Part shown: positions 1 through 64,000 of the stretch, one piece after another
Layout: every line of letters begins with the position of its first letter
Numbering within the stretch: the first letter of the stretch is position 1
Source: Planctomycetota bacterium
GTDB taxonomy: Bacteria > Planctomycetota > MHYJ01 > JACPRB01
Assembly (NCBI GenBank): GCA_016209705.1
Contig: JACQVR010000094.1
Coordinates: 64 to 64,063, forward strand
Length of the DNA: 64,000 nt
Direction: 5' to 3'
Position numbers and translations under genes: made by a program
Notes under the pieces: generated by a model
Databases searched by the model: none
Told to the model about the DNA's origin: nothing
What the model saw: the letters and a program-made list of their open reading frames with translations, nothing else

Positions 1-1393
1 CCCCTCCCAGCCCCGGCTCCGTCATCGGACGCAACTGAAACAGCTTCTCCGCCTGCTCCGGCGTGATCAGCTTCTTCTCGAGGGCGAGTTGCTTGACGCC
101 CATGCGGCGCCGGTACGCTTCCTTCGCCAGCTCCGCCGCCTTGTCGTAGCCGATGACCGGGTTCAGGATCGTCACCAGCGACAGACTCTTGTGCGCCAGT
201 TCCTCGCACCGCTCGGCATTGGCCTGGATGCCGCTCACGCAGCGCTTCGCGAATTGCAACGAGGATGCCGCCAGAAGGTCGACGGCCTGGAGCACGTTGT
301 GCGCCATCACGGGAATGAACACGTTCAGCTCCAACGCGCCGCCCTGCGCGGCGATCGTCACCGCCGCGTCGTTTCCGATGACTTGCGCCGCGACCTGCGT
401 CACGACCTCGCACAGCACCGGATTCACCTTGCCCGGCATGATCGACGAGCCCGGCTGAAGGTCGGGCAGCAGGATCTCGCCCAATCCACCCAACGGCCCG
501 GACCCCATCCAGCGCAGGTCGTTGGCGATTTTCATGAGGCCGCACGCCAGCCCCTTCAGCGCGCCGCTCACCATGAGGAGATCGTCGCGCGACCCTTGCG
601 CCTCGAAGTGGTCACGGGCTTCGCGAAGGTGAAGGCCCGTTTCGTTCGCCAGGAGCGCGCACACCCGGCGCGCAAATTCCGGATGCGCGTTCATCCCCGT
701 CCCCACCGCGGTGCCTCCCAACGCCAGCTCCCGCAGCGGCTCCGACACCCGGCGGATCTGCTCGCTCCCCTTGCGCACCTGCATCGCGTAGCCGCCGAAC
801 TCCTGGCCCAACCGCACGGGCACCGCATCCATCAAATGCGTGCGTCCGAGTTTGATGATCGAGTCGAACTCCTTCGCCTTCGTATCGAGCGCCGCGTGCA
901 GCCCGTCCAGCGCCGGGAATAGCTCTCCGTGCAACGCCAGAAGCGCCGAAAGATGCGCTGCCGACGGAATCATGTCGTTGGAGGACTGTCCCAAGTTGAC
1001 ATGATCGTTCGGGTGGACGGGTTTCTTGGTCCCTCGCTCGCCCCCCAGTTTCACGTTCGCCAGATTCGCGATCACTTCGTTCGCGTTCATGTTCGTGGAC
1101 GTGCCCGAGCCGGTCTGGAAGACGTCGAGGGGGAACTCCGCGTCCCACCGGCCGTCGGCGACCTCCCCCGCGGCCTCGGCGGTCGCGGCCGCCAGTTTCG
1201 CGTCCAGCAGTCCCAGGTCCCCGTTGACCCGCGCCGCCGCGCGCTTCAGCCGCGCCAGCGCCTCGATGAACCGCCGCGGGAACCGGAGCCCGCTGATCGG
1301 GAAGTTCTGGATCGCCCGCTGGGTCTGCGCACCCCACCATGCATCGTCCGGAACTTCGACCGATCCCATCGAATCCTTCTCGATCCGGGACAT
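1..1393 (-). CDS. fumC: Fumarate hydratase class II, essentially complete. Start is the ATG complementary to 1391-1393; the last few C-terminal codons run off the window.
   Basis: Minus-strand translation gives MSRIEKDSMGSVEVPDDAWWGAQTQR at the N-terminus. It also gives GSSIMPGKVNPV and LNPVIGYDKAAELAKEA, which are FumC-type rather than aspartase-type motifs. The gene is absent from the ORF track only because it runs off the edge. Confidence 0.85.
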   Translation of the reverse strand, partial: MSRIEKDSMGSVEVPDDAWWGAQTQRAIQNFPISGLRFPRRFIEALARLKRAAARVNGDLGLLDAKLAAATAEAAGEVADGRWDAEFPLDVFQTGSGTSTNMNANEVIANLANVKLGGERGTKKPVHPNDHVNLGQSSNDMIPSAAHLSALLALHGELFPALDGLHAALDTKAKEFDSIIKLGRTHLMDAVPVRLGQEFGGYAMQVRKGSEQIRRVSEPLRELALGGTAVGTGMNAHPEFARRVCALLANETGLHLREARDHFEAQGSRDDLLMVSGALKGLACGLMKIANDLRWMGSGPLGGLGEILLPDLQPGSSIMPGKVNPVLCEVVTQVAAQVIGNDAAVTIAAQGGALELNVFIPVMAHNVLQAVDLLAASSLQFAKRCVSGIQANAERCEELAHKSLSLVTILNPVIGYDKAAELAKEAYRRRMGVKQLALEKKLITPEQAEKLFQLRPMTEPGLGG

Positions 1394-1443
1394 GTGCTCC
1401 TCCATCAAACGGGGCCGCCCATGATACAATCGAGATCGCCCGC

Positions 1444-2487
1444 ATGTCCGCAAAGACCATGACAAACCTCGACGAGTATCGCGCGGTCCGTGACGGAGCC
1501 GGAATCTCCCGCATCGGCTGGCGCGGCGTTCTCGAGCTCACGGGGCGCGATCGGGTGCGGTTTCTCCACAATCTCAGCACGAACGACGTGCTCCTGCTCG
1601 CGACGGGACGGCCGGGCGCCTCCTTCGCCAAAGGCGAGCGACTCGACCTTTCCAGGACCAAGGCGGGTCCGGGCCATTACAACACGCTCGCCAATCGCCA
1701 AGGCAAGCTGGTGGCGGAGTTCAAGGTGCGGATGCTGGAAGACCGCATCTGGCTCGACATCGATCGCGCCGCCCTTCCCGCCGCGATGGACGCGTTGGGC
1801 GGGATGATCATCATGGACGACGTGACACTCGCGGATCGAACGGCGGACTTCGCGCTTCTGCGCCTCGACGGGCCGAAGGCGCGCGACGTGCTGGCCAAGG
1901 CGGCCGGCCCCGTGGCCGACCTGCCTGAGTTTCAATTTTCGATGATCGAGGACCTGCTCGTTTCTCCTTTTTCGCTGATCGGCATGCCGGGATACGACCT
2001 CCAGATCGCCGCCAGCCGTGCCTCGGACGTCTTCGAACGGCTCGCCGCCGCCGGGTCGCGCGAAATCGGCGAGGACGTTCTCGAGACGCTCCGCATCGAG
2101 CACGGCTTCCCCCGATGGGGCGTGGATCTCGACTCGACGATGCTTCCCTTGGAATCCGGCTTGGAGCCCATCGCGGTCAGCTTCACCAAAGGATGCTATC
2201 TCGGCCAGGAAGTGATTCAGCGCGTGAAGACGTACTCGGAGGCCCCGCGCCAGATGGTGCAGCTCGTTCTCGAGACTTCGGAGATCCCGGCCTCCAAGGA
2301 AATCCGCGTGGACCATTCGGCCGCCGGTCGCGTCACGAGCGTGGCGTACTCGCCGCGCTGGAAACGCGCCGTCGCCTTGGGGCTGATTCGCAAGGAACAC
2401 CAGGCGCCGGGAACCCGCGTGACGATCGGCGCTGACGTTCCGGCGGAAGTCCGTGCCCTTCCGTGGCACTCCGGCGCGCGCGCCTGA
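1444..2487 (+). CDS. ygfZ: YgfZ/GcvT-family folate-binding protein (tRNA-modifying YgfZ-like).
   Basis: The KGCYLGQE hallmark is present near the C-terminus, with an aminomethyltransferase-like fold signature. The start was chosen at ATG 1444 because the upstream part of ORF 1339 overlaps the fumC start. Confidence 0.7.
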   Translation: MSAKTMTNLDEYRAVRDGAGISRIGWRGVLELTGRDRVRFLHNLSTNDVLLLATGRPGASFAKGERLDLSRTKAGPGHYNTLANRQGKLVAEFKVRMLEDRIWLDIDRAALPAAMDALGGMIIMDDVTLADRTADFALLRLDGPKARDVLAKAAGPVADLPEFQFSMIEDLLVSPFSLIGMPGYDLQIAASRASDVFERLAAAGSREIGEDVLETLRIEHGFPRWGVDLDSTMLPLESGLEPIAVSFTKGCYLGQEVIQRVKTYSEAPRQMVQLVLETSEIPASKEIRVDHSAAGRVTSVAYSPRWKRAVALGLIRKEHQAPGTRVTIGADVPAEVRALPWHSGARA

Positions 2488-2988
2488 TTATTTCTTCTTT
2501 TCCCCGTCCTTTTCTTGCGACGGCTCCACGAACGAGACGTCGTGCTTCTTGAGGATGTCCCGGAACTTGGCTTCCAGCTCCGCGGCGGACGTCACGCCCT
2601 TTCTCCCGCGATAGGGAATCGCCTCGTGGATTTTCTTGTCGGGTGAGACGAGCCACAGGATCTGTCCGCCGTTCCAGCCGTCGGTCTCTTTCCAGAGCTC
2701 CGGCTCGATTTTTTCGCCCTTCTTGCGGGGCGTCCGGGGATGCCACGTCAGGACGGGGTAGAAATTCGTTTCGATGACCTTCTTGATCCGTTCGTCGAGA
2801 AGCGAACCGTTCTCGAATTTCTGGCAGGACGGTCAGCGCGGCCATTCTTTGTAGATGAGGACCCATCGCGACGTCTTCTCGTCCTGGGCCTTCTCGAAGG
2901 CCTCCTCGGACGACATCCATTTGATCTCGTCGATCCGATCGCCCGCGGCGACCGCCGCCGCCATGCCCAACCAGAGCATCGTCTTCAT
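2488..2988 (-). CDS. Secreted thioredoxin-fold (Thioredoxin_7/DsbD-gamma-like) protein with an in-frame TGA (complement 2833-2835) at the first position of a U-P-S-C (UxxC) redox motif. Candidate selenoprotein.
   Basis: The gene starts at ATG 2988, preceded by a GGGGG RBS, and encodes a signal peptide MKTMLWLGMAAAVAAG. Translation continues ...IKWMSSEEAFEKAQDEKTSRWVLIYKEWPR-TGA-PSCQKFENGSLLDERIKK... through to TAA at 2488. The segment after the TGA has no start codon of its own. Confidence 0.55.
2795..2816 (-). promoter_or_regulatory. Candidate bacterial SECIS hairpin, 16 nt downstream of the TGA at 2833-2835.
   Basis: Sense strand reads UCGAGAA-CGGUUCGC-UUCUCGA. This is a 7-bp perfect stem whose apical loop contains GGUUC. 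Confidence 0.4.
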
Positions 2989-3157
2989 GATCTACCCCCT
3001 TGAAGTCGTTTCTGGTTATACGGGCGAACTCCGGGATGCGCGCCAAAAGACTTTTCCCCCTGACGAGGGACGCGGGACTTGGGGGGTGGAACGGGCACCT
3101 TCGTCGACTTCGCTCAAGGCACGTCGCCCGCCGGGAAGCCGCTTTTCTTGCGGCGAC

Positions 3158-3976
3158 TCAAACTTCAATGTGCTCCGCGCCGGTGTAGATGTTGAACGCG
3201 TCGGCGCGCAGGAAGCCGACCAGCGTCATCCCGGCCTGCTGGGCTATTTCGACGGCGAGGCTGGACGGCGCCGACACGGCGCAGACGGCGGAGATGCCCG
3301 CCATCATCGCTTTCTGCATGATCTCGAAGCTCGCGCGGCCGCTGACCATGAGGATGTGGCGGTCGAGCGGCACTCTCCCGTTAAGAAACATGGAACCGAT
3401 CGCCTTGTCCGTGGCGTTGTGCCGCCCGATATCTTCCCGCAGGACGAGCAGCGTACCGTGCGCGTCGAAGATCCCCGCCGCGTGAAGGCCGCCGGTGCGC
3501 TCGAACACGGTTTGAGCCTTGCGCAAGGTCTGCCCCAGGGAATAGAAAAACTCCAGCTTCAACCTCAGCTTGGAATTGGTCGGCTTCACTTCCATCTTGA
3601 TGTTTTCGATGGCCGCCTTTCCGCAGATGCCGCAGGAGCTCGTCGCGTAGAAGTTCCGCTTGAGCCGGGAGAGATCCACGGAAACGCCGGCCGCCGGCGT
3701 CACGTTGACGATGTTGCGCAGATCCGGATGCTTTTCGTCCTGGCAATACCGCAAGGCGCCGATGTCGTCGGGTGACTTCAGAATTCCTTCGGTGAACAGG
3801 AATCCGGCGGCCAGATCGAAATCTTCACCCGGCGTGCGCATGGTCACGACGACGGGTTCGTCATTGACGCGAACTTCCAGCGGCTCCTCGACGGCGAGCT
3901 CGTCGAGGTCCTGCTCGTGAGGTATGCCCTGCTCGATCTTCCGAGTGCCGTGCCGGGCGATGCGCGGTGACGTCAT
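3158..3976 (-). CDS. fdhD: Formate dehydrogenase accessory sulfurtransferase FdhD.
   Basis: A GRHNATDKAIG motif is present. The size and sequence are typical of the FdhD/NarQ family. Confidence 0.85.
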   Translation of the reverse strand: MTSPRIARHGTRKIEQGIPHEQDLDELAVEEPLEVRVNDEPVVVTMRTPGEDFDLAAGFLFTEGILKSPDDIGALRYCQDEKHPDLRNIVNVTPAAGVSVDLSRLKRNFYATSSCGICGKAAIENIKMEVKPTNSKLRLKLEFFYSLGQTLRKAQTVFERTGGLHAAGIFDAHGTLLVLREDIGRHNATDKAIGSMFLNGRVPLDRHILMVSGRASFEIMQKAMMAGISAVCAVSAPSSLAVEIAQQAGMTLVGFLRADAFNIYTGAEHIEV

Positions 3977-3996
3977 GTGTTCTCCCGCGCGCCATT

Positions 3997-6246
3997 CTAA
4001 TCAATCTTGGAAATGTCCACCACTACGTTGTAGTCGGGTTCGCACGACACGGGATCGTACCGGCGCGGAATGAGCACGTTCGCTTCCGGCCAATGCAGTT
4101 GCAACGTTCGAGGCCGCACGGGCGCGATGAAGACGCGGCCCATGAACTCGCCGGCACCCGAGCGCAGCCTGACCCGGTCGCCTTCGACGCATCCCAGCTC
4201 GCGCGCGTCTTCGGCGCACATGAAGACTGCCTCGCGGGCCGCCCGTCCCGTCAAAGGATCCCGCCGCGACTGGACCATCGAATTGAATTGCTTGCCGCGC
4301 CGCGTCGTGACCTGGAACTTGCCCTCCGGCAGATCCCGCCTCGGAATCTCCTGGACCCACATCCGGGCGCGTCCCCCGGGCATGCGGTCGAACGTTCCGC
4401 CTTCGAACAGGCGTTCGCCCCCCCATTGGACCGAATCCCCTTCGTTCCGGAGCGACGCGACGCCCTTGTAGAACGGAACCGCCCGCTCGATCTCCTCGCG
4501 CACTTCCTGCGGATGGCGATACGGGACCAGCCGCTCGAACCGGGGATCGACCTTCCGCGCCAGAAGGACGGGGATCTCCCACTCCGCTTTCGCCTCGCCG
4601 ACGCGCGGGCCGGGAACTTCGGGACTGAAGCGGATGCGCCGCTCCGTCGACGTCGCCGTGCAGCCGCCCGGCTGCTCGTAGCGGGTCATCGCCGGCAGGA
4701 GCACGACCAGATCGCCGTCCAGGAGGGTCGAGGTATTCACCACGATGTCTTGGTGCAGGCGCACGCCGATCCGGCCGATCGCTTCGCGGACGTAACGGCG
4801 GTCGGGCATCGTCTCGAGAAGGTTGCCCCCGATGTTGTACAGAAAATCGATCCGTCCCTCATGGGCGGCCTCGATCATGTGCGGCGTCGCCAACCCCCGG
4901 CGCGCGGGCACCGGAGCGCCCCACAGCGATTCCAGTTCCTTCGCCGATTCCGCGGTGATCGGGCGGCCGCCGGGGAACTTGTCCGGAGCCAGTCCCACCT
5001 CCGCGCCGCCCTGCACGCCGCTGTGGCCGCGGATGGCCATGACGCCGCACTTCTCGCGGCCCACCATGCCGCGCGCCAGCGCCAGCGTGCCGATGGAGCG
5101 GACGTTCCGGACGCCGAACTCGGATTGCGTCAGACCCATGCTGTAGACGAAGACGGCGGTCTCGGCCTCCTTGTAGATGGAGGCGAAGCGCGCCATCTCG
5201 GACCGCGGAAGTCCGCTCTCGCGCTCGAGTTCTTCCCACGCCATCGCGTCGAGCCGGGCCATGGACTCCTCGACGCCGGCGCCGTGGCGCTGGAGGAAAT
5301 CGAGGCGGAAGCCGTACATCTCCTTCAGCGCCTTGAGCGTTCCGTTCGCGAACGCGATGTCGCCGCCGATGCGGACGGCATAGTAATCGTCCATGAGGCG
5401 GGTGCCGAAGAGCGCGCTGCCCGCCACCGAGGGCACCCAGTATTTCTCCAGCCCGGGCTCGCGAAACGGGTTGACGACCGCCACCCGCGTGCCCTGCTTC
5501 TTCGCGTAATGGATGTACTTGGTCGTGACCGGCTGGTTGTTGGCCAGGTTCGTGCCCCACAGCACGAGCAGGTCGGTCCCGATGAAATCTTTCAGCGAGC
5601 AGTTCGGCGCGCCGACGCCGAAGATGTCCGCCAAACCGTAGGTGGACGGCGCGTGGCACAGGCGGGCACAGTAGTCGACATGCGGGCTTCCCAGCAGCCG
5701 CGCCACCTTCTGGAAGGTGTAGTAGGCCTCGTTGGTCAGACCGCGGGACGTGGCGAACCACGCCATGCGATCGGGATCGGTCTTCCGGAGTCGTTCCGCG
5801 ACGGTCTCGAGGGCTTCGTCCCAGGATACGCGGCGGAATCCGCGCTCCCCGCGCCGCCGCACGAAGGGATACGGCACGCGGCCGAGCGCCTGGAGCTCTT
5901 CATTGCGCAGCTTCCGAAGCGCCTCGACGTCCTCGAGCACGGCGGGGTCGAAGGCCGGCATCGTATTGAGGCGCAGGAGCCGAAGCCTCGTGGTGCACAG
6001 ATGGACGCCGTTGATGACGTCGTCCTTGAGCCCGTACGGACCCAGCGAGCAGCCGTCGCAGACGCCGTGGCGCAGGATGTTCCACGCGTACTTCAGGCTG
6101 TCGCGGTTCTCCCACGCGACCTTGAGCATTTCCGTGAAATGGCGCGGCTTGCGGCGGGCGCCGATGCCGAATGGCAGCGCTTCCAGGAACGTCCGGGTCG
6201 GCTTTTGGAGCGGCCGTTCCGGCGGCGGTCCGATGCGGGGATTCAT
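3997..6246 (-). CDS. Molybdopterin oxidoreductase alpha subunit, FdhF/YdeP family, Cys-type.
   Basis: The N-terminal Cys cluster reads HGVCDGCSLGP. The active-site region reads RLCHAPS, corresponding to E. coli FdhH V-U-HGPS but with Cys instead of Sec. The preferred start is ATG 6246 (MNPRIGPP); the track start at 6288 is TTG. Confidence 0.8.
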   Translation of the reverse strand: MNPRIGPPPERPLQKPTRTFLEALPFGIGARRKPRHFTEMLKVAWENRDSLKYAWNILRHGVCDGCSLGPYGLKDDVINGVHLCTTRLRLLRLNTMPAFDPAVLEDVEALRKLRNEELQALGRVPYPFVRRRGERGFRRVSWDEALETVAERLRKTDPDRMAWFATSRGLTNEAYYTFQKVARLLGSPHVDYCARLCHAPSTYGLADIFGVGAPNCSLKDFIGTDLLVLWGTNLANNQPVTTKYIHYAKKQGTRVAVVNPFREPGLEKYWVPSVAGSALFGTRLMDDYYAVRIGGDIAFANGTLKALKEMYGFRLDFLQRHGAGVEESMARLDAMAWEELERESGLPRSEMARFASIYKEAETAVFVYSMGLTQSEFGVRNVRSIGTLALARGMVGREKCGVMAIRGHSGVQGGAEVGLAPDKFPGGRPITAESAKELESLWGAPVPARRGLATPHMIEAAHEGRIDFLYNIGGNLLETMPDRRYVREAIGRIGVRLHQDIVVNTSTLLDGDLVVLLPAMTRYEQPGGCTATSTERRIRFSPEVPGPRVGEAKAEWEIPVLLARKVDPRFERLVPYRHPQEVREEIERAVPFYKGVASLRNEGDSVQWGGERLFEGGTFDRMPGGRARMWVQEIPRRDLPEGKFQVTTRRGKQFNSMVQSRRDPLTGRAAREAVFMCAEDARELGCVEGDRVRLRSGAGEFMGRVFIAPVRPRTLQLHWPEANVLIPRRYDPVSCEPDYNVVVDISKID

Positions 6247-6273
6247 AACGCAATTGTAAGAATCACCTTCAGA

Positions 6274-6298
6274 ACCACCAAGGCACAAGGTTGGTGGT
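6274..6298. repeat. Small hairpin ACCACCAAGGCACAAGGTTGGTGGT (8-bp stem). The CACCAAGG motif family is shared with the MITE-like element at 18515-18718.
   Basis: A perfect inverted repeat accaccaa/ttggtggt with a 9-nt loop. It lies in the divergent intergenic region between ydeP and the antitoxin gene. Confidence 0.4.
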
Positions 6299-6364
6299 GA
6301 AGAATGATCCGGGGTAAACGTTCATCTTGATCCTCGTCCCGAATGGTTATAACATAGTTCTTAT

Positions 6365-6604
6365 ATGATTCGCACGCAACGCATCCAAAAGGTCGGCAAC
6401 AGCGCGGCCGTGCTGCTGCCCAAGGATTGGCTGCGGGGGCACCGTCTTCGAGCGGGGGCCAAGGTGACGGTCGAGGTCTCTGAGACCCGGCTGACCATCT
6501 ATCCCGAGCTGCAGGAGCGCGAAATCCGTGTCAACGCCGAATTCGGCCGCAGGGTGGACCGTTTTCTTCGAAAGCATCGAGCCATCCTGAAACGGCTGTC
6601 CTGA
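6365..6604 (+). CDS. AbrB/MazE/SpoVT-type antitoxin.
   Basis: Contains KVGNSAAVLLPK, a looped-hinge-helix signature. It is 79 aa and its stop overlaps the start of the Doc toxin gene. Confidence 0.75.
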   Translation: MIRTQRIQKVGNSAAVLLPKDWLRGHRLRAGAKVTVEVSETRLTIYPELQEREIRVNAEFGRRVDRFLRKHRAILKRLS

Positions 6605-6993
6605 TGCCGATCTTCTACCCCCCGGCCGTGGCCTTGCTCTATCTCCACGAGCAAGTCATCCGCGAATTCGGAGGATCCGGCGGATTGCGGGACCGCGGAG
6701 CTCTCGAAGGCGCAGCCGCTCGTCCCCGCGCGACGTTCGGCGGCCACCCCTTGTACGCGACGCTCCCCGAAAAGGCGGCGGCGCTCCTCGAGTCGATTTG
6801 CGTCAATCATCCTTTTGTCGACGGAAACAAACGCGTCGCGTTTTCCGCCGCGGGTCTTTTTCTCCAATACAACGGCCGCACGCTTGCGTGCGAAGAGGAC
6901 GAGGCGGTCGAATTCATGCTCGGCGTCGCGGCGGGGAAGCTCAGGAAAGAAGAGATCCGCATCTGGCTCCAGGAACACTCCCGCCCGCTCTGA
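6604..6993 (+). CDS. doc: Doc (death-on-curing) family toxin with a Fic-fold kinase.
   Basis: The HPFVDGNKRVA motif is present. It is 129 aa and translationally coupled (TGATG) to the upstream antitoxin. Confidence 0.85.
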   Translation: MPIFYPPAVALLYLHEQVIREFGGSGGLRDRGALEGAAARPRATFGGHPLYATLPEKAAALLESICVNHPFVDGNKRVAFSAAGLFLQYNGRTLACEEDEAVEFMLGVAAGKLRKEEIRIWLQEHSRPL

Positions 6994-7012
6994 GAGCGCT
7001 GCGAAAGTCCAT

Positions 7013-8409
7013 TCAACGGTCGACCTTGAAGTCCTGAGCGATGACGTTGTACCCCTTCGCGGCATCCCAGGTCTGCTCGTTGGCGAGCCGGATGGCGTAC
7101 TCGGGCCGGTGCCGCAGAGCGTCGGCCTCGTCGGGCAGCCACAACGCGAGGAGATAGACGCCGGCCGGCACGAGCGCTTGGAGGCCGGCCTCGATCTTGA
7201 TGTCGCCCGGCCGCCACGTTCGGGGATCCTCGGAGTCAAGTCGGACCTCGTATCGGCGGATCTGGTTCTCCAGAACAAGGTACACCGGGCGAGCGTTATA
7301 CGGCGCGGCGAATCCGTCGTTGCGCATGCGGATGGAAAGGTAGGCGGTATCTCCGGAGCGTACGGAGGCGGGCATCTCGGAATCCACGAACATGAAGCGG
7401 TATCCCAGGCGCGAGCGGATCTCGGGCATAACCCCCTGTTCCTGCCAGGAGGCCAGAACCTCGGCGTGATAATGGGCGTTGACGAATGACCAATTCAGCC
7501 GCCTCATTTCGTGGATGGCGTTCGGGCCGTCGCTGCGCGGCGGATTATAGTTGGCGGTCTCTCCACCGACCGGAAGGTATCGGGAATCCTGGGCCAGCCA
7601 ATCCTTCCAATCTTCGACGGGCGAAGGGTACGTTCCATAATCGGTGCTGCTGGCCAGAAAGGCGTCGTTGTGATGGCCGGTGCGGGCGCGGCGACTTCCA
7701 TCGTGCCCTTCCGATTTCGTGAGCGCCCCGGCTTCGAAAATCTCGTTCTTGAAGTTCGGTTTCCGGATTTGAACCATGCGAGAGGGAGGCAAGGCGTCCA
7801 GGAGAGCGAACAGAATATCCCGCCGGTCTCTGACGTTGTCCAGGCCGTTCGTGGAGCCGTGCCACTCTCCCCACGCGCCGATGAATCCGGCCTGAAGGAC
7901 GGCGATCACGTCGGCGTGCTCCCAGAGGAGACCGGTCAGTTGAGCGATGTGCCCCAGCACGCGATCCTTCGGCGCGTCCGGATCCCCGATGTACGAACTG
8001 TAATAGAAGCAAGGATCACCTTGATTCCGGCGGCGCGAACCGCGTCCAGACCCGCAGAAACCTTGTTGATGAAGGCGGGATCGATATCGGCGGCGCGATA
8101 AGACTTCAGGTTCACTCCCGCATAGGCGAGAGATCGCCCTCTTTGGCGGACGAACGCGAAATCGCGGTCGTTGACGAGGTCGATCCAATCGAAGAACCCC
8201 CGCTCCGGATTGACGATCTCCTCCGCCGTCGCCTCATATGTGCGCAAGACAAGCGCTTCGCCCAGCGGGAGGAATGGATTGAAATCCGGAAGCATCGGGT
8301 CGCCGGCCGCTCGATGGGCCACGCCAAGCGGGGTTTGGCCAGAGTCGCAACCGACCGCAGCGAGTGAAATCCCAAGCAGGAGGAACGCGGAAATACAACG
8401 ACAGGGCAC
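7013..8409 (-). pseudogene. DUF4874/DUF4832-type glycoside-hydrolase-like lipoprotein interrupted by a frameshift near 8015-8035.
   Basis: The N-terminal frame carries a lipoprotein signal (LLLGISLAAVGC) and ...RAAGIKVIL. The C-terminal frame continues (C)FYYSSYIGDPDAP...FIGAWGEWH. A single missing nucleotide in ATCCTTGCTTC would restore KVILRFYY, matching the family consensus. Confidence 0.55.
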
Positions 8410-8603
8410 GGCGGGTGGCGTGTCCTTTCCTACCGGCTCACGGTACGGGTCCCGGATCGCGGCCCCTGAAGCCTAACCTTCAGACAGTCGGAGGCCGAAT
8501 GAAAGGACCTAATCTTGGCAAATCCCTCGGGGTTGTCAATAGCGAAAAAGCGCCGGGGGGACGATTTTCTCTTGACAGGGCGGCGCGTCCCCGGCCTCTA
8601 TTG

Positions 8604-8631
8604 AAAATAGATTTCAATGAAAATGGATTTC
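8604..8631. promoter_or_regulatory. Fur-box-like AT-rich dyad immediately upstream of fur.
   Basis: Sequence AAAATAGATTTCAATGAAAATGGATTTC resembles GATAATGATAATCATTATC-type Fur boxes. It is an AT island in a 68% GC genome, and TTGACA lies just upstream. Confidence 0.4.
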
Positions 8632-8637
8632 ACATAG

Positions 8638-9138
8638 ATGACCCGGGGCATCGGACGGCAAATGGATTCCTTCAAGCGTGCGCTCGGCGACCTGGGACTC
8701 GAGGCCACGCCTCAGCGGCTCGCGATCGGCGAGGCCGCATTCACCGTCCGCCCTCATTTCACCGTGGAAGAGCTCTTCCAGCGCGTTCGGAAGCGCGAGC
8801 CCCGCATCGGTCGCGTCACGGTCTACCGGACGCTCAAGGTGATGATGCAGGCCAGGCTCGTCGAAGAACGTCCCTTTCGCAAGGGCGGCATGCTGTACGA
8901 ACCCATGGCCGGCCATCGCCACCATGATCACATGCTGTGCCTTCGCTGCGGCAAGATCATCGAATTCGAGAACGAGCGGATCGAGCAGGAACAGGCCCGC
9001 GCGGCCGCCCGGCACCGCTTCCAGATCCTCACCCACAGCCATACGCTGTTCGGGTATTGCCGGAACTGCCGGAAATCCTGCTGCTCGACGCGGGGAGCCG
9101 GTCCGGGAGAATGCGGGAGGAACGGCCGAGAACGGTGA
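8638..9138 (+). CDS. fur: Fur family metalloregulator.
   Basis: HHDHMLCLRCGKIIEF and a winged-helix N-terminus are present. Alternative start ATG 8662. Confidence 0.85.
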   Translation: MTRGIGRQMDSFKRALGDLGLEATPQRLAIGEAAFTVRPHFTVEELFQRVRKREPRIGRVTVYRTLKVMMQARLVEERPFRKGGMLYEPMAGHRHHDHMLCLRCGKIIEFENERIEQEQARAAARHRFQILTHSHTLFGYCRNCRKSCCSTRGAGPGECGRNGRER

Positions 9139-9161
9139 CTCTTTCTTTTTTTGGTCTGTAG

Positions 9162-9178
9162 TTGAGACTGAGTCTCAA
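9162..9178. promoter_or_regulatory. Perfect 17-bp palindrome TTGAGACTGAGTCTCAA upstream of hemP.
   Basis: TTGAGACT/AGTCTCAA is self-complementary. It lies between fur and hemP and is not GC-rich, so it is unlikely to be a terminator. Confidence 0.4.
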
Positions 9179-9209
9179 TAAGGATTCATCGAGGGAACGC
9201 GTGTCGGCG

Positions 9210-9389
9210 ATGGAAGACAAGCATTCACCGAGACGGGATGCGCCTCGGATCACCGCCTCGGGTTCAACCCGCAAAGTGGTGCGGGTCGAGGAACTCCTCA
9301 ACGGCGTCCAGGAAGCGATCTTGAACCACGGGGGAGAGGAATACCGATTAAGGATCACCCGAAATGGAAAGCTGATTTTGACGAAGTAG
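9210..9389 (+). CDS. hemP: Hemin uptake protein HemP (small).
   Basis: The C-terminus reads HGGEEYRLRITRNGKLILTK, the HemP family signature. An RBS GAGGGA lies upstream. Confidence 0.7.
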   Translation: MEDKHSPRRDAPRITASGSTRKVVRVEELLNGVQEAILNHGGEEYRLRITRNGKLILTK

Positions 9390-9518
9390 CCGTTTCCACC
9401 CCAGCCAGCCACCCACCGGTAGCCAGCCAGGGACGACAAGGTTCGCGCCCTGGCTTTTTTTATGGCCTCGAAAGCGCGGAAGAAACGCGATGGAGTCCTT
9501 TCGGATCGAGGTGCAAAG

Positions 9519-10075
9519 ATGACGCTCGGCATGCCGAGGATGAGTATCGGGATCGCCCTGGCTCTCCTCGTTTTTGGCGTGGTGGCCACCGGACAGGAAA
9601 AGTCTGCGGAGAGGGGGAATGGAAGAAAATTCACGCGGCAGATCCCCACAGCGTTGGCATCGGCCCTGGAGAGACCCTCTTGGTAGCGACAAAGCAAGAA
9701 GGTTTGCTCGTCAGCAGAGACGGTGGCGCGACCTGGATGCGAGATCTCCAGCGCGAGGAATCGCTGGCCGCGTTGGCCCCTTCGACGGACGGTCGAATCC
9801 CCGTGGCGAAGCTCGTGATCGATCTCCATACCGGCAAGGCGCTCTTCGGAAAATCGGGCGAGGTGTACTGGATTCATGCCGGTGGCTGGTCGCTGGCCTT
9901 CCTGGTTTTCACCGGCTTGGGCATCTGGATCAAGATCCAGTGGCACAAGCTGTGGGTACATCGCCGCAAATGCGTTCCCTTTCCCTGCGCCAAGGATTGC
10001 ATCGCAACCCCGTCCGCGTCCCCCACCCTGCTATCGAGAGGAATCGATCATGACCGTGGCCCCGTTGTTGCGTGA
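9519..10075 (+). pseudogene. Secreted BNR/Asp-box plus PepSY-TM-like protein split by a frameshift in the G5 run at 9613-9617.
   Basis: Frame X encodes a signal peptide MTLGMPRMSIGIALALLVFGVVATGQEKSAE. Frame Z continues GEWKKIHAADPHSVGIGPGETLLVATKQEGLLVSRDGGATW...LHTGKALFGKSGEVYWIHAGGWSLAFLVFTGLGIW. One extra G in the run would fuse them. Confidence 0.5.
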
Positions 10076-10826
10076 ACCTGAAACAGGAGTCATTCCGTCT
10101 CGTCGAATCGGAAAACGGCGACGCACATGGGCCTCGTGGCCCTTGTCCCTGATGGTCCATGGGACCGTCGCCGGATTGATCGCGTTCGTGAGCGCTCTCG
10201 TCCCGTCCCCGCGGCCGCTCTGTTTGGCTGCTCCCCAAGTCGAGGAAACTTCTTCGGTTCGGCTCCGTTCGGAAGGGGCGACGCCGGAGGTATCCTTCGA
10301 GCCTCGAACACCGCTGTCGATCCCTCTGGAGCCGCCCGAGGTCGGCAGGGATGAACCGGAATTTATTCGCGAAGCCTTTCACGTTCCTGTAGAGGAGAAA
10401 ATCGTCGAGCCTTCGTTCGACGAGGGAGTTCTAGATCCGCTTCGAATCCTCGACCGCCCCTTTAAGAGCACTCAGCGTTTGCCGGAGGAGAGTTCTTTAT
10501 CGCGGGAAGGCGCCGATTCCACGGTCATCCCCGCCTCGCCGGCGCAAAATCCTCCCCCGGAGTATCCCCTCATCGCGCGAAGGCGAGGCCTTGAGGGATG
10601 CGTCGTGCTGCGGGTCCGAGTTTCCGAGGAAGGACATCCCCTCGAGGTGCAGGTCCAATCGTCGTCCGGTCATCGCTGCCTGGATGAAGCGGCCATTCGG
10701 GCCGTCAAGAATTGGCGCTTCACGCCCGCCAAACGAGGCAATGCCGCCATTCCATCGCTGTGTGAGATCCCCATTCGATTTCGCCTCGAACAGAGCGGTC
10801 CAGAAGAGAAGAAGGATCCAAGTTGA
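10050..10826 (+). CDS. tonB: Energy transducer TonB.
   Basis: An N-terminal TM helix is followed by a Pro/Glu-rich spacer. The C-terminal TonB domain reads PPEYPLIARRRGLEGCVVLRVRVSEEG...VKNWRFTPA. Confidence 0.75.
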   Translation: MTVAPLLREPETGVIPSRRIGKRRRTWASWPLSLMVHGTVAGLIAFVSALVPSPRPLCLAAPQVEETSSVRLRSEGATPEVSFEPRTPLSIPLEPPEVGRDEPEFIREAFHVPVEEKIVEPSFDEGVLDPLRILDRPFKSTQRLPEESSLSREGADSTVIPASPAQNPPPEYPLIARRRGLEGCVVLRVRVSEEGHPLEVQVQSSSGHRCLDEAAIRAVKNWRFTPAKRGNAAIPSLCEIPIRFRLEQSGPEEKKDPS

Positions 10827-10840
10827 AAATAAAGATCCGG

Positions 10841-11641
10841 CTACTCCCCCTCCCCGCGCTCCTTCCAGCGCCGGACCGCTTCCCGGCGCATCCGCTCCTT
10901 CGCCGGCCCCCACGATATTCGCGCGGCGTCCAATTCCCTCCGGAACGCGGCGTGCTCGAGATCGGGGACGGCGATTTGGCCGCACACCAACTTCCGAGGC
11001 CGCGGATTGGGCAGCAAGCGACCCTTCAGAAGATCGTCGTCGGATATGTCCTTCTCCGTGATGTGCTCCGACGCCCTGTTTCCATTCCAGCTCGGAAATC
11101 CTTCGACATGAGAGAGGGGGCCCGGCATCACCACGGTTCGATGAATCTCCAGACCGCCGATCAACTCCCTGAGGATGCGCTTCTTCAACTCGTCGCCCGG
11201 TTCTTCCCCCTCCCGTTTCTTCTCCCCCATCTTGACGGCGATCTCGATCTTGCAATCCACGCGCTCTGCGATGTCCAGCATGCACCCTTCCCCGGCTGGG
11301 CCGAATGCGAACTGGACGACGTTCTTCCCCTTCCTGAGCTTCAGGCGGCCGATGTCCTCGAAATAAAGGACCAGGGCGCAGGAACGCCATCCCCCGCGCT
11401 CCTCCTCCTGCGGCTCGGAGCCGCCTGAAATTCCTTCGCTCTCCTCCACCAGCGAAGCCATCCAGGCGTAGGCGTCTTCGGCACCATACAGGGCGTAATC
11501 GCTCGGAACGGAGAACCGCATCCGCAATTTTCCGGAGCCGTCGGGCAGAAGCGTCCACTCCTCGTCATACTTGAAGCAGCCGGCTCCCAGGAGCAACGCG
11601 CCGGCCGCCGCCGCCCAACGACCGAACCTGAAGGATTTCAT
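10841..11641 (-). CDS. Hypothetical lipoprotein, last gene of the ECF sigma operon.
   Basis: Lipobox LLLGAGC follows MKSFRFGRWAAAAG. The upstream part of track ORF 10841..12319 is antisense artefact. ATG is at 11641. Confidence 0.55.
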   Translation of the reverse strand: MKSFRFGRWAAAAGALLLGAGCFKYDEEWTLLPDGSGKLRMRFSVPSDYALYGAEDAYAWMASLVEESEGISGGSEPQEEERGGWRSCALVLYFEDIGRLKLRKGKNVVQFAFGPAGEGCMLDIAERVDCKIEIAVKMGEKKREGEEPGDELKKRILRELIGGLEIHRTVVMPGPLSHVEGFPSWNGNRASEHITEKDISDDDLLKGRLLPNPRPRKLVCGQIAVPDLEHAAFRRELDAARISWGPAKERMRREAVRRWKERGEGE

Positions 11642-12939
11642 TTGGGGAGACCGGAATTGAGGTGGTCGCACGCGATCTCCAATCGCCGGGTCTCCACATA
11701 GGCCGTCTCCAGTTCGCCGACGCGCGGGTCCGCGTCCCTCGGCGCCCGAAGTCGGAGCTCGATCAGAGGTCCCTCCCATTCGAGGCGCTTCCATTCCACT
11801 TCCAGGCCCGCCAACGCGTCCTCCGTGGAGGCGTATCCCCGGCGATACATGAGCTCCACGACCAACGCGTCGCGGAACACAGGAGCCACATCGTCCAGGA
11901 GATCTTCGGCGCGTTCCTCGGCGACATGGGCCATCAGCTTGATCATGGAAGCCGAAACGGCTTCGGAGTGCCGGATCAAATCGCCGAGCGACCCGGTCCG
12001 GCCATCCTCCATCAGGATGCCGACGCGCCGGCAAAGATCCGGATGCACCGTCACCAATTCGGAGAAGCCTTGACTCTGAACGGCGACTTCGAGCGTCGGC
12101 CGTTCGGGCCCCCCTTCCTCGATCATCAGGCGCACGACGCCGTCGTTGAATTGCTTGCACTCCATCGCCTTCATGAGGCCCCCCACGTCCGCGCGAACCG
12201 CGATGAGCAGGACGGCGTCCTCCCTCGCTTCGGACGGGGTCTCGGCATCCTGCCTCCACAGGGCCAGATGGCGCACGTACCGTTTCGCCGTGGGTTCCAG
12301 GGCGGTCGTCTGGGTCCATGCGTTCTTGGACGCCTTGAACAGCGCCTTCTTCGCGGCGACCCTTCGAGCCACGTTTCGGGAATCGATCTCGTCCAGCGCA
12401 TCCTGCGGCGAGATCTCGACGGGGGGATAATCCTTGGCCACGATTTCTTCCAGCGCGAGGGTGTGGAGATTCAGGGCGCCCTCGAACAGGGTCGTGGAGG
12501 CCACGACGGGGCGCGCGGCGATCTCGTCTAATCTTTCCTCGATCGATTTGGCCAGCGCGGTCTTGTATTCCTGGACTGTCCTTTCGGCGACGTCCGGAGC
12601 GGGCTTCGTCTCATCGGCCTTCCAATACCGCATCCCACCCCACAAGGCGACCGCGGCGGCGGCCGCACCGGCGCTCCGGAGCGCCCATCGACGGAACGCG
12701 CGGGAGGGTGACGCCAGGCGAGACACGTAATCGCGACGGCGTCGCGGGTCCGGCCGATGGACGGAAGCGCCGAGCTGCACGGCGCGCGCCAGGATCCGCC
12801 ATTCCTCCTGCATCTTGGCGAACAACGCCGCGCACGCCGGGCATTCCGACGCGTGGGACCGCGCATCGCGCTCCCGGACCGCGTCGAGCCGGCGATCCAG
12901 CAATTCGGCCGCGCGGGCGGAAAATTCGTCACACCGCAT
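11638..12939 (-). CDS. Anti-sigma factor (zf-HC2 N-terminal domain, single TM, periplasmic C-terminal domain).
   Basis: The N-terminus reads SHASECPACAALF (HxxxCxxC). It overlaps the upstream ECF sigma stop and carries a TM segment near residue 100. Confidence 0.7.
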   Translation of the reverse strand: MRCDEFSARAAELLDRRLDAVRERDARSHASECPACAALFAKMQEEWRILARAVQLGASVHRPDPRRRRDYVSRLASPSRAFRRWALRSAGAAAAAVALWGGMRYWKADETKPAPDVAERTVQEYKTALAKSIEERLDEIAARPVVASTTLFEGALNLHTLALEEIVAKDYPPVEISPQDALDEIDSRNVARRVAAKKALFKASKNAWTQTTALEPTAKRYVRHLALWRQDAETPSEAREDAVLLIAVRADVGGLMKAMECKQFNDGVVRLMIEEGGPERPTLEVAVQSQGFSELVTVHPDLCRRVGILMEDGRTGSLGDLIRHSEAVSASMIKLMAHVAEERAEDLLDDVAPVFRDALVVELMYRRGYASTEDALAGLEVEWKRLEWEGPLIELRLRAPRDADPRVGELETAYVETRRLEIACDHLNSGLPK

Positions 12940-13540
12940 AGAGACCTTCCAGCAAGCCCCTCAGCTTCTGCCTCGCGCTGAACAGGCGGGACTTGACGGT
13001 TCCTTCCGGAATATCCAAGGCCCTCGCGATTTCGGCGTAACTCAGCTCCTCGAAATGGAACAGCTCCAGGATGAGCCGATCGTCCGCGCCGAGTCGCCGG
13101 AACGCTCTTCTCATGAGCTCGTCCGTCTCGCCGGGCGCCCCGACCGGAGGGCTGACCGCTTCCACCTGAATCCTGGCGGCCCGACGAAAGCGCGCGTCTT
13201 GCTGCTGGCGTTTGAGCCACTGTCTCTTGAGGATGCCCACCAGCCAGGTGAAAATCCCCGACTCCCCTCGAAAGCGCGCGATCGCTTTCAACGCGACCGT
13301 GAATGTCTCCTGCGTGAGATCTTCCACAGCCTCCCGATCATGGACCAACGCGCATGCGACGCGGAACAGCCGGTCGTAATGCGTCTCGACCAGCGTCCGG
13401 AGCGCGGAACGGTCTCCCCTCCGAGCTCGTTCCACGAGCCGGCCGTCGCCGATCGAACCCGGTACAGGCGGAATCGCCCGGCCGGATTTCTCCGACTCCC
13501 GGGCCGACGATTCCCTGCGGGTGGTCACAGATTCTTCCAT
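12929..13540 (-). CDS. RNA polymerase ECF (sigma-70 family) sigma factor.
   Basis: Regions 2 and 4 are present, reading DLTQETFTVALKAIARF ... LSYAEIARALDIPEGTVKSRLFSARQKL. Confidence 0.85.
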   Translation of the reverse strand: MEESVTTRRESSARESEKSGRAIPPVPGSIGDGRLVERARRGDRSALRTLVETHYDRLFRVACALVHDREAVEDLTQETFTVALKAIARFRGESGIFTWLVGILKRQWLKRQQQDARFRRAARIQVEAVSPPVGAPGETDELMRRAFRRLGADDRLILELFHFEELSYAEIARALDIPEGTVKSRLFSARQKLRGLLEGLYAV

Positions 13541-13557
13541 GAAGATCCGGAAGGAAA

Positions 13558-15225
13558 TTAATCTTCCTCTTTTTTCTTTTCTTCCGATCCCTTCCGCAGG
13601 TTTTCGAGCTGCTTCATGTTGGGATCGTCCTGTCCGACTCCCATCTTCTTGAGAAACTCGATCGCCTCGTCGATGCTGTTGAACGTCCGATTCAATTTGG
13701 GGTCTTCCGCGGGTTTGGACACGTCATCGACGAGAACCCCATTTCCGTCGCGCGTGCGTTTTCCGGCGGCTTCGGCTTTGACCCAGACGAGCGAGTCGTT
13801 CTGGAGCAGGCAGATCAAAGCGTAGTGCGCGGTGCGCCAGCTCGGTCCGTCGCAGGCCTCGTACCCAGCGAACCGGGGGGCCGCCCGCCGGGGCGGAGCC
13901 GCGAAGGATCCCTTCAATTCCTGCTGGCTCAGGATGAACACCTGGTGATGCTCGTTGAAATTCGTCCATGCCGACAGTCCCACCTGCCGGGACCAGATCG
14001 CCGCCGAGAGGAAGTGCGTCGGCAGCGCGACCGCTGCCTGGGCGACGGAGCGCACGTGCTCGCTGTAATACGCGGTCAAGTTCTGAAGGAACGCGTCTTC
14101 CATTCGACAGCCCATCGATCTCAAGGCCACGAGGGCGCCGGCGCAGCGTCCCGCTTCGCGGCGGCTGTCGAACGTCGGATCGACGACGAACCCCGCCGTT
14201 CCATCGTTCGAATGTTTCTTGAGATAGGCGCAGGCGCGCTCGAATACTTGGTTCTCGATCTCCACGCCCACCCGCTCCGCCGCGCCCAACGCCGTCAGAC
14301 ACTGATTCGCCGTCAACGTCCGTTCGCAATATCCCAGGTCCTGGCCCGCGGACCATCCCCCCTCCTCATGGGACGCGATCAGGAGGCGAACTCCCTCCTG
14401 AATCAGCGCGAATACGGACGGTTCCGGCGCGCGAGCGTAGCGTTCCGCGAAAAAGAGGGTCGTGGCGGCGGTCGCCCACGGTCCGATAGCCGTGGCGCTC
14501 TTCAGCGCGCCTTCGAGATAGCGGCCGCATCGGCCTACGGACTCGGCGTACGTTCCCGCCTTCCCGTCGCTCCCCGAAGCCAGAAACGCCAAACCCACCA
14601 TGGCGGTCACGGCCGCCTTGGGTCCCGCCTCATCCCGAGCCGCCGGAAACGAGCCGTCCGGAAGTTGGCTCCCCTTCAGGAACTCAAGGCCTTTCTCCGC
14701 CGCCAGCTCGTATCGCGCGCTCCGTCCCGGCAGCCCTTGTTCCAGCGGCGGAAGCGTCAGCGCCAGCCGCGCCGTTTGAATCCGGCCGTCCCTCAAAAAG
14801 GCAAGCTCCACCGTCTCCAGGCCGGCGGATAAGGCGGCTTCCAGCCGCCTGAGAAGATCGAGGGTCGGATCCTCCTTGAGCGGAAGAAAATCCTTCTCGA
14901 CGCGAATCAGAACGTCGCCGACTCGCAGCCCGATGGCGCGCAACGGCGATCCATCCTCGATCGTGCGCAGGACGACGCCGCCGGGGTAGCGGAATTGCTG
15001 CGGATCCGTGGCGTCCGGAACCTTGATCGAGCGCGTGGCGCCGTGCCCCGCGGCGCCCAGGAATCCGAGGGTGTGAAACTCGGCGACGTCGGGATCGAGA
15101 TAATCGACGCGTGGCGGGCCGGAAGATGACGTGAATCCGCGGAACGCCAGAAAGGCCGCGATGCCGGCGGCGATCAGCACCAGCAGAAAGGCGCCGGCCC
15201 GGCCCGACGAAGGATTGCAGGTCAT
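13558..15225 (-). CDS. Membrane-anchored PDZ-domain protein with prenyltransferase/squalene-oxidase (terpene-cyclase-like alpha/alpha toroid) repeats.
   Basis: An N-terminal TM anchor is followed by a PDZ-like segment IGLRVGDVLIRVEK. Repeated QLPDGSF/EEGGWS-type motifs follow. Confidence 0.6.
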   Translation of the reverse strand: MTCNPSSGRAGAFLLVLIAAGIAAFLAFRGFTSSSGPPRVDYLDPDVAEFHTLGFLGAAGHGATRSIKVPDATDPQQFRYPGGVVLRTIEDGSPLRAIGLRVGDVLIRVEKDFLPLKEDPTLDLLRRLEAALSAGLETVELAFLRDGRIQTARLALTLPPLEQGLPGRSARYELAAEKGLEFLKGSQLPDGSFPAARDEAGPKAAVTAMVGLAFLASGSDGKAGTYAESVGRCGRYLEGALKSATAIGPWATAATTLFFAERYARAPEPSVFALIQEGVRLLIASHEEGGWSAGQDLGYCERTLTANQCLTALGAAERVGVEIENQVFERACAYLKKHSNDGTAGFVVDPTFDSRREAGRCAGALVALRSMGCRMEDAFLQNLTAYYSEHVRSVAQAAVALPTHFLSAAIWSRQVGLSAWTNFNEHHQVFILSQQELKGSFAAPPRRAAPRFAGYEACDGPSWRTAHYALICLLQNDSLVWVKAEAAGKRTRDGNGVLVDDVSKPAEDPKLNRTFNSIDEAIEFLKKMGVGQDDPNMKQLENLRKGSEEKKKEED

Positions 15226-16424
15226 GGCTTCGAGCCGGCCGGACGACTCGCCGCCGGCTTTTTCTCCAGGGCGCCGTGAGCGGCCAGATAATGCTCAAGG
15301 CTCAGAATCGCGAAGCCGGTTCCCCACTTGTCCCCGTAACCGTAACAGATCGTATCCCACCAGCTCTTTTCCTTCTCCTGGTTGCGGAGAATCACTGTGA
15401 CGAGGTGATTCCAATGCTCCGGCGGGACGTCTTTCCCCAGCAGGGTCATGACCTCCGCCGCGTAATAGCATCCGTAGTAGAAGAAATAGCCGGAGATGTT
15501 GTGCGGCGCGTCGCGGTGGGGAATGATGCGCTTGTTTCCGATCCGCTCCACGTAGTCCAATGTTTTGAAAAAGAACTGATTCCGCTCGCGAAGGATCTCT
15601 CGCGTGTACGTATCGTCGTAATGATGCAGCGCCAACCCTCCGGCCTGCGTCCGCGCTCCGGCGCCGAGTTCTTCCAACGGATGCGTCGTGCTTCTTTTCA
15701 GGTAGTAGCCGTACATCATGTTCTTGTCGGGATACATCATCCGCTTCATGATCTTGGCGGCGTCCCCCAACATCCCTTCGGGGATGTCGAACCCTTGCTT
15801 CTTGGCCTTCATCAGCGGGAGCATGACCGACGCCGTCGTGAAGCTCAGGCAATCCCCACCCATGCCCGGATCCGAATAGTACGCCCATCCTCCCTCGTGC
15901 GCCTGAAGCTTTCGGAGCTGCTCGATGACCTCGGGGATGATGCGCTTCATTTCGTTGCGATGCGCTGAACCATACGGATGGTCCCAGAGCGCCGTCAGAA
16001 AATCCAAAATGTAGGCGTATCCCCACACATTGAACGCCTCCCCCGGATCGTAAGGACACTTCCACCCGCTCAAGACGGCATGGATCCCCTTGTCGAGCGT
16101 CTCGCCGTGCTCTTTCGTGCGCAAGGGATAATGCAGGAAAGCTTTCGCGATGATGGAAGTGCACGCCAGGCGCACGCTGTGTTGAGCGCCCCGACTCGTG
16201 AGTCCGAATCCGAGCTGGGAATCCTCCAGCGCCACGGGATCGTGGGATCCCCAGGATCCGTCCTTGTTCTGCTTTTCTCGAAGGAACCGGAAACCGTCCT
16301 CGATGGCCTGATGCGCCGCGACCGCGACGCTTTCCCGACTCGGCGGCGCCTTCTCGGTGTCTTGGCTTCGAGCGCTCAAGGGGGCCAGGAGCGCCCCGAC
16401 CAGCATGATCGGCGCGAGCCTCAT
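15222..16424 (-). CDS. Secreted prenyltransferase/squalene-oxidase repeat protein (terpene-cyclase-like).
   Basis: Signal peptide MRLAPIMLVGALLAPLSA. Repeat motifs include QNKDGSWG, HEGGWAYY and KEKSWWD. It overlaps the next gene by 4 nt. The 5' portion of the track ORF is antisense to the permease. Confidence 0.6.
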   Translation of the reverse strand: MRLAPIMLVGALLAPLSARSQDTEKAPPSRESVAVAAHQAIEDGFRFLREKQNKDGSWGSHDPVALEDSQLGFGLTSRGAQHSVRLACTSIIAKAFLHYPLRTKEHGETLDKGIHAVLSGWKCPYDPGEAFNVWGYAYILDFLTALWDHPYGSAHRNEMKRIIPEVIEQLRKLQAHEGGWAYYSDPGMGGDCLSFTTASVMLPLMKAKKQGFDIPEGMLGDAAKIMKRMMYPDKNMMYGYYLKRSTTHPLEELGAGARTQAGGLALHHYDDTYTREILRERNQFFFKTLDYVERIGNKRIIPHRDAPHNISGYFFYYGCYYAAEVMTLLGKDVPPEHWNHLVTVILRNQEKEKSWWDTICYGYGDKWGTGFAILSLEHYLAAHGALEKKPAASRPAGSKP

Positions 16425-16435
16425 GCGTGGCACTT

Positions 16436-16512
16436 TGAACCGCCAAAACGCCAAAGCGCCAGGGGAAGTCCTTACCGGAACTCTTTCGGCGGTTTGGCGC
16501 TTCGGCGGTTTA
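16436..16512. repeat. REP/MITE-like 77-bp palindromic element, copy 1 (TTGAACCGCCAAA...GGCGGTTTA).
   Basis: The arms gaaccgccaaaacgccaaagcgcc and ggcggtttggcgcttcggcggttta are inverted. A second copy with the same termini lies at 50596-50672. Confidence 0.45.
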
Positions 16513-16549
16513 CCCAAAGGATAAAACATGGATGACTCCTCACGGATCC

Positions 16550-17818
16550 TCATTCGGCCCGCAGCGCCAGGACCGGATCGAGCCGGGCCGCCCGGAACGC
16601 GGGAAGGGTGCCGAACAAGAGGGCGACCACGACGGAAACGCCGAACCCCAGGGGGAACGCGACCGGTTGGAACGCCACGTTCCATTGCGCCAAGGTTCCG
16701 ACGACCAGCGCGATCAAGACGCCCATTCCCAGACCGAGCAACCCGCCCAGTCCTCCCAGCAGCGTGCTCTCGCCCAGGAAAAGCTTGACGATCTCGCTTC
16801 GCGTCGCGCCCAGAGCGCGCCGAACGCCGATCTCCTGCCGACGCTCGGCCACGTTGGCCAGCATGATGTTCATGATCCCGATGCCGCCGACCAGCAGCGA
16901 GAGCGAAGCGATCGAACCCATGACCCACATGAAGATCCGCTCGGCCAGTTGATGCTCCTTCAACAAGGCGTGCGGGATCGTGGCCTCCACGTCCTTCAGG
17001 CGATGGCGGCTCTCCATCAAGTTGAGCGACGCCTGCGCCACGGGACCGAGATGGCCTACATCGGAAACGCGCAGGACGGCCCGATTCACTTCCACCTCGG
17101 TGGATTCCCAGACACCCTGACCCGAGCGGACCTGACGTGTTCCGAAACGGGCCAGCGCCGTGGAATACGGAATGTACGCGGCGTGATCCGGATTGGACAA
17201 CGCTCCCTGCGTTCCCGTCTGCCCCTTCTGCTCCAACACCCCCACGACGGTGAAGGGATCGCCGCCGATCTTGACGATCTCCCCGATGGAGTCGCTGAGC
17301 GGAAAGAGCAGGCGCGCCGTGTCGTGCCCGAGGACGCATATGGAGTCCGCCTGCCCTTCGTCCACCGGGCAGAGGAATCTCCCCTCGCGGATTCCGTGCT
17401 CCATGATCTCGCCGTACTCCGACGTCGTGGCGACCACGCTGGCGTCGGAATTCTGGAACGTCGTCGACACGTCGCGCAGGATCAGGCGCATCGGAAGCAC
17501 CGCTTCGACGCTGGGAAGGTTGTCCTTCAGAATCTCGAGGTCTTTCTGGGTGATTCCGTAGCTGGCGGTCCACGAAGACGTCGACCGCTCCTCTTCCCGC
17601 TTGCGGACCCTCTGGGGCTTGACGGAGTCCAGGATGATGTTGCGCAATCCCATGCGCTCGATGCGCGTGACGACGTCCCGCCGGGCCACCTCGCTGATGG
17701 ACAGCATGCAGATGACCGAGCTCACTCCGAACACGACGCCGAGCATGGCCAGGAAGGAGCGGGTCTTGTGCAGCAGGAGGTTCTGAAAGGCTTCGATCCA
17801 GAATTTGACGATCTTCAT
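16550..17818 (-). CDS. ABC transporter permease, MacB/FtsX family.
   Basis: The N-terminal TM is followed by a large periplasmic domain and a C-terminal FtsX 3-TM bundle, with GVRRALGATRSEIV. Confidence 0.85.
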   Translation of the reverse strand: MKIVKFWIEAFQNLLLHKTRSFLAMLGVVFGVSSVICMLSISEVARRDVVTRIERMGLRNIILDSVKPQRVRKREEERSTSSWTASYGITQKDLEILKDNLPSVEAVLPMRLILRDVSTTFQNSDASVVATTSEYGEIMEHGIREGRFLCPVDEGQADSICVLGHDTARLLFPLSDSIGEIVKIGGDPFTVVGVLEQKGQTGTQGALSNPDHAAYIPYSTALARFGTRQVRSGQGVWESTEVEVNRAVLRVSDVGHLGPVAQASLNLMESRHRLKDVEATIPHALLKEHQLAERIFMWVMGSIASLSLLVGGIGIMNIMLANVAERRQEIGVRRALGATRSEIVKLFLGESTLLGGLGGLLGLGMGVLIALVVGTLAQWNVAFQPVAFPLGFGVSVVVALLFGTLPAFRAARLDPVLALRAE

Positions 17819-18489
17819 GCCGACACCCGCCCGTTCTTCAACGTGATCGTCCGCGGCGTCCGTTCGGCGATCGCCCGATTATGCGTCACCACCACCACCG
17901 TCTTGCCTTCCCGGTTCAACGCCGCCAAGAGGTTGAAGATCTCGTTTCCGGTGTTTTCGTCGAGATTGCCCGTGGGCTCATCCGCCAGGATGAGGCTGGG
18001 ATTCCCGAGCAGGGCGCGCGCCACGGCCACGCGCTGCATCTCCCCGTTCGACAGTTCGAAGGGTCGATGGCGAAGGCGATGGGACAGGCCCACGCGCTCC
18101 AGGAGCGTCCGGGCGGTCCGCTCCTGCGCCCGCGCGTCGCCGTTCGCCAGGTACCGGGCGCCGAGCATCACGTTCTTGACGACGTTGAGCTGTGGAATGA
18201 GGTGAAACGATTGGAAGACGAAGCCGATCTCTTTCCCTCGCAGGCGCGCCTGCTCCACATCCGAGAGGTCCTGCACGGGCTGACCGTGAAAGCGGTAGGT
18301 TCCGCTCGTCGGCCGGATCATGAATCCCAGCAGATAGAGGAAGGTGGACTTGCCGGATCCCGAGCTTCCCACAATCGAGACGAATTCCCCCGCCTCCAAG
18401 GTCAGGCTGACATCCGAGAGCGCATAAACGCTCCCCCCCGGCATGGGGTATTCCTTGCCGACGCCCTGCACTTCGATCTGAGCTGGCAT
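17815..18489 (-). CDS. ABC transporter ATP-binding protein (MacB/LolD-type).
   Basis: Walker A GSSGSGKST, an LSNGEMQRVAVARAL signature and Walker B ILADEPTGNLD are present. Start MPAQIEVQG is at 18489. Confidence 0.9.
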   Translation of the reverse strand: MPAQIEVQGVGKEYPMPGGSVYALSDVSLTLEAGEFVSIVGSSGSGKSTFLYLLGFMIRPTSGTYRFHGQPVQDLSDVEQARLRGKEIGFVFQSFHLIPQLNVVKNVMLGARYLANGDARAQERTARTLLERVGLSHRLRHRPFELSNGEMQRVAVARALLGNPSLILADEPTGNLDENTGNEIFNLLAALNREGKTVVVVTHNRAIAERTPRTITLKNGRVSA

Positions 18490-18514
18490 TGCTTGACTCG
18501 GATAATTCATCAAG

Positions 18515-18718
18515 ATCACCACCAAGACACCAAGACACGAAGTAGGCTTGAGGGCACCAAGGACCGCATTTGGGTGGCTTCATCCATCGCCTCAGCTCCC
18601 GCGTGGCGACAGACTGTCGAAGCGAAGCGGAGCCAACGACCGTTGCAAAACACCATCCAGTGGCGTGCTTGGTGGCCCCTTAGCCCGCTTGGTGCCTTTG
18701 TGCCTTGGTGGTGCATGG
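18515..18718. mobile_element. MITE-like element, about 200 bp, with imperfect ~52-bp terminal inverted repeats built from CACCAAG units. It is inserted between the exporter MFP and ATPase genes.
   Basis: Left arm is atcaccaccaagacaccaagacacgaag...ggcaccaagg. The right arm's reverse complement is caccaccaaggcacaaaggcaccaagcgg...ccaccaagcacgc. No credible ORF is present. Confidence 0.45.
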
Positions 18719-18733
18719 ACAACTCAGGTGACC

Positions 18734-20212
18734 CTATCCCTTAAACGGATTGTAGAGGTACACCTTTTCGCCGGGCCGCAGGCCTTCCACGATCTGCACG
18801 GCCTTGCCGTTGCTGGTCGCGATCTTCACTTCGCGCTTGACCGGGCGATCGCCTTCCTGGACGTAGCAGTAGTACTGCCCTCCTTCTGCGAAGACCGAAA
18901 CCACGGGCACCTGAACGGCTTCCGCGACGGTGTCGACGTGGATCGTGACGCGGCAGTTCATTCCTGCCCGCAGTTGAGGATGGACTCCTTCGTACGCGCC
19001 GACGACCTTGAAAGACCGGACGGCGCTCATGAACTCGTCGCGGCTGGCGATATGCTCGACTTTCGTCACTTTTCCGCGGATGTTCAGATCCGGGAACGCG
19101 TCCGGACGAAGGGTGATCGGCAAGCCCTCCTTCATGTGCTGGATGTCGTTCTCCCGCACCTGCATCTTGACGGACAAATGCTCCATGGAGGCGATGGTCA
19201 GCAGCGTTTCGTGCGTCTGCACCCGGCCGCCCACGCGCAGGTTCCGCTGGCCGCCCCCGAAGGAAATGATCACGTCGCCGAGCGGATTCTCGTCCGTGAG
19301 CGAGCCGTAGAAGACGATTCCGTTGCGGGGAGAAAGGACTTTCAGCATTTCCAGGTCCTGCTCGAGGCGGCTCACCTTATCCTGGGCGATCTTGAACTCG
19401 CGCTGCGCCTTCTGGACCCCGGCTTGCTTCTCCGCCACCTTCGTCTCGAAGCTGACCTTTTCCTTCTTTTCTTCGGCCTGGATCTTCTTGATCTCGAGCA
19501 TCTTCTTCTCGGCGTCGATGTCCAGCTCGTACTTCTTGAAGTGTTCCAGCTTCTCCCGCTGCTTCTCGAGCCCTCGCTCCGCTTCCTCGATTTGCCGCCG
19601 CGCGCGCTCGACCAGAATCGTTTCGGTGGCGGTATGGAGTTCCCGCTCGTCGTACAGCTTCTTGAGCTGCTCGAAATTGATCCGGCTGTCCTTCAATGAA
19701 TTTTCCGAGTTGCGGATTTCTTTCAACTTGTCGTCCAGCTTGAACTCCTTGTTCTTCACCTCCGCCTCATGGCTCCGCTCGGCCATCTCCAGCTCTTTGA
19801 GGATGCGCTCCAGGGTCGCCGCCTGATCGATTTGCGTGACGGCGAGCTCCGATTCGGCCTTTTGAAGCGCCAGGCGGGCGTCGTCCACGGCGGTGACGGC
19901 CTTTTCGATCGCGTCCTGGATCGTCTTGGTATCGAGCTGGAGGAGCGGGTCCCCTTCCTTGACGGAGGCGCCCTCGGGAATGATCTGGGTGATGATCAAG
20001 TCGCCGCGGTACTCCTTGGGCTCGACCGCGATGCGCGTCTTGTCTTCGGCGTGGAAGACTCCGGCGACCTGGGCCTCGATGGAGAGGTTGTCTTTCACGA
20101 CCGTCGCCAGCATGCCCTCCTTCGCCCCTCCATCCCCCGTTTTCGCCGTGGGAAAGAGAGCCAGCGCCGCCACGGCGGAAAAAGCGATCAAGGCACCCGT
20201 CTTCACGATCAT
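18734..20212 (-). CDS. HlyD/MacA-family periplasmic adaptor (membrane fusion protein).
   Basis: A signal anchor is followed by a long coiled-coil (Glu/Lys-rich heptads). The C-terminal beta-barrel/MPD domains read KVYLYNPFKG. Confidence 0.85.
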   Translation of the reverse strand: MIVKTGALIAFSAVAALALFPTAKTGDGGAKEGMLATVVKDNLSIEAQVAGVFHAEDKTRIAVEPKEYRGDLIITQIIPEGASVKEGDPLLQLDTKTIQDAIEKAVTAVDDARLALQKAESELAVTQIDQAATLERILKELEMAERSHEAEVKNKEFKLDDKLKEIRNSENSLKDSRINFEQLKKLYDERELHTATETILVERARRQIEEAERGLEKQREKLEHFKKYELDIDAEKKMLEIKKIQAEEKKEKVSFETKVAEKQAGVQKAQREFKIAQDKVSRLEQDLEMLKVLSPRNGIVFYGSLTDENPLGDVIISFGGGQRNLRVGGRVQTHETLLTIASMEHLSVKMQVRENDIQHMKEGLPITLRPDAFPDLNIRGKVTKVEHIASRDEFMSAVRSFKVVGAYEGVHPQLRAGMNCRVTIHVDTVAEAVQVPVVSVFAEGGQYYCYVQEGDRPVKREVKIATSNGKAVQIVEGLRPGEKVYLYNPFKG

Positions 20213-20440
20213 AAGCTTCGACCTCCTTCGGCCTGCGGCCCCACCGCCGGTCTATGGGAACACTCCGGCTGTCTTCGTGGAAAATCGGAAACGCCCGGCG
20301 CAAGGTCCTCTCAGTTAGTACGAGATGAGCTCGGTTTGTTCGAACGTATTTGAGAAAAAAGCTTGAACGTAGGCCGCAACCGGCTTCCCCTTCCGAAACG
20401 TGACTTCGAGATAGCGGTCTTTCATGGGTCAAAACCTATC

Positions 20441-21262
20441 CTACCGGAGGTGACGCGCTTCGGCGGTCTCGGGAGCGACATCGAACTCCACGAGCACCGG
20501 CAGGTGATCCGAGGCGACCCGCGTCAGCCGCGTCCGCAGCACTTCCGCGCGCTTGACGCTGATTTCCGGGCTGACGAACACGTGATCGTAGCGCACGAAC
20601 GGCCACAGGCTCGGCCATGTGGGACGCGACGTGCCGCCGTTCACGATCTGCGCGTCGCGCAAGGTGCCGTTGATGAGCCGATAGACCGGCGATCGCGCGG
20701 TCGCGTTGAAATCTCCGCAGAGGATGCGCGGGAACGCGCACGCGGCGTGCGTCAGCCAATCCTTCCCGCACAAGTCGGTGGCTTGAAGCATCCGCTCGCC
20801 GCGAACCAGTCCAAGATGCGTGTTGATCACCTGAACATCCCGGTTTCCGACCTTGACCGAAGCCCACAGGGCGGCGCGGCGCTGCACCCGAAACACGGGC
20901 GAGGTCGGCAGCAGCGCGCTGCGGACCATGCGCAAGGGAAGGCGGCTCAAGATGGCGTTGCCGAAACGCGCCCCGTCCCGCTCGCGGGCCGGATGGTAGA
21001 GGAACTCCATCCCCAGGAGCTCCGCCAGACGGGAAGGCTGGTCGAGGTGATCCGTTCTCAGATGGTCGGTTTCGAGCTCCTGCAGCGCCACGATGTGCGG
21101 ATCGGCCTCGCGGATCGCCGCCGCCACGCGGGCGGGATCATGCCGCCCGTCGACGCCGACGCAACGATGCACATTGTAGGTCAGAATTCGAAAGGTAGGA
21201 CGCGGCGCCGGAACGGGCGCCGGGAATGAAGCCGGAAGCGGCTTCGACAGAATGGATATCAT
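20441..21262 (-). CDS. Endonuclease/exonuclease/phosphatase (EEP) family protein.
   Basis: TYNVHRCVG, LQELE and DHLPVLVEF motifs are present. The overlapping plus-strand ORF 20363..21229 is antisense artefact. Confidence 0.8.
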   Translation of the reverse strand: MISILSKPLPASFPAPVPAPRPTFRILTYNVHRCVGVDGRHDPARVAAAIREADPHIVALQELETDHLRTDHLDQPSRLAELLGMEFLYHPARERDGARFGNAILSRLPLRMVRSALLPTSPVFRVQRRAALWASVKVGNRDVQVINTHLGLVRGERMLQATDLCGKDWLTHAACAFPRILCGDFNATARSPVYRLINGTLRDAQIVNGGTSRPTWPSLWPFVRYDHVFVSPEISVKRAEVLRTRLTRVASDHLPVLVEFDVAPETAEARHLR

Positions 21263-21597
21263 GGGCTGGGAAAAACTCCCCTACGCGGGGACGCGCCTCC
21301 CTCGCGAAAATCCTACCACCTTGATTCGGCATTTGCGGAGCGGCAACCGGCGTGGTGGGTAAGACGCCGCGCGAATCGCCCTGAGTATAAGCCGAACGGA
21401 CCGCACTTTCAATCGCGTTGTTCGGTCGGTCTGAAACTCCGGAATGAGGCAAAGCCTGACCCGAAAGGCGATGGAGGACGCTGGAGCGACAGATTGAAGC
21501 GATGTCCGCGTTCCATCCAACTCGAACATAACATTCCTCCTTTCGCGCGCATCAAATCAGAGGGGAATCTATCCCCCGACGAGAAAGGAGTACCACC

Positions 21598-22038
21598 ATG
21601 ACGGCCGTAAAAGAAGTAATGACGCGACAGGTCGCCACGATCGAACCGGAGACGACGCTGGCCGACGCGGCCAAGAAGATGCGGCAGCTCGATTGCGGCT
21701 CGCTTCCCATATGTGAAGGCAAAGGGCATATGCTCCTGGGCATCGTCACGGACCGCGACATCACCGTCCGGGCCGTCGCGGAGGGCCGCGATCCCAACCG
21801 CACGCCCGTGCGGGAAATCATGTCTTCCGACCTGGTGTGCATCGCGGAGGATCGGGATACGGAGCAAGCCGCGACCCTCATGTCGACTTACCAGGTCCGC
21901 CGGCTGCCCGTCGTGGATCCGACGAACCACGTCATCGGCATGCTGTCCCTCGGCAAGCTCGCCCGGACGGACAACGGCCAGCGAACGGCGCAGGTCCTCA
22001 AGGACATATCCGAACGGAGAACGAGCAGGAAGAAATAG
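21598..22038 (+). CDS. CBS-pair domain protein.
   Basis: Two CBS motifs are present (GIVTDRDI and VIGMLSLGKL). A strong RBS AGGAG lies upstream. Confidence 0.8.
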   Translation: MTAVKEVMTRQVATIEPETTLADAAKKMRQLDCGSLPICEGKGHMLLGIVTDRDITVRAVAEGRDPNRTPVREIMSSDLVCIAEDRDTEQAATLMSTYQVRRLPVVDPTNHVIGMLSLGKLARTDNGQRTAQVLKDISERRTSRKK

Positions 22039-22306
22039 GCGAGCTTTCATCCCTCCGCGATTCTGCGCCAACCGACGCCGGAAGATCGACACCGTCAGAT
22101 GTCGCTGTTCACGGAAGGTCTCCGCACGGTCGCGCGATTGCTCAACGGCAACGGAAGCGTTTCAGCCTCGATCGCCCGAAGGCGTCGCGAAGGTCCTCCT
22201 TGGCCCGTTCAAGTCGCGCGCGGCGGGAATCGTTACGTCCCAGGGGTCGACGAGCGGCCATCATCGACACGGACGCTCGGTAAGATTAGACTTCGTGGGA
22301 GGTTCC

Positions 22307-23062
22307 ATGAGAACGCTGCTTCGGCTCAGCTTCGGGGTGGCGCTGACCGCGTCAGGCTGCCATTTCCGATCGCAGGATGACCCAGCCCAGGAGCCCCGCG
22401 CGGCGGCCGCAGCCGTCGCGAACATCCCGGCTCTCGACCGACAAATCCCCGATGTTCTCGAATCCGCCACATTCGCGGTCGGCTGATTCTGGGATGCGGA
22501 CGCCCGGTTCGGGACCGTCCCCGGCGTCGTGCGCACGCGCGTGGGATACGCCGGCGGAACGCTCGCGAATCCCGCCTATGACCACATAGGCGACCATCTC
22601 GAGGCGATCCAGATCGACTACGATCCGTCGCGAGTCACGTACGAGGATCTCCTGGATCTCTTCTGGGAGATCCATGATCCCTGCCCGCCGCGCTGGACCC
22701 GCCAGTACATGTCCGTCATCTTCACGCACAACGAGACGCAACGGGAACTCGCGGAGGGATTCAAGGCGCGCGAGGACGCCCCGGGCGCGATCATTCCGAC
22801 CAAGATCCTCCCGTTGACCCGGTTTTATCCGGCGGAGGACCGTCATCAAAAGTACGTGCTGCGTCAGATAGAAGAGCTGATGCGGGAGTTCCGCGCCATG
22901 TATCCCAGGGAGGCCGACTTCGTGAATTCCACGGCGGCCGCGCGCGTCAACGGATTCGTGGCCGGCCTCACCCTAGCGGAACGGATCGAAGCGGTGATCG
23001 ATCAATTAGGGCTTTCTCCCGAGGGTCGGCGACTGCTGCGATCCTTCGCCCTTCCGCAGTGA
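22307..23062 (+). CDS. msrA: Peptide methionine sulfoxide reductase MsrA lipoprotein with in-frame TGA (22484-22486) at the catalytic Cys position. Candidate Sec-MsrA.
   Basis: A GGGAGG RBS precedes signal/lipobox MRTLLRLSFGVALTASGC. Translation continues ...ESATFAVG-TGA-FWDADARFGTVPGVVRTRVGYAGG... (GCFWG becomes GUFWD). The rest of MsrA, including DPCPPRW, is in frame through to 23062. Confidence 0.7.
22498..22520 (+). promoter_or_regulatory. Candidate bSECIS hairpin, 11 nt downstream of the msrA TGA.
   Basis: GGACG-CCC-GGUUC-GGG-AC-CGUCC folds as a bipartite stem with an apical loop GGUUC. Confidence 0.45.
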
Positions 23063-23093
23063 ACGCCTATTTTTACACTCCAATCGCCGCTGG

Positions 23094-23113
23094 GCCGCCG
23101 CACGCGGCGGGGC
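23094..23113. terminator. GC hairpin between convergent msrA and the antiporter gene.
   Basis: CCGCCG-CACG-CGGCGG is followed by GGCTTTCACC. The U-tract is weak. Confidence 0.3.
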
Positions 23114-23127
23114 TTTCACCGTTGTGA

Positions 23128-24444
23128 TCACGACCTCGACTCCTGCCCTTTCATGAGCCATCGGATCAGCGGCGTGGCCATGAACGTGGTCACCAGCGCC
23201 ATGACGACGAGCATCGTGAACATGCCCGTGGGGAGGAGCCCAAGGTCTTTCCCGATGTTGAGCACGATCAGCGCCATGAGCGCCCGCGTGTTCATGCAGA
23301 TTCCGATCGTCGCGGCGCTGCGGGGATTCTCTCCCAGGAGCCGGGCGGACACGTAGGCGCCCCCGAACTTGCCCGCGAACGCCACGACACACACAAGGAC
23401 GCACAGCCACGCTCCGAACCATCCCTGGAGGGAGCCGATGTCGGTGCGGAGCCCGGTGTAGGCGAAGAAGACGGGCAGGAAGAACGTAGTGACCAGCGCA
23501 GACACGCGGTCCTTCCATTCCTGGACGAATCGGCGGTCGTCGTGCAGCGCCAGCCCTATCACGAAGCCGCCGAAGATGGCGAAAACGCCCAGGTTGCTCG
23601 TGACGCCGGCGGAAGTGAAGAGAAGCAGCAGGAGACTCGCGATCGCGCCGAAGCGCAGGCTTCCGTGACGGTCCAAGTGGGCCGCTACAGCCCGCCGCAG
23701 GAGGGGCCGCAGAACCACCCCCACGAACGCCACGTAGAGGACGAGGCCCCCAAATCTGGCCGCCGCCCAGCTCGCCGTGAAATTTCCCGTCACCAGCAGC
23801 GAGATCGCTCCGAGGAGGAGCCATCCGATCGCATCGTCGATGGCCGCCGCGCCGATCGTCAGCGCGGCCGTCCGCGTGTGGGAGAGCCCAAGCTCCATGA
23901 AGATCCGCCCCAGGATCGGGATCGCGGTGATGGAGATGGCGACCGCGAAGAAGAGGCGAAATCCATCGAGCGGCGGAAGCGCTTCCCCGGGCCGGAGCTG
24001 GAGGTGATCGTAGAAGAAGGACGCGGTGAGGAGCGCCAGCGCGAAGGGAATGACGATGCCGCCGGCGCTGATGGCCGTCACGGACCTCAGGTCGCGGCCC
24101 ACGTGGCGGCGGAACTCGAATTCGAGGCCGATCTGGAACATGAGGAGCACGAGTCCCACCTGGGCCAGCCCCACAAAGATGGTCGACGTCGAGGGGTGGA
24201 ACAGCTCGCGCATGAAGCCGGGGGCGAGCGCGCCCAGACAACTCGGGCCGAGGAGGATGCCTGTCAGGATCTCGCCGGACACGTCCGTCTGGCCCAGCCG
24301 CCGGACGATCCAGGTGACGATGCGGGTGGCCAGGAGGATCGCGATCAACTGATAGAGAAGGCGGAGAACGATCTGCTCGGCATCGGCGCTGACCGCCGAC
24401 TCCTGAAAGGGAGCTATCGGAAGGAGCGCAAGCATCCGGTGCAT
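23128..24444 (-). CDS. Monovalent cation:proton antiporter (CPA2/Kef-type Na+/H+ exchanger domain).
   Basis: The protein is polytopic and contains GEILTGILLGPSCLG. The start is uncertain (ATG 24444 or the track start 24498). Confidence 0.8.
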   Translation of the reverse strand: MHRMLALLPIAPFQESAVSADAEQIVLRLLYQLIAILLATRIVTWIVRRLGQTDVSGEILTGILLGPSCLGALAPGFMRELFHPSTSTIFVGLAQVGLVLLMFQIGLEFEFRRHVGRDLRSVTAISAGGIVIPFALALLTASFFYDHLQLRPGEALPPLDGFRLFFAVAISITAIPILGRIFMELGLSHTRTAALTIGAAAIDDAIGWLLLGAISLLVTGNFTASWAAARFGGLVLYVAFVGVVLRPLLRRAVAAHLDRHGSLRFGAIASLLLLLFTSAGVTSNLGVFAIFGGFVIGLALHDDRRFVQEWKDRVSALVTTFFLPVFFAYTGLRTDIGSLQGWFGAWLCVLVCVVAFAGKFGGAYVSARLLGENPRSAATIGICMNTRALMALIVLNIGKDLGLLPTGMFTMLVVMALVTTFMATPLIRWLMKGQESRS

Positions 24445-24645
24445 CGGGATTCCTGTCTGGAGGAAGAGCTTCGAGAACGCGTTAAGGAAATCCTCCAATG
24501 TCCCCCGAGATCCCCGGCAGCGCGCCCGCCGGTTACCCGAACAGCCACGTGGTCATCTCAGGCAAGAAGGTCGTCTCGAACCGGCGGGAAATGAATCCTT
24601 GGTAACCGGGAATCCGCCTTCGCTCCTGTTTCTGCCTCTTCCGAT

Positions 24646-24777
24646 CAGTTCCTGCCGGAGCTACGGCGTGATATTCGCCTCCGCTCGCTCAGATCAGGAA
24701 AGGCAGGACCAACATTACGCCGAAGCCCCGCCCATTTATCTCGTAGACTGCCGAATGGGCGGGGCGGAGGCGAATAC
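24646..24777. other. Highly structured non-coding segment: a nested 12-bp/12-bp perfect helix plus an outer 12-bp helix. Function unknown.
   Basis: The outer helix is ATTCGCCTCCGC...GCGGAGGCGAAT. The inner helix is GCCCCGCCCATT-(17 nt)-AATGGGCGGGGC. The segment lies between the antiporter start and tRNA-Arg. Confidence 0.25.
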
Positions 24778-24915
24778 GCCCTACTGAACGATTTTAGAAC
24801 CACTCTTCGGACATGGTTCGACTCGCCGCTGCGCGGCTCGCTCACCATACTTCGCCTCGCGCGGCAAGAGGGTACTTGTACTGAGCGAGCGCGGTGACAG
24901 CCGCGCGAGTCGAAG

Positions 24916-24989
24916 TACGCCCGGCAGGAATCGAACCTGCAACCTACTGGTTCGTAGCCAGTCACTCTATCCAATTGAGCTACGGGCGC
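24916..24989 (-). tRNA. tRNA-Arg (anticodon ACG).
   Basis: Sense sequence is GCGCCCGTAGCTCAATTGGATAGAGTGACTGGCTACGAACCAGTAGGTTGCAGGTTCGATTCCTGCCGGGCGTA. It folds as a cloverleaf with anticodon loop CUACGAA and T-loop GGTTCGATTCC. The 1:72 pair is G:U. Confidence 0.85.
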
Positions 24990-25200
24990 ACGCGCCGGCG
25001 AAGGCGCCGCTCCGCGCGAAACGCGGAGCGCAACCGATAGTCTATCGCCCACGGGGCGCGTTTCAATAGTTTCGCCTCGGTGCCTCCTTCCCCAAGCTCC
25101 CAGCCCCGAGCTCCAAGCCGCGCCTTCACCAGCCCCATGCGTAAACTCGTTCCATGCGCCGCTTCGTTTCGCCGTTGGACTTCCTCCGGCCGCCGATATA

Positions 25201-26847
25201 ATGGCCGCGATGCGAAAGCGAGAATCCGACCCGACCTACACCGTCCTCGCCCGGCGCTACCGTCCAGTGCGCTTCGAAGAAGTTGTCGGCCAGGAGCACG
25301 TCACCACCACTCTGGCCAACGCCATCCGCGAAGGGCGCATCGGCCACGCCTATCTCTTCGCGGGCCCCCGCGGCGTCGGCAAGACGTCGACCGCCCGCCT
25401 CCTGGCCAAGTCGCTCAACTGCGAAAAAGGTCCCACGCCCACCCCGTGCAACGCGTGCGAGCTGTGCCGTCGCATCCAGGACGGAACGGATACCGACGTC
25501 ATCGAAATGGACGCCGCGTCCAACAACAGCGTCGAAGACGCCCGCGACCTGCGCGACGGCGTCCGCTATCTCCCGATGAAGGGTCGATTCAAGGTCTATA
25601 TTCTCGACGAAGCCCACATGCTGTCCAAGGCGGCCTTCAACGCCCTTCTGAAGACGCTCGAGGAACCGCCGCCCCACGTGAAGTTCATCTTCGCCACCAC
25701 GGAACTCCACAAGCTTCCGGACACGATCCTCTCGCGATGCCAGCAGTTCGATTTCCGCCGCGTCACCTCCGCGGACATCGTGAAGCGCCTGCGCCAGGTG
25801 ATCGACGCCGAGAAGCTCGCCGTGAACGAACCGGTCCTCGCGTCCATCGCCCGCGCCGCGCGCGGATCGATGCGCGACGCGGAGTCCATCCTCGACCAGC
25901 TCGTCGCGTTCAAGCGCGGCGGCCTGACCTCCGACGACGTGGCCGTCCTGCTCGGGGCCGCGGGAGGCGACCGGGTGGACGCGCTGGTGCGGGAGATCCA
26001 ATCCGGAAACGCCGGCGGCGTCCTGACCTCGCTCGACGCGATCTTCTCCACCGGCGTGGATTCCTCCGCGTTCGCGGACCAGATGATCGACCATTTCCGC
26101 GGGCTCCTGGCGATCAAGGCGTGCGGCCGAGCTTCCCCCGTCATCGATCTGCCGGACGCGCTCTTGGACGCCGCGGACCGGCAGGCGGCGGGATTCTCGC
26201 TGGAATCGCTGCTGTATCACCTCCAGCTCCTGCTGGAGGCGAGGCGCCGCATCAAGGAAGGCGCGGATCCGAGAATCGTGATCGAAATCACGTTCGTCAA
26301 GATGGCCAAGGCGGCCGACCTGGTGCCGCTGGCCGAGATCCTCCGCGCGGGATCGCCGCCCGCGCCGCCCAAGCCTCCCCCGCCTTCGACGGCGAATCCG
26401 CCCGCGGCGGCCGTCCCCATCGAGCCGCCCGAAGAGACGGATCCCGGGCCCGTGAGCGCCGAGATCACCGTGCCGACGCTCCGCGCCCACTGGCACCGGG
26501 TGTCGGCGGAAGTGAAAAAAGTCAGCGCCATCCCGGGCGCGCTGCTGGAACACGGGAAACCGACCCGAATGGCGGGCGACGAGGTGGAGATCGCCTTGCC
26601 TCCCACGTTGTCCATGCATCGCGACCAGCTCGATTCCGCCAAGAACCGGCAGATCATCGAGGCGGCGCTCCAACGCGTTTTCGGGCGGCGGCTGGGAGTT
26701 CACGTGGTCGTCACCCCGAGCGGACCGGAGCCCGACCTGCCGCTGCTCCAGAGGCCGGCCGCGGCGCCGGCCGACCTTGCGTCCGACCCCGGAGTCCGCA
26801 AGGTCCTGGAAAAATTTCCGGGGTCCAAGATCGTCGGAATAGAATGA
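25201..26847 (+). CDS. dnaX: DNA polymerase III subunit gamma/tau.
   Basis: Walker A GPRGVGKTS and a clamp-loader zinc module CNACELC are present. It heads the conserved dnaX-ybaB-recR arrangement. Confidence 0.9.
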   Translation: MAAMRKRESDPTYTVLARRYRPVRFEEVVGQEHVTTTLANAIREGRIGHAYLFAGPRGVGKTSTARLLAKSLNCEKGPTPTPCNACELCRRIQDGTDTDVIEMDAASNNSVEDARDLRDGVRYLPMKGRFKVYILDEAHMLSKAAFNALLKTLEEPPPHVKFIFATTELHKLPDTILSRCQQFDFRRVTSADIVKRLRQVIDAEKLAVNEPVLASIARAARGSMRDAESILDQLVAFKRGGLTSDDVAVLLGAAGGDRVDALVREIQSGNAGGVLTSLDAIFSTGVDSSAFADQMIDHFRGLLAIKACGRASPVIDLPDALLDAADRQAAGFSLESLLYHLQLLLEARRRIKEGADPRIVIEITFVKMAKAADLVPLAEILRAGSPPAPPKPPPPSTANPPAAAVPIEPPEETDPGPVSAEITVPTLRAHWHRVSAEVKKVSAIPGALLEHGKPTRMAGDEVEIALPPTLSMHRDQLDSAKNRQIIEAALQRVFGRRLGVHVVVTPSGPEPDLPLLQRPAAAPADLASDPGVRKVLEKFPGSKIVGIE

Positions 26848-26857
26848 GGAGGCCCGC

Positions 26858-27178
26858 ATGTTCCCCGGCGGCATGAACCTCGGCAAGCTGAGCAAACAGG
26901 TCCAGGACATGCAGAAAAAACTGGCCCAGGTGGAGGAGCTGCTCAAGGAACGGATCGTCGACGCCACATCGGGCGGGGGCATGGTGACCGTGAAGGTCAA
27001 CGGCGCGGAGGAGGTCGTGGACGTCAAGATCGAGGAGCAGGTGCTGGCCTCGAACGACAAGGCCATGGTGGAAGATCTGGTCATGGCCGCCGTGAACGAA
27101 GGCATCAAGAAAGCCAAGAAACTGCGCGAAGCGGAGATGGCGAAAGTCACGGGAATGTCGCTTCCGGGGTTGTTCTAA
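26858..27178 (+). CDS. ybaB: Nucleoid-associated protein YbaB/EbfC.
   Basis: It is 106 aa and contains GGGMVTVKVNG. Confidence 0.9.
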   Translation: MFPGGMNLGKLSKQVQDMQKKLAQVEELLKERIVDATSGGGMVTVKVNGAEEVVDVKIEEQVLASNDKAMVEDLVMAAVNEGIKKAKKLREAEMAKVTGMSLPGLF

Positions 27179-27197
27179 CTTTGCGGTACGACCGGCC

Positions 27198-27794
27198 ATG
27201 GGCACCGCGACGCCGATCGTTCGACTCATGAAGGCGCTCTCCAGGCTTCCGGGGATTGGAGAGAAGACCGCCGAGCGACTGGCGTTCTTCATCCATGCCC
27301 AGTCTCAAAGCGATGCGCTGGACCTGGCGGACGCCATCCGCGAAGTGAAAGAACGGCTGAGGTCCTGCTCGTTATGCTATGATATGACGATTGAAGATCC
27401 GTGCGCGATCTGCTCGGATGCGAAGCGGGACCGGGCCCTCGTCTGCGTCGTGGAGCAGTCGAAGGATCTCGGAGCGATCGAGAAGGCGGGAGCGTACCGC
27501 GGCCTTTACCATGTGTTGAACGGCCACCTCTCCCCGCTGGACGGCATCGGGCCCGAACAGCTCACGATCCGGCCGCTCGTGGAACGGGTCCGGAAAGGCG
27601 GAGTGGACGAAGTGATTCTGGCGACGAATCCTACGGCGGAAGGAGACGCGACGGCCTTTTACGTGCAGAAGGCGTTGACCCCTTTGGGCGCGAAGGTGAC
27701 CCGGATCGCCCGGGGCCTGCCTGCGGGATCCAGCTTCGAATACGCCAGCCGAACGATCGTCGCCGACGCGCTCAAGGGCCGGCGGGAGTTCTGA
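27198..27794 (+). CDS. recR: Recombination protein RecR.
   Basis: HhH motif LPGIGEKTAERLAFF, C4 zinc finger CSLCYDMTIEDPCAIC and a Toprim domain are present. Confidence 0.9.
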   Translation: MGTATPIVRLMKALSRLPGIGEKTAERLAFFIHAQSQSDALDLADAIREVKERLRSCSLCYDMTIEDPCAICSDAKRDRALVCVVEQSKDLGAIEKAGAYRGLYHVLNGHLSPLDGIGPEQLTIRPLVERVRKGGVDEVILATNPTAEGDATAFYVQKALTPLGAKVTRIARGLPAGSSFEYASRTIVADALKGRREF

Positions 27795-29341
27795 TGGTCA
27801 TGAAAATGGAAATCCATCTCCAGCAGCGACTCGAGCAGCGCCAGCAGCTCTCTCAGCAGATGCTGCAGAATCTGGAGCTGCTCCAGCTTCCGATCCTGCA
27901 GCTTCGCCAGAAGATCGACGAGGAACTCGAGGGAAACCCCACGTTGGAGCTGGGCGCCGAAATCGAGGAGCCTGGAGAGCCTGCGGCGCCCGTGGAAACC
28001 GCCGAACCCGCCGAATCGTCGGAAGAGGGAAAGCAGGAGTTTCTCGAAGCGGTCGAAGACGAATGGCTGCAAAGCGAGCGCCTCTATCCCCGCAGCCGCG
28101 GCGGGGAATCGGACGATTCCAAGTTCGAATTCCTCCAGAATGTCAGCGCCTCTCCCCTTTCCCTGCACGAATATCTGCGCGCGCAGCTTGCGCTGCTCGA
28201 AGTGGACCCGGACCTGCGGGTCTACCTGGAGCTTCTGATCGAACACCTCAACGACAATGGATATCTGGGAACGCCGCTCGAGGAAATCGTTCAGGCCGCG
28301 CCGGAGGAGATGCGGAAGCTCCCCCCGGAATTGCTGCTGAAGAAGTTCGAAACGGCGCTCGTCTTTCTGCAGAAAATGGAGCCGTTGGGGATCGGAGCGC
28401 GCACTCCCCGGGAATGCCTGCTTCTCCAGCTGGACGAAAGCGATTCGAATTACGCCGCCAAGCGGCGATTGATCGAGCGCCATCTGGAGGACATCGGCAA
28501 CAACCGCCTTCCGAAAATGGCGCGCGACATCACCGCCGACCCCGAGGCGCTGGCCGACTTCGGATACAAGCCGGGCGCCGATCCCGAGATCATCCTGGAG
28601 GACATCAAGATCCTGATCGGCGAGATCCAGAAACTGAATCCCCATCCCGGCGCGAACTTTTCGACGGAAAGCAATCCGCGCGTCTATCCGGAAGTCATCA
28701 TCCGCCCCATCGACGGGAAATTCGAGATCGTGATCGAGGATTCGTACCTCCCTCCCCTGTCCATCAACCGGACGTACCAGGAGATGCTCAAGGACAAGTC
28801 CCTGGGAAAGCCCGAACGGGATTACCTCCGCCGCAAGTTGGACGCCGGCCGCAAGCTGATCAGCGCGATCGAGCAGCGCCGCCACACCATTCGCCGCATC
28901 ACCGAAGAGATTCTGCGGCACCAGCTCGACTTCTTCGAGCGCGGCGCGGAATATTTGAAACCGCTCAAGATGCAGGAGGTCGCCGACGCCGTGGGAATCC
29001 ACGTCTCGACGGTCAGTCGGGCGATCTCCGGGAAGTGGATCGAGACGCCGCGGGGCATCTTCCCGATGAAATTCTTCTTCGCGTCCGCGGCGCCGCGGTC
29101 GGCCGGTCAGGCGCCGAGCTTCATCGGCGGCGAGGCGCCTCCCCAGGATGATCGAACCCGCCTGGCGCTGATGGAAAAGCTGCGGGAGATCATCGACGCG
29201 GAGGACAAGAGGCGACCCCTGGCGGATCTGGAGATCGTCAAGCTGCTCCGGCAGCAAGGCCTCGCCGCCGCCCGGCGAACCGTCGCGAAGTACCGCGAAG
29301 AGATGGGGATCCCCAGCTCGAGATTGAGAAAGCAGTATTGA
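27794..29341 (+). CDS. rpoN: RNA polymerase sigma-54 factor.
   Basis: A Gln/Leu-rich region I leads to the C-terminal RpoN box ARRTVAKYRE. The start overlaps the recR stop. Confidence 0.9.
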   Translation: MVMKMEIHLQQRLEQRQQLSQQMLQNLELLQLPILQLRQKIDEELEGNPTLELGAEIEEPGEPAAPVETAEPAESSEEGKQEFLEAVEDEWLQSERLYPRSRGGESDDSKFEFLQNVSASPLSLHEYLRAQLALLEVDPDLRVYLELLIEHLNDNGYLGTPLEEIVQAAPEEMRKLPPELLLKKFETALVFLQKMEPLGIGARTPRECLLLQLDESDSNYAAKRRLIERHLEDIGNNRLPKMARDITADPEALADFGYKPGADPEIILEDIKILIGEIQKLNPHPGANFSTESNPRVYPEVIIRPIDGKFEIVIEDSYLPPLSINRTYQEMLKDKSLGKPERDYLRRKLDAGRKLISAIEQRRHTIRRITEEILRHQLDFFERGAEYLKPLKMQEVADAVGIHVSTVSRAISGKWIETPRGIFPMKFFFASAAPRSAGQAPSFIGGEAPPQDDRTRLALMEKLREIIDAEDKRRPLADLEIVKLLRQQGLAAARRTVAKYREEMGIPSSRLRKQY

Positions 29342-29410
29342 CCTGGAGCTCGAAGGCGCTCCGATCCGATCTATTGCACAATTCCCCCTCCCTCCCTATC
29401 CTGTCCCTTC

Positions 29411-30400
29411 ATGACCGTCGAAGAACAAGCGCGCCGATTTCGCGAGGGCATCGAGCGGCTCCGCAAGGAGATCGGCAAGGTGATCGTGGGCCACGAGGAC
29501 GTGGTGTCGCAGGCGATCATCACGATCCTGTCCGGGGGCCATGCCCTGCTCGAAGGGGTTCCGGGCATCGGCAAGACGCTGCTGGTGCGCACGATCAGTC
29601 AAAGCCTGAGCCTGCGCTTCTCGCGCATCCAGTTCACGCCCGACCTCATGCCGGCGGACATCCTGGGCACGAACATCGTGGTGGAAGATCCCAGCGGGCG
29701 GAAGAGCTTCCAGTTCCAGAAGGGCCCGATCTTCGGCCATATCATCCTGGCGGACGAGATCAATCGGGCCACGCCCAAGACCCAGTCGGCGTTGCTGGAG
29801 GCGATGCAGGAAAAAGCGGTGACCGTGAGCGGGCAGCGCTATCCCCTGGAGGAACCGTTCTTCGTGCTGGCGACGCAGAACCCCATCGAAATGGAAGGAA
29901 CCTATCCCCTGCCCGAGGCCCAGATCGATCGCTTCTTCTTCAAGATCGAAGTGAAGGCGGCGACGCTGGCCGGGCTGCTGGAGATCATCGATCGCACCAC
30001 CGGCCGCGAGATTCCTTCCATTTCTCCCGTACTGCGCGGGGAGGATATCCTGGCGATGCGCGCGCTGGCGCGCGAGGTTCCCATCGCCTCCCACGTGAAG
30101 GAGTACGCCGCGCGCCTGGTCCTGGCCACGCATCCCACCGAGGGGGGAAGCGACGTAGCCCGCAAGTACGTCCGCTACGGGTCCAGCCCCCGCGGCGTCC
30201 AGGCCCTGGTGCTCGCGGGAAAGATCCTGGCGTTGATGAAAGGACGCTACAACGTGGCCTTCTCGGACATCCGCGAGGCCTCCTACCCCGCCTTAAGACA
30301 CAGATTGATCCTGAACTTCGAAGCGGAGGCCGAAGGCGTCCGGCCCGACCAGATTCTCGGCCGGATCCTCGAAAAGACGCCCGACGCCATCCCGGCCTAG
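29411..30400 (+). CDS. MoxR-family AAA+ ATPase.
   Basis: Walker A GVPGIGKT and Walker B ILADEINRA are present. The size (329 aa) is typical. Confidence 0.85.
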   Translation: MTVEEQARRFREGIERLRKEIGKVIVGHEDVVSQAIITILSGGHALLEGVPGIGKTLLVRTISQSLSLRFSRIQFTPDLMPADILGTNIVVEDPSGRKSFQFQKGPIFGHIILADEINRATPKTQSALLEAMQEKAVTVSGQRYPLEEPFFVLATQNPIEMEGTYPLPEAQIDRFFFKIEVKAATLAGLLEIIDRTTGREIPSISPVLRGEDILAMRALAREVPIASHVKEYAARLVLATHPTEGGSDVARKYVRYGSSPRGVQALVLAGKILALMKGRYNVAFSDIREASYPALRHRLILNFEAEAEGVRPDQILGRILEKTPDAIPA

Positions 30401-30433
30401 GAGCGTGTCGACCCCATGAATCCGACACGCTCC
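30400..30433 (+). other. Stable hairpin directly after the moxR stop, an 11-bp perfect stem. Its first 16 nt recur at 36719-36734.
   Basis: GGAGCGTGTCG-(12 nt)-CGACACGCTCC, with no U-tract after it. The 16-mer CCTAGGAGCGTGTCGA also follows the stop of the gene ending at 36718. Confidence 0.4.
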
Positions 30434-30456
30434 TCGCCTTGGCGACCCCGCGCGCT

Positions 30457-30539
30457 TATGGTATGTTACATTCCATGTTACGTTTTATTCTCAAAACTTA
30501 TTGTAACGTTACAATATATTTTCAAAATATTTCGTAACA
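30457..30539. promoter_or_regulatory. AT-rich operator cluster A. It holds a perfect palindrome TTGTAACGTTACAA (30501-30514) and arrayed GTTAC/GTAAC half-sites separated by TTTTCAAAA-type cores.
   Basis: An ~85-bp island of >75% AT in a 68% GC genome, immediately upstream of the mscL-like gene and the DUF21-CBS-EIIA gene. The same motif grammar recurs at 34980-35012 and 39185-39280. Confidence 0.5.
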
Positions 30540-30548
30540 GGAGGGAGC

Positions 30549-30815
30549 ATGGAGTTCGACCCGAAGACGCTGGTCAAGACGCCGGCGTTCGCGATCGCCG
30601 GGGGGTTCGTGCTGGGGGCCGCGGTGTTCGAGCTGATTCGGGGCGCGATCAACCATTTGATCGTCCCCTTCTTCAGCATCGTCGGCGACGGCGGGGGAAT
30701 ACGGATCGGCGACAGCATTTACATCGGGTGCGGCGGGTTCATTGGCGCGGTCATGGTGTTCGTGGTCGCGACCGCCGTCGGAGTGCTGATGATCCGGGTC
30801 GCGGCGAAGGATTGA
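30549..30815 (+). CDS. Small MscL-family-like membrane protein (88 aa, lacking the C-terminal cytoplasmic helix).
   Basis: AFAIAGGFVLGAAVFELIRGAINHLIVPFFSIV resembles MscL TM1 and the periplasmic loop. An RBS AGGAGGGAG lies upstream. Confidence 0.5.
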   Translation: MEFDPKTLVKTPAFAIAGGFVLGAAVFELIRGAINHLIVPFFSIVGDGGGIRIGDSIYIGCGGFIGAVMVFVVATAVGVLMIRVAAKD

Positions 30816-30852
30816 CCCCCTCGTCCGCCTCCGATAGCCTTGCCCGCGCTCC

Positions 30853-32424
30853 ATGATTCCCTCCCCGGCCCTATGCGCGCTTTCCGAAGCCGACGGCGCC
30901 TCGTCTTCCTGGCTTCAGCTCCTCTACCTCGCGGCGGCGGGCCTGCTGGTGCTGCTGAACGCGTTTTTCGTTCTCGCGGAGTTCGCCATCGTCAAGATTC
31001 GGGCGACCCAGATGCTCGAACTGGCGGAACGCGGCAACGCGAGAGCCGCGCTCGCCACCTCGATCGTCAAGCGCCTCGACGCCTACCTCTCCACCTGCCA
31101 ACTCGGCATCACCGTCGCGAGCCTGGGGCTGGGGTGGATCGGAGAACCCGCGTTCGCCACGTTGCTGAAACCTTGGTTGGACGCCCTTGGAATCTGGTCC
31201 CGGACGGTGACGACGTCGGTCGCCTTCGCGATCTCGTTCGCATTCGTCACCTTCATCCATGTCGTGATCGGCGAGCTGGCCCCCAAATCGATCGCGATCC
31301 GCCGGACCGAATGGGCCACCCTCTTCGCGGCGCGCCCCCTCCACTGGTTTTACCGGGTCACCTTCCCCGCCATGTGGCTCTTGAACGTGACCAGCAACGC
31401 CGTCCTCCGGCTGCTGCGCATCCCTCCGGTCACCGACATGGAACTGGCTCATTCCGAGGAAGAACTTCGCATGATCCTGGGCGCGTCCCACGAGAAGGGC
31501 GCCGTCACGCTCAATCGCCTGCTCATGATGGAAAACGTCCTCGACTTCGGAACGTTGACCGTGGCGGACGTCATGACGCCGGCCGAGCGGGTGATTTCCC
31601 TGTCCGCGGCCGCGCCGTGGTCGGAAACTTTCGACAAGATCCGGAAATCGCTCCACTCCCGCTATCCCCTGGACTTCGGGACCTCGAAGAAACGGGATCG
31701 CATGATCCATCTCAAAGACCTGCTGATCGCCGTGGCCGCCGGAAAACCGCCGGACTTGACCTCCATCGCCCGTCCGGTGCGCGCCGTCCGTCCCGACCTC
31801 TCCCTCGAGGACCTCCTCCAGCACTTCTATCGGAACCGCAGCCATCTCGCGATGGTGGAGGACGACGCGGGCCGGTTCCTGGGACTGGTCACCATCGAAG
31901 ACGTCATCGAAGAACTGATCGGAACCGTTCGCGACGAATTCGAGACGGTCAAGGAGTTCAATCTCTCCGACTTGGTCCCGCCGGGAGCGATCGCGCTCGG
32001 CCTCGAACCGATGACCAAAGAGCAGTCGATCCGAACCCTGATCGAAAGGCTGGCTCAGAAGCATCCGGAGTTGAACGTCCCGTTGATCGTCTCCACGATC
32101 CTTCGCCGAGAAACGCTCGCATCGACGGGTCTGGGTGAAGGCATCGCCATCCCGCACAGCCGCATTCCAGCCCTCTTGCGTCCGATGGGCGCGATCGGCC
32201 AATGGCCCCAGGGAATCGAATTTCAGGCGCTCGACGCCCACCCCGTCTACTTGATGTTCCTGATCCTGACGCCCGTCCATGACGAGGGCGTCCACGTGCA
32301 CATCCTGGGAAAGATCAGCGCCTTGCTCTCCAGCGATTACCTTCGCGAACGCCTCCGCCACGCCCAAAGCGTCGAGGAGGTACGGGAGGTGTTGCGGATC
32401 TCCGACCAGTCGCTGCCGGCGTGA
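30853..32424 (+). CDS. CNNM/DUF21 membrane domain plus CBS pair fused to a C-terminal PTS EIIA(Ntr/fructose)-type domain.
   Basis: DUF21 TM helices and a CBS pair are followed by GLGEGIAIPHSRIPAL (EIIA active-site His region). This replaces the usual CorC_HlyC terminus. Confidence 0.7.
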   Translation: MIPSPALCALSEADGASSSWLQLLYLAAAGLLVLLNAFFVLAEFAIVKIRATQMLELAERGNARAALATSIVKRLDAYLSTCQLGITVASLGLGWIGEPAFATLLKPWLDALGIWSRTVTTSVAFAISFAFVTFIHVVIGELAPKSIAIRRTEWATLFAARPLHWFYRVTFPAMWLLNVTSNAVLRLLRIPPVTDMELAHSEEELRMILGASHEKGAVTLNRLLMMENVLDFGTLTVADVMTPAERVISLSAAAPWSETFDKIRKSLHSRYPLDFGTSKKRDRMIHLKDLLIAVAAGKPPDLTSIARPVRAVRPDLSLEDLLQHFYRNRSHLAMVEDDAGRFLGLVTIEDVIEELIGTVRDEFETVKEFNLSDLVPPGAIALGLEPMTKEQSIRTLIERLAQKHPELNVPLIVSTILRRETLASTGLGEGIAIPHSRIPALLRPMGAIGQWPQGIEFQALDAHPVYLMFLILTPVHDEGVHVHILGKISALLSSDYLRERLRHAQSVEEVREVLRISDQSLPA

Positions 32425-32428
32425 CGCT

Positions 32429-32803
32429 TCAGAAGAGATCCTTGGCCGCCGCGGCGCACAGTGCCGCGCCGATCAGGTAGACCGCCGCGCCGACGAGCAG
32501 GACGGCGCGACCGAGTCCCAAAACGTCGGAGCGAAAAAGGCCGGCCGCCAGGAAGGCCGCGCCGGTCGCGGCGAAGACGACTTGACTGATCGCCCACCGG
32601 CGGAGGGTGAGTTCCTGCGACAGCGCCTCGACTCCGTAGCCGATGAACGCGAGGCCGCCGGCCAGGATCGCCGCGATCTTCAACCACCACGGCAGCGTCT
32701 CCGCGGGCACGTTCCATAACAGGGCCCCGGCCGCCAGGACCAGTCCGAACCAACACACGGCGGCCGTGACGGACGTGGCTCGATCCGCGTCGCGAAAGGA
32801 CAT
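32429..32803 (-). CDS. Small hypothetical membrane protein (4 predicted TM segments).
   Basis: The ORF is hydrophobic and 124 aa long. No recognisable motif was found. Confidence 0.45.
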   Translation of the reverse strand: MSFRDADRATSVTAAVCWFGLVLAAGALLWNVPAETLPWWLKIAAILAGGLAFIGYGVEALSQELTLRRWAISQVVFAATGAAFLAAGLFRSDVLGLGRAVLLVGAAVYLIGAALCAAAAKDLF

Positions 32804-32924
32804 GACGCTACTATACCCGCGGAACGCTCCGCGCCGTTCGCAAATCCGAGACCGCGTGCGGACACAAATTCTTGCGCTTCATCCTGTTCTCACTACAATG
32901 TGCGCGCGAGCCGCGCGCACTCTT

Positions 32925-34037
32925 ATGGGACTATCCGACGACAACGTGCTTCAACCGCTGAACGCCGCGAATCGCAGGCAGAAGAAAGCGCTCTTTCGGC
33001 AACCCGTCCGGCCCCTCGCCCTGCGCCCGAACACCACCGTCGCCGACCTGGTCGAGGGCATGGCGGGCATGTCCATCCAGGCGCGCAACATCGGGCAGTG
33101 CGCGCAGGTCCTCGAGCGCATGCTCAAAGACCCGGCTCGCCCGACGGTTTTTCTCGGACTGGCTGGTCCGTTGATCGCGGCGGGCCTGCGCAAAGTCATC
33201 CGCGACCTCATCGAAGCGGGCGTCGTGGACGTCGTCGTCTCCACCGGCGCGATCTTGTATCAGGATATTTATCAGGCGCGCGGCTTCCGCCATTATCAGG
33301 GCGACGTGGATGCGGACGATTCGGCGTTGCGCGATCTGTACATCGACCGCATCTACGATACCTACGTCGACGAGGAGAAATTCTGGGATACCGACGTGTG
33401 GTGCGGGGAGCTGGCGAACGAGCTCCCGCCCGGCCCTACCTCCAGCCGGGCGTATCTGGATTTCGTCGCGTCGCGCCTTGAGGACGATGAGTCGATTCTG
33501 GTCACCTGCCGGAAGCACGGCGTCCCGGTTTTCTGCCCCGCGCTCAACGACAGTTCGATCGGCATCGGACTCACCCACCACCGCCATCTCGCGCATCGGG
33601 AAGGCCGCACGCCGCTGGCGATCGACTCGATCCGCGACAACTACGAGCTGACCCAGATCGTCGTGCAATCGAACATGACGTCCGCCATCTACATCGCCGG
33701 AGGCGTTCCCAAGAACTACATCAACGACTCCGTGGTCATGAGCTACATCTTCGGCCTGGAGCGCGGCCATGAATACGCGGTTCAAGTGACCACGGCCGTG
33801 ACCGCGGACGGCGGGCTGTCCAGCTCGACACTTTCCGAAGCCCGCTCGTGGGGCAAGATCAAGAAGGAAGCCAAGTTCGCGATGGCGTGGGTCGAGCCCA
33901 GCGTCGCCTTGCCGCTGCTGGCGGGCTATGTGCTCCAGCGGAACCTGGCGAAGGGGCGCGGCCGGCTGCACCTCACGTGGGACGGCGAGATCCTCCGCGA
34001 GTTGCGCGCGGACCCGCGAAAGCACCGCGGCCGCTGA
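32925..34037 (+). CDS. Deoxyhypusine synthase-like (homospermidine-synthase-related) protein.
   Basis: DHS-family signature segments are present (GLAGPLIAAGLR, VSTGAILYQD, IAGGVPKNY). ATG at 32925 lies within track ORF 32643. Confidence 0.75.
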   Translation: MGLSDDNVLQPLNAANRRQKKALFRQPVRPLALRPNTTVADLVEGMAGMSIQARNIGQCAQVLERMLKDPARPTVFLGLAGPLIAAGLRKVIRDLIEAGVVDVVVSTGAILYQDIYQARGFRHYQGDVDADDSALRDLYIDRIYDTYVDEEKFWDTDVWCGELANELPPGPTSSRAYLDFVASRLEDDESILVTCRKHGVPVFCPALNDSSIGIGLTHHRHLAHREGRTPLAIDSIRDNYELTQIVVQSNMTSAIYIAGGVPKNYINDSVVMSYIFGLERGHEYAVQVTTAVTADGGLSSSTLSEARSWGKIKKEAKFAMAWVEPSVALPLLAGYVLQRNLAKGRGRLHLTWDGEILRELRADPRKHRGR

Positions 34038-34045
34038 ACCTTCGA

Positions 34046-34990
34046 ATGGCCAGAAAGACGCGATTCCTGAACATCCTCGTCACCGGCGGCGCCGGATTCA
34101 TCGGATCCAACCTCGTCCAGGCGATCCAGGCCCGCTGGCCGTCGGCCCTGCTGACCGTGGTCGACGACTTTCGCTCGGGACACTTCAAGAATCTCACCGG
34201 CTTCCGCGGAGACGTGGTGGCAGCGGACATCGGAGCCTGGGAGTCGTCCGAGAAATACGACTGCATCTTCCATCTGGCCTCGATCACCGACACCACGATC
34301 AGCGATCAATTCCGGATGGTGCGGGACAATGTGGAAGGCTTCCGCAGCGTCTTGAGGATGGCCCGCAGAATGAAGGCGATCGTGGTGTACGCCTCCAGCG
34401 CCGCGACGTACGGGCAGGCGAACGAGCGCGCGTTGGAAACGTCTCCCGCCCTTCCGACGACCGCGTACGCGTTTTCGAAGGTCGTCCTGGATCACCTGGC
34501 GGAGCGCGCGCGCTGGGACGGAATGCGCGTCGAGGGGGTTCGGTACTTCAACGTCTACGGCCCCCACGAGGCGCACAAGGGGGCGGCGGCCAGCATGATC
34601 TATCAGCTCGCCGCGCAGATGCGGAAGGACCGCCGGCCGCGAATCTTCAAGCACGGCGAGCAGCGGCGCGATTTCATCTTCGTGGACGACGCCGTGCATG
34701 CCACGCTCCTGGCGGCCGAGCGTGGAAAGAACGCCGTCTACAACGTCGGCACCGGACGCGCCCGGTCGTTCAACGAAGTCATCGACGCGCTGAACTCGGC
34801 CCTGGGAACGCGCCTGGAGCCGGAGTACTTCGACAATCCCTACGATTTCTATCAGGACTACACCGAAGCCAACATCGCCCGGGCCCGCGCCGACCTCGGC
34901 TTCACCGCCGCCTTCGGCCTCGAAGACGGAGTGCGCGAATACCTCCAGCGCCTCGGATGGACGCGCGCCGCCCATCGCCTGTTACAATAA
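34046..34990 (+). CDS. NAD-dependent epimerase/dehydratase (HldD/ADP-heptose-6-epimerase-like SDR).
   Basis: Rossmann motif ILVTGGAGFIGSNL is present, with YAFSK in the catalytic YxxxK position. Confidence 0.8.
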   Translation: MARKTRFLNILVTGGAGFIGSNLVQAIQARWPSALLTVVDDFRSGHFKNLTGFRGDVVAADIGAWESSEKYDCIFHLASITDTTISDQFRMVRDNVEGFRSVLRMARRMKAIVVYASSAATYGQANERALETSPALPTTAYAFSKVVLDHLAERARWDGMRVEGVRYFNVYGPHEAHKGAAASMIYQLAAQMRKDRRPRIFKHGEQRRDFIFVDDAVHATLLAAERGKNAVYNVGTGRARSFNEVIDALNSALGTRLEPEYFDNPYDFYQDYTEANIARARADLGFTAAFGLEDGVREYLQRLGWTRAAHRLLQ

Positions 34991-35012
34991 GTTTTGAAAA
35001 TTATTTGTAACA
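34980..35012. promoter_or_regulatory. AT-rich operator B. It is one GTTACA-N22-TGTAACA dyad with a TTTTGAAAA core, overlapping the epimerase stop and directly upstream of selenoprotein candidate 3.
   Basis: Sequence is TGTTACAATAAGTTTTGAAAATTATTTGTAACA. It follows the same grammar as operator clusters A and C. Confidence 0.45.
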
Positions 35013-35074
35013 CCTACGAAGGGCCGCCCGGCCGGTGTCTAAGCTGGAGATCCCAACTCCAGGAGATGAACGTC

Positions 35075-36718
35075 ATGAAAAAATTAGGTGGAGCCCTTCT
35101 TGCGGGCCTGGTGTGCTTGAGTCCTCTTTGGGCTCAGCAGGAAGATCTGAGGTCTATCGAAAAGGACCTCAAACAGGGACTTAAGGCCCAAGCCGAACGG
35201 GAAGTGGAAAAAGCCGTTCAAGCGCTGCACAAAATCAACACGCCGGAAGCGGTAAAAGTCCTGCTGAGAGGGTTGCGGGAACGCCTGCTCCCCAGCACGT
35301 ACTGGATCCTGGTCCGCGGAGCCGCCGCCTTCTCTTCCCCCGACGCCTTGGGCGAAGTCACCGGCTACATCCTCAAATACAAGCAGACTCCCGTGGCGCG
35401 CGACATGGCGGCCGCGTTGCATGGAAATTGGACGCCCGCGTGCGAAGGCGCGCTCATCGCGATTCTGAACAAAGGGACGCCCGAACTCCAAGCGCTCGCC
35501 ACCGAGCACCTGATGGAAGTCGGCGCCAGGGATGCGGTGGAAGCGGTCCTCGCGCTGCTGAAAAAAGGCCGTCCCGGCCCGGACCTGTCCCGCAGACTGT
35601 TCCGCGTTCTCTCCGTGATCACCATCGGCGACTACGGAGACAGCCTTTCCAACTGGGAGGGCTGGTGGGAGGCGAACAAACACAAGGACTGGGGCGAACT
35701 CAAAGCCAAAGAAGGCCCCGGCTATCGCAGCGGAGGAGGAACCGTCACCGACAGCCTCGACAAAGCGCGCGATAAGGAAGTCGAGCAGCTCAAGAAAGGG
35801 AAAGTCCTCGTGCTGGGCGCGGGTAACAAATGCAAGGACGGGAAAAACCACGATCTGGATCGTATCGACTCGCTCATCAAGAAGATGGATCTTCAGGTCG
35901 ACTTCATCGACAAGATCGAGTTCTGCAAACCGTCATTCAAAGTCGACGATTACCTCTCCATCCTCTGCAACTGCACGTTCATCGAGGAACACTGCATCTG
36001 CCCGACTTGCAAACGCGGGCCGCCCGGAGACAAGCGCCGATTCCAGTGAGCGGGCTGCGACAAGCATGAAATAGTACGGTACGTACTAGATGAGGCCGGG
36101 CTGAACAAGATCCGCAAATATGTCGACGACGGGGGATATCTCTTCACCGAAGACTGGTGTCTCAAGGAAATCCTGGCGGCCAAGTTCAGCGAATTCGTCA
36201 ATCTGGGGCCGTATCTTCCCGAGATGAACGTCCCCATCTTCCCCAAACCGGGCGCCGGAACCCATCCCTACCTGCGGCGCATTTTCACGCGCCATCCGAA
36301 AGACCTCCGGCGCGGAGAAACGGGCACCGAGGAAGAGTTCGAACGGCTCACGCACGAGTGGAAGATCGACAACGAGAGCCCAGCGATTCGGATCACGAAC
36401 AAGCAGGCCGTCACCGTGCTGGTCTACTCCACGGAGGTGGGCAAGAAAGCGGGAGCGGAAGGAAGCGACGCGGTCGCGATCACGTTCGCCGTCGGCGCGC
36501 GGGGACCCGAGGCTAAAGATCCGGTGGCGACTGGCAAACCCATCGAGCAGGACCGGGCCAAGATGAGCGGCGGGCGGGTCCTGCACGTCATGAGCCACTT
36601 CGGCAAGCAGAAATCGGTCTCCGACGAGTACACGATCCAGAACCTGCTGCTGAACTTTCTGATCGAAGCCAGCGAGCGCCGCGGGTTTCAGAAGGAAGCG
36701 GCTCAGAAGAAGAAATGA
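35075..36718 (+). CDS. Secreted HEAT-repeat protein with a C-terminal Cys-rich GATase1/DUF4159-like region, read through an in-frame TGA (36047-36049) at a U-A-G-C (UxxC) motif. Candidate selenoprotein.
   Basis: RBS AGGAG precedes signal peptide MKKLGGALLAGLVCLSPLWA and HEAT-like repeats. Translation continues ...CNCTFIEEHCICPTCKRGPPGDKRRFQ-TGA-AGCDKHEIVRYVLDEAGLNKIRKYVDDGGYLFTEDWCLKEIL... in the same frame with no further stop until 36718. The segment after the TGA has no in-frame ATG until 36224, which would cut into the conserved GGYLFTEDWC block. Confidence 0.5.
36072..36088 (+). promoter_or_regulatory. Candidate bSECIS hairpin, 22 nt downstream of the TGA at 36047.
   Basis: UAGUAC-GGUAC-GUACUA is a 6-bp stem with apical loop GGUAC. 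The other two candidates carry GGUUC. Confidence 0.35.
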
Positions 36719-36834
36719 TCCCTAGGAGCGTGTCGAGACATTCAAGGGGATGTCGAGATATAGGGGATGCAGGTGATAAGACCCTCCATGCGTGGTACGG
36801 CACATCTCCATATCTCCAATATCCCGACAACCTC

Positions 36835-39159
36835 CTAGCGCATGAGGCGCCGCGCCGCTTCGACCACGTCCGAGGCTTTGGGGAGATGCGCCCACTCGAG
36901 GGGCGGCGCGTACGGCACCGGCTGGTCCGGAGCCGCCACCCGCGCGATCGGCGCTTCCAGTTCGTAGATCGCCTTCTCCGCGACGAGGGCCGCCAGCTCC
37001 GCGCCCGGCCCGCCGCGACGGGAATCCTCGTGCAGGACGAGGAGGCGGTGCGTCTTCGCGACGGAGTTCAGCAGTGCCTCCTCATCCAGCGGAACCAGCG
37101 AACGGAGATCGAGCACTTCGAGCGAGATGCCTTCGGCATGAAGCGTCTGAGCGGCGTCCAGCGCCGTCCACGCCATCGCGCCGTAGGTGGCGCATGTGAC
37201 GTCCTTCCCTTCGCGGCGCACTTCGGCTTTCCCGATCGGAACTTCAAAATCGCCCCCCAGCGGAACCTCTTCGAGCAGATCGGTCCGGAACAAGGAGTAG
37301 AGCCCCTTCGATTCCAGATAGATCACGGGATTCCCGTCGCGCACGGCCGCGACGAGCAAACCTTTCGCGTCGGATGGCGTGGACGGCGCCACGATCTTCC
37401 AGCCCGGAGTGCGCAAAAACCAAGCTTCCGGACACTGTGAATGAAACGGGCCTCCGCCCAGCAGGCGATTCATCGTTCCCGTCGCGCCCCCGTACGGCAG
37501 CCGCACGACCATCGGAACGCGCTTTCCGTACCTCCAATGGATCTTCGCCGCGTTGTTGACGAACGCGTTGAACCCCGGCGTCAGGAAATCCGCGAATTGC
37601 ATCTCGACGATCGGCCGCTTCCCCATCAGGGCCGCGCCTACCGCCGCGCCCACGATCGCCGACTCCGCCAGCGGCGTGTTCAGCACGCGGTCCGCCCCGA
37701 AGCGTTTCGCCAACCCGCGCGTCACGCCGAAGGCGCCGCCGTAGCGGCCGCCGACGTCTTCTCCCAGAAGAAAGACGCGCGGATCGGATTCCAGGAGTTC
37801 CGATAGCGCCAGACGCACCGCTTCGTCGTAGCCCGCCCGCTTCGTCGCGCGCGCAGAGGGAGGGGGCGTCGCATCCTCCCGCACGGCGAATACGCGTTCG
37901 ACCTGCGGAGCCGGATCCGGCCACGGCGCCGCTTCAACCTTTCGAGCGGCGGCCTCCACCACAGCGGCGACGTCCCGGCGCATCCGCTCGGGATCGCTCG
38001 CTTCCAGAATACCCTCGTCCAGCAGGCGCTTCTCATAAAGCTCGATGGGATCGGCCTTCTCCCATAAGGCCCGTTCCTCGTCGAGCTCGTAGCCGGGAAC
38101 CTTGTGTTGCGGGACGCCGTGAAAGCGTTCGTCGTCATGATGCGCGTGTCCCGCCCGGCGGTACGTCACGAGCTCGATGAGCGCCGGCCCCTTGCCGGCC
38201 CGGGCGCGCTCCGCCGCCCACGCGGTCGCGGCGGCGATCTCGTCGGGGTCGTTGCCGAAAATCGTGAGGCCGGGGATCCCGTATCCGGCGCCTTTCGCCG
38301 CGAACCGGCGCGCGGCGGTCTGCTCGCTCCAGTGCGTCCCCAGCGCCCAGTGGTTGTTCTGGACGAAGAAGATCATGTTCAGTCGCTGCGCCGCCGCGAA
38401 ATTGATGGCCTCGTGCCATTCGCCCAGACTGGATCCCCCTTCGCCGATGAACGACACGGCCACGCGATCGCTCCGGTCGAGCTTGAAGGCGTACGCGACG
38501 CCGATCAGCGTCTGCGTGGCGATGGCCAGGGGCGCCGTCGCCGGCAGCACGCCGCATTCCAGATCGCCGATGTGCAGATCGCGCCCTCCCATGGGACCGC
38601 CGAGTTTGCCGGATTGCGCGCAGAGGACGTTCTCGACGTCGCCCGACCACATGAGCTGGACGCCGACGTCACGAATGATGGGCGCGACGAGGTCCCCGCC
38701 CGGCCCGCGGCGCAGTCGGGCCGCGACGCCCACGATCGCCTCCTGCCCCCAGGAACGAAATCCTTTTTGGGGCGAGGGATAGACCGTCCCGTCGGGAGCC
38801 GTCCAGGCGATCTTCTTTTCGACGAACCAGCGCTTGCACAGGTTGTCGACCTCGCGCGTCAGCAACATGCCACGATACATCTCGCGGCGCTCGCCGGCGG
38901 TGAGCGACTTCTTGATCTCCCGCCGCCGCACGAATCCGTCGAGCTGCTCCAGCAGCGCCTCGCGGGTCCAACCCGCCGCCTCGCCGGCGGTGACGCCGGG
39001 CCACAGCGGCGTGGGATCGGCGGAGATGCGCTGGATGGCCTTGCGCAGGTCCCCCAGCGAGGTGGCCTCCGGAATCAGATACGGCGCCTCGACCGCCAGG
39101 AAATCGAGCAAGGCGCGATCCACGCCAGGGGGAGCTTTCGGCATGCCGAGCGAAAACAT
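36835..39159 (-). CDS. Fused 2-oxoacid dehydrogenase E1 component alpha+beta (TPP-dependent; BCKDH/acetoin-DH type).
   Basis: The N-terminal half carries a TPP-binding E1-alpha region (GDLECGVLPATAPL, IGEGGSSLGEWHEA). The C-terminal half is E1-beta/transketolase-like (LGEDVGGRYGGAFGVTRGL). A single 774-aa ORF. Confidence 0.85.
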   Translation of the reverse strand: MFSLGMPKAPPGVDRALLDFLAVEAPYLIPEATSLGDLRKAIQRISADPTPLWPGVTAGEAAGWTREALLEQLDGFVRRREIKKSLTAGERREMYRGMLLTREVDNLCKRWFVEKKIAWTAPDGTVYPSPQKGFRSWGQEAIVGVAARLRRGPGGDLVAPIIRDVGVQLMWSGDVENVLCAQSGKLGGPMGGRDLHIGDLECGVLPATAPLAIATQTLIGVAYAFKLDRSDRVAVSFIGEGGSSLGEWHEAINFAAAQRLNMIFFVQNNHWALGTHWSEQTAARRFAAKGAGYGIPGLTIFGNDPDEIAAATAWAAERARAGKGPALIELVTYRRAGHAHHDDERFHGVPQHKVPGYELDEERALWEKADPIELYEKRLLDEGILEASDPERMRRDVAAVVEAAARKVEAAPWPDPAPQVERVFAVREDATPPPSARATKRAGYDEAVRLALSELLESDPRVFLLGEDVGGRYGGAFGVTRGLAKRFGADRVLNTPLAESAIVGAAVGAALMGKRPIVEMQFADFLTPGFNAFVNNAAKIHWRYGKRVPMVVRLPYGGATGTMNRLLGGGPFHSQCPEAWFLRTPGWKIVAPSTPSDAKGLLVAAVRDGNPVIYLESKGLYSLFRTDLLEEVPLGGDFEVPIGKAEVRREGKDVTCATYGAMAWTALDAAQTLHAEGISLEVLDLRSLVPLDEEALLNSVAKTHRLLVLHEDSRRGGPGAELAALVAEKAIYELEAPIARVAAPDQPVPYAPPLEWAHLPKASDVVEAARRLMR

Positions 39160-39184
39160 AACAGAAACCGCTTCCCTCCTGTAG

Positions 39185-39280
39185 TGTTACAAAACATTTT
39201 CAAAATATATCGTAACGTTACAATATATTTTGAAAACTATTTGTAACTGTTACATAAAGTTCTCAAAACTTATTGTAACG
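39185..39280. promoter_or_regulatory. AT-rich operator cluster C. Three consecutive GTTAC-N19/20-GTAAC dyads including TCGTAACGTTACAA, in the divergent region between the E1 fusion gene and trpD.
   Basis: Sequence is TGTTACAAAACATTTTCAAAATATATCGTAACGTTACAATATATTTTGAAAACTATTTGTAACTGTTACATAAAGTTCTCAAAACTTATTGTAACG. A TTGACA -35 box follows at 39282. Confidence 0.5.
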
Positions 39281-39436
39281 CTTGACAGGGAACGGGGCGG
39301 CTGATTGAATGCCGCTTGCTATGAAACGTTCCGCCACGCGACGCACGTCCGGCATGTGGCGACGCTCTGCCTAGGGCGGAGAACGTTCAGCGTTCCTGGC
39401 CTTCCCTCTTTCGTTCCCGATCCCCGTGGGAACCCG

Positions 39437-40495
39437 ATGTCCCAAGCATTTTCCGGAGCCACTGCCATGAAAGACGTGCTCGAACAACTGATTCAAGGAC
39501 GGCATCTCGCCGAGACCACCGTCCGCCACGTGATCTCCGAATGCGTCGAGGGGCGGCACACGCCCGCGCAGATGAGCGCGTTCCTGACCGCCATGCGCAT
39601 GAAAGGCGAGAGCGCCGGCGAACTCACGGAACTGGCGCGGACCCTGCGGGACATGGCCGTCCGGCCGAACATCCCGCGCCGCCCCTTGATCGACACCGCC
39701 GGAACCGGAGGGGATTCCAGCGGAAGCTTCAACATCTCGACGCTGACCGCGCTTCTGCTCGCATCGCTGGGCCTGCCCGTCGCCAAGCACGGCGGCCGCG
39801 CGGTGTCGGGCCGCGTCGGCAGCGCCGACCTGTTGGAGAGCCTCGGGATCCGCATCACGCTCACGCCCGAGGAAGTCGAAACGTCGCTGGATCACGCCAA
39901 CTTCGCCTTCCTCTTCGCGCCCGCGTTCCATCCCGCGACGAAAGTCTTTTCTCCCATCCGCAAGGAACTGGGGATACGCACGATCTTCAATCTGCTGGGG
40001 CCGTTGACCAATCCGGCTCGGCCGGAATACCAATTGCTCGGCGTCTACCCGCCCGGCGCCGGGCCGCTCATGGCGGAGGCATTGCGAGCCCTCGGCGTCC
40101 AGCGCGCCACGATCGTGCGCGGCGGCAACGGATGGGATGAAGCGACCTTGGGCGAACCCGTTTCGCTGATCGACGTCAGCCCGGAAAGAATCACTTCCCG
40201 CGAGCTGGATCCAAGGGAGCTGGGATTCACTCCCGCTCCCGCCGATACGTTGCGCGTCTCGAGTCGCGAAGATGCGCTCCGCTTGGCGCGCGCGGTCCTC
40301 GACGGCGCCGACGGGCCGGCGGCGGATACGGTCCTGCTGAACACGGTCCTGGCCCTGCAAACGCGCGATCCGTCGCTTTCGCCCGCTCAGGCCAGAACGA
40401 CGGCCGAGGAAGCGCTTCGAAAGGGCGCGCTGCGCGACACGGTCTCCAAGCTCCGGCACCTTTTCCCGGTGGAATCATGCTCGAAGACATCCTGA
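39437..40495 (+). CDS. trpD: Anthranilate phosphoribosyltransferase.
   Basis: GTGGDSSGSFNIST and KHGGRAVSGRVGSADLLE are present. Alternative start 39466. Confidence 0.9.
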   Translation: MSQAFSGATAMKDVLEQLIQGRHLAETTVRHVISECVEGRHTPAQMSAFLTAMRMKGESAGELTELARTLRDMAVRPNIPRRPLIDTAGTGGDSSGSFNISTLTALLLASLGLPVAKHGGRAVSGRVGSADLLESLGIRITLTPEEVETSLDHANFAFLFAPAFHPATKVFSPIRKELGIRTIFNLLGPLTNPARPEYQLLGVYPPGAGPLMAEALRALGVQRATIVRGGNGWDEATLGEPVSLIDVSPERITSRELDPRELGFTPAPADTLRVSSREDALRLARAVLDGADGPAADTVLLNTVLALQTRDPSLSPAQARTTAEEALRKGALRDTVSKLRHLFPVESCSKTS

Positions 40496-41229
40496 ACCGA
40501 ACCCGCGATCTGGTCGCGCTGCGGAAGGAGAAATTCCCGCTGCGGAAGCCGGAGATTCTCCCTGCGAACGGAAGGCGATTCGCGGACGCCCTCCGCGGAG
40601 GAAGTCGGATCAACCTGATCGCGGAGGTGAAACGCGGATCCCCCACCGCGGGATTCATGCGGCCGCTGGACGCCGCCGCGACCGCCGCCGCGTACGTCGA
40701 AGGCGGGGCGCGCGCCGTCTCGGTCCTCACCGAGCCCCATTTCTTCTTCGGCTCGCTCGAGGATCTCGAGCATGTGGCGCGACGCATCGAGGCGCCGGTG
40801 CTGAGGAAGGATTTCATCCTGGACGAATATCAGCTCTACGAATCGGCCGCCCGCGGCGCCGACGCCGTGCTGCTCATCGCGGCCGTCCTGCCGGAGGCGG
40901 AGCTGAAAGCGTTCTTTCAGCTCGCCGTCCATCTGGGGTTGTGCCCCCTGGTGGAAGTCCACGAGCCCCCGGAACTCGACTCCGTCTTGAAGCTGGACCC
41001 TCCCGTGATCGGCGTCAATCAGCGCAACCTGAAAACATTCCGAATCGACTCGAAGGCGGAACTCGTGGAACGGATCCCGGCCGGCATCGTTCGCGTCATC
41101 GAAAGCGGCATTCGAGACGGCGACCAGGCGCGGAAGTTCAAACTCATGGGCTACGATGCATGCCTGGTCGGAGAAGCGCTGGCGCGAAGCGACGACCCCG
41201 CGGCCGCCGTGCGGAAGCTCCTCGAATGA
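40477..41229 (+). CDS. trpC: Indole-3-glycerol phosphate synthase.
   Basis: LIAEVKRGSPTAG, GARAVSVLTE and GVNQRNLKTF are present. Confidence 0.9.
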   Translation: MLEDILNRTRDLVALRKEKFPLRKPEILPANGRRFADALRGGSRINLIAEVKRGSPTAGFMRPLDAAATAAAYVEGGARAVSVLTEPHFFFGSLEDLEHVARRIEAPVLRKDFILDEYQLYESAARGADAVLLIAAVLPEAELKAFFQLAVHLGLCPLVEVHEPPELDSVLKLDPPVIGVNQRNLKTFRIDSKAELVERIPAGIVRVIESGIRDGDQARKFKLMGYDACLVGEALARSDDPAAAVRKLLE

Positions 41230-41795
41230 AAATCAAGATCTGCGGCATCACGAATCTGCGCGACGCGCTACTGAGTTACGAACTCGGCGCCACGGCGATC
41301 GGCCTGATCTTCGCGTCCAGCCCGCGGCGGGTCTCCATCGAAACGGCGCGCGAGGTGGTTCGGAATCTGCCTCGAGATCTCGAATCGGTTGCCGTGTTTC
41401 AGGATCAAGACGCGGACTTCGTGCGTCGCGTCCTTCGCGACGTGCGCGCGCGCACGCTCCAATTTCATGGAAATGAGTCGCCGGAGTTCGTGGCTTCGTT
41501 CGGATATCCCACCATCAAGAGTTTCCGCGTTGGGGAAGCCGGCCCGCCGCCGGAAGCGGAGCGATATCCGGACCGGATCCTCTTGGAGATCGCCCCGGAG
41601 CATCCGCCGGATCTGGCGCGCGTCCGTCGAGATTTCTTTATCGCGGGCTCCCTGACGCCCGACAACGTCCGCGAAGTCGCTTCGCGCGTGCGACCCTATG
41701 GCGTGGATGTGGCGCGCGGCGTGGAAGCGAGTCCCGGCCTGAAGGATCCGGCCAAACTCAAGGCGTTCATCAAGGAAGCCAGGAGATGCGGATGA
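41226..41795 (+). CDS. trpF: Phosphoribosylanthranilate isomerase.
   Basis: MKIKICGIT is followed by a PRAI fold. The ATG overlaps the trpC stop (ATGA). Confidence 0.85.
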
Positions 41796-42937
41796 ACAAT
41801 GGCTATTTCGGAGCCTACGGGGGGCGGTTCGTGCCCGAGACGCTCATGGAGGCGCTCCTGGACCTGGAGCGCGCCTTCCATGCGGCGTGGGCATCCCCGA
41901 AATTTCGCGATGAGCTTCATGCTCACCTGAGCCGGTTCGCCGGACGGCCCACGCCCCTCTATCGCGCGCGCCGCCTGGAAGCCGCGCACGGACTCCGCCG
42001 CCTTTATCTCAAGCGCGAGGACCTCTGCCACACCGGCGCGCACAAGATCAACAACAGCGTCGGGCAGGCGCTGCTCGCGCGCGCCATGCGCAAGAGGCGG
42101 ATCGTGTGCGAGACGGGCGCGGGCCAGCACGGCGTGGCCACCGCGAGCGTGTGCGCCATGATGGGTCTCGAATGCGTGGTCTACATGGGCCGCCGCGACG
42201 TGGAGCGCCAGCGCCCCAACGTGGAGCGGATGCGACATTTCGGCGCGCGGGTGATTCCGGTCGCTTCCGGGAGTCAAACGCTCAAGGACGCGATCAATGA
42301 AGCGCTGCGCGACTGGGTGACGAACGTCAAGGACACGCACTACTTGCTGGGTTCGGTGGTGGGACCGCATCCCTATCCGCTCATGGTGCGCCGGTTCCAT
42401 TCCGTGATCGGAGAAGAGGCGCGCCGGCAGATCCTGCGGGAAGAAGGGCGGCTCCCGGACGCCGTCGTGGCCTGCGTCGGCGGAGGTTCGAACGCGATCG
42501 GAATCTTCTCGGCGTTCCTGAACGATCGCTCCGTCCGACTCATCGGAGTCGAGGCCGAGGGCGCGGCCAGCGTGTCGTGCGGATCGCCGGGAGTGCTTCA
42601 CGGCTGCCGGAGCTATGTCCTCCAAGATCACGACGGCCAGATCCGTGAAACGAATTCGATCGCGCCGGGACTCGACTATCCCGGCGTGGGGCCGGAGCAC
42701 TCGTCTCTTCGAGACTCGGGACGCGTTCGATACGTCTCCATCGGCGATCGGCAGGCGCTCGCCGCATTCCGCGAGCTTTCCCGCATGGAGGGCATCCTGC
42801 CGGCGCTGGAATCGTCGCACGCGCTGGCCTATGCGCCGAAGCTGAAGCGACTCAGAGGTGTTCGAGACATTCTCGTGAATCTCTCCGGACGCGGAGACAA
42901 AGACTTGGGCATCGTTTCGGGAGCCAAGCATGCCTAA
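41786..42937 (+). CDS. trpB: Tryptophan synthase beta chain.
   Basis: PLP lysine context HTGAHKINN is present, with GGGSNAIG. Confidence 0.95.
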
Positions 42938-43685
42938 GAAACTGATTCCGTATCTGACCGCCGGATATCCCGATTCGGCCGGGTTTCTCGAACTCCTGCG
43001 CGTGGCGGAGGAACAGGCCGACGCGCTGGAAATCGGATTGCCGTTTTCCGATCCCGTGGCGGACGGTCCTGTGATCCAGCGCAGCAGCCAATCCGCGCTG
43101 GCGAACGGGATGAATCTGCCGCGCTTGTTCACTCTGCTGAAGCGGGTTCGCCCGCAGCGACCGCTGCACCTCATGAGCTACCTGAACCCGCTGCTGCGGC
43201 CGGGTCTGGACGAGCGCCTGCGGACCCTGGCGCGACTTGGATTTCGATCGCTCATGATCCCCGATCTGCCGCTGGAGGAGTCCGGCTTCTTGATGAATCG
43301 CGTCGCCAAGCACGGCCTTTCGCTGACGCCGTTTCTCTCTCTCGAAACGCGTCCCGCCCGGGCGCGGCGGATCCTCGAGTCGCCGGCGGAATCGATCTAT
43401 TTGATTTCGGTCCGCGGGACGACCGGCATCCGCGCGCGTTTTTCCGGCGAGACGATCGATTTCATCCGAACGATCCGCGGCCGGACGGAAAAAGAATTGC
43501 TGCTCGGCTTCGGCATTTCCGCGCCCGAGCAGGTGCGGCAGGTTGCCCCCCATGTGGACGGCGTGATCGTCGGCTCGGCGCTGATCGATCTCATCGACCG
43601 TTCACGAGGGAACTTACCCGCGATCACGCAATTCTTGAATCGCCTGAGAAAGGGATTGTCCCGCGAACATCGTCACCCGGCCTGA
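42930..43685 (+). CDS. trpA: Tryptophan synthase alpha chain.
   Basis: [26 protein letters not shown] and GFGIS are present. Confidence 0.9.
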
Positions 43686-43759
43686 CGCGCCGCAAGAAAA
43701 AGCGACGACCATTCATTTTTTCTCCGGCTTTCTGGCCGGCTCGCGCACTACGTATTAGA

Positions 43760-44197
43760 ATGTTTGAGATGCGTGGCAACGGGCGAGAAGAGAAGCCTCC
43801 CTCGTGGGCTCGAAGTCTTTCCGCCGAAATGCGCGCTTACCTCCGGCACGGCTCCGAGGAAGCGGCAAGGAATCGGAAGGAGGCGCAAAAGGATCGGCAG
43901 GAAATGCGGGCCTATTTCCAGAAAGTAATCGAGAAGGCCGATGCGGATCGGCGGGAAACGCGGGAGTACTTCCAGAAAGTGATCGCGAATGCTGAAGCGG
44001 ACCGGAAGGAAATGCGGGCCTTCTTCCAAACCGTGGCCGCGCAGGCGGCGGACGACCGCGCGGACTTCAAGGCGGATCGGGCCAACTTCGCCAAGCTCAC
44101 CGCGATGGTCGTTAAGATCGGCAACGAGATCATCAGGCGGCTCGAAGATATCCAGCGAACGCTCTACATCCAAGGCAACGGGCGTAGGAATAGGTAA
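43760..44197 (+). CDS. Hypothetical repeat protein. It has 3 copies of an ~19-aa EMRAYFQKVIxxAxADRxE unit plus a C-terminal module DFKADRANFAKL...IQGNGRRNR that is duplicated at 50410-50549.
   Basis: Internal periodicity is clear. The C-terminal 46 aa are ~80% identical (about 75% at DNA level) to the tail of ORF 50247..50549. Confidence 0.5.
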   Translation: MFEMRGNGREEKPPSWARSLSAEMRAYLRHGSEEAARNRKEAQKDRQEMRAYFQKVIEKADADRRETREYFQKVIANAEADRKEMRAFFQTVAAQAADDRADFKADRANFAKLTAMVVKIGNEIIRRLEDIQRTLYIQGNGRRNR

Positions 44198-44209
44198 AGC
44201 CGCCTCCTG

Positions 44210-45037
44210 TTACCGGGCTTTGTGCCGGTACCACCACGTTCCATCCAAGATCCCCAGCGCCGCGAGAAGATCCAGTCCGACCGAACCGCATCCGCCGCCT
44301 CCGCTCTCCGAGCTCCCGCTCGACCCTCCCGTCGGTCCGCCATCGCCTCCGTTCCCGCCCCCTTCTCCACCGCCGCATCCGCCTTCCCCGCCGACCTGAT
44401 CCGCGCCGGTATCTTTTCGATCCACGCGAACCGTGAAATCGACGCGCTCGTCGATAACTTCCTCTTTTTCGATCCGGGCCAGCAGCGCCTCGTCGAGACG
44501 GAGCAGTCTTTTGGCTTTGATGTATTCGACGTTTTCGCGATAGACCGCCACGAGATCTTCTTCCGCCAGTTCGCCTTCTTTGATGAGCTGGTTCAGGATC
44601 TTTTCCGGAGCCGACGGATCGCGCATCTGGCCGGGGTGCACGTGGAGCGCGTGGAGGTAGCCGCGGATCAAGGCGCGGATCTTTTGATTCGGCGCGGGCG
44701 GCGGAGCCTTTTCTTCCGCCACGCGTTCCTCGGAACGGCGGGAAGCATCCGGAGATTCGTCACGCTGAATCGCGAAACTCCAGACGATCAGGATCGTGGC
44801 GGCAAGCAAGGGGAAAACCAGGTATCTCAACAGGCGCTTTCGCGGGCCGGCGAAGTTCGCCGGACGGCCGCTCATCTTTTCGAAGAGAAGCGCTTCCTCG
44901 CAGGATGCTTCGATCATTTTCCGGGCCAGGCCACGATCCCGTTTCAGCCGCGCCGTGAATTCCGTCTCTTCGTCCGCGTCGAGCTGCGCATAAAGGGCGC
45001 GCAGGATGAGGTCGTCGGCGGCGGTCCTCGTGTTCAT
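44210..45037 (-). CDS. Putative anti-sigma-like single-TM membrane protein with a Gly/Cys-rich C-terminus.
   Basis: An N-terminal cytoplasmic domain is followed by TM LVFPLLAATILIVWSFAI. The C-terminal low-complexity region reads GGEGGCGGGEGGGNGG. It lies directly downstream of the sigma fragment. Confidence 0.4.
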   Translation of the reverse strand: MNTRTAADDLILRALYAQLDADEETEFTARLKRDRGLARKMIEASCEEALLFEKMSGRPANFAGPRKRLLRYLVFPLLAATILIVWSFAIQRDESPDASRRSEERVAEEKAPPPAPNQKIRALIRGYLHALHVHPGQMRDPSAPEKILNQLIKEGELAEEDLVAVYRENVEYIKAKRLLRLDEALLARIEKEEVIDERVDFTVRVDRKDTGADQVGGEGGCGGGEGGGNGGDGGPTGGSSGSSESGGGGCGSVGLDLLAALGILDGTWWYRHKAR

Positions 45038-45440
45038 GATTCGTTCGCTCCCCATTCCGAGCTTTCGACCTTTCGGTTGACGCAATCACGAATCGCCAGG
45101 CGAACGCGCTTCAGGAGCGCGTACGTCGCCTGCACGGTCTTCCCGATCGATCCGGCGATTTGCGGCACGTCCAGGGCCGAACCGTAGCGCAAGGTGATGA
45201 TCTTGCGGGAAAGACCGCGAAGGGACTTCATTCACTCGTCCAGCGCCGCGCACCGTCGTTCGATGTAGGAGGTTTCATCGACTTCCTTCGCGGCTTCGGC
45301 GAGTTGATCGAGCACTTCGGGATCGACGGTGACGAAACCGGCGCGACTCTTCTTGAAGAAATCCAGGATGGAGCGCCGGGCGATTTCGCGGATCCACGCA
45401 CGGAAATTGAGGATCGGCCCCTGGCGTTCCCATTGAGCAT
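45034..45440 (-). pseudogene. ECF sigma factor remnant. It is N-terminally truncated, and region 2 and region 4 are separated by an in-frame TGA.
   Basis: The frame reads ...WERQGPILNFRAWIREIARRSILDFFKK...AALDE-TGA-MKSLRGLSRKIITLRYGSALDVPQIAG.... There is no start codon or region 2.1/2.2 between it and the upstream gene end at 45508. Confidence 0.5.
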
Positions 45441-45507
45441 TCTTTTTTCCTCTGCGAAACGCCGGTTTATTCGACAGCGCTTATCCGGTCTCCTCCCTGG
45501 AAGGAGC

Positions 45508-46680
45508 TTATCCGGCTATCCTCTGGAGCCATTCTCCAGGGTTGCATACGAGGAGGGATGGATTTTCGATCTTGCGCGCGATTCGGCAGACGAGAACGCG
45601 GCGCTTTGCCTGGATCATGTCCGCCGTTTTGTTCAACCGTTCGATCTCTTCAGTCGAGGGATTAGAGGTCAGCTTGATCTCGACGGCCCACGATTCTCCG
45701 CCTTTTTCCAGCACGAGGTCCAATTCGTAGCCGTCCGACGTGCGGAAGAAATAGGCGCGATCTTGCTTGCCTACGGCGGAGAGCGCGGCGAGCGTTTGCT
45801 CGATCACGAAGCCCTCCCAGCTTGCGCCCAGCCAGGGCTGGCGATACAGGTGATCGAGATCGTTTACCCCCATCAACGAGTGAAGCAGGCCGCTGTCCCT
45901 CCAGTAAACGCGGGGCACCCTGACGAGGCGCTTCCTGATGTTCTTGAAATAAGGTTGGAGCCTATGGATGAGGAAGGCGCCCTCCAGGTAATCGCAATAT
46001 CGGATGACGGTCTTGTGGTCCAGCGCCAGGCTTGACCCGAGCTGGGAGGCGTTCAGCGGTTGTCCCTGGATGGAGGCGAGCATGTGCAGCAATCGAAGCA
46101 GCAACTGCGGTTTGGCCGGCAGGCCCCACGTGGGAAGATCGCGCGTCACCTGCGTGTTCAAATAATCCCGCTGCCATTCGGGAAACATCCGAGCGTCGAG
46201 AATCCCGCCGTCGGGATAGCCGCCGCGAAGCCACAGATCATCGATTTGGTCAGGTGCAAGTTCGGGCAAAATGAAGGGACTCATCATGACCAGTCCCATT
46301 CGGCCGGCCAAGGATTCTGAGACATTCTCCATCAACGCCGGGGAGACCGAGCCCAGAAGCAGGAAGCGTCCGTTTCGCTTTCGGTCCGCATCGATGGCCC
46401 CGCGCAGCCGCGAAAAAACCTCGGGGGCTTGCTGGACCTCGTCGAGAACGATCAATTTTTTGCCCGCCACCAAGGCATCCCATTCGGCGTCGAGGCGGGC
46501 TTCGCCGCCGTCCGTTTCCAGGTCGAAATAGACGCCTTCGAAGCCGCGGGCGAGCGTGGTCTTGCCGCATTGACGCGGCCCCAGAATACCCACGGCGGGG
46601 AACTTCCCGAGCTTGTCCCGTACTTGGAGGGCATAGAGACGGGGAATCATTTCTTGTATTATGGGAATTCGTTCCCACAT
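45508..46680 (-). CDS. AAA-family ATPase (AAA_14 plus DUF4143 type).
   Basis: Walker A GPRQCGKTT, Walker B LIVLDEVQ and a DUF4143-like C-terminal domain are present. Start MWERIPII. Confidence 0.75.
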   Translation of the reverse strand: MWERIPIIQEMIPRLYALQVRDKLGKFPAVGILGPRQCGKTTLARGFEGVYFDLETDGGEARLDAEWDALVAGKKLIVLDEVQQAPEVFSRLRGAIDADRKRNGRFLLLGSVSPALMENVSESLAGRMGLVMMSPFILPELAPDQIDDLWLRGGYPDGGILDARMFPEWQRDYLNTQVTRDLPTWGLPAKPQLLLRLLHMLASIQGQPLNASQLGSSLALDHKTVIRYCDYLEGAFLIHRLQPYFKNIRKRLVRVPRVYWRDSGLLHSLMGVNDLDHLYRQPWLGASWEGFVIEQTLAALSAVGKQDRAYFFRTSDGYELDLVLEKGGESWAVEIKLTSNPSTEEIERLNKTADMIQAKRRVLVCRIARKIENPSLLVCNPGEWLQRIAG

Positions 46681-46889
46681 TGCAATAATTACTGAAAACA
46701 TGGCGCAACCTTTACGGATGGGTTTCGCGCGGACTTCAGGTATTTTTCAAGACAGCCATAAATTTGTAACGATCTTTCTTGAGATGTATGTCTTTCCCCC
46801 AACGATCTCGCTACATAAATGTTTTACTTGACAATTGCTGATTTATAACTATATTAAGTTAGCTGTAAGTGTTTTTCACAAACCACGCC

Positions 46890-48425
46890 ATGGACAAACA
46901 CGACCAGCGAAAGGCAGGGATCAGGCCGGCCGGCTATGAGGCCCTGATCGCCCGGTACGAACTGGACGTCATCCCGAACTGGCACCGTTCTTTCGTGGCC
47001 GCCGGTGGCCTCCGTCGGATCAAGGCCTCTTCCGGTGTAACCGAGGAAATCTATCCGCCGAAGTACTGGCCAGGGGATTCTCTTGGAGACCATCTCGAGT
47101 TCGCGCTCAAGTACGACGGCACGAACCTGGCGATCCTCGCCAAGATATTTCAGGTCTCGCCACAAGAGGAAATCCTGGATCACATCCGGTCCAAGCCGAC
47201 CGGCAAGTACGCCCGGAGGTTGTGGTTCCTGTACGAATTTCTGACCGGCAACCCCCTCCCCTTGGACGACCTCACGCGAGGAAACTACATCAACCTCCTC
47301 GATCCTGAGGAGTACTACACGGCCGAAACAGCCCGGCTCGTGCGTCGCCAGCGGATCAACGACAACCTGCTCGGTGACCGGCGATTCTGTCCGGCGATCC
47401 GTCGCACCGCTGCGCTCCAGGGCTTCGAGCGCGCCGATCTTCCCGAACGCGGCCGGAAGGTCGTGGCCGCCTTTGCGCCGGAGCTTCTGAAACGGGCCTT
47501 GAGCTACCTGTACACCAAGGAGACGAGATCATCCTTCGAGATCGAGCGCATCAAGCCGGACTCGATGCGCACGGAGCGCTTCGTCGCGCTCTTGCAACTG
47601 GCGCAGCGGGAGGACTTCTGCGAAAAGCTCCAGTTGATCGACCTCCAGAACCGTATCGTCGACCCTCGGTTCCGAGAAGTCGATTATCGCACAAGCCAGA
47701 ATTACGTCGGCGAAACCGTCGCTTGGCAGCAAGAAAAGGTCCATTTCGCATGTCCGAAGCCGGAAGACCTGCGCGATCTGATGGAAGGGTTGGTCGCCGC
47801 TCATCGCCGCATGAACGCGGGCGATGTTTCGCCCGTGGCGCATGCCGCGGCGATCGCCTATGGATTCGTCTACCTCCATCCGTTCGAAGACGGGAACGGC
47901 CGCATCCATCGTTTCCTGATCCACAACATTCTGGCGCGCCGCGGCTTTACCCCCGAAGGAATGATGTTCCCGGTGTCGGCATCCATGCTGAAGAACGCCG
48001 CGGACTACGACGCCTCGCTCGAGGCCTTTTCCCGTCCTTTGATGGCCCTGGTGGAATACTCCTTGGACGACGAGGGGCGGATGACCGTTCACAACGATAC
48101 GGCCTCCTGGTATCGGTACATCGACATGACCTTCCAGGCCGAGGCTTTGTTCAAGTTCATCGAGCGGACGATCGCCACGGAACTGGTCGAGGAGTTGACC
48201 TTCCTGGCCAACTACGACCGGACCAAGAAGGCGATTCAAGAGATCGTGGACATGCCGGATCGACACATCGATCTTTTCATCCGGTTCTGTCTGCAAAATA
48301 ACGGCCGCCTTTCCGCGCGGAAGCGCGCCGGCCCCTTTTCTTCCCTCTCGGACGAGGAAGTCGCGCGCATGGAAGAGGCCGTTCAATCTTCCTATGGAAA
48401 CGAGACGAGGGACGAGCGTCGATGA
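46890..48425 (+). CDS. Fic family protein (adenylyltransferase/AMPylator-type).
   Basis: The Fic motif HPFEDGNGRIHR is present, with a long N-terminal helical extension. The AT-rich divergent promoter upstream has TTGACA and TATAAC boxes. Confidence 0.85.
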   Translation: MDKHDQRKAGIRPAGYEALIARYELDVIPNWHRSFVAAGGLRRIKASSGVTEEIYPPKYWPGDSLGDHLEFALKYDGTNLAILAKIFQVSPQEEILDHIRSKPTGKYARRLWFLYEFLTGNPLPLDDLTRGNYINLLDPEEYYTAETARLVRRQRINDNLLGDRRFCPAIRRTAALQGFERADLPERGRKVVAAFAPELLKRALSYLYTKETRSSFEIERIKPDSMRTERFVALLQLAQREDFCEKLQLIDLQNRIVDPRFREVDYRTSQNYVGETVAWQQEKVHFACPKPEDLRDLMEGLVAAHRRMNAGDVSPVAHAAAIAYGFVYLHPFEDGNGRIHRFLIHNILARRGFTPEGMMFPVSASMLKNAADYDASLEAFSRPLMALVEYSLDDEGRMTVHNDTASWYRYIDMTFQAEALFKFIERTIATELVEELTFLANYDRTKKAIQEIVDMPDRHIDLFIRFCLQNNGRLSARKRAGPFSSLSDEEVARMEEAVQSSYGNETRDERR

Positions 48426-48458
48426 TCGTCTCGCCGGGCTCCGTGAAAATCGAGATCT

Positions 48459-48938
48459 CTACAAAAGCGATTTTTGCCAGAAGCGTAGCGGTCCCGCCTC
48501 AGCTTTGTATCGCACCTCTTCGAATCCGAAATTCGCGTAGAACCTCTGTGCCTTGGTGTTGTTCTCTTGAACTTCCAAGGTCAGCTTGCCACAGTCCAAT
48601 TCATTGGCTCTCCGCTCGATAGCTTTTAGCATACATCCACCTACGCCCTGTCTCTGATATCTCTGCTGAACGTATAAGTCATGAATGTTTATCAATCTTC
48701 TGCCGGTAAATGTTGAAAAGCCAATGAAACAGATGGCAAGGCCAACCGGCCTTTTGTCGCAATAGGCCAGGAAGACCAATGCCGTGGCCAGAGAACGGAG
48801 GCCAGGAATCAAGCGATCGCACACGTCAGGCGGAAGGTCTCCCGTGATCTCTCGCGCAAATTCTTTGATGAGGCCAAGGACCGCTTTCTGATCCTCCGAT
48901 CTGCCGAGATCGGTCTCCTCGACCGTGATTACGAGCAT
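48459..48938 (-). CDS. GNAT family N-acetyltransferase.
   Basis: An acetyl-CoA site QRYQRQGVGGCML is followed by a C-terminal FGFEEV. Start MLVITVEE. Confidence 0.75.
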   Translation of the reverse strand: MLVITVEETDLGRSEDQKAVLGLIKEFAREITGDLPPDVCDRLIPGLRSLATALVFLAYCDKRPVGLAICFIGFSTFTGRRLINIHDLYVQQRYQRQGVGGCMLKAIERRANELDCGKLTLEVQENNTKAQRFYANFGFEEVRYKAEAGPLRFWQKSLL

Positions 48939-49118
48939 TGTTTCGGACCTCCTCTTTACTTGCGCGCCCGCCGGCACATGTGGGCAACGGGCCGCAAAGG
49001 ACCGGCTCCTGCTCGGATTGACCACGGTAGAGCCCTTGGTCCGTTCCGACCAAGGGCGTCGTACGTGCCATGGCCGCACACTGTCGTGGTCGGGTTCGCG
49101 GACGGTCCATCAGGTATA

Positions 49119-49478
49119 TTATCGATACGCATATTCCGGCCGGTATGAAACCACCTCGATCTCCAGGCCGTCCGGGTCCATCACGTAGACCGCATCCCCC
49201 TCCTTCCGCGACGCCGACTCCGCGATTTCGATTCCTTCCCGTTTCAGGCGTTCCCGGAACGTCGCCAGATCGGTCGTGACGAATCCCACATGAGCGAAGA
49301 AGCCGGTCGATCCGCCGGTTCCTCCCTCCGTGAGGGCGACGTAGAACCGGTCCGTCCCGATGTGCACGGTCCGGCCGTACGGTCCCACCCCATCGTACCG
49401 GACGGCGAATCCGAACGCTCGCCGGTAGAAATCGGCGCTGCGGTCGACATCCGCGACGGACAAGTGGATGTGCTCCAT
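49119..49478 (-). CDS. VOC (glyoxalase/bleomycin-resistance/dioxygenase) family protein.
   Basis: A paired beta-alpha-beta-beta-beta module is present, with HIHLSVADVDRSADFYRRAFGF and the metal-binding Glu near the C-terminus. Confidence 0.7.
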   Translation of the reverse strand: MEHIHLSVADVDRSADFYRRAFGFAVRYDGVGPYGRTVHIGTDRFYVALTEGGTGGSTGFFAHVGFVTTDLATFRERLKREGIEIAESASRKEGDAVYVMDPDGLEIEVVSYRPEYAYR

Positions 49479-49550
49479 GCGCTCCGCGACGGCCCGAGAA
49501 TCCGGACCCAGGGCGAGGTTTTCCACGGCGATTCTCCTTAAATCTTATCT

Positions 49551-49564
49551 ACAGTATATACTGT
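49551..49564. promoter_or_regulatory. Perfect 14-bp palindrome ACAGTATATACTGT in the AT-rich divergent region upstream of the regulator gene.
   Basis: The sequence is self-complementary. It sits 60 bp upstream of the wHTH regulator start and is a likely autoregulatory operator. Confidence 0.45.
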
Positions 49565-49626
49565 CTAAATAATATTTACTCAAGGAACATCTGGCATCCC
49601 GCGGACGCGCGGTTTAGGATGCCCGT

Positions 49627-50250
49627 ATGCCCGAATACACGGAAGCCGACCGACCGCGGATCTTGGACGTGCTCAAACTTCACGGCCCGCGGAACGTGCC
49701 GGCGCTTGCGCGGACCTTAGGCGTCAACCCCACGGCGGTGCGCCAGCAGCTCGCGGTGCTCCAGAGGGACGGCCTGGTCGCCGTCGGCATCGAGCGCCGC
49801 CGGGTCGGCCGGCCGACGCAGGTCTGGAGCCTGACGGCGAAGGCGGAGGCCTTATTCCCGCAAGCGTACGGGACGATGGCGCTGTCCCTGCTGCGGCAGC
49901 TACGGGAGGTGGACGGCGAAGCCAAGATCGAGCGCCTCTTCGCCCGGCGGACGCGGGAGTTGATGAAGGCCTATCGCCGAGCGCTACGGGGGAAGTCGGC
50001 GGCGGAGAAGTTCCGCGAGCTGGCGCGGATCCGCGACCGCGAGGGATACATGGCGCGGGCGGATCGGGACGGCCTCACGGAGCACCACTGCCCGATCGCG
50101 GCGATCGCGCGGGAGTTCCCCGCGGTGTGCCGGTACGAGAAGCTCCTCTTCGAGGCCGCGCTGGGGGCGGAATTGACGCGCACGGAGCACATCGCCTCCG
50201 GCGGCCGCTCCTGCGTGTACCGCCAGAGTGAGCCGATAATCTTTATGTGA
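49627..50250 (+). CDS. Winged-helix transcriptional regulator with a C-terminal Cys/His-rich (putative metal or Fe-S sensing) domain.
   Basis: The N-terminus has ArsR/DeoR-like HTH LARTLGVNPTAVRQQLAVLQRDGLV. The C-terminus reads EHHCPIAAIAREFPAVCRYE...GGRSCVY. Confidence 0.6.
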   Translation: MPEYTEADRPRILDVLKLHGPRNVPALARTLGVNPTAVRQQLAVLQRDGLVAVGIERRRVGRPTQVWSLTAKAEALFPQAYGTMALSLLRQLREVDGEAKIERLFARRTRELMKAYRRALRGKSAAEKFRELARIRDREGYMARADRDGLTEHHCPIAAIAREFPAVCRYEKLLFEAALGAELTRTEHIASGGRSCVYRQSEPIIFM

Positions 50251-50549
50251 GAGGGGGCATAGGATACTCCAGCTACGATATACGGCTGCGTGCGGTCAGC
50301 GCAGTGCAGCGAGGTACGGGGATCTGCGTCGTGGCGGAGGCTTTTGGCACAAATCGCTCGACGCTCCATCGGTGGATACAGCGTTATCAATGGGAAAATG
50401 AAGCCGATCGAGAAGATTTCAAAAAAGATCGGGCCAACTTTGCCAAGCTCATGGCCGTGGCGCTCAGGACCGGGAACGAGATCATCCGCCGGCTCGACAA
50501 CATCCAGCACACCCTCCGCATCCAAGGCAATGGGCGCAAGAATCGATAG
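50247..50549 (+). mobile_element. IS630-family transposase N-terminal HTH fragment fused to a copy of the DRANFAKL...IQGNGRKNR module.
   Basis: YDIRLRAVSAVQRGTGICVVAEAFGTNRSTLHRWIQRY resembles the IS630/Tc1 HTH. No DDE domain follows. Instead the tail matches the C-terminus of ORF 43760..44197. Confidence 0.45.
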
Positions 50550-50595
50550 GGCAAGGTCCGCGAAAAAATAACCGATGCTATTTTTGATGAAAGGC

Positions 50596-50672
50596 TTGAA
50601 CCGCCAAAGCACCAAACCGCCAACCGAGTTCATCAGGAACTTCCAACGGCGCTTTAGCGTCTTGGCGGTTCA
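50596..50672. repeat. REP/MITE-like palindromic element, copy 2 (TTGAACCGCCAAAGC...TTGGCGGTTCA).
   Basis: It has the same termini and internal CGCCAAA units as the element at 16436-16512. Confidence 0.45.
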
Positions 50673-50706
50673 TGCACGAGACAGAGCCGCTATTTTCTAA
50701 CGATCT

Positions 50707-51423
50707 CTACTGCTGGTACTTCATGACGTAAATCACCGGGCGCGCATCGCTCGGGAGGCTCTGCTTGTCCACCTCGAATTTGACATCCTCGATCCGCTTG
50801 ATCGAGGCCGCGTCCTTGCCCTTCAGGAACTCGTCGACGCCGGATGCCAGCCACGTTGCTTCCTTGGTCTTGTAGTGCATGGGCACGACGATCCGCGGCT
50901 TGAGCTTCTTGATGACCTCGTCCGCCTCCTTGGCGTTCAGGACGACTTTGCCGCCCACAGGGATGAATAACACATCGACCCTTCCCAGCATCAAGACCTG
51001 CTCGTCCGAGAGAATTTCGCACAAGTCCCCGCAATGGGCGAACCGCACCCCGTTCAGCTCCACCGCGAACATGGTGTTCTGGCCGCGATCGCCGCCGTGA
51101 TCCGAAACCACGTGCGTGAACTTGAGGCCGCCGATGGTGGTCGCTCCGTTCTTGAATTTTTGCCGCAGCACCATCGGCATGCCGTTGATCGCGGCGACGT
51201 TGTTGTGGTCGCCGTGCTCGTGCGAGCAGCAGCAGATCTGGGCGGTCGCGGATTGCACCTTATAACCCCATGCTCCGTCGTACGGATCGAACGCCACGGT
51301 CAGTCGGCCGGCGGAGACGGTGAAGAAGGAATGGCCATACCAGGTTACCGTCACTTTGTCCGACTTGCCTTCTTGCGGGACGGTCGCGGCCAACACGGCC
51401 GACGCGATCAGCGCGAGACGCAT
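50707..51423 (-). CDS. MBL-fold metallo-hydrolase (secreted).
   Basis: A signal peptide and an HEHGDH metal-binding motif are present. Confidence 0.8.
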   Translation of the reverse strand: MRLALIASAVLAATVPQEGKSDKVTVTWYGHSFFTVSAGRLTVAFDPYDGAWGYKVQSATAQICCCSHEHGDHNNVAAINGMPMVLRQKFKNGATTIGGLKFTHVVSDHGGDRGQNTMFAVELNGVRFAHCGDLCEILSDEQVLMLGRVDVLFIPVGGKVVLNAKEADEVIKKLKPRIVVPMHYKTKEATWLASGVDEFLKGKDAASIKRIEDVKFEVDKQSLPSDARPVIYVMKYQQ

Positions 51424-51447
51424 GACATGCTCCTTTCTGCCAGGAGA

Positions 51448-51774
51448 TCATCGGGATATTGGAGATACGGAGATTTCCTCCACTATGGCGGTCTTAGTAC
51501 CGCCACCCGCAAATGAATGACCAGATGGCGGGTGGCGGAGTCCGACGCCATTGAAGAAGCCGAATGTCACGTGGGCTTTCGCGGCCATCATGAAACAGAT
51601 CAGGCCGCTCTTGGCGTAACAGAGTTGTCCCCATTTGATCGACTCTTCGAATCCCGGCTCGGCATCGAGGAGGAGCTTCCGAAGCGCCTGAGCGATCTCC
51701 CGGAGTTCAGGCTTGAGCTTGGCGATCCAGTCGGAGGCTCCCGGCCGCGCTTTCTCTTTCGCCGCCATGATTTC
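51448..51774 (-). CDS. DUF1801 (YdhG-like) domain protein.
   Basis: IKWGQLCYA is present. RBS GAGGAG lies 7 nt upstream of ATG 51774. The longer track ORF start is artefactual. Confidence 0.6.
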   Translation of the reverse strand, partial: EIMAAKEKARPGASDWIAKLKPELREIAQALRKLLLDAEPGFEESIKWGQLCYAKSGLICFMMAAKAHVTFGFFNGVGLRHPPSGHSFAGGGTKTAIVEEISVSPISR

Positions 51775-51779
51775 GCTCC

Positions 51780-52255
51780 TCATGGAACCATCTGCTTCAT
51801 GTGATGCTTCAAATGCTGGACATAGTCCCGCATGAGGAATTCCAGCGTCACGGGATCGTCGTCGCCGATGACGCATCGGTTTCCAAGACGCCGCGAATCC
51901 GCGCTTTTCATCACGCGCGCCAGATGAAGATTGTACCCCTTCCAAAGGTTCACCAGAAGCGCCCACGGTTCGCGATGATATCCTTGGGTCGCCACCCATT
52001 CATCCTGATCATAGGCGGGGAAGCGGAGTTCGCCGGCCAACTGGGCTCGGACGAAGCGTTGATGGTTGTTCGACGCGGAATCGATGAGATGGCCCAGGAT
52101 TTCTTTCTTCGACCACTTGCCCGGCGCGGGACGGACTTCGCTCTCCTCTTCCGTGACGCGATGAAGCAGAGCGGCATAATGTTCCACGGACGCATTCAAG
52201 TCTTCGACAACGTCTTCAAGGCCGGTGCTTTGTTGGCTCATTCGCATTCTCCTTC
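51780..52255 (-). CDS. DinB/YfiT-like (DinB_2) metal-dependent hydrolase superfamily protein.
   Basis: His-triad type motifs are present (ILGHLIDSASNNHQRF ... HLKHH). Confidence 0.65.
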
Positions 52256-52258
52256 CGC

Positions 52259-52885
52259 TCAATGACCGCCCAATCCACGGCCGGCGACATGCAGGATGAC
52301 AAAGAGCAGGACCAAGACGAGGGCGATGATACCCAATATCTTCACCCAGCGGCCGGGTTCGATGGCGGTGTCGCCACGCTGATCGCGCATCTTGCGCCGT
52401 CCATATGGGGTCATCCCTCGCGGCTTGTACACGGAGAGCGCCGCCGCCACGCCCAACGCGACCAGAGCCGCGCCGGCGTCCGCCACGAGTTGAAGCCGCA
52501 GTCCGGCGAGCTCGCCATGGGCCAGCGTCGTCTCCGCCACGACGCGCGCCAGGTGCCCGACGGGTTGCATGTGCATCAGCAAGAGGATCGTGGCGAGGAC
52601 GGTGATCAGGAATTTCACCAGGACCCAATAGTGCCGGAACAAGCCCCACTCCGTGCCCAGCGACATGATCAGGCCGGTCGGCAGCGATGCGAGACTCAGC
52701 GGAACGATGACGAACCAGCCGGTCAATGTCATCGCCAGATAGGCGGCGCGCACCATCTGAACATCCTCGCTCGCGAGGCCGGCGATCGCGAGGGCGAGGA
52801 AGCCCGCGACCGCGCCGAGCCAGCCGACCGAGGAGGTAACATGTCCGGTGAGCGCGAATTTTCGAAGACTCGAGGTCATGATCAT
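52259..52885 (-). CDS. Hypothetical integral membrane protein (about 5 TM segments).
   Basis: The ORF is hydrophobic. Start MIMTSSLRKF is at 52885, and it overlaps the upstream AKR gene by 4 nt. Confidence 0.5.
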   Translation of the reverse strand: MIMTSSLRKFALTGHVTSSVGWLGAVAGFLALAIAGLASEDVQMVRAAYLAMTLTGWFVIVPLSLASLPTGLIMSLGTEWGLFRHYWVLVKFLITVLATILLLMHMQPVGHLARVVAETTLAHGELAGLRLQLVADAGAALVALGVAAALSVYKPRGMTPYGRRKMRDQRGDTAIEPGRWVKILGIIALVLVLLFVILHVAGRGLGGH

Positions 52886-53706
52886 GGCGAAACCTCCAGG
52901 TATTCGATCGCCCGCACCGCTGGATCGGGCAAGGCCAGATCGAGGGAGGCGAGATCCTGTCTCATATGCTCGGGATCGGAGGTGCCCGTGAGAGGCAGCA
53001 TCCCGACCGCTCGCGCGAATCGGAACACGATCTGAGCCGGGGTGACGTTCAGACGCCTCGCGAGATCCGTGACACGCGGGAGGTGGAGAACCTCCGGATT
53101 GGCCGTGAGCAACGAAAACCCCTGATAAACGATGCCCCTTTCCTTGCAGAACGCGCGCACGCCGCGATCCCAACCCAGCCGCGCGAAGCAACGATTCTGA
53201 ACGAACGCCGGAGGTTCCGGCTGCGCGGCCGCCATTTGTTGAAGATGCCGGAGCGACACATTGCTGACGCCCACCCGCCGCGCCCGTCCGGCATCTCGCT
53301 CCCGCACCATCGACGCCCAGACTTCCGTGTCCTCCGCCGTCCAGCCATGTCCAGAGGACGGCCCATGCATGATGAAGCTGTCGACGTAGTCGGTTCCCAG
53401 ATGTTCGAGTGAGCTGGCCGTCGACTGAGCGACCTGCGTGGAGAGATCGGCGGCGGGATCGTACGGCAAACGGTGGTCCTGTCCGGCCTGGTGCGTGAAC
53501 TTCGTCTGGAGGAACAGATCCTCGCGCTTGACAACTCCCGCCCGGTAGGCGGCGGTGAGACCCTCGCCTACTCCGGCTTCAAAATAGTGGCGTCTCTGGT
53601 TGGCCGTGTCGATGCCGCGAAATCCCATCCGCAGCGCGAGTTCGGTGAGCGCGGCGGTGCGGTCTTCCTTCCAGGCGGTGCCGTAGAGGAAATAGGGGAC
53701 GAGCAT
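52882..53706 (-). CDS. Aldo/keto reductase.
   Basis: YGTAWKED...GFRGIDTANQ, catalytic tetrad context and IMHGPSSGH are present. The start was set at ATG 53706 because the 64-nt leader element abuts it directly. Confidence 0.75.
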   Translation of the reverse strand: MLVPYFLYGTAWKEDRTAALTELALRMGFRGIDTANQRRHYFEAGVGEGLTAAYRAGVVKREDLFLQTKFTHQAGQDHRLPYDPAADLSTQVAQSTASSLEHLGTDYVDSFIMHGPSSGHGWTAEDTEVWASMVRERDAGRARRVGVSNVSLRHLQQMAAAQPEPPAFVQNRCFARLGWDRGVRAFCKERGIVYQGFSLLTANPEVLHLPRVTDLARRLNVTPAQIVFRFARAVGMLPLTGTSDPEHMRQDLASLDLALPDPAVRAIEYLEVSP

Positions 53707-53709
53707 GGC

Positions 53710-53773
53710 GTAGAATTTGCTCAGATGTCCGAATGTCGCAAATTCTACCATCCGAAACCTGCGGTTTCGGCAT
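53710..53773 (-). ncRNA. Conserved 64-nt structured leader element, copy 1, immediately 5' of the AKR start codon.
   Basis: Sense strand is AUGCCGAAACCGCAGGUUUCGGAUGGUAGAAUUUGCGACAUUCGGACAUCUGAGCAAAUUCUAC-GCC-AUG. It folds as two hairpins. Copy 2 at 60163-60226 differs by a compensatory change (AAUUUGC/GCAAAUU versus AAAUUGC/GCAAUUU). Confidence 0.5.
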
Positions 53774-53881
53774 AATTTCGAGGGGAACGGATGGCGTGAG
53801 CAAAAGGATCCATCGGTGTTTCGAGACTGTAGCATAAATACCGGGCTTATCCGTGCCTCGAGCGAACTGAATGAAGGGTGC

Positions 53882-54620
53882 CTAGCGTTTTGTGGCGGCT
53901 ATCGGCTTGGGATAAAGCGGAGAGGCGTCGCTGGTGATTTCCTTCAGCTTCAGCTCGCGACTCTGCAGGATCAACTGGAAGCGTTGGAGAAACCGTTGGA
54001 TGTCCTCGTGAGTCGGGTCATGGTCAACAACCTCGTACAAAAGCCGTTTGAAGTTGCGGTTGTCCACGATCGACAGCACGCAGAAAGGCCCGTCATAGAG
54101 TTCGTCTATGGCAATGTATCCGGAGAATCCACGAAGGGCCCAGTCCAGGTAGTCAGCCTCGATGCGAGCTTCGCCTTTTTTTCCCTGACGTCTCAACCCA
54201 GTTCTGGATCGTGGCGAATGGCACAAAGACACGGTGGTCACGCCAAAGATGCCAGGAGGCCGCCCGATACGGCAGACTGTCTTCGACGACCAATCGGACA
54301 GCGGCCGATACAACGCGGTGGGTGTAGCGGCGGCCGGGTAAGGCGAGGTCTGACATGTCGGCGTTGAAATACTTTCTGCAGCGAGAGCAAAAATGCTGAG
54401 AGTAGGTAAGCTGAATGTCGACGGGGCGTTCCGACCGCGGGTCCCCCAGGTCGTGGAGCACTCGCCCCATCCGCTTCTCGCGATAACATCTGTGAGCACA
54501 TTCGGGGCAGGGTCGACGTTTGTAGTCTCGGCTCCTCTGAATAGCCTTGGGTTTCGGAAGGTCTTCAACTCGCGTTATCCCTTCTGTCCGGTCCGGCCGA
54601 TTTTCCCCCGGTGCAGCCAT
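53882..54620 (-). pseudogene. ISL3-family transposase remnant (N-terminal zinc-finger/HTH region plus the start of the DDE domain), frameshifted and C-terminally truncated.
   Basis: Frame 1 reads RPCPECAHRCYREKRMGRVLHDLGD...RFCSRCRKYF. Frame 2 reads ...YIAIDELYDGPFCVLSIVDNRNFKRLLYEVVDHD. Only about 245 of the expected 400-450 aa are present. Confidence 0.6.
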
Positions 54621-54671
54621 TCTTTCTCTCTCCAGGCAAGAAACCGCCTCTCCCCTGGAGAAATCGGCTCA

Positions 54672-54719
54672 AAACGACGAATAGCTGAAGATTAATCCCG
54701 GTTTCTATGCTACACACTC
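54672..54719. repeat. 48-bp exact direct repeat, copy A (AAACGACGAATAGCTGAAGATTAATCCCGGTTTCTATGCTACACACTC).
   Basis: It is identical to 56016-56063. It lies at the outer edge of the ISL3 remnant and forms the C-terminal tail of the truncated sigma gene. Confidence 0.6.
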
Positions 54720-54720
54720 C

Positions 54721-55203
54721 GTTTGTTCGTCCGTTTCTCCTACCTGGTCCTGCCGAATTTCGGGAGCGCCGAAGGGTGATGACGCGCCGGTACGCCCCGC
54801 CCAGCTCCTCCAAGTACTCGTCGAGCGCTTGGCGCTGCCGGTCGAGATCGCCGGCCGCCTCGACTTCCAGGGCGACTTTCTCCATCCGTTCGAGGGCCCC
54901 CGGAGGCACGGCCATGGCGCCGCGCCTGGCGCGTTCGAGGTGCTCGAGCAGGCGGTGGCGCGAGATTTCGCGCACCCACGCCAGGAAGTTCGTGCCCGGC
55001 TTGTACTGCGCGGCGCTCCGGAGCGCGACGAGCGACACCTCCTGGAGCAGATCTTCCGCGTCGTGCGAGTTCCATACCGCGGCCAGGAGATAGGCGTAGA
55101 GGTCCGCCCGATGCTTGATGAGCAGCATCGGGACGACGTCGGAATCGCCAGCGCACCCTGCGCCCACGTCGGGCTGATCGTCCGGTTTCTGCATCCTCTT
55201 CAT
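54721..55203 (-). pseudogene. Sigma-70/ECF-type sigma factor truncated within region 4 by the 48-bp repeat.
   Basis: Region 2 (DLLQEVSLVALRSAAQYKPGTNFLAWVREISRHRL) and the start of region 4 (YRRVITLRR) are present. The reading frame then enters repeat-derived sequence (VCSIETGINLQLFVV). Confidence 0.5.
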
Positions 55204-55571
55204 AAGTCCTCGGCGAGCCGAATTAGGAAGCGCTTTCTCGAAAATTTTCTGTAAGGTTGACTACAAATAGAACCATGAATTCTATCACATCAAAAACCGC
55301 GCCGCGGAAGAGGGAGAAGAAGTCTTTTTCGCGACCTCCTCAAGCTTCCATTTCCCGGATGCGAGGATATAATTCTTCCCGATAGTGGGGAGGGCCATGC
55401 ATCGGAGTCGAGGGGTTTCACGGTGCGCCGATTGAACCGGGCCGAATTCCCGGCTCGCGCGCCGGACGACGCGACGGAATCCGATCGACCTCTCCCTTCC
55501 TCGAGCTAGAAGCTTCCCCGCCTGACGCGGAGCGGTTCCGGGTCAAGGGGACGGAGGGTCTTTGGAGGAGA

Positions 55572-55883
55572 ATGGACATGCGAAAATTGGCGCTCGTCGT
55601 GGTGGCGGCGGTCTTCCTCGGAGCGACCGTCGGATGCGGCGGACCGTTCACGGTCAGCCGCAGCGTCAACGACTGGTACAACCAGAAGTACGGGGAGACG
55701 CCCTGGCTGTATGGGAACATGGTGTCCAGCGCCGTTTACGGGCTGGCCATGGGCCTGTCCTGGACGGCGGACATGCTGGTCGTGAACACCTATCACTTCT
55801 GGGTGAAGGACGCGCAGCCGATCGGCGACGGCAAGGGAACGACGTTCGAGCACAAGAATCCGACCTCGGGCAAGAAGCGGTAG
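55572..55883 (+). CDS. Small hypothetical lipoprotein.
   Basis: Lipobox FLGATVGC is present in a 103-aa ORF with RBS GGAGGAG. A strong terminator follows. Confidence 0.55.
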   Translation: MDMRKLALVVVAAVFLGATVGCGGPFTVSRSVNDWYNQKYGETPWLYGNMVSSAVYGLAMGLSWTADMLVVNTYHFWVKDAQPIGDGKGTTFEHKNPTSGKKR

Positions 55884-55901
55884 GCCCGGCAAAGTCTGCG
55901 G

Positions 55902-55940
55902 AAAACCCCCGGCGCCCGCCGGGGGTTTTTCTTTTTACCG
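55902..55940 (+). terminator. Rho-independent (bidirectional) terminator.
   Basis: AAAACCCCCGGCGCCCGCCGGGGGTTTTTCTTTTT has an 8-9 bp GC stem flanked by an A-tract and a T-tract. Confidence 0.8.
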
Positions 55941-56015
55941 CGCGATGAACGACTGGACATCGCCTGTGGCGATGAGATCCCCGGAAATGCCCACGTTTCC
56001 CGCCGATCCCGTGGG

Positions 56016-56063
56016 AAACGACGAATAGCTGAAGATTAATCCCGGTTTCTATGCTACACACTC
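56016..56063. repeat. 48-bp exact direct repeat, copy B. It supplies the last 4 codons and the stop of the M48 protease gene.
   Basis: It is identical to 54672-54719. The minus-strand reading GAG TGT GTA GCA TAG within the repeat ends ORF 56049..57419. Confidence 0.6.
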
Positions 56064-57419
56064 AACAACGTCGATCTTTTGCCCGCAGCGGTCGCAGCGG
56101 ACGAAAGGCGCCTTGAACTTCGGGCTCAAGTGCTTCACGGCGCCGCAGGCGCACTTGAACGACTCCCAACCGTGGGACGACCTCTCGTAGCGAAGGATGG
56201 GAACGGACGGCGCTTCGGGGGCGGGGACGGGTTGCGCGGAGGGAACCGCGCGGGTGCGGCCGCAGCGAGGGCACGGGATTCCCTCCCTTTTCATCTCGGC
56301 GGGAACTTTGATTTTCACCCCGCAGGCGCAGGTCAGCAGCACCAGCCCGTTCAACCGGCCCAGGAGGTCGTGCACTTCTTCGGCGCGCCGAACCGCCTCT
56401 TCGCGGGACTCCCGATCCACGGAGGGAGCGCGCACCGGGACGGGCGTGTCCTTGGACAGCGTCGTTTCATCGAGGCAGGGACGTTTCCCGCCTCGGACGC
56501 GCCGGAAGGCCTCCTCGTAGGCGGAATACCCGGCGCCGGCCATCCCGCGAAGGATCTTCACGCGCTCCTCCGTGGGCGGATGGGTGGAAAAAAGCTGGAA
56601 GGATGCCAGGGATTGCAAAGGGTTGATGATGTACATCGGCGCCAGAACCCGGCTGGCCCCGCCTACCGCACTCGCGCCCGCCGCGATCTTCTCCAGCGCG
56701 GATGCCAATCCTTCCGGATAGCGCGTGAATCGCGCGGCGCACGCGTCCGCCAGATGCTCCCGCCGGCGGGAACACGCCAAATACAAAAGGCGGGCGAAGA
56801 ACGGAGCCAGAATCGCCGCCGCCAGCGCGGCCAGGAAGACCGCCGCGTGGCCGCCTCGCGAGGAGCGCCGGCGTCCGCCTCCCCACCACGCCACTCGCAG
56901 GACCGCCTCCGACAGAAGCACGATCGCGCCCAGCATCACCCCGGCCAAGGTCATGAACGACGAGTCTCGATTGCGGATATGTCCGATCTCGTGCCCGATC
57001 ACTCCCTGCAATTCGTCCCGACTGAGCCGCTCCAGCAAACCCGACGTCACGGCCACGCTGCGGCGCCGGCCCCGTTCCACGGCGAACGCGTTCGGTCCGG
57101 GGTCCCAGATCAGGTAGACGTCCGGAGGGCCGCCCAGTCCGGACGCGATCGACATCTCTTCCACGATGTTCCAGAGCTGGGGCGCGTCCTCCTTCCCGAT
57201 GCGCTGCGCCCCGGCCGTCATCAGCAGCACTCGATCGCCTTCGATCGTCGCTCCGAACCACAGCACGAGCCACAGGCCGGACGCCGCCAGCATTCCGAGC
57301 CACCCGGCCTCCGGAGCCACCGCGGAACCCACCAGAAAACCGAAGCCAAGAAGGATCGCTCCCATGCATCCGACAAGCACCCAGGAGCGGCGGCGGTTTC
57401 GACGGATGGCGGCCCACAT
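56049..57419 (-). CDS. M48 family (HtpX-like) zinc metalloprotease with a C-terminal double zinc-ribbon domain.
   Basis: The HEIGHIRNRD (HExxH) motif is present along with TM segments. The C-terminus reads CACGVKIKV...CPRCG...CACG...CDRCGQ. The antisense ORF 56079..57467 is artefact. Confidence 0.8.
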   Translation of the reverse strand: MWAAIRRNRRRSWVLVGCMGAILLGFGFLVGSAVAPEAGWLGMLAASGLWLVLWFGATIEGDRVLLMTAGAQRIGKEDAPQLWNIVEEMSIASGLGGPPDVYLIWDPGPNAFAVERGRRRSVAVTSGLLERLSRDELQGVIGHEIGHIRNRDSSFMTLAGVMLGAIVLLSEAVLRVAWWGGGRRRSSRGGHAAVFLAALAAAILAPFFARLLYLACSRRREHLADACAARFTRYPEGLASALEKIAAGASAVGGASRVLAPMYIINPLQSLASFQLFSTHPPTEERVKILRGMAGAGYSAYEEAFRRVRGGKRPCLDETTLSKDTPVPVRAPSVDRESREEAVRRAEEVHDLLGRLNGLVLLTCACGVKIKVPAEMKREGIPCPRCGRTRAVPSAQPVPAPEAPSVPILRYERSSHGWESFKCACGAVKHLSPKFKAPFVRCDRCGQKIDVVECVA

Positions 57420-57421
57420 AA

Positions 57422-57463
57422 GAGTCCCGAGTCCCGAGTCGCGAGTCCTGAGTCACGAGTCGC
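57422..57463. repeat. Tandem heptanucleotide repeat (GAGTCNC) x6 in the lemA-M48 intergenic region.
   Basis: Units are GAGTCCC GAGTCCC GAGTCGC GAGTCCT GAGTCAC GAGTCGC. The unit length is not a multiple of 3, and every unit contains GANTC. Confidence 0.7.
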
Positions 57464-57485
57464 GTAACCCTCGGGCGCGCGACCG

Positions 57486-58052
57486 TTAAAACTTCACTTT
57501 CGGAGCTTCGCGCGCCGCTTCGTCCGCCAGCTCGAAATGCGCCGCCGGACGGAACGAGAACATCGCGGCGACGAAGTTCGAAGGAAAGGTCTCCAGCTGC
57601 GTGTTGAAGTGCATCACGCTGTCGTTATAGAACTGCCGGGCGAACCCCACCTTGTTCTCGGTCGAAGTCAGCTCCTCCTGAAGCGCCAGGAAGTTTCGAT
57701 TGGCCTTGAGGTCCGGATACTGCTCGACCACCAGCATGAGCCGGCCCAGCGCGCCGCTCAGGGCGGATTCCGCGGCGATCCGTTCCTCGACCGTGCCGGC
57801 GCCCATCGCCTGCGCCCGAGCCTTGGTGACATTCTCGAGCGTGGCGCGCTCGTGGGCGGCGTACCCCTTGACGGTCTCCACCAAATTCGGGACCAGGTCG
57901 TGCCGGCGCTTGAGCTGCACGTCGATCTGCGCCCACGCGTTCTTGGTCTCGTTGCGCAGCCGGACCAGGCCGTTGTACAGGCCGATCACCACGATTCCGA
58001 AGAGAAAGAAGACGCCCACGACGACGGCCAGCACGATGAGCGCGGTTGTCAC
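57486..58052 (-). CDS. lemA: LemA family protein.
   Basis: A TM anchor is followed by YNGLVRLRNETKNAWAQIDVQLKRRHDLVPNLVETVKGYA. A GTG start follows the RBS AGGAAGGAGGG. The upstream part of the track ORF is not coding. Confidence 0.8.
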   Translation of the reverse strand: MTTALIVLAVVVGVFFLFGIVVIGLYNGLVRLRNETKNAWAQIDVQLKRRHDLVPNLVETVKGYAAHERATLENVTKARAQAMGAGTVEERIAAESALSGALGRLMLVVEQYPDLKANRNFLALQEELTSTENKVGFARQFYNDSVMHFNTQLETFPSNFVAAMFSFRPAAHFELADEAAREAPKVKF

Positions 58053-58465
58053 GTTTCCCTCCTTCCTGATTCCCCCAGATCCTTCCGGAACAACTCCCCG
58101 AAGAAGCGCGCCACCGCTCCCTCCCCGCCGGCGGGACCGGCGCGAACCAACGCTTCCACTTCGCCGCGGTCGAACCACAAACCATGTCCGAGCGGGCATC
58201 GATCGATCTCGACGTCATGGACGGGGGCCCGCCGGAGCTTCCGCCCGCACCGCAGGCAACGCCGCGCTCCGTGCGCTTCGCCGGCCGCCCGACCCAGCGC
58301 CCGGGACCATCCACCCGAATCCGCCCCGGAAAGCTCGACCAGCCGTTCCAGTTCGCCGGCGTCCAGCCACGTCCCCCCACATTCGAGGCACCGATCGACT
58401 TCGACTCCTTCAAGCTCAAAAACCACGAGCGGTGCTTCGCACCCCGGACATCGCAGATTCGTCAT
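58049..58465 (-). CDS. zf-TFIIB-type zinc-ribbon domain protein with two CPxC...CxxC modules.
   Basis: LRCPGCEAPL...DRCLECGGTWLD is repeated as RCLRCGRKL...DRCPLGHGLWFD. Confidence 0.65.
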   Translation of the reverse strand: MTNLRCPGCEAPLVVFELEGVEVDRCLECGGTWLDAGELERLVELSGADSGGWSRALGRAAGEAHGARRCLRCGRKLRRAPVHDVEIDRCPLGHGLWFDRGEVEALVRAGPAGGEGAVARFFGELFRKDLGESGRRET

Positions 58466-58562
58466 GAGGGAGACATTATGCAGACTGCCGAAGCGGAGCG
58501 TCCATTACGACTTTTAGCCTGAATCTTCGCCTGCGCCGCTTCGCGGCGCGCGGAAATTCAGG

Positions 58563-59432
58563 CTAAGGCTCCGGGCGCGAGACGCTCTTCCGAAACGCCA
58601 TGAACCGCTCCACGAACAGATCGTCGCGCATTCGCCGCGCGAGATCTTCTCCCAATTCCGCGAAGAGGGAGCGATACGCCTCGATCCTCTCCGCCTCGCT
58701 GCGAGGAAGGGCCCGCCCGCCGACCGGCAGCCGCTGCCGCCAGATGACCGACCCCGGCACCTCTCGGCGCAGGAAATCGAGCACCGCCGTGGCCGCCGGC
58801 ATCATCACGCCCACCGCCAGCGACACCGATTCGGTGACCGCCCGCGCGACATGCCAGTAGCCGGCCGGAATATACAGCCAGTCCCCTTCCTCCAGCATGC
58901 ACCGCAACGACAACGGATGGGTCTCCCGCTCGAAGCCCATGTCCTTCGGAATCGTCTCCAGCAGCGGCCAAGGATGGACGGTGTTCTTGCGCAGCGAATA
59001 TTCCTTGCGTCCCCGCGCCTGGAGGATGAAGACGTCTTCCGCGTCGTAATGCCACCCGAACCCCTGCCCGTCGGCCGGCGTGCAGTAGAGATGAATGTTC
59101 ACCGGCGCCTGGAAATCTTCGAAAAAGGAGGATGCCAGATCGGCCAAGGCCGCATCATGCCGCTCGGCATTCCGGAGGACGAGCGTATACCCCGACGCGT
59201 AGAGTTGCCGCGCTTGCTCCGCCGTGGGCGTCCCTCCCTTTTCCCAGGGCCGGCCATCCCGAGCGACCAGAACGTCGGCGCCCTCCCGCGCCAGCGCGCG
59301 CTCGAGGATGTTCCAAGACGCCAGCGGAACGAATGGCCGGGCGCCTCCGGTCCGGGCCAAGGGAAGGCGATGGAGGTGCTCCTCGACGAACGAAGAAACC
59401 GGGAGGTCGCCGAGTAGACGTTCCAACGCCAT
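58563..59432 (-). CDS. Cupin/JmjC-like (ribosomal-oxygenase-type cupin_4) protein.
   Basis: HYDAEDVFILQARGRKEY ... WLYIPAGYWH is a 2-His-1-carboxylate cupin signature. Confidence 0.6.
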   Translation of the reverse strand: MALERLLGDLPVSSFVEEHLHRLPLARTGGARPFVPLASWNILERALAREGADVLVARDGRPWEKGGTPTAEQARQLYASGYTLVLRNAERHDAALADLASSFFEDFQAPVNIHLYCTPADGQGFGWHYDAEDVFILQARGRKEYSLRKNTVHPWPLLETIPKDMGFERETHPLSLRCMLEEGDWLYIPAGYWHVARAVTESVSLAVGVMMPAATAVLDFLRREVPGSVIWRQRLPVGGRALPRSEAERIEAYRSLFAELGEDLARRMRDDLFVERFMAFRKSVSRPEP

Positions 59433-59460
59433 GCCTCCAGCATAGCACGGAGCACGGCGA

Positions 59461-60162
59461 TCATCCGATCAGATGCGTGTAGTCCCGGAAAGGCGCTCGG
59501 CAGGGAGGGCCATCCGCAAACAGGAGCCGCTCTCCGTGTGAAGATCGGATGAGCATGAGCGAGGAAACGGTTCCGTACACGTCGCCGTGCTTGCAGACGG
59601 GTCGATCTCCTTCGTGCGAACGCAGGAAATCCGCCAGATCCGCCTCCGGCGGGACCGCGGAGTTCTCGGAAAAGCTCCGCAGAAACGTCCGCCGTTCAGG
59701 CATCGCGGGATCGTCGAGGTCGGCGTTCGTCGAAATGACGTGACGGCCGGGTCCGAACGAAGTTCTGCGAAGCTCGCCATCCCAGTGGAGGCACAACCCG
59801 ACGCCGTCCTTTTCCACCGCGACCATGTTGAAGCCGGCCACCGGCCGCTCGCCGACGCGCTTGGCGATAAGGGCTTCGACTCAGCCCAGCGCGCGGCAGT
59901 CCAGCGCCTCCAGAGCCACCAAACCGCGCGAGTAAGAGTCCGGCGTCTTCGCCGGAGTCCGGCGATTGGTCACGGCCACGACAAGTCCGTGGCGGTTGAC
60001 GGCGAACCACGTGCCGCCCCCCTCGAGGTCCTGAGGGCCGACAACGCCGGGTCGCAGCTCCTTCGGCGGCGCGGAGAGGCGCGCGACCCGTTCGTCCCGA
60101 TTGGCGCCGATCACCAGGGGGATGTCACGATCCAGGCCGACGAACAGGGTGAGCACGCACAT
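59461..60162 (-). pseudogene. NRDE (TANGO2-like, DUF833) family gene interrupted by an in-frame TGA (complement 59881-59883).
   Basis: The start reads MCVLTLFVGLDRDIPLVIGANRDERV (the MC...ANRDE signature). The frame then reads ...LEALDCRALG-TGA-VEALIAKRVGERPVAGFNMVAVEKDG... to 59461. No UxxC chemistry or GGUUC-loop hairpin follows the TGA. Confidence 0.45.
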
Positions 60163-60226
60163 GTAGAAATTGCTCAGATTGTGGGATGTCGCAATTTCTA
60201 ACGGCTGAAACCTTCGGTTCCGGCAT
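60163..60226 (-). ncRNA. Conserved 64-nt structured leader element, copy 2, immediately 5' of the NRDE start codon.
   Basis: Sense strand is AUGCCGGAACCGAAGGUUUCAGCCGUUAGAAAUUGCGACAUCCCACAAUCUGAGCAAUUUCUAC-AUG. It is ~80% identical to copy 1 with covarying stem positions. Confidence 0.5.
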
Positions 60227-60983
60227 CCCGCTGCCGAGTCTCGCAAGCGGGCCGTCGCTCCTGCGGAACCGTATTCTGGAACTTGAGAGGGCGCGGTAGG
60301 ATTCGGGGAAAGCACTGGAAAGGAGGAAGGTAAATGACCTGTCCCCAAATCCAATCCCAACGGCGCCGGTCGAACCGCGCGCGAAGCTCCTCCACCGCCG
60401 CTCGCGCCCGGTTCGCGGCCGCTTCGGCCTCGAGCATTCTGGTCCGCAGGAGTTCCAGTTCCGCGCGACGCGCCTCCTCGGCCCCCCGCTCCGCTTCCCG
60501 CTTCAGGATGGCGTCCGCTTCGCTTTCCAGAACCCACCGGCCCCGGAAGCGGACGAAACCTTCGGCCGCGCGGATTTCGACCTCCGTCATCCATCGCCCT
60601 TCATGCCGCCGGTAGCCGAGCGCGGCCCGAGCGCCGGCGTGATCGGGTTCTCGAACCACGACTTCCTCGAAGAGCTTGCGGGCGCGAGTGAGCAAATCCC
60701 GCTCGGCGGCCCACCGGGCCAGCCGGTATCGACCCTCCACATCGCCGGGCCGCAGGGCGGCCGCGCGCCGCTCCAACTCGTCAAGCGCCGAAGGCCCTCG
60801 GTGAATGCGGGCCACGTCGGATCGCCGGAGCGTGATCGTGCCATAATCCAACTCCACCACCACGCTCGACGCGGATTCCGTCACTCGGCCTTCGAACCTG
60901 GCTCCGTTGCGCAGTACGACTTCGTCCGCGCGCGCCGGCACGCGGAGAAGCGCAAGCCCCACGATCCACGCAGCGTATTTCAT
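60198..60983 (-). CDS. Hypothetical secreted protein (Arg/Glu-rich coiled-coil C-terminus).
   Basis: Signal peptide MKYAAWIVGLALLRVPARA is present. The extent is uncertain because the upstream track ORF portion is artefact and the 3' end overlaps the leader element. Confidence 0.4.
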   Translation of the reverse strand: MKYAAWIVGLALLRVPARADEVVLRNGARFEGRVTESASSVVVELDYGTITLRRSDVARIHRGPSALDELERRAAALRPGDVEGRYRLARWAAERDLLTRARKLFEEVVVREPDHAGARAALGYRRHEGRWMTEVEIRAAEGFVRFRGRWVLESEADAILKREAERGAEEARRAELELLRTRMLEAEAAANRARAAVEELRARFDRRRWDWIWGQVIYLPPFQCFPRILPRPLKFQNTVPQERRPACETRQRDAGTEGFSR

Positions 60984-61031
60984 GAGTCTATATATTATAA
61001 GCCTGGAGCGGCGCGATTGATTCGAAATACG

Positions 61032-63383
61032 ATGGGCGGCACGCGGACCCGTGCGGAAGCGGCGGGGATTTTCCTGCTCAGCGCCGCCTGTCTGTTCTTC
61101 GAGCTCCACGCGTTCCGATTCTTCACGCTTTCCCAATGGCACCATTTTGGAGCGCTCGTCGTTTCGCTGGCGCTCTTCGGCGGCGCGGCGGCGGGTGTCG
61201 CCCTCGCGCTGTCGAGGCGCCTTCGGCGGGCGGATCCCGGGACCGCTGCGGCGACATGCGCCGTCGCCATGGCGGTCTCCGCGTGGGCTGGCCTGCACGC
61301 CGCTTCCTGGATCCCTTTCCGTCCGGTTCGCGCCTCGGTGGGACCGGAAGAACTGGCGGCGGTGGCGGGATGGTATCTATGTTTCGGCGTCCCGATGTTC
61401 TTCGCCTCGTTGGGCGTGCTGTACTTCCTGCTCAGGCGTCCCGGGAACGTGGGGACGATCTATGCGTCCAATCTTCTCGGCGGGGCGGCGGGCGTAGCGT
61501 CGGCCCTTTGGCTGGAAAGCGCCCTCGACGGGCAGGAAGCGGCGGCAACGGCCGTTTTGGGCCTCTGCGCCGCCACGTGCTTCGTTCATCTTTCCCCGTG
61601 GCGGATCGGCGGCGCGTCCGTTTTCTTGCTGCTCGCCGCCTGGATGCGTCCCGAGATCCCGGTATCCGAATTCAAGGCCCTGGCGAGCCTGCCGAATACG
61701 CTGGGAGCGCGCAGCGTTCATTCTGGTCGTGCCGAAGGACATCACGTGGCGTTGTTGAAGGTTCCCACGTTTCGGCGCGCGCCGGGACTCTCGCTGGCCT
61801 ATCGTGGAAGGGTTCCGACCGGTCTGACCGTCGTGGTGGACGGCGATCGTCCCGATGTGCTTCTCGAACCGCCCGTGGATCCGGATCTGCCGGCCCATCT
61901 GCCGGGAGCCGTCGGCCACGAGCTGGCCCCCGAAGGGCGAGCTTTGATCCTGGACGCGGCGGGGAATCTGCCGGTCCTGACCGCCAACCGATATGGGAGA
62001 TCTTCGCTGGTGCATCTCCCTCCCGAAATCGCGGGCGTTTGGTTCGACGTTCAGGGCTTGGATGCCCGCCGATATTTCCCGGGGGCGACGGTGGTGACGG
62101 TTCCTCCGAGAACGCTGCTGCGGGCCCAACCCGACGGCTCGGTTGCGTATGTGGAGATCGCCTTGCGTGACGGCGCGGCCACCATGACGGCCGCTCTGGG
62201 ACAGCCGACCGAAGGCTATCTGTTCACGGTGGAAGCGTGGAGGGAAATGCTGAGGTGTCTGGCTCCGGACGGCCTCTTGTGCGTGACGCGATGGCTCGAA
62301 TTTCCTCCGCGCGAAAGCTTGCGGCTGGCCGCGACCGCCGTCGAGGCGTTGAAAGAAGGCGCTCCGGCGGAGCGCTGCCTCGTGGCGTTTCGGTCGCTCC
62401 AGACGATCACCTTTCTAATCAGGCCTCGAGGATTCGATCCAGCTTCGCGCCGACGGTTGGCCGAAGCGCTGCGAAGGCGATCCTACGAATTGATCTATCC
62501 TGCGGGAGGAGGCGGAGTTCATGCCGCCGCCCTCGATGCGTTGCTGCGCGATCCGGAGAAGTTGTACGCTTCCTATCCCTTCTACATACGTCCCGCGACG
62601 GATGACCGGCCCTTCCCATGGTTTTTCCTCAAGCCGGGACGACTGGGCGAGTTGCGCGAACGGGCGGACATCGGCTGGCGCCCCCTGCTGGACGGGGGGT
62701 TTCTTTTGGGAGCCGCGGCGGTGCAGGCGGCCTTCATCGGCTTGATCTTGATCGCGCTTCCCTTTCTGCGAGCGCGCGATCGGCCTCCCGTATCGTCGGC
62801 GGTCGCGCCCGGAATCTACTTCTTCTTGATCGGCCTCGGATTTCTATTCGTTGAAATCCCTCTCGCGCAAATCTTGACGCGATCGGCGCCTTCGGCCGCG
62901 CATGCGTTCGGACTCGTGATCGCGACCATGTTCCTGGGCGCCGGCACCGGTTCCTACTTGTCCGGACGTCTGAGACTGGATCGTGTGGCCGTCGTCGTGG
63001 CCGCCGCCGCGCTGGTGATCGGTGCGCAGTGTGCCTTGTTGCCGCGGATCGGGACGTGGACGCTGGTTCCGGGAGGGTGGTGGATGGTTGGATCCCTTCT
63101 GGGCGCGCTTCCCTCCGTGGCCATGGGCATGGCCATGCCGGGAGGATTTCGCTGGGCGGGGCCGCTCGGCTCTTGGGGACCTTCCTGGGGATGGGCGGTC
63201 AATGGATGCGCCTCGGTGGTTTCGCCGCTTTTGGCGTCGATCCTGGCACTCGGCGTCGGGTTCCGTTTTGTGCTCGGCGTGGCGGCGGTCCTATACGTTA
63301 CCGCCGGAGGAATGCTTTATTTCAAGTCCCGAGTCGTGAGTCCGGAGTCCCGAGTCGAAGACGAGCTATCGCCTTCTTCATGA
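61032..63383 (+). CDS. Polytopic membrane protein with a spermidine/spermine-synthase-like (aminopropyltransferase) domain.
   Basis: N-terminal TM helices are followed by a central methyltransferase-like fold (LLCVTRWLEFPPRESL) and C-terminal TM helices. The extreme C-terminus overlaps GAGTC heptamer repeats and may terminate earlier. Confidence 0.55.
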   Translation: MGGTRTRAEAAGIFLLSAACLFFELHAFRFFTLSQWHHFGALVVSLALFGGAAAGVALALSRRLRRADPGTAAATCAVAMAVSAWAGLHAASWIPFRPVRASVGPEELAAVAGWYLCFGVPMFFASLGVLYFLLRRPGNVGTIYASNLLGGAAGVASALWLESALDGQEAAATAVLGLCAATCFVHLSPWRIGGASVFLLLAAWMRPEIPVSEFKALASLPNTLGARSVHSGRAEGHHVALLKVPTFRRAPGLSLAYRGRVPTGLTVVVDGDRPDVLLEPPVDPDLPAHLPGAVGHELAPEGRALILDAAGNLPVLTANRYGRSSLVHLPPEIAGVWFDVQGLDARRYFPGATVVTVPPRTLLRAQPDGSVAYVEIALRDGAATMTAALGQPTEGYLFTVEAWREMLRCLAPDGLLCVTRWLEFPPRESLRLAATAVEALKEGAPAERCLVAFRSLQTITFLIRPRGFDPASRRRLAEALRRRSYELIYPAGGGGVHAAALDALLRDPEKLYASYPFYIRPATDDRPFPWFFLKPGRLGELRERADIGWRPLLDGGFLLGAAAVQAAFIGLILIALPFLRARDRPPVSSAVAPGIYFFLIGLGFLFVEIPLAQILTRSAPSAAHAFGLVIATMFLGAGTGSYLSGRLRLDRVAVVVAAAALVIGAQCALLPRIGTWTLVPGGWWMVGSLLGALPSVAMGMAMPGGFRWAGPLGSWGPSWGWAVNGCASVVSPLLASILALGVGFRFVLGVAAVLYVTAGGMLYFKSRVVSPESRVEDELSPSS

Positions 63384-63410
63384 CCGGACTCATGACTCAT
63401 GACTCGTGAC
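63324..63410. repeat. GAGTCNN heptamer repeats in inverted arrangement (4 units forward at 63324-63358, 3 units reverse at 63386-63410) between convergent genes.
   Basis: Forward units are GAGTCGT GAGTCCG GAGTCCC GAGTCGA. Reverse units are GACTCAT GACTCAT GACTC. Together they can form a long imperfect hairpin. The unit matches the 57422-57463 array. Confidence 0.6.
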
Positions 63411-63417
63411 GCAAGAC

Positions 63418-64000
63418 TTATTTTGCTCGTTCGATCTTTCCCGTCATCGGCACGAACCGCACGCCGCCGTGGTCTTCCTGGATCAGTTCGCTTCCATTTT
63501 TCCTGATGCGAAACAAAGTCTGTCCGAAAAAAGGTTCGCCGATCGGAGCGACCAGGCGGCCGCCATCGGCCAATTGATCCAGGAGCGGCGGCGGCACGTG
63601 TCCCGCCGCGGCGGTGATGAGAATGGCCTGGAACGGCGCGGCCTCGGGCCACCCCTCGTATCCGTCGGCGGCTTTCGTGCGGACTTTGCTGTAGCCGAGT
63701 CGATCCAGCCGTTCGCGAGCTTCTTTGGCCAGCTCCGGAATGATCTCGATGGAATACACTTCGGCTCCGCACTCGGCGAGGACCGCAGCTTGATACCCGG
63801 AGCCGGTTCCGATCTCCAGCACCCGATCGCCCGGCTTGACAGCGGCCAGCTCCGTCATGAGCGCCACAATGTAGGGTTGGCTGATCGTCTGTCCGTATCC
63901 GATGGGCAGAGGACCGTCGTCGAACGCGCGGTGGCGCTGATCGGGAGGGACGAATTCCGGCCGGGGCGTCTTCCGCAGGGCGCGCAGGACCGAGACGACG
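63418..64000 (-). CDS. pcm: Protein-L-isoaspartate O-methyltransferase (N-terminus beyond the window end).
   Basis: SAM motif VLEIGTGSGYQAAVLA is present. The C-terminus GVRFVPMTG...* is at 63418, and the frame remains open to position 64000. Confidence 0.8.
   Translation of the reverse strand, partial: VVSVLRALRKTPRPEFVPPDQRHRAFDDGPLPIGYGQTISQPYIVALMTELAAVKPGDRVLEIGTGSGYQAAVLAECGAEVYSIEIIPELAKEARERLDRLGYSKVRTKAADGYEGWPEAAPFQAILITAAAGHVPPPLLDQLADGGRLVAPIGEPFFGQTLFRIRKNGSELIQEDHGGVRFVPMTGKIERAK

What the first reader, a model, noticed from the sequence alone, without database searches (positions are those of the whole stretch)
2488..2988. Secreted thioredoxin-fold protein with in-frame UGA in a U-P-S-C redox motif: candidate selenoprotein downstream of fdhD
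An ATG with a strong RBS opens a frame encoding a signal peptide and a Thioredoxin_7-like N-terminus. This frame runs into TGA exactly where the first Cys of the CxxC motif is expected (EWPR-U-PSCQKF). The frame then continues for 114 codons with good thioredoxin-fold sequence to a TAA. The portion after the TGA has no start codon, so it cannot be an independent gene. A 7-bp hairpin with a GGUUC-containing loop starts 16 nt after the TGA. Sec-for-Cys in thiol-disulfide oxidoreductases is an established selenoprotein class.
Basis: partly seen in the sequence, partly recalled or inferred. Interest (0 to 1): 0.8.

Follow-up and report, generated by a model that had tools for sequence, protein, structure and literature searches.

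The report
Exported thioredoxin-like selenoprotein, unannotated family
The minus-strand gene at 2488-2988 is very probably a real selenoprotein, a small exported thioredoxin-fold protein whose active-site cysteine is replaced by UGA-encoded selenocysteine, and it belongs to a small family that public annotation truncates at the UGA and that has no cysteine-containing relatives.

Summary
The ATG is at 2988, an in-frame TGA is at 2835-2833 (codon 52), and the TAA is at 2490-2488. No start codon follows the TGA for 79 codons. A hairpin starts 16 nt after the TGA.

The selenoprotein reading is strongly supported. Seven distinct homologous DNA sequences from other metagenomes keep TGA at the same codon, always followed by xxC. 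At least five more are cut at that codon by gene callers. Both flanks evolve under purifying selection, while synonymous sites are nearly saturated. The hairpin is kept in all seven sequences and meets the published bacterial SECIS criteria. It uses codons that are rare in this genome.

A high-confidence AlphaFold model of a close homolog puts the Sec position at the N-cap of helix alpha-1 of a Thioredoxin_7/DsbD-gamma-like fold.

The same window holds a second candidate selenoprotein, an MsrA with TGA at its catalytic Cys.

selA, selB, selD and tRNA-Sec could not be checked. They are not in the window, and the rest of the Planctomycetota MAG was out of reach.

The family matches no curated selenoprotein model. 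No Cys ortholog was found; one relative has Asn at that position. The link to fdhD is incidental.

Verdict: a new family of a well-known kind.

The parts
2488..2988 (-). Complete selenoprotein gene: 166 codons including the Sec codon UGA at codon 52, plus the TAA stop. GenBank annotates only codons 1-51 (MBI4565401.1, HY716_11970, hypothetical protein).
2994..3001 (-). Shine-Dalgarno-like AAGGGGGT, 5 nt upstream of the ATG
   Evidence: Read directly. Inferred function, not tested.
2941..2988 (-). Putative signal peptide (about codons 1-16, MKTMLWLGMAAAVAAG), ahead of the conserved mature N-terminus DRIDEIKW
   Evidence: All nine N-termini have 1-3 basic residues, a 10-16 residue hydrophobic stretch and small residues just before GDRIDEIKW. 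Residues 1-10 have low pLDDT in the model. No signal-peptide predictor was available, so this is inferred.
2833..2835 (-). In-frame UGA read as selenocysteine (residue 52)
   Evidence: TGA is invariant in 7 distinct homologous DNA sequences, with dS of 0.35-1.5 between them.
2824..2835 (-). U-P-S-C redox motif (UxxC) at the thioredoxin CxxC position
2795..2816 (-). SECIS-like hairpin: a 7 + 2 bp stem with one bulged C and a GUU apical loop (2807-2805). There is a 16-nt spacer after the UGA, and the loop begins 25 nt after the UGA.
   Evidence: criteria from PMC13188914
3045..3070 (-). Terminator-like hairpin plus T-run between fdhD and this gene. It suggests a separate transcript, but the evidence is weak.
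   Evidence: 2 sites found against 1.4 expected, so not significant
22307..23062 (+). Second candidate selenoprotein in the same window: exported MsrA with TGA at 22484-22486 in the catalytic G-C-F-W motif (G-U-F-W-D). The hairpin at 22496-22518 has a CCCG-GUU-CGGG apex. It is relevant as evidence that this genome decodes Sec.

Best explanation
The locus is one gene for an exported protein of about 150 residues (mature form) with a Thioredoxin_7-like fold. Its nucleophilic active-site residue is selenocysteine.

The inferred mechanism has three steps.
1. During translation, the hairpin at 2816-2795 recruits SelB carrying Sec-tRNA(Sec), so the UGA at 2835-2833 is read as Sec instead of stop. 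This mechanism is inferred from the anatomy and is not shown.
2. The N-terminal signal peptide sends the protein across the cytoplasmic membrane (inferred).
3. The U-x-x-C pair at the N-terminus of helix alpha-1 then cycles between a selenol/thiol state and a selenenylsulfide state. In this way it acts as a thiol-disulfide oxidoreductase on exported proteins or small oxidants.

The protein most likely works in the reducing or isomerising direction, because its nearest structural relatives are DsbD-gamma, DsbH and cytochrome-c-biogenesis thioredoxins. The direction and the substrate are guesses.
For: (1) TGA sits at the same codon in 7 distinct DNA sequences (window, L001, L003, L006, L008, L009, L010), each followed by xxC: PSC, SSC, GSC, PTC, GSC, GSC, GNC.
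(2) Further members are split at that codon by gene callers. N-terminal fragments P0019-P0027 all end in ...YKEWP[RKS]. C-terminal fragments P0001, P0002, P0004, P0005 and P0006 start after it. Short-ORF-plus-fragment gene pairs are seen.
(3) Nei-Gojobori dN/dS is about 0.1-0.6 (mostly 0.1-0.45) on both sides of the TGA, with dS of 0.35-1.5.
(4) The first start codon after the TGA is at codon 132.
(5) The hairpin is kept in all 7 sequences. Stability is -7.9 to -13.3 kcal/mol, the loop is GUU, GUA or GAUC, and the loop starts 25 nt after the UGA. This meets the published bSECIS criteria: loop of 3-9 nt, stem of 4-16 bp, G in the first two loop positions, spacing of 16-37 nt, MFE <= -7.5.
(6) Only 1.5% of synonymous recodings of FENGSLLD drawn from this genome's codon usage fold as well. 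The hairpin relies on GGT and CTT, each about 8% of its codon family.
(7) The single non-Sec close relative (L004, AAC Asn) has a weakened hairpin at -5.4 kcal/mol.
(8) The AlphaFold2 model of that relative has pLDDT 89.9 and pTM 0.85. Strand 40-46 is followed by a helix starting at residue 51, and the Sec-equivalent residue 50 is at the N-cap.
(9) The top Foldseek hits are 2LST thioredoxin, DsbH, DsbD-gamma, ERp18 and AGR2/3.
(10) TGA is the normal stop codon in this genome: 18 of 34 Pfam-supported genes end in TGA.
(11) A second TGA sits at a known Sec site in the same window, the catalytic Cys of MsrA, and thousands of Cys homologs exist for it.
(12) Some Planctomycetes are known to carry the full Sec machinery (PMC4807772).
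Against: No selA, selB, selD or tRNA-Sec lies in the 64-kb window, and the rest of the MAG could not be reached. No Cys-containing ortholog was found in three large searches, although almost all known selenoproteins have many (PMC12013277). The nearest non-Sec relative has Asn, and the distant relatives have no redox motif at all. Covariation in the hairpin is weak: one compensatory pair, and 150 of 500 shuffles reach the observed value. Part of the hairpin's conservation follows from the conserved peptide FExGxLLD. No Rfam SECIS model matches. The Pfam Thioredoxin_7 score is only at threshold. The signal peptide, the direction of the redox reaction and the substrate are all inferred.
Confidence: 0.85

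Rival explanations
1. The gene is a pseudogene, or the TGA is a sequencing or assembly error: a TGC/TGT Cys codon was misread or recently mutated to TGA.
For: A single-base change from TGY gives TGA. The window comes from a metagenome-assembled genome. GenBank annotates only the first 51 codons.
Against: TGA is present at the same codon in 7 distinct sequences from different samples and assemblers, with dS up to about 1.5 between them. Both flanks are under purifying selection. An independent Logan assembly gives the identical sequence. No TGY version exists anywhere in 5.8 billion proteins.
Confidence: 0.02
2. There are two products. The UGA is a true stop that releases a 51-residue exported peptide, and the downstream 114 codons are translated separately by re-initiation or coupling.
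For: Gene callers split the locus in this way in every data set.
Against: The window has no ATG/GTG/TTG for 79 conserved codons after the TGA. The two parts are always adjacent and in the same frame. Together they form one thioredoxin fold: beta-1 lies before the stop and alpha-1 after it. Neither half would fold alone. The single relative without TGA (L004) is translated straight through.
Confidence: 0.03
3. The UGA is read through as a standard amino acid, either by genetic-code reassignment (Trp or Gly) or by SECIS-independent near-cognate suppression (Trp or Cys), and not as Sec.
For: The Sec machinery was not shown for this genome. The two closest MsrA relatives in the database carry W at the equivalent column, which suggests that some pipelines translate such TGAs as Trp.
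Against: 18 of 34 Pfam-supported genes in the window end at TGA, and their lengths match their families, so TGA is not reassigned. The codon sits at the nucleophilic position of a CxxC motif, where Trp or Gly would abolish the chemistry. A conserved hairpin with the right spacing and a G-first loop follows it.
Confidence: 0.05
4. It is a real selenoprotein, but not a disulfide reductase. It could be a periplasmic peroxidase or sulfenate reductase, a metal- or metalloid-binding protein, or a redox partner dedicated to one neighbouring enzyme, for example maturation of the FdhF/YdeP oxidoreductase.
For: The canonical cis-Pro position before beta-3 appears to hold Q, V, I or E in this family. I read this from alignment A4 and did not verify it in three dimensions. 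Neighbours in other loci are often redox enzymes: FMN reductase, an OYE flavoenzyme, a Redoxin, XdhC and FdhD. The distant clade is fused to a TlpA-like domain.
Against: No neighbour is conserved across loci, and most neighbours lack signal peptides. The nearest structures are thiol-disulfide exchangers.
Confidence: 0.25

Closest known systems
Thioredoxin_7 (PF13899) proteins: DsbD C-terminal domain, Chlamydia DsbH, Thermus thioredoxin 2LST, ERp18/AGR2
   Same: The predicted fold is the same (Foldseek probability 1.0, target-normalised TM 0.52-0.67). The redox motif is at the N-terminus of alpha-1. The U aligns with the first Cys of the CPYC of 2LST. The protein is exported. The Pfam hit is at threshold.
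   Different: Sec replaces the first Cys. Sequence similarity is marginal (27.2 bits; 10-20% identity to the structures). There is an extra beta-hairpin and a highly conserved LWLVSPDKK motif. The canonical cis-Pro appears to be absent (not verified in three dimensions).
Known thioredoxin-fold UxxC selenoprotein families: Trx, Grx, thiol:disulfide interchange protein PF13098, DsbA-like, DsbG-like, SaoT and the HUIPC-motif family (table in PMC13188914)
   Same: The same design principle: Sec at the N-terminal position of CxxC in a thioredoxin fold, UGA followed by an in-frame bSECIS hairpin, and often a periplasmic location.
   Different: None of their NCBIfam models matches at E <= 0.1. Those families have abundant Cys homologs. 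This one has none in the databases searched.
VPGUxxT family thioredoxin-like (seleno)protein, NF041383 and NF041382
   Same: This is the only curated selenoprotein model with any signal. A weak N-terminal similarity over about 60-100 residues includes the region around the Sec.
   Different: The score is 24.6 bits against a cutoff of 275. The motif is WP[RKS]-U-xxC rather than VPGUxxT. The protein is 166 residues against profiles of 287-349 positions. It is not a member.
UGSC-containing selenoprotein family (NF041046)
   Same: Several members of the present family (L003, L008, L009) read U-G-S-C.
   Different: The L003 protein gives no hit to NF041046 at E <= 0.1. The resemblance is limited to the tetrapeptide.

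Membership tests
Bacterial selenoprotein gene (Sec-decoded UGA) | The in-frame UGA is conserved at the same codon in orthologs | tested here: met
   7 distinct DNA sequences all have TGA. At least 5 more are inferred from ORFs truncated at that codon.
Bacterial selenoprotein gene (Sec-decoded UGA) | Protein-level purifying selection continues in frame on both sides of the UGA | tested here: met
   dN/dS is about 0.1-0.6 (mostly 0.1-0.45) both before and after the TGA in all 21 pairwise comparisons. No start codon follows the UGA for 79 codons.
Bacterial selenoprotein gene (Sec-decoded UGA) | [quoted passage not shown] | tested here: met
   The loop is GUU, GUA or GAUC. The stem is 9 bp with at most one bulge. 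The loop starts 25 nt after the UGA. Stability is -7.9 to -13.3 kcal/mol in all 7 sequences. Statistical covariation is weak. bSECISearch itself was not available.
Bacterial selenoprotein gene (Sec-decoded UGA) | Homologs with Cys aligned to the Sec (a Sec/Cys pair) | tested here: not met
   No Cys ortholog appears. One close relative has Asn (AAC). Distant relatives have N, T or R at this position and no Cys.
Bacterial selenoprotein gene (Sec-decoded UGA) | The genome encodes selA, selB, selD and tRNA-Sec | not testable with these tools
   None is in the 64-kb window. There is indirect support from a second TGA at the catalytic Cys of MsrA in the same window, and from Sec machinery known in some Planctomycetes.
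Bacterial selenoprotein gene (Sec-decoded UGA) | Selenium is physically incorporated (75Se labelling or mass spectrometry) | not testable with these tools
   This needs an experiment.
Thioredoxin_7 (PF13899) / thioredoxin fold | The Pfam HMM score is at or above the gathering threshold | tested here: inconclusive
   27.2 bits against a cutoff of 27.0 with U replaced by C. Relatives P0003, P0007 and P0010 score 17-20 bits, below the cutoff.
Thioredoxin_7 (PF13899) / thioredoxin fold | A thioredoxin fold with the CxxC motif at the N-terminus of helix alpha-1, after strand beta-1 | tested here: met
   The model has pLDDT 89.9. Strand 40-46 is followed by a helix from residue 51, and the Sec-equivalent residue is 50. 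The best structural matches are Thioredoxin_7-type proteins. The model is of the Asn-containing homolog P0003 (56% identical), not of the window protein itself.
Thioredoxin_7 (PF13899) / thioredoxin fold | A conserved cis-proline loop facing the active site | not tested
From alignment A4, the residue before strand ILWLV is Q, V, I or E and not P. This is my own reading.
VPGUxxT thioredoxin-like selenoprotein (NF041383) | The NCBIfam score is at or above the cutoff, and the VPGUxxT motif is present | tested here: not met
   24.6 bits against a cutoff of 275. The motif here is EWPR-U-PSC.
Selenoprotein MsrA (PF01625), for the second gene at 22307-23062 | A PMSR domain with the TGA at the catalytic Cys of GCFW, and Cys homologs at that column | tested here: met
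   PF01625 matches at 3.9e-39. The alignment shows FA[LV]G-[C/W/TGA]-FW, with Cys in P0035, P0038, P0043 and P0122. A hairpin of -12.2 kcal/mol has a GUU loop starting 21 nt after the UGA.

The most novel reading that the evidence does not exclude
This is a previously undescribed selenoprotein family in which Sec appears to be obligatory. It is exported and Thioredoxin_7-like, and at least two of its hosts are Planctomycetota. No cysteine ortholog exists. Its nearest relatives carry Asn or have no redox motif at all. One reading of this is that a selenium-based UxxC centre was installed on a scaffold that was originally not redox-active, rather than arising by the usual Cys-to-Sec swap. Standard Sec/Cys-pair searches cannot find such families, so others like it may remain hidden.
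Probability: 0.45. Interest if true: 0.6.

Novelty: new member of a known kind. Interest (0 to 1): 0.45.

Why it matters
The finding corrects a systematic annotation error. GenBank and every metagenome gene caller split this gene into a hypothetical protein of about 50 residues plus a fragment.

It adds a family to the bacterial selenoproteome, which stands at about 111 families in BSepDB (PMC13326102). It also adds to the small set of predicted periplasmic Sec oxidoreductases, here in Planctomycetota.

The absence of any Cys homolog is unusual, since almost all selenoproteins have many (PMC12013277). It shows a blind spot of SECIS-independent search pipelines.

The chemistry and the recoding mechanism are otherwise textbook. 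For that reason this is an incremental finding, not a conceptual one.

Tried and rejected
1. Rfam: the gathering-threshold scan of the whole window and two permissive scans around both TGAs gave no SECIS family, only noise hits. Rfam's bacterial SECIS models are lineage-specific, so this says little.
2. Single-sequence fold energy of the 62-71 nt region after the UGA is not unusual against shuffles. I dropped it as evidence and used comparative and synonymous-recoding tests instead.
3. Covariation counting on the 7-sequence hairpin alignment gave 95% of cells paired but only one compensatory pair, which is not significant against shuffles.
4. I searched for the Sec machinery by running Pfam on about 40 window ORFs and ARAGORN on the window and on four of the fetched loci (L001-L004), and found none. 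An attempt to extend beyond the window through FdhD (P0028) failed.
5. A conserved operon with fdhD or the FdhF/YdeP oxidoreductase is rejected. Neighbours differ in every locus: hemA plus Redoxin in L001; XdhC, convergent, in L003; FMN reductase in L007 and L008; an OYE flavoenzyme in L009; IS21 in L010; MarC and a Na/H exchanger in the P0004 contig.
6. Membership in the VPGUxxT and UGSC selenoprotein families is rejected on NCBIfam scores.
7. The exhaustive HMMER search and the structure prediction could not take the full-length window protein with U or C at residue 52. I used the post-TGA part and the natural Asn homolog P0003 instead.
8. A systematic scan for further TGA-interrupted coding frames in the window found only adjacent-gene junctions besides the target. 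The MsrA case was found by eye, from an ORF that begins with FWDADARFG.

Full report
**Observation**

On the minus strand an ATG at 2988 follows AAGGGGGT (3001-2994). It opens a frame that reads MKTMLWLGMAAAVAAGDRIDEIKW...WVLIYKEWPR, then TGA (2835-2833, codon 52), then PSCQKFENGSLLDE... for 114 more codons to TAA at 2490-2488. After the TGA the first in-frame ATG/GTG/TTG is a GTG at codon 132.

A hairpin UCGAGAACG-GUU-CG-(C)-UUCUCGA lies at 2816-2795, exactly 16 nt after the TGA. With U written as C the protein reaches Pfam Thioredoxin_7 at 27.2 bits against a cutoff of 27. fdhD (3976-3158) and an FdhF/YdeP-family molybdopterin oxidoreductase (6288-3997) lie upstream on the same strand.

**Source and current annotation**

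The 51-codon N-terminal ORF is GenBank MBI4565401.1, 'hypothetical protein HY716_11970', from a Planctomycetota MAG. FdhD is MBI4565402.1, and the contig is 125,981 bp long. An independent Logan assembly of run SRR12113401 (L005) is identical across the gene, including the TGA. The gene is thus truncated at the UGA in public annotation.

**Comparative evidence for recoding**

The family is rare. A word-indexed search of 5.8 billion proteins found two hits. An exhaustive HMMER scan of 1.84 billion representatives, run with the post-TGA part as query, found 13. A profile search found 15.

Nearly all close hits are fragments that begin after the Sec codon or end at it. P0001, P0002, P0004, P0005 and P0006 begin downstream of it. 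P0019-P0027 all end in ...YKEWP[R/K/S].

I fetched the DNA for seven distinct members: the window, L001, L003, L006, L008 (identical to L007 in this region), L009 and L010. In each, the codon is TGA and is followed by xxC: PSC, SSC, GSC, PTC, GSC, GSC, GNC.

Nei-Gojobori estimates give dN/dS of roughly 0.1-0.6 (mostly 0.1-0.45), both for the 35 codons before the TGA and for the 66-115 codons after it. dS is 0.35-1.5. So the TGA has been kept while synonymous sites approached saturation. TGA is otherwise the main stop codon here: 18 of 34 Pfam-supported genes in the window end with it. That excludes genome-wide reassignment.

**The hairpin**

All seven Sec-type sequences keep UCGAGRRCGGURCGCUYCUCGA, or the perfect palindrome UCGAGAACGGAUCCGUUCUCGA in L003. 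The spacing is the same in all. Stability is -7.9 to -13.3 kcal/mol, and the apical loop is GUU, GUA or GAUC, beginning 25 nt after the UGA.

This meets each published bSECIS criterion: loop of 3-9 nt, stem of 4-16 bp, G in the first two loop positions, 16-37 nt spacing, MFE <= -7.5 (PMC13188914).

Because the peptide FExGxLLD is itself conserved, I asked whether the RNA structure goes beyond what the protein requires.
- Only 1.5% of synonymous recodings of FENGSLLD drawn from this genome's codon usage fold as well.
- The hairpin depends on GGT and CTT, each about 8% of its codon family.
- The one close relative without TGA (L004, AAC = Asn) has a weakened hairpin of -5.4 kcal/mol.

Formal covariation is weak. 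One A-U to G-C compensatory pair was seen, 95% of cells are paired, and 150 of 500 shuffles reach the observed value. No Rfam SECIS model matches.

**Structure and the position of Sec**

phmmer against PDB sequences aligns WVLIYKEWPR-U-PSCQKF with VMVYFHSEH-C-PYCQQM of the Thermus thioredoxin 2LST. The hit is weak (E = 0.13), but U falls on the first Cys.

The tools would not accept the window protein with U or C at residue 52. I therefore modelled residues 1-168 of the natural homolog P0003 (56% identical to the post-TGA part of the window protein, Asn at the Sec column), using a 23-row family alignment. The model has mean pLDDT 89.9 and pTM 0.85. Strand 40-46 (RWVLIYK) is followed by a helix from residue 51, with the Sec-equivalent residue 50 at its N-cap. 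This is the canonical thioredoxin active-site geometry.

Foldseek against the PDB returns 2LST, DsbH, DsbD-gamma, a cytochrome-c-biogenesis thioredoxin, ERp18 and AGR2/3, which are the Thioredoxin_7 group.

All N-termini have a short basic and hydrophobic leader ending in small residues before the conserved GDRIDEIKW. This suggests export, but it is an inference, as no predictor was available.

**Does the genome decode Sec?**

The window has no tRNA-Sec. Pfam annotation of about 40 ORFs found no selA, selB or selD. The remaining half of the contig and the rest of the MAG were out of reach.

There is indirect support.
- The same window contains a second TGA at a classic Sec site, in an exported MsrA (22307-23062, PF01625 at 3.9e-39). 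Its TGA at 22484-22486 replaces the catalytic Cys of GCFW.
- Thousands of Cys homologs exist for this MsrA. The two closest database relatives show W at that column, probably a TGA translated as Trp.
- The MsrA hairpin (-12.2 kcal/mol) has the same CGGUUCG apex with a GUU loop, starting 21 nt after the UGA.
- MsrA is an experimentally verified selenoprotein family (PMC13188914), and several Planctomycetes carry the full Sec machinery (PMC4807772).

**Context and function**

The fdhD link is not conserved. The neighbours elsewhere are:
- hemA upstream and a Redoxin (CNHC motif) downstream in L001;
- a convergent XdhC in L003;
- an NADPH-FMN reductase in L007 and L008;
- an OYE flavoenzyme in L009;
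- IS21 in L010;
- MarC and a Na/H exchanger in the P0004 contig.

A terminator-like hairpin (3070-3045) lies between fdhD and the gene, though such sites are no more frequent here than expected by chance.

Distant relatives (28-36% identity: P0007, P0010, P0013, P0015-P0018 and L002 from another Planctomycetota MAG) lack both Sec and Cys, with NPES, NSRT or TRDG in place of UxxC. Most of them carry an N-terminal TlpA/Thioredoxin_8-like segment.

My best reading is an exported selenol/thiol oxidoreductase that cycles through a selenenylsulfide. It most likely acts in the reducing or isomerising direction, like its structural neighbours DsbD-gamma and DsbH. The direction and the substrate are guesses.

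**Comparison with known families and novelty**

The NCBIfam release of June 2026 holds models for most curated selenoprotein families. It gives only a 24.6-bit hit, against a cutoff of 275, to the VPGUxxT thioredoxin-like selenoprotein family, and nothing for the UGSC, SaoT, HUIPC, GOS_C or Trx7/PDZ families. The 2026 review table lists none that matches. No paper in the library links PF13899 with selenoproteins.

So this is a new family of a well-known kind: a thioredoxin-fold UxxC selenoprotein with an in-frame bSECIS.

The unusual feature is that no Cys ortholog was found in three very large searches, whereas almost all selenoproteins have many (PMC12013277). That would explain why searches based on Sec/Cys pairs missed it. 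It also raises the possibility that the redox centre was gained on a scaffold that was not redox-active.

**Verdict**

My confidence that this is a genuine selenoprotein gene is about 0.85. The specific function is less certain. Interest is moderate: it is a clean and correctable annotation gap and an addition to the selenoproteome, but the mechanism is conventional.

Noticed in passing
window 22307-23062 (+); TGA at 22484-22486; hairpin 22496-22518: A second candidate selenoprotein. It is an exported MsrA with a lipoprotein-like leader (MRTLLRLSFGVALTASGC), and TGA replaces the catalytic Cys of GCFW (FAVG-U-FWD). A bSECIS-like hairpin has the same CGGUUCG apex as the target gene. The ORF after the TGA begins directly with FWDADARFG, so gene callers would lose the active site.
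   Followed up: yes
P0031 and P0032 (closest MsrA relatives): Both show Trp at the catalytic-Cys column (FALG-W-FWG). This probably means that their contigs also carry TGA there and that a gene caller translated it with an alternative code. The DNA was not fetched.
   Followed up: no
L004 167-1366 (P0003, ENA ERZ23498363): This is the only close relative without TGA. It has AAC (Asn) at the Sec column but keeps the second Cys (ERPK-N-RSC). Its ORF runs on for about 230 extra residues with no Pfam match, which could be a real fusion or a lost stop on a 1.5-kb contig. Going from TGA to AAC needs three base changes.
   Followed up: partly
P0007, P0010, P0013, P0015-P0018; L002 10001-10381: A distant clade of the same domain has no Cys or Sec at the active-site positions (NPES, NSRT, TRDG). 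It is usually fused behind a TlpA/Thioredoxin_8-like segment. The motif LW[LAI][VI]SPD is conserved across both clades, so it probably serves a function other than redox.
   Followed up: partly
L010 2580-2928: This family member sits next to IS21-type transposase genes (rve, IstB). It departs from the family sequence after ...VLAWHPKKPR and then meets a stop. It may be a copy disrupted by the insertion sequence.
   Followed up: no
window 6365-6604 (+) and 6604-6993 (+): A two-gene pair with overlapping stop and start. The first is a 79-residue AbrB/MazE-like protein (MIRTQRIQKVGNSAAVLLPKDW). The second is a 129-residue protein with a Fic/Doc motif (HPFVDGNKRVAF). It looks like a Phd/Doc-type toxin-antitoxin module. 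I recognised it from the sequences only and ran no family search.
   Followed up: no
window 2485-2490: The convergent GCV_T-like gene (1339-2487, +) ends at the base immediately next to the TAA of the selenoprotein gene (2490-2488, -). The two genes abut tail to tail with no spacer. GC-rich palindromes (GGCGCGCGCGCC, GTGCC...GGCAC) lie inside the end of the GCV_T-like ORF.
   Followed up: no
window 60300-63380 (+), 11641-12960 (-), 59464-59880 (-): Long ORFs with coding-like composition have no Pfam match at E <= 1e-4 (1027, 440 and 139 residues). The 139-residue ORF is joined in frame through a TGA (59883-59881) to a 239-codon upstream open frame. I took this to be an ordinary junction between adjacent genes and did not examine it further.
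   Followed up: no

What the first reader, a model, noticed from the sequence alone, without database searches (positions are those of the whole stretch)
2795..36088. All three UGA-proximal hairpins share a GGU(U/A)C apical loop
Independent of the protein chemistry, the three hairpins have similar geometry. They lie at 2795-2816 (minus strand), 22498-22520 and 36072-36088. Each has a 5-7 bp stem closed by C:G and a 5-nt loop GGUUC, GGUUC or GGUAC. They start 16, 11 and 22 nt after their UGA. A conserved GU in the apical loop at this distance is the defining feature of bacterial SECIS elements. The two other in-frame TGAs in the window (the sigma remnant at about 45234 and the NRDE gene at 59881) lack both this loop and any Cys-replacement logic.
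Basis: seen in the sequence. Interest (0 to 1): 0.65.

Follow-up and report, generated by a model that had tools for sequence, protein, structure and literature searches.

The report
Selenocysteine-insertion hairpins after three UGA codons
Three genes of this Planctomycetota genome fragment carry an in-frame UGA followed by a small hairpin with a GGU(U/A)C tip; these are ordinary bacterial selenocysteine-insertion signals, they show that the genes are wrongly cut in two in public annotation, and a fourth such gene was overlooked.

Summary
Hairpins at 2816-2795 (-), 22498-22520 (+) and 36072-36088 (+) exist. They start 16, 11 and 22 nt after an in-frame TGA and carry C|GGUUC|G, C|GGUUC|G and C|GGUAC|G tips. 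Hairpins with this tip are rare here: 5 in 128 kb of both strands, and 3 of them are these sites.

They fit the published bacterial SECIS consensus: loop N1-G-[G/U]-N-N2, 16-37 nt spacing, free energy about -7.5 kcal/mol or lower.

Relatives support function:
- **MsrA:** 49 of 58 related loci have TGA at the catalytic Cys. Their hairpin shows nearly frozen synonymous sites and compensatory changes.
- **HEAT/Cys-cluster protein:** Cys is invariant at the TGA column. TGA orthologues carry stronger hairpins than Cys orthologues, with different stems.
- **Thioredoxin-like gene:** TGA and hairpin are kept in an orthologue.

Two corrections. GGU(U/A)C is not a lineage rule, since orthologues use AGUUU, CGUGA, CGUGC, AGGUC and AGUCU; only G-U is common. 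The NRDE gene's TGA (59883-59881) does align with Cys in 37 homologues and is conserved, so it is probably a fourth selenoprotein gene.

This is a known kind of element with new members. No Sec machinery lies in the window, and nothing was tested experimentally.

The parts
2795..2816 (-). SECIS-like hairpin 1: UCGAGAAC-GGUUC-G(C)UUCUCGA. The loop GGUUC is at 2808-2804, 24 nt after the UGA.
   Evidence: The orthologue L009 keeps it with an A-to-G change that gives a G.U pair. GGUUC is read here as GGU-UCG (Gly-Ser), a different frame from sites 2 and 3.
2833..2835 (-). In-frame TGA (residue 52) of the thioredoxin-like gene, motif W-P-R-U-P-S-C.
   Evidence: A TGA at the same place is seen directly in L009. 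The P0055 contig (no DNA returned) has a 52-aa ORF ending where the window's TGA would fall. The U aligns with the first Cys of CPYC in thioredoxin 2lst_A (E 0.11), and the protein hits Pfam Thioredoxin_7.
2488..2988 (-). Gene 1: secreted thioredoxin-fold protein of 166 residues when read through the TGA.
   Evidence: Both halves have coding-like GC3.
22498..22520 (+). SECIS-like hairpin 2: GGACGCCC-GGUUC-GGG(AC)CGUCC. The loop is at 22506-22510, 19 nt after the UGA.
   Evidence: Homologous hairpins occur in 49 TGA-type MsrA loci, with frozen synonymous sites and compensatory changes.
22484..22486 (+). In-frame TGA at the catalytic Cys of MsrA (G-U-F-W-D).
   Evidence: The Sec form GUFWG/H is described in PMC13188914.
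22307..23062 (+). Gene 2: methionine-S-sulfoxide reductase MsrA, 251 residues when read through.
   Evidence: Pfam PMSR E 3.9e-39; TIGR00401 above its cut-off.
36072..36088 (+). SECIS-like hairpin 3: UAGUAC-GGUAC-GUACUA. The loop is at 36078-36082, 28 nt after the UGA.
   Evidence: TGA orthologues carry hairpins at the same place with different stems: CCCACAC-GGUAC-GUGAUGGG, CCCCACAC-GGUUC-GUGUUGGGG, GAGCACG-AGUUU-CGUGCUC and CACAUACC-CGUGA-GGUAUGUG.
36047..36049 (+). In-frame TGA (F-Q-U-A-G-C) in the Cys cluster of the HEAT-repeat protein.
   Evidence: All 48 homologues that reach this column have Cys there. Six database proteins stop exactly before it.
35075..36718 (+). Gene 3: 547-residue secreted HEAT-repeat and Cys-cluster protein, found only in Planctomycetota. 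Public annotation ends it at the TGA (P0001, 324 aa).
59881..59883 (-). In-frame TGA of the NRDE/TANGO2-like gene (C-R-A-L-G-U).
59833..59847 (-). Candidate SECIS of the NRDE gene: CGGCC-GGU-GGCCG, or alternatively GCCGG-UGG-CCGGC. It starts 33 nt after the UGA, and the loop lies 38-40 nt away.
   Evidence: The stretch CGGCCGGUGGCCGG is identical in four TGA-type sequences (window, L151, L152, L154). The single Ala-type control L153 has GUC in place of GUG. This evidence is weak, because the hairpin is largely forced by the peptide R-P-V-A-G in GC-rich codons.

Best explanation
The three hairpins are bacterial selenocysteine insertion sequences (bSECIS). They lie inside the coding sequence just 3' of a UGA. 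While the mRNA is translated, the hairpin tip would bind the C-terminal domain of the elongation factor SelB, which carries Sec-tRNA(Sec). That tethers SelB to the ribosome as the UGA reaches the A site, so Sec is inserted instead of release factor 2 ending the chain. The exposed G-U sits in a pentaloop N1-G-U-N-N2 whose first and last bases can pair, closed by C:G.

The products would be:
- a Sec-type MsrA (GUFWD);
- a secreted thioredoxin-fold protein (WPR-U-PSC);
- a secreted HEAT-repeat protein with a Sec in a Cys/His cluster (FQ-U-AGC).

**Shown here:** the hairpins, their rarity, their fit to the consensus, the Cys/Sec correspondence, and conservation of TGA plus hairpin in relatives, with RNA-level constraint in the MsrA family.

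**Inferred:** SelB binding and actual Sec insertion.

The identity GGU(U/A)C in all three is best read as three instances of the commonest consensus loop, not as a special signal. Orthologues work with other loops that keep only the G-U.
For: **1. Fit to the consensus** as quoted in PMC13188914.
[quoted passage not shown] GGUUC and GGUAC fit exactly.
- Spacing of 16-37 nt; here 24, 19 and 28 nt.
- MFE of -7.5 kcal/mol or lower; here -7.5/-8.2, -12.2/-16.6 and -7.9.

**2. Rarity.** 5 C-GGUWC-G hairpins in 128 kb, and 3 of them follow these TGAs. A looser N1-G-U-N-N2 scan yields no further coding-like TGA candidate.

**3. MsrA.**
- 49 of 58 related metagenomic loci have TGA at the GCFW Cys.
- In 42 distinct sequences the tip is CGGUUCG 31 times, CAGUUCG 6, CAGUUUG 2, CGGUACG 1 and CGUUUCG 1.
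- Third-position entropy is 0.28-0.37 bits in the five hairpin codons, against 1.6-2.0 bits in flanking codons. The invariant Gly inside the stem is GGG in 40 of 42; two invariant or near-invariant Gly outside it use all four codons.
- Three stem pairs show changes on both sides, and 0 of 500 shuffles reach that.
- The 9 Cys-type loci show no such sequence.

**4. Gene 3.**
- Cys is invariant in the 48 homologues that reach the column, and six proteins stop exactly there.
- The best hairpin 6-60 nt downstream has median -11.6 kcal/mol in 11 TGA forms against about -6.4 in the 66 sequences grouped as Cys forms. Two of those 66 were TGA forms misfiled by an offset error, which works against the difference. 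Mann-Whitney p = 3e-4.
- Stems differ completely between orthologues, while a G-U loop stays.

**5. Gene 1.** TGA and hairpin are kept in L009 at 58% protein identity, with a G.U-preserving change.

**6. Reading frame.** The motif is read in different frames: Gly-Ser in gene 1, Arg-Phe-Gly in gene 2, Arg-Tyr-Val in gene 3. It is therefore not one shared peptide.

**7. Comparison with E. coli.** The E. coli fdhF SECIS has G23/U24 in its loop and sits 11 nt from the UGA (PMC8659212). Site 2 has G24/U25 and also starts 11 nt from the UGA.
Against: - No selA, selB, selD or tRNA-Sec lies in the 64 kb. The rest of the genome could not be read.
- Folding energies of sites 1 and 2 are no better than shuffled sequence.
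- The general descriptor is met at 27% of random codons.
- Rfam gives no SECIS match.
- Gene 1 has no Cys-type close homologue. The nearest full-length relatives have Asn or Ser at the column, so its Cys/Sec logic rests on family-level alignment only.
- One TGA orthologue subclade of gene 3 (L003/L073) has no Sec-specific hairpin that I could recognise.
- Within each family the hairpin codons also encode conserved residues. For genes 1 and 3, protein constraint and RNA constraint are only partly separated.
- Sequences within a family are related, so the p-values overstate independence.
Confidence: 0.87

Rival explanations
1. The pentaloop GGU(U/A)C closed by C:G is itself a specific, lineage-typical determinant for this organism's SelB. 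It would be a narrower rule than the general bSECIS consensus and could be used to list the whole selenoproteome.
For: All three window sites share CGGUWCG. The same 7-mer dominates the Sec-MsrA family, 31 of 42. It recurs in four gene-3 orthologues and in the gene-1 orthologue. Nearly all the loops seen are pentaloops closed by C:G.
Against: Orthologous TGA genes in other Planctomycetota use AGUUU, CGUGA, CGUGC and AGGUC. A WUGPC gene in L001 uses AGUCU. The probable fourth Sec gene of this same window (NRDE) has a GGU/UGG triloop at 38-40 nt. The MsrA loci come from many unrelated metagenomes, so the motif is family-wide, not lineage-specific.
Confidence: 0.12
2. The hairpins are by-products of GC-rich codon usage over conserved peptides. 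On this view the TGAs are nonsense mutations, assembly errors or pseudogene lesions, and there is no recoding.
For: z-scores for sites 1 and 2 are about 0. 27% of random codons are followed by a consensus-type hairpin. The NRDE hairpin is largely dictated by the peptide R-P-V-A-G. The window does contain one truncated gene with an internal TGA, the sigma remnant.
Against: The same TGA recurs in independent assemblies: 49 MsrA loci, at least 9 distinct gene-3 loci, L009 for gene 1 plus a stop at the matching place on the P0055 contig, and 3 NRDE loci plus 15 fragment proteins. Both halves of each gene keep coding-like GC3 and homology. Each TGA sits at a Cys column. Synonymous sites are frozen inside the MsrA hairpin only.
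Confidence: 0.03
3. UGA is recoded, but without SelB and SECIS. Examples would be context-dependent readthrough by a near-cognate or suppressor tRNA inserting Trp, Cys or Gly, with the hairpin acting only as a ribosome-pausing element.
For: No Sec machinery was seen in the window. Downstream structures are known to stimulate readthrough in other systems (my own knowledge, not tested here).
Against: Many genes of the window plainly end in TGA, for example MsrA itself at 23060-23062, so there is no global reassignment. The recoded sites are exclusively redox or metal-type Cys columns, which is the hallmark of Sec. Sec-type MsrA with GUFW is an established selenoprotein family.
Confidence: 0.03

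Closest known systems
Bacterial SECIS consensus model (bSECISearch; Zhang & Gladyshev 2005, as summarised in PMC13188914)
   Same: A stem-loop inside the ORF just 3' of the Sec-UGA. The loop of 3-9 nt has G in its first two positions and mostly follows N1-G-[G|U]-N-N2 with N1:N2 pairable. Spacing is 16-37 nt and MFE is -7.5 kcal/mol or lower. All three sites satisfy all four rules.
   Different: Nothing essential differs. Sites 1 and 3 only just reach the energy threshold. In this 63% GC genome the model alone is unspecific, being met at 27% of random codons.
E. coli fdhF SECIS (minimal 17-nt upper stem-loop, 11 nt from the UGA, with G23/U24 in the loop and a bulged U17; PMC8659212)
   Same: A G-U is exposed at the hairpin tip. 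Site 2 starts 11 nt after the UGA and places G-U at nt 24-25. The loop begins GGU, as in the fdhF GGUC (the fdhF loop sequence is from my own knowledge).
   Different: There is no bulged U on the 5' side of the stem. The bulges here are on the 3' side (C in site 1, AC in site 2) or absent (site 3). The loop is a pentaloop, not a tetraloop. Sites 1 and 3 lie 5-9 nt further from the UGA.
Sec-containing MsrA (GUFWG/H active site; Clostridium/Alkaliphilus oremlandii and others)
   Same: Gene 2 has U in place of the catalytic Cys of GCFW. It belongs to a large set of TGA-type MsrA genes with one conserved SECIS.
   Different: The window has GUFWD instead of GUFWG/H. The lower stem of its hairpin is in a different register (GGACG/CGUCC after a 2-nt bulge) from the majority form ACUCCC/GGGAGU.
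Thioredoxin-fold UxxC selenoproteins (Trx-, Prx-, Grx- and DsbA-like; NCBIfam VPGUxxT family NF041383)
   Same: Gene 1 has U at the first position of a thioredoxin-fold CxxC and a SECIS right behind it.
   Different: It scores 24.6 bits against a 275-bit cut-off for NF041383, so it is not a member. Only a handful of relatives exist in 1.8 billion cluster representatives, none with Cys at the column.

Membership tests
Bacterial SECIS element (consensus model) | Stem-loop located within the ORF immediately 3' of an in-frame UGA | tested here: met
   the hairpins start 16, 11 and 22 nt after in-frame TGAs. Both flanks are coding-like.
Bacterial SECIS element (consensus model) | Apical loop of 3-9 nt on an upper stem of 4-16 bp | tested here: met
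   The loop is 5 nt, or 3 nt if the loop's own G:C pair forms. The stems have 8, 8 and 6 pairs, and two of them carry a 1-2 nt bulge.
Bacterial SECIS element (consensus model) | G in the first two loop positions, mostly N1-G-[G|U]-N-N2 with N1:N2 able to pair | tested here: met
   GGUUC, GGUUC and GGUAC: N1 = G, then G-U, N, and N2 = C (rule quoted).
Bacterial SECIS element (consensus model) | 16-37 nt between the UGA and the apical loop | tested here: met
   24, 19 and 28 nt. The NRDE candidate lies at 38-40 nt, just outside the range.
Bacterial SECIS element (consensus model) | MFE of -7.5 kcal/mol or lower | tested here: met
   Site 1: -7.5 to -8.2. Site 2: -12.2 to -16.6. Site 3: -6.4 for the bare hairpin and -7.9 with two outer pairs. 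Sites 1 and 3 are borderline.
Bacterial SECIS element (consensus model) | The UGA corresponds to Cys in homologues (Cys/Sec pair) | tested here: met
   Gene 3: Cys is invariant in the 48 homologues that reach the column. MsrA: catalytic Cys of GCFW. Gene 1: met only at family level (CPYC of 2lst_A, Thioredoxin_7); close relatives have Asn or Ser.
Bacterial SECIS element (consensus model) | Structure conserved in orthologues beyond what the protein requires | tested here: met
   MsrA: frozen synonymous sites and compensatory pairs. Gene 3: different stems, stronger hairpins in TGA forms than in Cys forms, p = 3e-4. Gene 1: a single orthologue only.
Bacterial SECIS element (consensus model) | Binds SelB and directs Sec insertion | not testable with these tools
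   This needs a binding assay, a reporter assay or proteomics.
Bacterial SECIS element (consensus model) | The genome encodes selA, selB, selD and tRNA-Sec | tested here: inconclusive
   None is present in the 64-kb window (ARAGORN; Pfam). The source contig is 126 kb, and neither its other half nor the rest of the MAG could be fetched.
E. coli fdhF-type minimal SECIS | Bulged U on the 5' strand of the upper stem (U17), needed for SelB binding in E. coli | tested here: not met
   The bulges are on the 3' strand (C; AC) or absent. Feature as described in PMC8659212.
E. coli fdhF-type minimal SECIS | Upper stem-loop starts 11 nt after the UGA, with G23/U24 in the loop | tested here: inconclusive
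   Met by site 2 (11 nt; G24/U25). Sites 1 and 3 start at 16 and 22 nt.
Rfam SECIS families | Match to a curated covariance model | tested here: not met
   There is no SECIS match at gathering score or at E up to 10 over the whole window. From my own knowledge, Rfam's SECIS models are eukaryote-type, so this says little.

The most novel reading that the evidence does not exclude
The hairpins themselves are conventional. The novel reading concerns what they mark. Up to three of the four UGA genes in this window may belong to selenoprotein families that are not in current catalogues:
- an NRDE/TANGO2-like protein with a C-x4-U motif;
- a Planctomycetota-only secreted HEAT-repeat protein whose Cys/His cluster carries U, or in some relatives a U-x-U pair read with one downstream hairpin;
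- a rare secreted thioredoxin-fold WPR-U-PSC protein with no Cys-type close relative.

A related possibility is that Planctomycetota SelB prefers a pentaloop C|N-G-U-N-N|G.
Probability: 0.4. Interest if true: 0.5.

Novelty: new member of a known kind. Interest (0 to 1): 0.3.

Why it matters
The practical gain is correct annotation. Public records cut these genes at the UGA: P0001 is the 324-aa stub of a 547-aa protein, and the NRDE and thioredoxin-like relatives appear as fragments in the databases. Recognising the SECIS restores four full-length redox proteins in a Planctomycetota MAG.

The analysis also gives a usable lesson. In GC-rich genomes the general bSECIS descriptor is nearly uninformative, being met at 27% of random codons. 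Cys/Sec homology together with synonymous-site conservation is what discriminates.

The families marked by the hairpins (NRDE/TANGO2-like, HEAT/Cys cluster with UxU variants) may extend the catalogue of bacterial selenoproteins. That is a separate finding and needs its own checks.

Tried and rejected
- **Rfam.** Gathering thresholds and E up to 10 over the whole window gave only tRNA-Arg and noise, with no SECIS model match.
- **Thermodynamic z-scores.** Not informative for sites 1 and 2.
- **General bSECIS descriptor as a discriminator.** Rejected, because 81 of 300 random in-frame codons pass.
- **Custom covariance model.** I considered one with leave-one-family-out testing and did not build it. 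The only alignment route is MAFFT, which cannot place the differing bulges. A model trained on orthologues would rediscover the window sites by homology, and the motif carries too little information for 128 kb.
- **Cys-type homologues of gene 1.** A word-indexed search gave 2 fragment hits. It gave 13 hits, and the full-length ones have Asn or Ser at the column.
- **Extra hairpins.** Those at 32010(-) and 8042(-) were checked. The first is antisense to a CNNM gene, and the second is not preceded by an in-frame TGA.
- **Sigma-factor TGA at 45234(-).** The gene lacks its N-terminal third and abuts an AAA_14/DUF4143 gene. The TGA is followed directly by ATG, and its column is Cys in one 26%-identical sigma factor. 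Left unresolved; most likely a remnant.
- **NRDE hairpin control.** Only one non-TGA control sequence could be fetched, because the second look-up returned no DNA. Its SECIS assignment therefore stays weak.
- **tRNA T-arm resemblance.** GGUUCG resembles a tRNA T-arm, but ARAGORN finds no tRNA at any site.

Full report
**Source and setting.** The window has 63% G+C. The N-terminal 324 residues of its gene 3 are identical to an NCBI protein of a Planctomycetes MAG (locus tag HY716_12140, contig 125,981 bp). The only RNA gene found is tRNA-Arg.

**The observation.**
- Site 1, minus strand: TGA at 2835-2833, 16 nt, then UCGAGAAC-GGUUC-G(C)UUCUCGA at 2816-2795.
- Site 2: TGA at 22484-22486, 11 nt, then GGACGCCC-GGUUC-GGG(AC)CGUCC at 22498-22520.
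- Site 3: TGA at 36047-36049, 22 nt, then UAGUAC-GGUAC-GUACUA at 36072-36088.

RNAfold places each hairpin in the minimum-energy fold. It also pairs the first G with the last C of the loop, leaving a GUU or GUA triloop.

**Is it more than chance?** Folding energy does not show it. The z-scores are -0.9, +0.2 and -2.5. I implemented the published general bSECIS descriptor, and it passes at 81 of 300 random in-frame codons of Pfam-supported genes in this window.

The specific tip does show it.
- CGGTWCG occurs 40 times on both strands. Only five copies sit on a stem of at least 6 bp, and three of those five are the reported sites. The first-order Markov expectation is 2.6 per 128 kb.
- To allow for post-hoc choice of the motif, I tested random triples of coding segments. 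4.4% share some 7-mer with one free position. Requiring that 7-mer to be a hairpin tip in all three adds roughly 0.05 cubed (2 of the 37 CGGTWCG copies outside the three sites).
- The two other hairpins of this kind are not preceded by a usable TGA.

**The three genes.** Read through the TGA, they are as follows.
- **Gene 1** (2988-2488, minus strand) is a 166-residue secreted thioredoxin-fold protein with W-P-R-U-P-S-C. It hits Pfam Thioredoxin_7, and the U aligns with the first Cys of CPYC in thioredoxin 2lst_A.
- **Gene 2** (22307-23062) is MsrA with G-U-F-W-D. It hits Pfam PMSR at 3.9e-39 and TIGR00401 above its cut-off.
- **Gene 3** (35075-36718) is a 547-residue secreted HEAT-repeat protein whose C-terminal half starts with a Cys/His cluster, H-C-x-C-x-x-C ... 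F-Q-U-A-G-C.

Both sides of each TGA have the coding signature of this genome, high GC3 and low GC2.

**Evidence from relatives: gene 3.**
- Cys is invariant in the TGA column in all 48 homologues that reach it. Six proteins, including the public annotation of this very gene, stop exactly one residue before it.
- DNA of the truncated forms shows TGA followed at the same distance by hairpins with unrelated stems: CCCACAC-GGUAC-GUGAUGGG, CCCACGC-GGUAC-GUGAUGGG, CCCCACAC-GGUUC-GUGUUGGGG and CACAUACC-CGUGA-GGUAUGUG.
- A scan of one genome per species returned 79 loci, nearly all from Planctomycetota MAGs. It added GAGCACG-AGUUU-CGUGCUC, AGCAC-AGGUC-GUGCU and several CGUGC loops.
- The best hairpin 6-60 nt downstream has median -11.6 kcal/mol in 11 TGA forms against about -6.4 in the 66 sequences grouped as Cys forms (Mann-Whitney p = 3e-4). 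This holds even though two TGA forms were misfiled into the Cys group by an offset error of mine.
- One TGA subclade (L003/L073) has no Sec-specific hairpin that I could recognise.

**Evidence from relatives: MsrA.**
- A metagenome scan gave 62 loci. Of the 58 in which the motif could be read, 49 have TGA at the GCFW Cys and 9 have TGC or TGT.
- The 42 distinct TGA sequences align without gaps. Their tips are CGGUUCG (31), CAGUUCG (6), CAGUUUG (2), CGGUACG (1), CGUUUCG (1) and one AT-rich outlier.
- Third-codon-position entropy is 0.28-0.37 bits across the five codons that form the hairpin and 1.6-2.0 bits in flanking codons. The invariant Gly inside the stem is GGG in 40 of 42. Two invariant or near-invariant Gly outside the hairpin use all four codons about equally.
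- Three of seven stem pairs show changes on both sides, for example CUCCC/GGGAG to CUGCC/GGCGG. None of 500 column shuffles reaches that.

This is direct evidence of selection on the RNA, not only on the peptide.

**Evidence from relatives: gene 1.** The family is tiny. The word-indexed search found two proteins (P0055, P0056), both made only of sequence downstream of the TGA position. The orthologue L009 has W-P-R-TGA-S-S-C followed by UCGAGAGC-GGUUC-GCUUCUCGA. That is the same hairpin with one A-to-G change that keeps a G.U pair. A further contig has a 52-aa ORF ending at the same place. The exhaustive HMMER search found a few more distant relatives with Asn or Ser at the column and none with Cys. 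For this gene the Cys/Sec logic is therefore at family level only.

**Not a shared peptide.** GGUUC/GGUAC is read as Gly-Ser (GGU UCG) in gene 1, Arg-Phe-Gly (cGG UUC Ggg) in gene 2 and Arg-Tyr-Val (cGG UAC Gua) in gene 3. The common motif is an RNA feature.

**Comparison with what is known.** The consensus model of bacterial SECIS elements, as restated in a 2026 review, requires four things (PMC13188914):
- a 3-9 nt loop on a 4-16 bp stem;
- a G in the first two loop positions, mostly N1-G-[G|U]-N-N2 with N1 and N2 pairing;
- 16-37 nt between the UGA and the loop;
- an MFE of -7.5 kcal/mol or lower.

GGUUC and GGUAC are exact instances of the 'mostly' pattern. The spacings are 24, 19 and 28 nt. 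The energies are at or just beyond the threshold for sites 1 and 3 and well beyond it for site 2.

The E. coli fdhF element has its minimal stem-loop 11 nt from the UGA, with G23/U24 in the loop and a bulged U17 (PMC8659212). Site 2 matches the spacing and the G-U position. None of the three has a 5'-side bulged U.

Sec-type MsrA (GUFWG/H) is an established family. NCBIfam has no selenoprotein model that the other three proteins reach.

First, GGU(U/A)C is not a conserved signature of the lineage. Orthologues and a neighbouring WUGPC gene in L001 (AGUCU loop, 18 nt after the UGA) use other pentaloops. What is common is G-U at loop positions 2-3, usually with a closing C:G.

Second, the NRDE/TANGO2-like gene (60162-59461, minus strand) is not an unrelated case.
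- The Pfam match covers only profile positions 1-95 before the TGA, and the rest of the family sequence continues in frame after it.
- 37 close homologues have Cys in the TGA column, within a C-R-x-L-x-C motif.
- 15 database proteins are C-terminal fragments beginning right after it.
- Three fetched loci have TGA at the same codon.
- Thirty-three nucleotides downstream, all four TGA sequences share CGGCCGGUGGCCGG, a GC hairpin with a GGU or UGG tip. The peptide R-P-V-A-G largely forces it, and I obtained only one non-TGA control, which has GUC for GUG. The SECIS assignment there is tentative, and its loop lies 38-40 nt from the UGA.

The sigma-factor TGA at 45234 (minus strand) lies in a gene that has lost its N-terminal third next to an AAA_14/DUF4143 gene and a Fic gene. 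It is probably a lesion. One 26%-identical sigma factor does have Cys in that column.

**Limits.**
- No Sec machinery gene lies in the window, and I could not read the rest of the genome.
- SelB binding and Sec insertion are inferred.
- Sequences within each family are related, so the tests overstate independence.

**Verdict.** The interpretation as bacterial SECIS elements is well supported, with confidence about 0.87. The element is of a known kind. The added value is correct annotation of three, probably four, selenoprotein genes. It may also point to selenoprotein families that current catalogues do not list.

Noticed in passing
window 59461-60162 (-), TGA at 59883-59881: An NRDE/TANGO2-like gene has an in-frame TGA that aligns with Cys in 37 close homologues (motif C-R-x-L-x-C). 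The TGA is conserved in three fetched orthologous loci, and 15 database proteins are fragments that start just after it. It is probably a fourth selenoprotein gene. The family is not named in the 2026 selenoproteome review, and NCBIfam has no model for it.
   Followed up: partly
L089, L112, L130, L145 (gene-3 homologues; e.g. L112 around 470-480): Some Planctomycetota homologues of the HEAT/Cys-cluster protein have two in-frame stops one codon apart (P-*-x-*); both were confirmed as TGA in L112 and L130. They match the C-x-C of Cys-type relatives. In three of the four, one CGUGC-loop hairpin follows.
   Followed up: partly
L001 about 20330-20470 (-): A TlpA/AhpC-like protein in a related MAG has W-U-G-P-C. 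A CGGC-AGUCU-GCCG hairpin follows 18 nt after the UGA. Public annotation splits it into two genes.
   Followed up: partly
window 45037-45482 (-), TGA at 45234-45232: This is an ECF sigma factor remnant. It lacks the first ~60 residues, including the start of region 2, and has an internal TGA followed directly by ATG. It abuts an AAA_14/DUF4143 ATPase (45511-46701, minus strand) and a Fic gene (46869-48425, plus strand), which suggests disruption by an inserted element. The TGA column is Cys in one distant sigma homologue (L151).
   Followed up: partly
window 3158-6288 (-): FdhD (3158-3976) and an FdhF/YdeP-family molybdopterin oxidoreductase (3997-6288, uninterrupted ORF with no TGA) lie directly upstream of the thioredoxin-like selenoprotein gene on the same strand.
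   Followed up: no
window 33848-36718 compared with L001-L005: In five orthologous loci an AhpC/TSA peroxiredoxin gene sits between the epimerase gene and the HEAT/Cys-cluster gene. In the window that peroxiredoxin gene is absent.
   Followed up: no
window 55821-55948 (+): Overlapping weak Rfam matches to unrelated small-RNA families (BjrC68, rnk leader, BSnc120), all far below their gathering scores. This is probably just a structured intergenic stretch.
   Followed up: no

Follow-up and report, generated by a model that had tools for sequence, protein, structure and literature searches.

On the minus strand of the 64,000-nucleotide stretch of planctomycete DNA analysed here (the window), gene calling and domain profiles place eight co-directional and tightly packed genes, g1 to g8, between positions 10841 and 20212. 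A co-directional minus-strand cluster had been proposed there by a first-pass annotation and is confirmed at exactly these positions; nine genes had been counted, eight were found, and no credible ninth gene is present in 10841-20212. The features are as follows, in the order of transcription.

18734-20212, minus strand: g1, periplasmic adaptor (MFP) of the HlyD/MacA/YknX type, 492 aa (Pfam, NCBIfam, solved relatives)
18526-18733, minus strand: g1/g2 intercistronic spacer, 208 nt, a single long imperfect hairpin
17815-18525, minus strand: g2, ABC ATPase of the MacB/LolD/FtsE type, 236 aa (Pfam ABC_tran, 3e-33)
16550-17818, minus strand: g3, MacB-type (Type VII ABC) permease, 422 aa (MacB periplasmic core and FtsX domains)
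15222-16529 or 15222-16424, minus strand: g4 (tor1), Sec-secreted soluble single (α/α)6 toroid, two candidate starts
13558-15225, minus strand: g5 (tor2, DUF6288), membrane anchor, PDZ and toroid, 555 aa (Pfam, AF2)
12929-13540, minus strand: g6, ECF sigma factor, 203 aa (Pfam Sigma70_r2, Sigma70_r4_2, Sigma70_ECF)
11638-12939, minus strand: g7, ZAS-type anti-sigma, 433 aa (H29-x3-C33-x2-C36 and a weak RsrA match)
10841-11647, minus strand: g8, putative lipoprotein, 268 aa (lipobox-like …ALLLGAGC, no known family)

The overlapping or short junctions described earlier are seen from g2 to g8 and not between g1 and g2, where 208 nt intervene. The g2/g3 and g4/g5 pairs each overlap by 4 nt, g6/g7 by 11 nt and g7/g8 by 10 nt, g5 and g6 lie 17 nt apart, and the g3/g4 distance is 20 or 125 nt depending on which g4 start is chosen. 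In relatives the corresponding MFP/ATPase junction measures 3-72 nt, in contrast to the 208 nt found here. The spacer is predicted to fold with an MFE of -108.9 kcal/mol (z = -4.5), a value reached by 0 of 200 shuffles, and its hairpin arms contain CACCAAGGCAC-type repeats, a motif that is over-represented in the window, with 9 matches where 0.6 would be expected; no U-tract follows the hairpin. A terminator scan returned 8 sites against 10.2 expected from shuffled sequence, that is no excess, and the minus-strand terminator-like sites within 10841-20212 are all inside coding sequence, none of them between genes.

The first three genes encode the pump. In g1 an N-terminal signal-anchor precedes a hairpin insert some 194 aa long (residues ~95-288) that bears the tip motif INFEQLKKLYDERELHTATETIL; the protein passes the Pfam cut-offs for HlyD_D23 (4e-9) and HlyD_3, matches RND_mfp (1e-25) and MacA (1e-9) in NCBIfam, and has MexJ, ZneB and MacA as solved relatives, while YknX β-barrel and C-terminal families are present in its orthologues. 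The hairpin tip is the best-conserved stretch across 73 MFPs, all of them linked to tor1. The RLS motif (RxxxLxxxxxxS/T), which docks TolC at the MFP hairpin tip (PMC3391258), is absent from g1, and among these 73 proteins only 2 have it in the tip region. Read from the TTG at 18525 (ATG alternatives at 18510 and 18489), g2 shows a Walker A motif, GSSGSGKS, with best NCBIfam matches to LolD (1e-68), the N-terminal part of MacB (1e-61) and FtsE, all under the equivalog cut-offs. In g3 the MacB_PCD (5e-34, residues 21-230) and FtsX (1e-23, residues 302-415) domains are recognised by Pfam; the protein aligns at full length to the MacB structures 5nik, 5gko and 5lil, and the best of its solved relatives, E. 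coli MacB 5nik (E = 6e-41), covers the whole permease. Such a permease domain architecture, together with an ATPase of the MacB/LolD/FtsE clade, puts the system in the MacB / Type VII ABC class.

The resemblance to E. coli MacAB-TolC lies in the MacB periplasmic core and FtsX domain of g3, the LolD/MacB/FtsE-type g2 and the HlyD/MacA-type MFP encoded first. Unlike in MacAB-TolC, the ATPase and the permease are here separate genes, the MFP hairpin insert of ~194 aa is devoid of the TolC-docking RLS motif, and two toroid proteins with no MacAB counterpart are co-encoded. Neither the cluster nor the 20 flanking ORFs of the window that were scanned contain an outer-membrane factor (TolC/OEP), and none appears in the called-gene tables of the relatives.

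The two toroid proteins are paralogues (hhalign 98.6%, E = 7e-16), and each model is a confident single toroid, not a βγ didomain. Two lengths are considered for tor1: 435 aa from the ATG at 16529, preceded by a GAGGAG Shine-Dalgarno sequence, and 400 aa from the ATG at 16424, the NCBI annotation. Its two QW-type motifs, QNKDGSWG and QEKEKSWWD, match SHC repeats. The residues invariant in tor1 (W180, Y182, T197, Y238, R258, K298, P302, H303, Y313, E350, D357 and Y363) are all placed in loops after alternate helices, a distribution which suggests a conserved pocket or interface. In tor2 an N-terminal membrane anchor is followed by a PDZ domain, the (α/α)6 toroid, a disordered linker and a conserved C-terminal helix motif, SIDEAIEFLKKMGV, which bears out the earlier statement that one toroid protein carries a PDZ domain and a membrane anchor; its orthologues are mostly lipoproteins, as judged by their lipoboxes. 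The PDZ_2 match of g5 itself is weak (16.7 bits, under the cut-off of 27), and PDZ exceeds the cut-off in the tor2 orthologue of one relative (L012, 31.6 bits) and in a PDZ-only protein of another (L011, 55 bits). Residues 58-155 show PDZ-like secondary structure in the AF2 model (pLDDT 83.6), where PDZ-like strands precede 12 helices, and the PDZ loop PGGVV is conserved among the orthologues.

The combination of PDZ and toroid is that of Pfam DUF6288 (PF19805), matched by g5 above the gathering cut-off (2.7e-8, 33.8 bits against 26.3). DUF6288 is a precomputed assignment on P0001, P0002, P0004, P0005 and P0008, the last being a more distant member that is not beside any pump. Members linked to MacB form a rare subfamily, with 7 clusters in 5.8 billion proteins, that has a C-terminal motif of its own. 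A literature search found no paper mentioning DUF6288 and none on YPO2471, an exported protein of Yersinia pestis (PDB 7tem) which shares only 13% identity and which the tor1 profile does not pick up at E ≤ 1.

The term “terpene-cyclase-like” used in the first-pass annotation holds for the fold and the QW motif only. With class II terpene cyclases and SHC (Pfam SQHop_cyclase_C) the toroids share the (α/α)6 fold and QW-type motifs; unlike these enzymes, the tor proteins have one domain, lack DxDD, carry Sec signals and are periplasmic, and the window toroid scores below the Pfam and NCBIfam cut-offs of the terpene-cyclase families. It could be argued that these are true class II cyclases, prenyltransferases or α2-macroglobulin-type thioester proteins of the envelope, however this is most improbable: a regex search of 35 tor1 and 8 tor2 sequences gave no aligned occurrence of D.D[DE], DCTAE or CxEQ, neither alignment has an invariant Cys that could serve a Zn site, and each protein is a single toroid. 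The only invariant acids of tor1 are E350 and D357, both within a QW-type motif. The Asp-rich catalytic motifs which were to be looked for in the cyclase-like domains are thus absent, and the toroids are not regarded as cyclases. A protein prenyltransferase β subunit was rejected on the missing Zn-site Cys and because no α-subunit-like gene occurs in any neighbourhood examined, and an α2-macroglobulin/complement thioester domain was rejected on the missing CxEQ. Scattered, non-aligned occurrences of the cyclase and CxEQ patterns were seen in the protein tails only.

The survey of gene order covered about 90 related loci, which belong to separate species of two phyla, Planctomycetota and Verrucomicrobiota. 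The arrangement MFP-ATPase-MacB-tor1-tor2 (class A) is retained in about 15 relatives from different planctomycete lineages, with identities of 45-67% for the pump genes (54-67% for g2) and 27-58% for the toroids. The five-gene order is kept in L001, L003, L007-L010, L013-L015, L017, L067 and a JGI contig, as well as in L002, where the contig begins inside the ATPase gene; L012 likewise carries a tor2 orthologue. The place of tor2 is taken in L011 by a PDZ-only protein, so that the tor2 toroid is dispensable. About 60 other species of both phyla (class B) keep the MFP-tor1 pair alone, its genes often overlapping by 4 nt, with no ABC gene within 10 kb of it. All-versus-all ORF clustering of 86 loci counted tor1 in 86, MFP in 79, ATPase in 18, MacB in 14 and tor2 in 13. 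The MFP gene is upstream of tor1 in 79 of the 86; ten tor1 copies have no co-directional upstream MFP, six of these at a contig end. Direct MFP-to-tor1 junctions peak at a 4-nt overlap (15 pairs) and most others are shorter than ~60 nt. The proposed linkage of export machinery with two envelope α/α-toroid proteins is therefore sustained by five-gene synteny; absence of synteny in relatives had been named as grounds for refutation, and in this comparison the five-gene module survives and a module of eight or nine genes does not.

The remaining genes are of another kind. In g6 only sigma regions 2 and 4 are found (NCBIfam sigma70-ECF, TIGR02937, 92.6 bits against a cut-off of 42.9), and the HxxxCxxC anti-sigma lies directly downstream, as expected of an ECF sigma/ZAS anti-sigma pair. 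The weak RsrA match of g7 spans residues 2-42; the protein further has a single predicted TM segment and, in the periplasm, a domain of ~320 aa matching no recognised family. Eight full-length distant homologues of g7 were found among 1.84 billion representatives; the two that could be placed (L090 and L092, the latter on a contig of only 2.2 kb) each follow an ECF sigma gene with the identical 11-nt overlap. The 15-kb context of L090 holds TPR/HEAT and VWA genes, no MacB or toroid gene, and no g8 relative after the g7 homologue. No g8 relative was found in the metagenome contig scan either, and g8 has no Pfam or NCBIfam match.

It was proposed earlier that all eight genes make up one envelope-stress or surface-remodelling module, with the ECF pair sensing a periplasmic signal and controlling the pump and toroids. 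Co-directionality, the 17-nt gap between g5 and g6 and the lack of any terminator-like site between genes speak for it, as does Rhodopirellula sallentina, where a histidine kinase and a LuxR-type regulator come directly after the MFP-tor1 pair, so that envelope regulators sometimes adjoin the pair. Nevertheless, such a module is rather unlikely. The proximity of a regulator seen in L069 is not a general feature, neither g6, g7 nor g8 adjoins the module in any of the ~15 class A and ~60 class B relatives, the sole nearby ECF gene among relatives (L006) is convergent, and both placed g7 homologues belong to sigma/anti-sigma pairs, with no pump in the context of L090. The “dedicated” ECF/anti-sigma pair and the lipoprotein can consequently not be kept as parts of the module. 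Judging from gene neighbourhoods, g6-g7, with g8, is a separate ECF sigma/ZAS unit that simply abuts the module in this genome. Because of the short gap and the lack of a terminator, co-transcription of g6-g8 with g1-g5 is possible in this one organism.

In our reading, held with about even confidence, g1-g5 form a conserved, operon-like MacB-type ABC system in which the toroid paralogues are accessory partners, neither cargo nor cyclases, and g6-g8 are separate. MacB-family pumps can take periplasmic substrates, and the toroid genes come directly after the pump genes; tor1 and tor2 might hence be thought to be cargo, which Sec would bring into the periplasm and the MacAB-type pump would then expel to the surface, in the manner of enterotoxin STII or dispersin. 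There is little to recommend this proposal: the folded toroids, at 40-60 kDa, greatly exceed the known cargo of MacB in size, the tor2 orthologues are either lipoproteins or anchored in the membrane, and a pump gene is lacking near most MFP-tor1 pairs. Less easily dismissed, though still doubtful, is the idea that tor1 is a periplasmic enzyme (a glycan hydrolase, lyase, epimerase or lipid-modifying enzyme) acting on an exported polymer or lipid, by analogy to BcsZ, AlgL and TesA in export systems, its linkage to the MFP reflecting coupling in a pathway and not docking. However, tor1 shows no recognised catalytic motif of any named family, no conserved glycosyltransferase or polysaccharide-synthesis gene is nearby, and its sequence kinship is with the QW-motif terpenoid-cyclase/prenyltransferase superfamily and not with a glycoside hydrolase family.

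For toroids as accessory partners there is precedent, as genetic linkage between Type VII ABC systems and a periplasmic partner protein is known (PMC12646458). In YbbAP-TesA, LolCDE-LolA and FtsEX-EnvC, as may be the case here, a MacB-fold ABC transporter is linked to a partner handling the presented material (PMC12646458). What sets the present system apart from these three is the nature of the partner, a pair of (α/α)6 toroids where the others have an SGNH hydrolase, a LolA-fold chaperone or a coiled-coil/LytM activator. It further includes an MFP, and the toroid is linked most tightly to this MFP and not to the permease.

The following mechanism can be proposed. The split ATPase g2 and permease g3 would act as a Type VII, mechanotransmission ABC transporter with g1 as its periplasmic adaptor, the MacB dimer performing ATP-driven movements of its periplasmic domains inside a long MFP tube. 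Soluble tor1, with the putative, strongly conserved pocket or interface on one face, would dock on the MFP. The hairpin tip, unusual and conserved, is the most likely site for this, and tor1 would there receive, hold or process the substrate, as TesA does for YbbAP and LolA for LolCDE. Docking at the tip is what we infer from gene linkage and motif conservation only; alternatively, the conserved tip could be a contact site for an outer-membrane factor specific to PVC bacteria. The membrane-tethered paralogue tor2 appears to have lost most of the residues conserved in tor1, and since it keeps the PDZ peptide-binding loop and the C-terminal docking helix it is probably a scaffold or recruiter. 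The likeliest substrate would be an envelope lipid or isoprenoid-like hydrophobic molecule, or a glycan; no conserved neighbour in the relatives' loci points to it.

With ~60 loci holding MFP and tor1 and no nearby ABC gene, MacB may not be needed for the pair to function, and class A could be a secondary arrangement. It can be said that the adaptor-plus-toroid pair, present in all evaluable genomes sampled from Planctomycetota and Verrucomicrobiota, appears to have been undescribed so far.

The cluster lies on the minus strand at 10841-20212 of a Planctomycetes MAG (locus tags HY716_12040, HY716_12045) and comprises the following genes:

18734-20212 (-): g1, 492 aa, HlyD/MacA-type membrane-fusion protein (MFP), a periplasmic adaptor
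17815-18525 (-): g2, 236 aa, ABC ATPase of LolD/MacB/FtsE type
16550-17818 (-): g3, 422 aa, permease with MacB_PCD and FtsX; E. coli MacB is its closest solved relative (E = 6e-41)
15222-16424 or 15222-16529 (-): g4 (tor1), 400 or 435 aa, signal peptide, SQHop_cyclase_C match below threshold only
13558-15225 (-): g5 (tor2), 555 aa, N-terminal hydrophobic anchor, weak PDZ, Pfam DUF6288 above threshold
12929-13540 (-): g6, 203 aa, ECF sigma factor
11638-12939 (-): g7, 433 aa, anti-sigma motif H29-x3-C33-x2-C36, one predicted TM segment
10841-11647 (-): g8, 268 aa, lipobox-like signal, no family

The first-pass annotation had described nine co-directional genes with overlapping or short junctions. 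The co-directional arrangement stands, the count comes to eight ORFs with convincing protein signatures, and the junctions are tight except at g1/g2, where the genes are 208 nt apart. The sole candidate for a ninth gene, a 68-aa ORF within the hairpin spacer between g1 and g2, was judged spurious. Overlaps of 4 nt are found at g2/g3 and g4/g5 and of 10-11 nt at g6/g7 and g7/g8, with gaps of 17 nt at g5/g6 and of 20 or 125 nt at g3/g4. No strong terminator above chance lies between the cluster genes; terminator-like sites were not enriched in the window scan (8 seen vs 10.2 expected), and those of the minus strand within 10841-20212 all fall in coding sequence. Scanning the window for Rfam families and tRNAs gave nothing in the cluster, the sole match being a tRNA-Arg at 24915-24989. 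The flanking genes, unrelated to the cluster, encode among others a convergent TonB-C protein, an EEP-family protein, MsrA, an Na/H exchanger, rpoN, deoxyhypusine synthase and trpD, and no TolC-type gene was found among the flanking window ORFs scanned. Elsewhere in the window, AT-rich intergenic arrays of ~31-nt palindromic units (GTTACA-N19-TGTAAC) at 39186-39280 and 30476-30539, one of three tandem units between an E1 dehydrogenase gene and a trpD-like gene, the other of two units upstream of a CNNM/CBS/EIIA gene, look like candidate regulator operators. GC content is lower (0.58-0.62 vs ~0.64) at ~44000-56000. Among the genes of this stretch, possibly a mobile or defence-related island, are those for a DUF4143/AAA_14 ATPase (45508-46701) and for a Fic/DOC protein (46869-48425).

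The g1-g2 spacer (18526-18733, minus strand) is a single long imperfect hairpin (208 nt, MFE -108.9 kcal/mol, z = -4.5), the arms of which are CACCAAGGCAC-type repeats; the 11-mer occurs in 9 copies in the window vs 0.6 expected. The same junction takes only 3-72 nt in relatives. The hairpin may have arisen by insertion of a REP/MITE-like element, or it may serve to set the MFP:pump expression ratio. Instead of multiple copies, only one short motif-sharing hairpin was seen in the window, ACCACCAAGGCACAAGGTTGGTGGT at 6274-6300, which has the CACCAAGG motif in common with the spacer and stands at the 3' end of a 777-aa ORF without a Pfam match.

Homologue contexts were compared by searching 86 loci with the window proteins (tblastn) and by all-versus-all clustering of all ORFs. 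This comparison establishes g1-g5 as a conserved five-gene module, in which two periplasmic toroid paralogues are encoded together with a MacB-type ABC transporter and its MFP, and confidence in the definition is high. tor1 is common, with at least 89 clusters and more than 528 loci in GTDB species genomes, and the best 80 tor1 loci all belong to Planctomycetota, Verrucomicrobiota or MAGs named only 'bacterium'; tor2, with 7 close clusters in a set of 5.8 billion proteins, is rare, and a profile search for a deeper tor2 alignment returned weak partial matches only. Two architectures emerge: class A, in which tor1 shares at least 37% identity with g4, and class B, in which it shares ~30%. Class A keeps the gene order of the window, MFP-ATPase-MacB-tor1-tor2, as in loci L001, L003, L007-L010, L013-L015, L017, L067, the JGI contig of the tor2-family protein P0002 and L002, whose sequence begins inside the ATPase gene; a tor2 orthologue is also present in L012 (hhalign 99.9%). 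Two loci of Pirellulaceae/Mariniblastus (L013, 4356-9796; L014, 4693-9825) possess a second MFP gene immediately before tor1, the product of which is 39-41% identical to g1, giving MFP-ATPase-MacB-MFP2-tor1-tor2. In the class A locus L011 (~11100-11799) a secreted PDZ-only protein of 236 aa, whose tail is helical and K/E/Q/M-rich, takes the place of tor2, so that PDZ and tail, rather than the toroid, may be the indispensable part of tor2.

Class B consists of an MFP followed directly by tor1 and nothing more, the commonest junction being a 4-nt overlap and most others being shorter than ~60 nt. Encoded beside a pump as they are in the window, the toroids might be regarded as its cargo, a reading that is very improbable; class B loci have no MacB permease match within 10 kb by tblastn, only occasional distant generic ABC ATPase matches, and ORF clustering gave no conserved third gene there beyond lineage-specific synteny. 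Of the 86 loci, 79 have an MFP gene in front of tor1; ten tor1 copies have no co-directional MFP upstream, and six of these are at a contig end. The MFP-tor1 gene pairing is obligate across two phyla and is seen also in the cultured strains Rhodopirellula sallentina SM41 and Maioricimonas sp. JC845.

No biosynthetic gene is conserved near the module in the neighbourhoods of relatives. The JGI contig of P0002 encodes PqqD-like, ATP-grasp and ornithine/arginine decarboxylase-like proteins on the opposite strand upstream of the MFP, with an 838-aa TPR protein between them and the MFP, an arrangement that looks RiPP-like and was met in this one relative only. The window has a gene for methionine sulfoxide reductase (PMSR) ~2.5 kb or less from the module (22529-23062, plus strand), and L003 has one directly downstream of the module (11710-12234, minus strand), possibly by coincidence.

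The first-pass annotation had joined exporter, toroid proteins, a dedicated ECF/anti-sigma pair and a lipoprotein into a suggested envelope-stress or surface-remodelling module. As a single ECF-controlled stress module this is quite doubtful, and what is left of it is that the genes may be co-transcribed in this particular organism: g6, g7 and g8 stand beside the module in no relative, and the sole nearby ECF gene among relatives is a convergent one in L006. An exhaustive search of 1.84 billion representatives found eight distant full-length homologues of g7, and no relatives of g7 and g8 were found in metagenome contigs. Two g7 homologues could be placed on contigs (L090 and L092, the latter of 2.2 kb only), each following an ECF sigma gene with an 11-nt overlap identical to that of g6/g7; the pair in L090 has TPR/HEAT and VWA genes next to it, with no pump, toroid or g8. 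On these grounds g6-g7 can with high confidence be considered an independent sigma/anti-sigma cassette, its adjacency being particular to this genome. Histidine kinase, response regulator and ECF genes near tor1 are only sporadic by BLAST across all loci. In R. sallentina SM41 (L069, 8520-13805) the MFP-tor1 pair, with a 4-nt overlap, is followed by a co-directional HisKA_3 histidine kinase and a LuxR-type response regulator, an adjacency that parallels the ECF pair of the window but is not general among loci.

AlphaFold models of tor1 (pLDDT 87, pTM 0.88) and tor2 (pLDDT 84) each contain twelve long helices, which fits a single (α/α)6 toroid, and in tor2 a PDZ-like β/α unit precedes the toroid while a disordered linker and two C-terminal helices follow it. 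The two proteins are paralogous (profile comparison: 98.6%, E = 7e-16). As to whether the cyclase-like domains bear catalytic motifs, which the first-pass annotation had left to be checked, those that define the candidate families are absent: neither tor1 nor tor2 has a DxDD/E or DCTAE motif, a CxEQ thioester or an invariant Cys for a Zn site, and sequence likeness to squalene-hopene cyclase is limited to the QW repeat. The toroids lack the defining motifs of cyclases, prenyltransferases and thioester proteins, and that they are true members of any of these groups can scarcely be believed. Among 35 tor1 sequences from both classes Q52, G56, G59, G178, G179, W180, Y182, T197, Y238, R258, P302, H303, G312, Y313, Y321, E350, D357, Y363 and T369 are invariant, and D55, W58 and K298 are among the near-invariant residues. 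By the secondary structure of the model, all conserved residues fall in the loops after helices 1, 3, 5, 7, 9 and 11, which would form one face of the barrel; such conservation resembles what is expected of a pocket for a ligand or of a fixed interface with a protein. That tor1 is a processing enzyme of the periplasm that does not dock is considered unlikely. tor2 keeps QW-type motifs and an Arg matching R258 of tor1 and is without equivalents of H303, E350 and D357. Its orthologues mostly start with a lipobox (…GC or …SC), the Cys being present in 6/7; the tor2 of the window has no Cys at this position and is therefore predicted to be signal-anchored, not lipidated. Common to the orthologues are the PDZ loop PGGVV and the C-terminal motif F-x-S-x-EEA-x-EFLKKMG. 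Module C-termini were rejected as PDZ ligands, as the class A MFP end (…LYDPxxx) is semi-conserved with variable, not hydrophobic last residues, and those of tor1 and tor2 are both variable.

In g1 the hairpin insert between the lipoyl half-motifs spans residues ~95-288 (194 aa); that of MacA is considerably shorter. An alignment of 73 tor1-linked MFPs identifies the hairpin tip, in the middle of the insert, as the most conserved stretch of the entire protein, with the consensus [VI][DN]FEQLxxLYxERELHTxTExIL in class A and EELxQLEKMYxADDLTEETEEIxLKR in class B. The RLS motif (RxxxLxxxxxxS/T), by which MacA, AcrA and HlyD dock to TolC (PMC3391258), occurs in the tip region of only 2/73. That a non-canonical tip is so conserved implies a partner likewise conserved and non-canonical, and tor1 is proposed for this role because it is the sole gene always accompanying these MFPs. 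The conserved basic loop of tor1, G-R/N-K-R-x-x-P-H at residues 296-303, could complement the acidic tip. Confidence in docking is low.

It is proposed that tor1 would dock on the hairpin tip and take up or hold a substrate, or act on it as an enzyme, analogous partners being TesA with YbbAP, LolA with LolCDE and EnvC with FtsEX (PMC12646458). tor2 would be a membrane-tethered scaffold working via its PDZ domain and C-terminal helix, and in class B species the MFP-tor1 pair would work with a transporter encoded elsewhere, or alone. The chances of this overall picture of the g1-g5 machine are held to be about even, and confidence in any substrate assignment is low. A bolder idea, offered tentatively and with the balance clearly against it, is a hitherto unrecognised periplasmic assembly of Planctomycetota and Verrucomicrobiota in which a long-hairpin MFP tube with its non-RLS, acidic, highly conserved tip would be capped or docked by a soluble (α/α)6 toroid, replacing a TolC-type duct or besides it, the toroid being acceptor or carrier of an envelope lipid, isoprenoid or glycan.

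There is no specific tor1 model in NCBIfam or Pfam, and tor2 belongs to a DUF. A full-text literature search returned nothing on DUF6288 or on YPO2471, the exported Yersinia pestis protein (PDB 7tem) compared with tor1, and no link between MacB/HlyD and prenyltransferase-repeat proteins in PVC bacteria or Planctomycetes. The components are of known kinds; their combination and the MFP-toroid pair appear to be undescribed. To our knowledge, Type VII (MacB-fold) ABC transporters have only a few known jobs, namely TolC efflux, LolA lipoprotein extraction, EnvC amidase activation and TesA lipid hydrolysis, and each, as far as we know, was understood once the periplasmic partner had been identified. 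The two-phylum gene linkage indicates a new class of partner, non-catalytic-looking toroids of terpene-cyclase fold, and a distinct MFP subfamily with another conserved tip instead of the TolC-docking motif. If the MFP-toroid assembly is true and MacB-coupled, it would add a fifth functional type to the Type VII ABC machines. The MFP-toroid pair offers a testable way into the poorly understood envelope biology of PVC bacteria, their envelope transport in particular, and it would give a role to DUF6288 and to many hypothetical proteins annotated as 'prenyltransferase/squalene oxidase repeat'.
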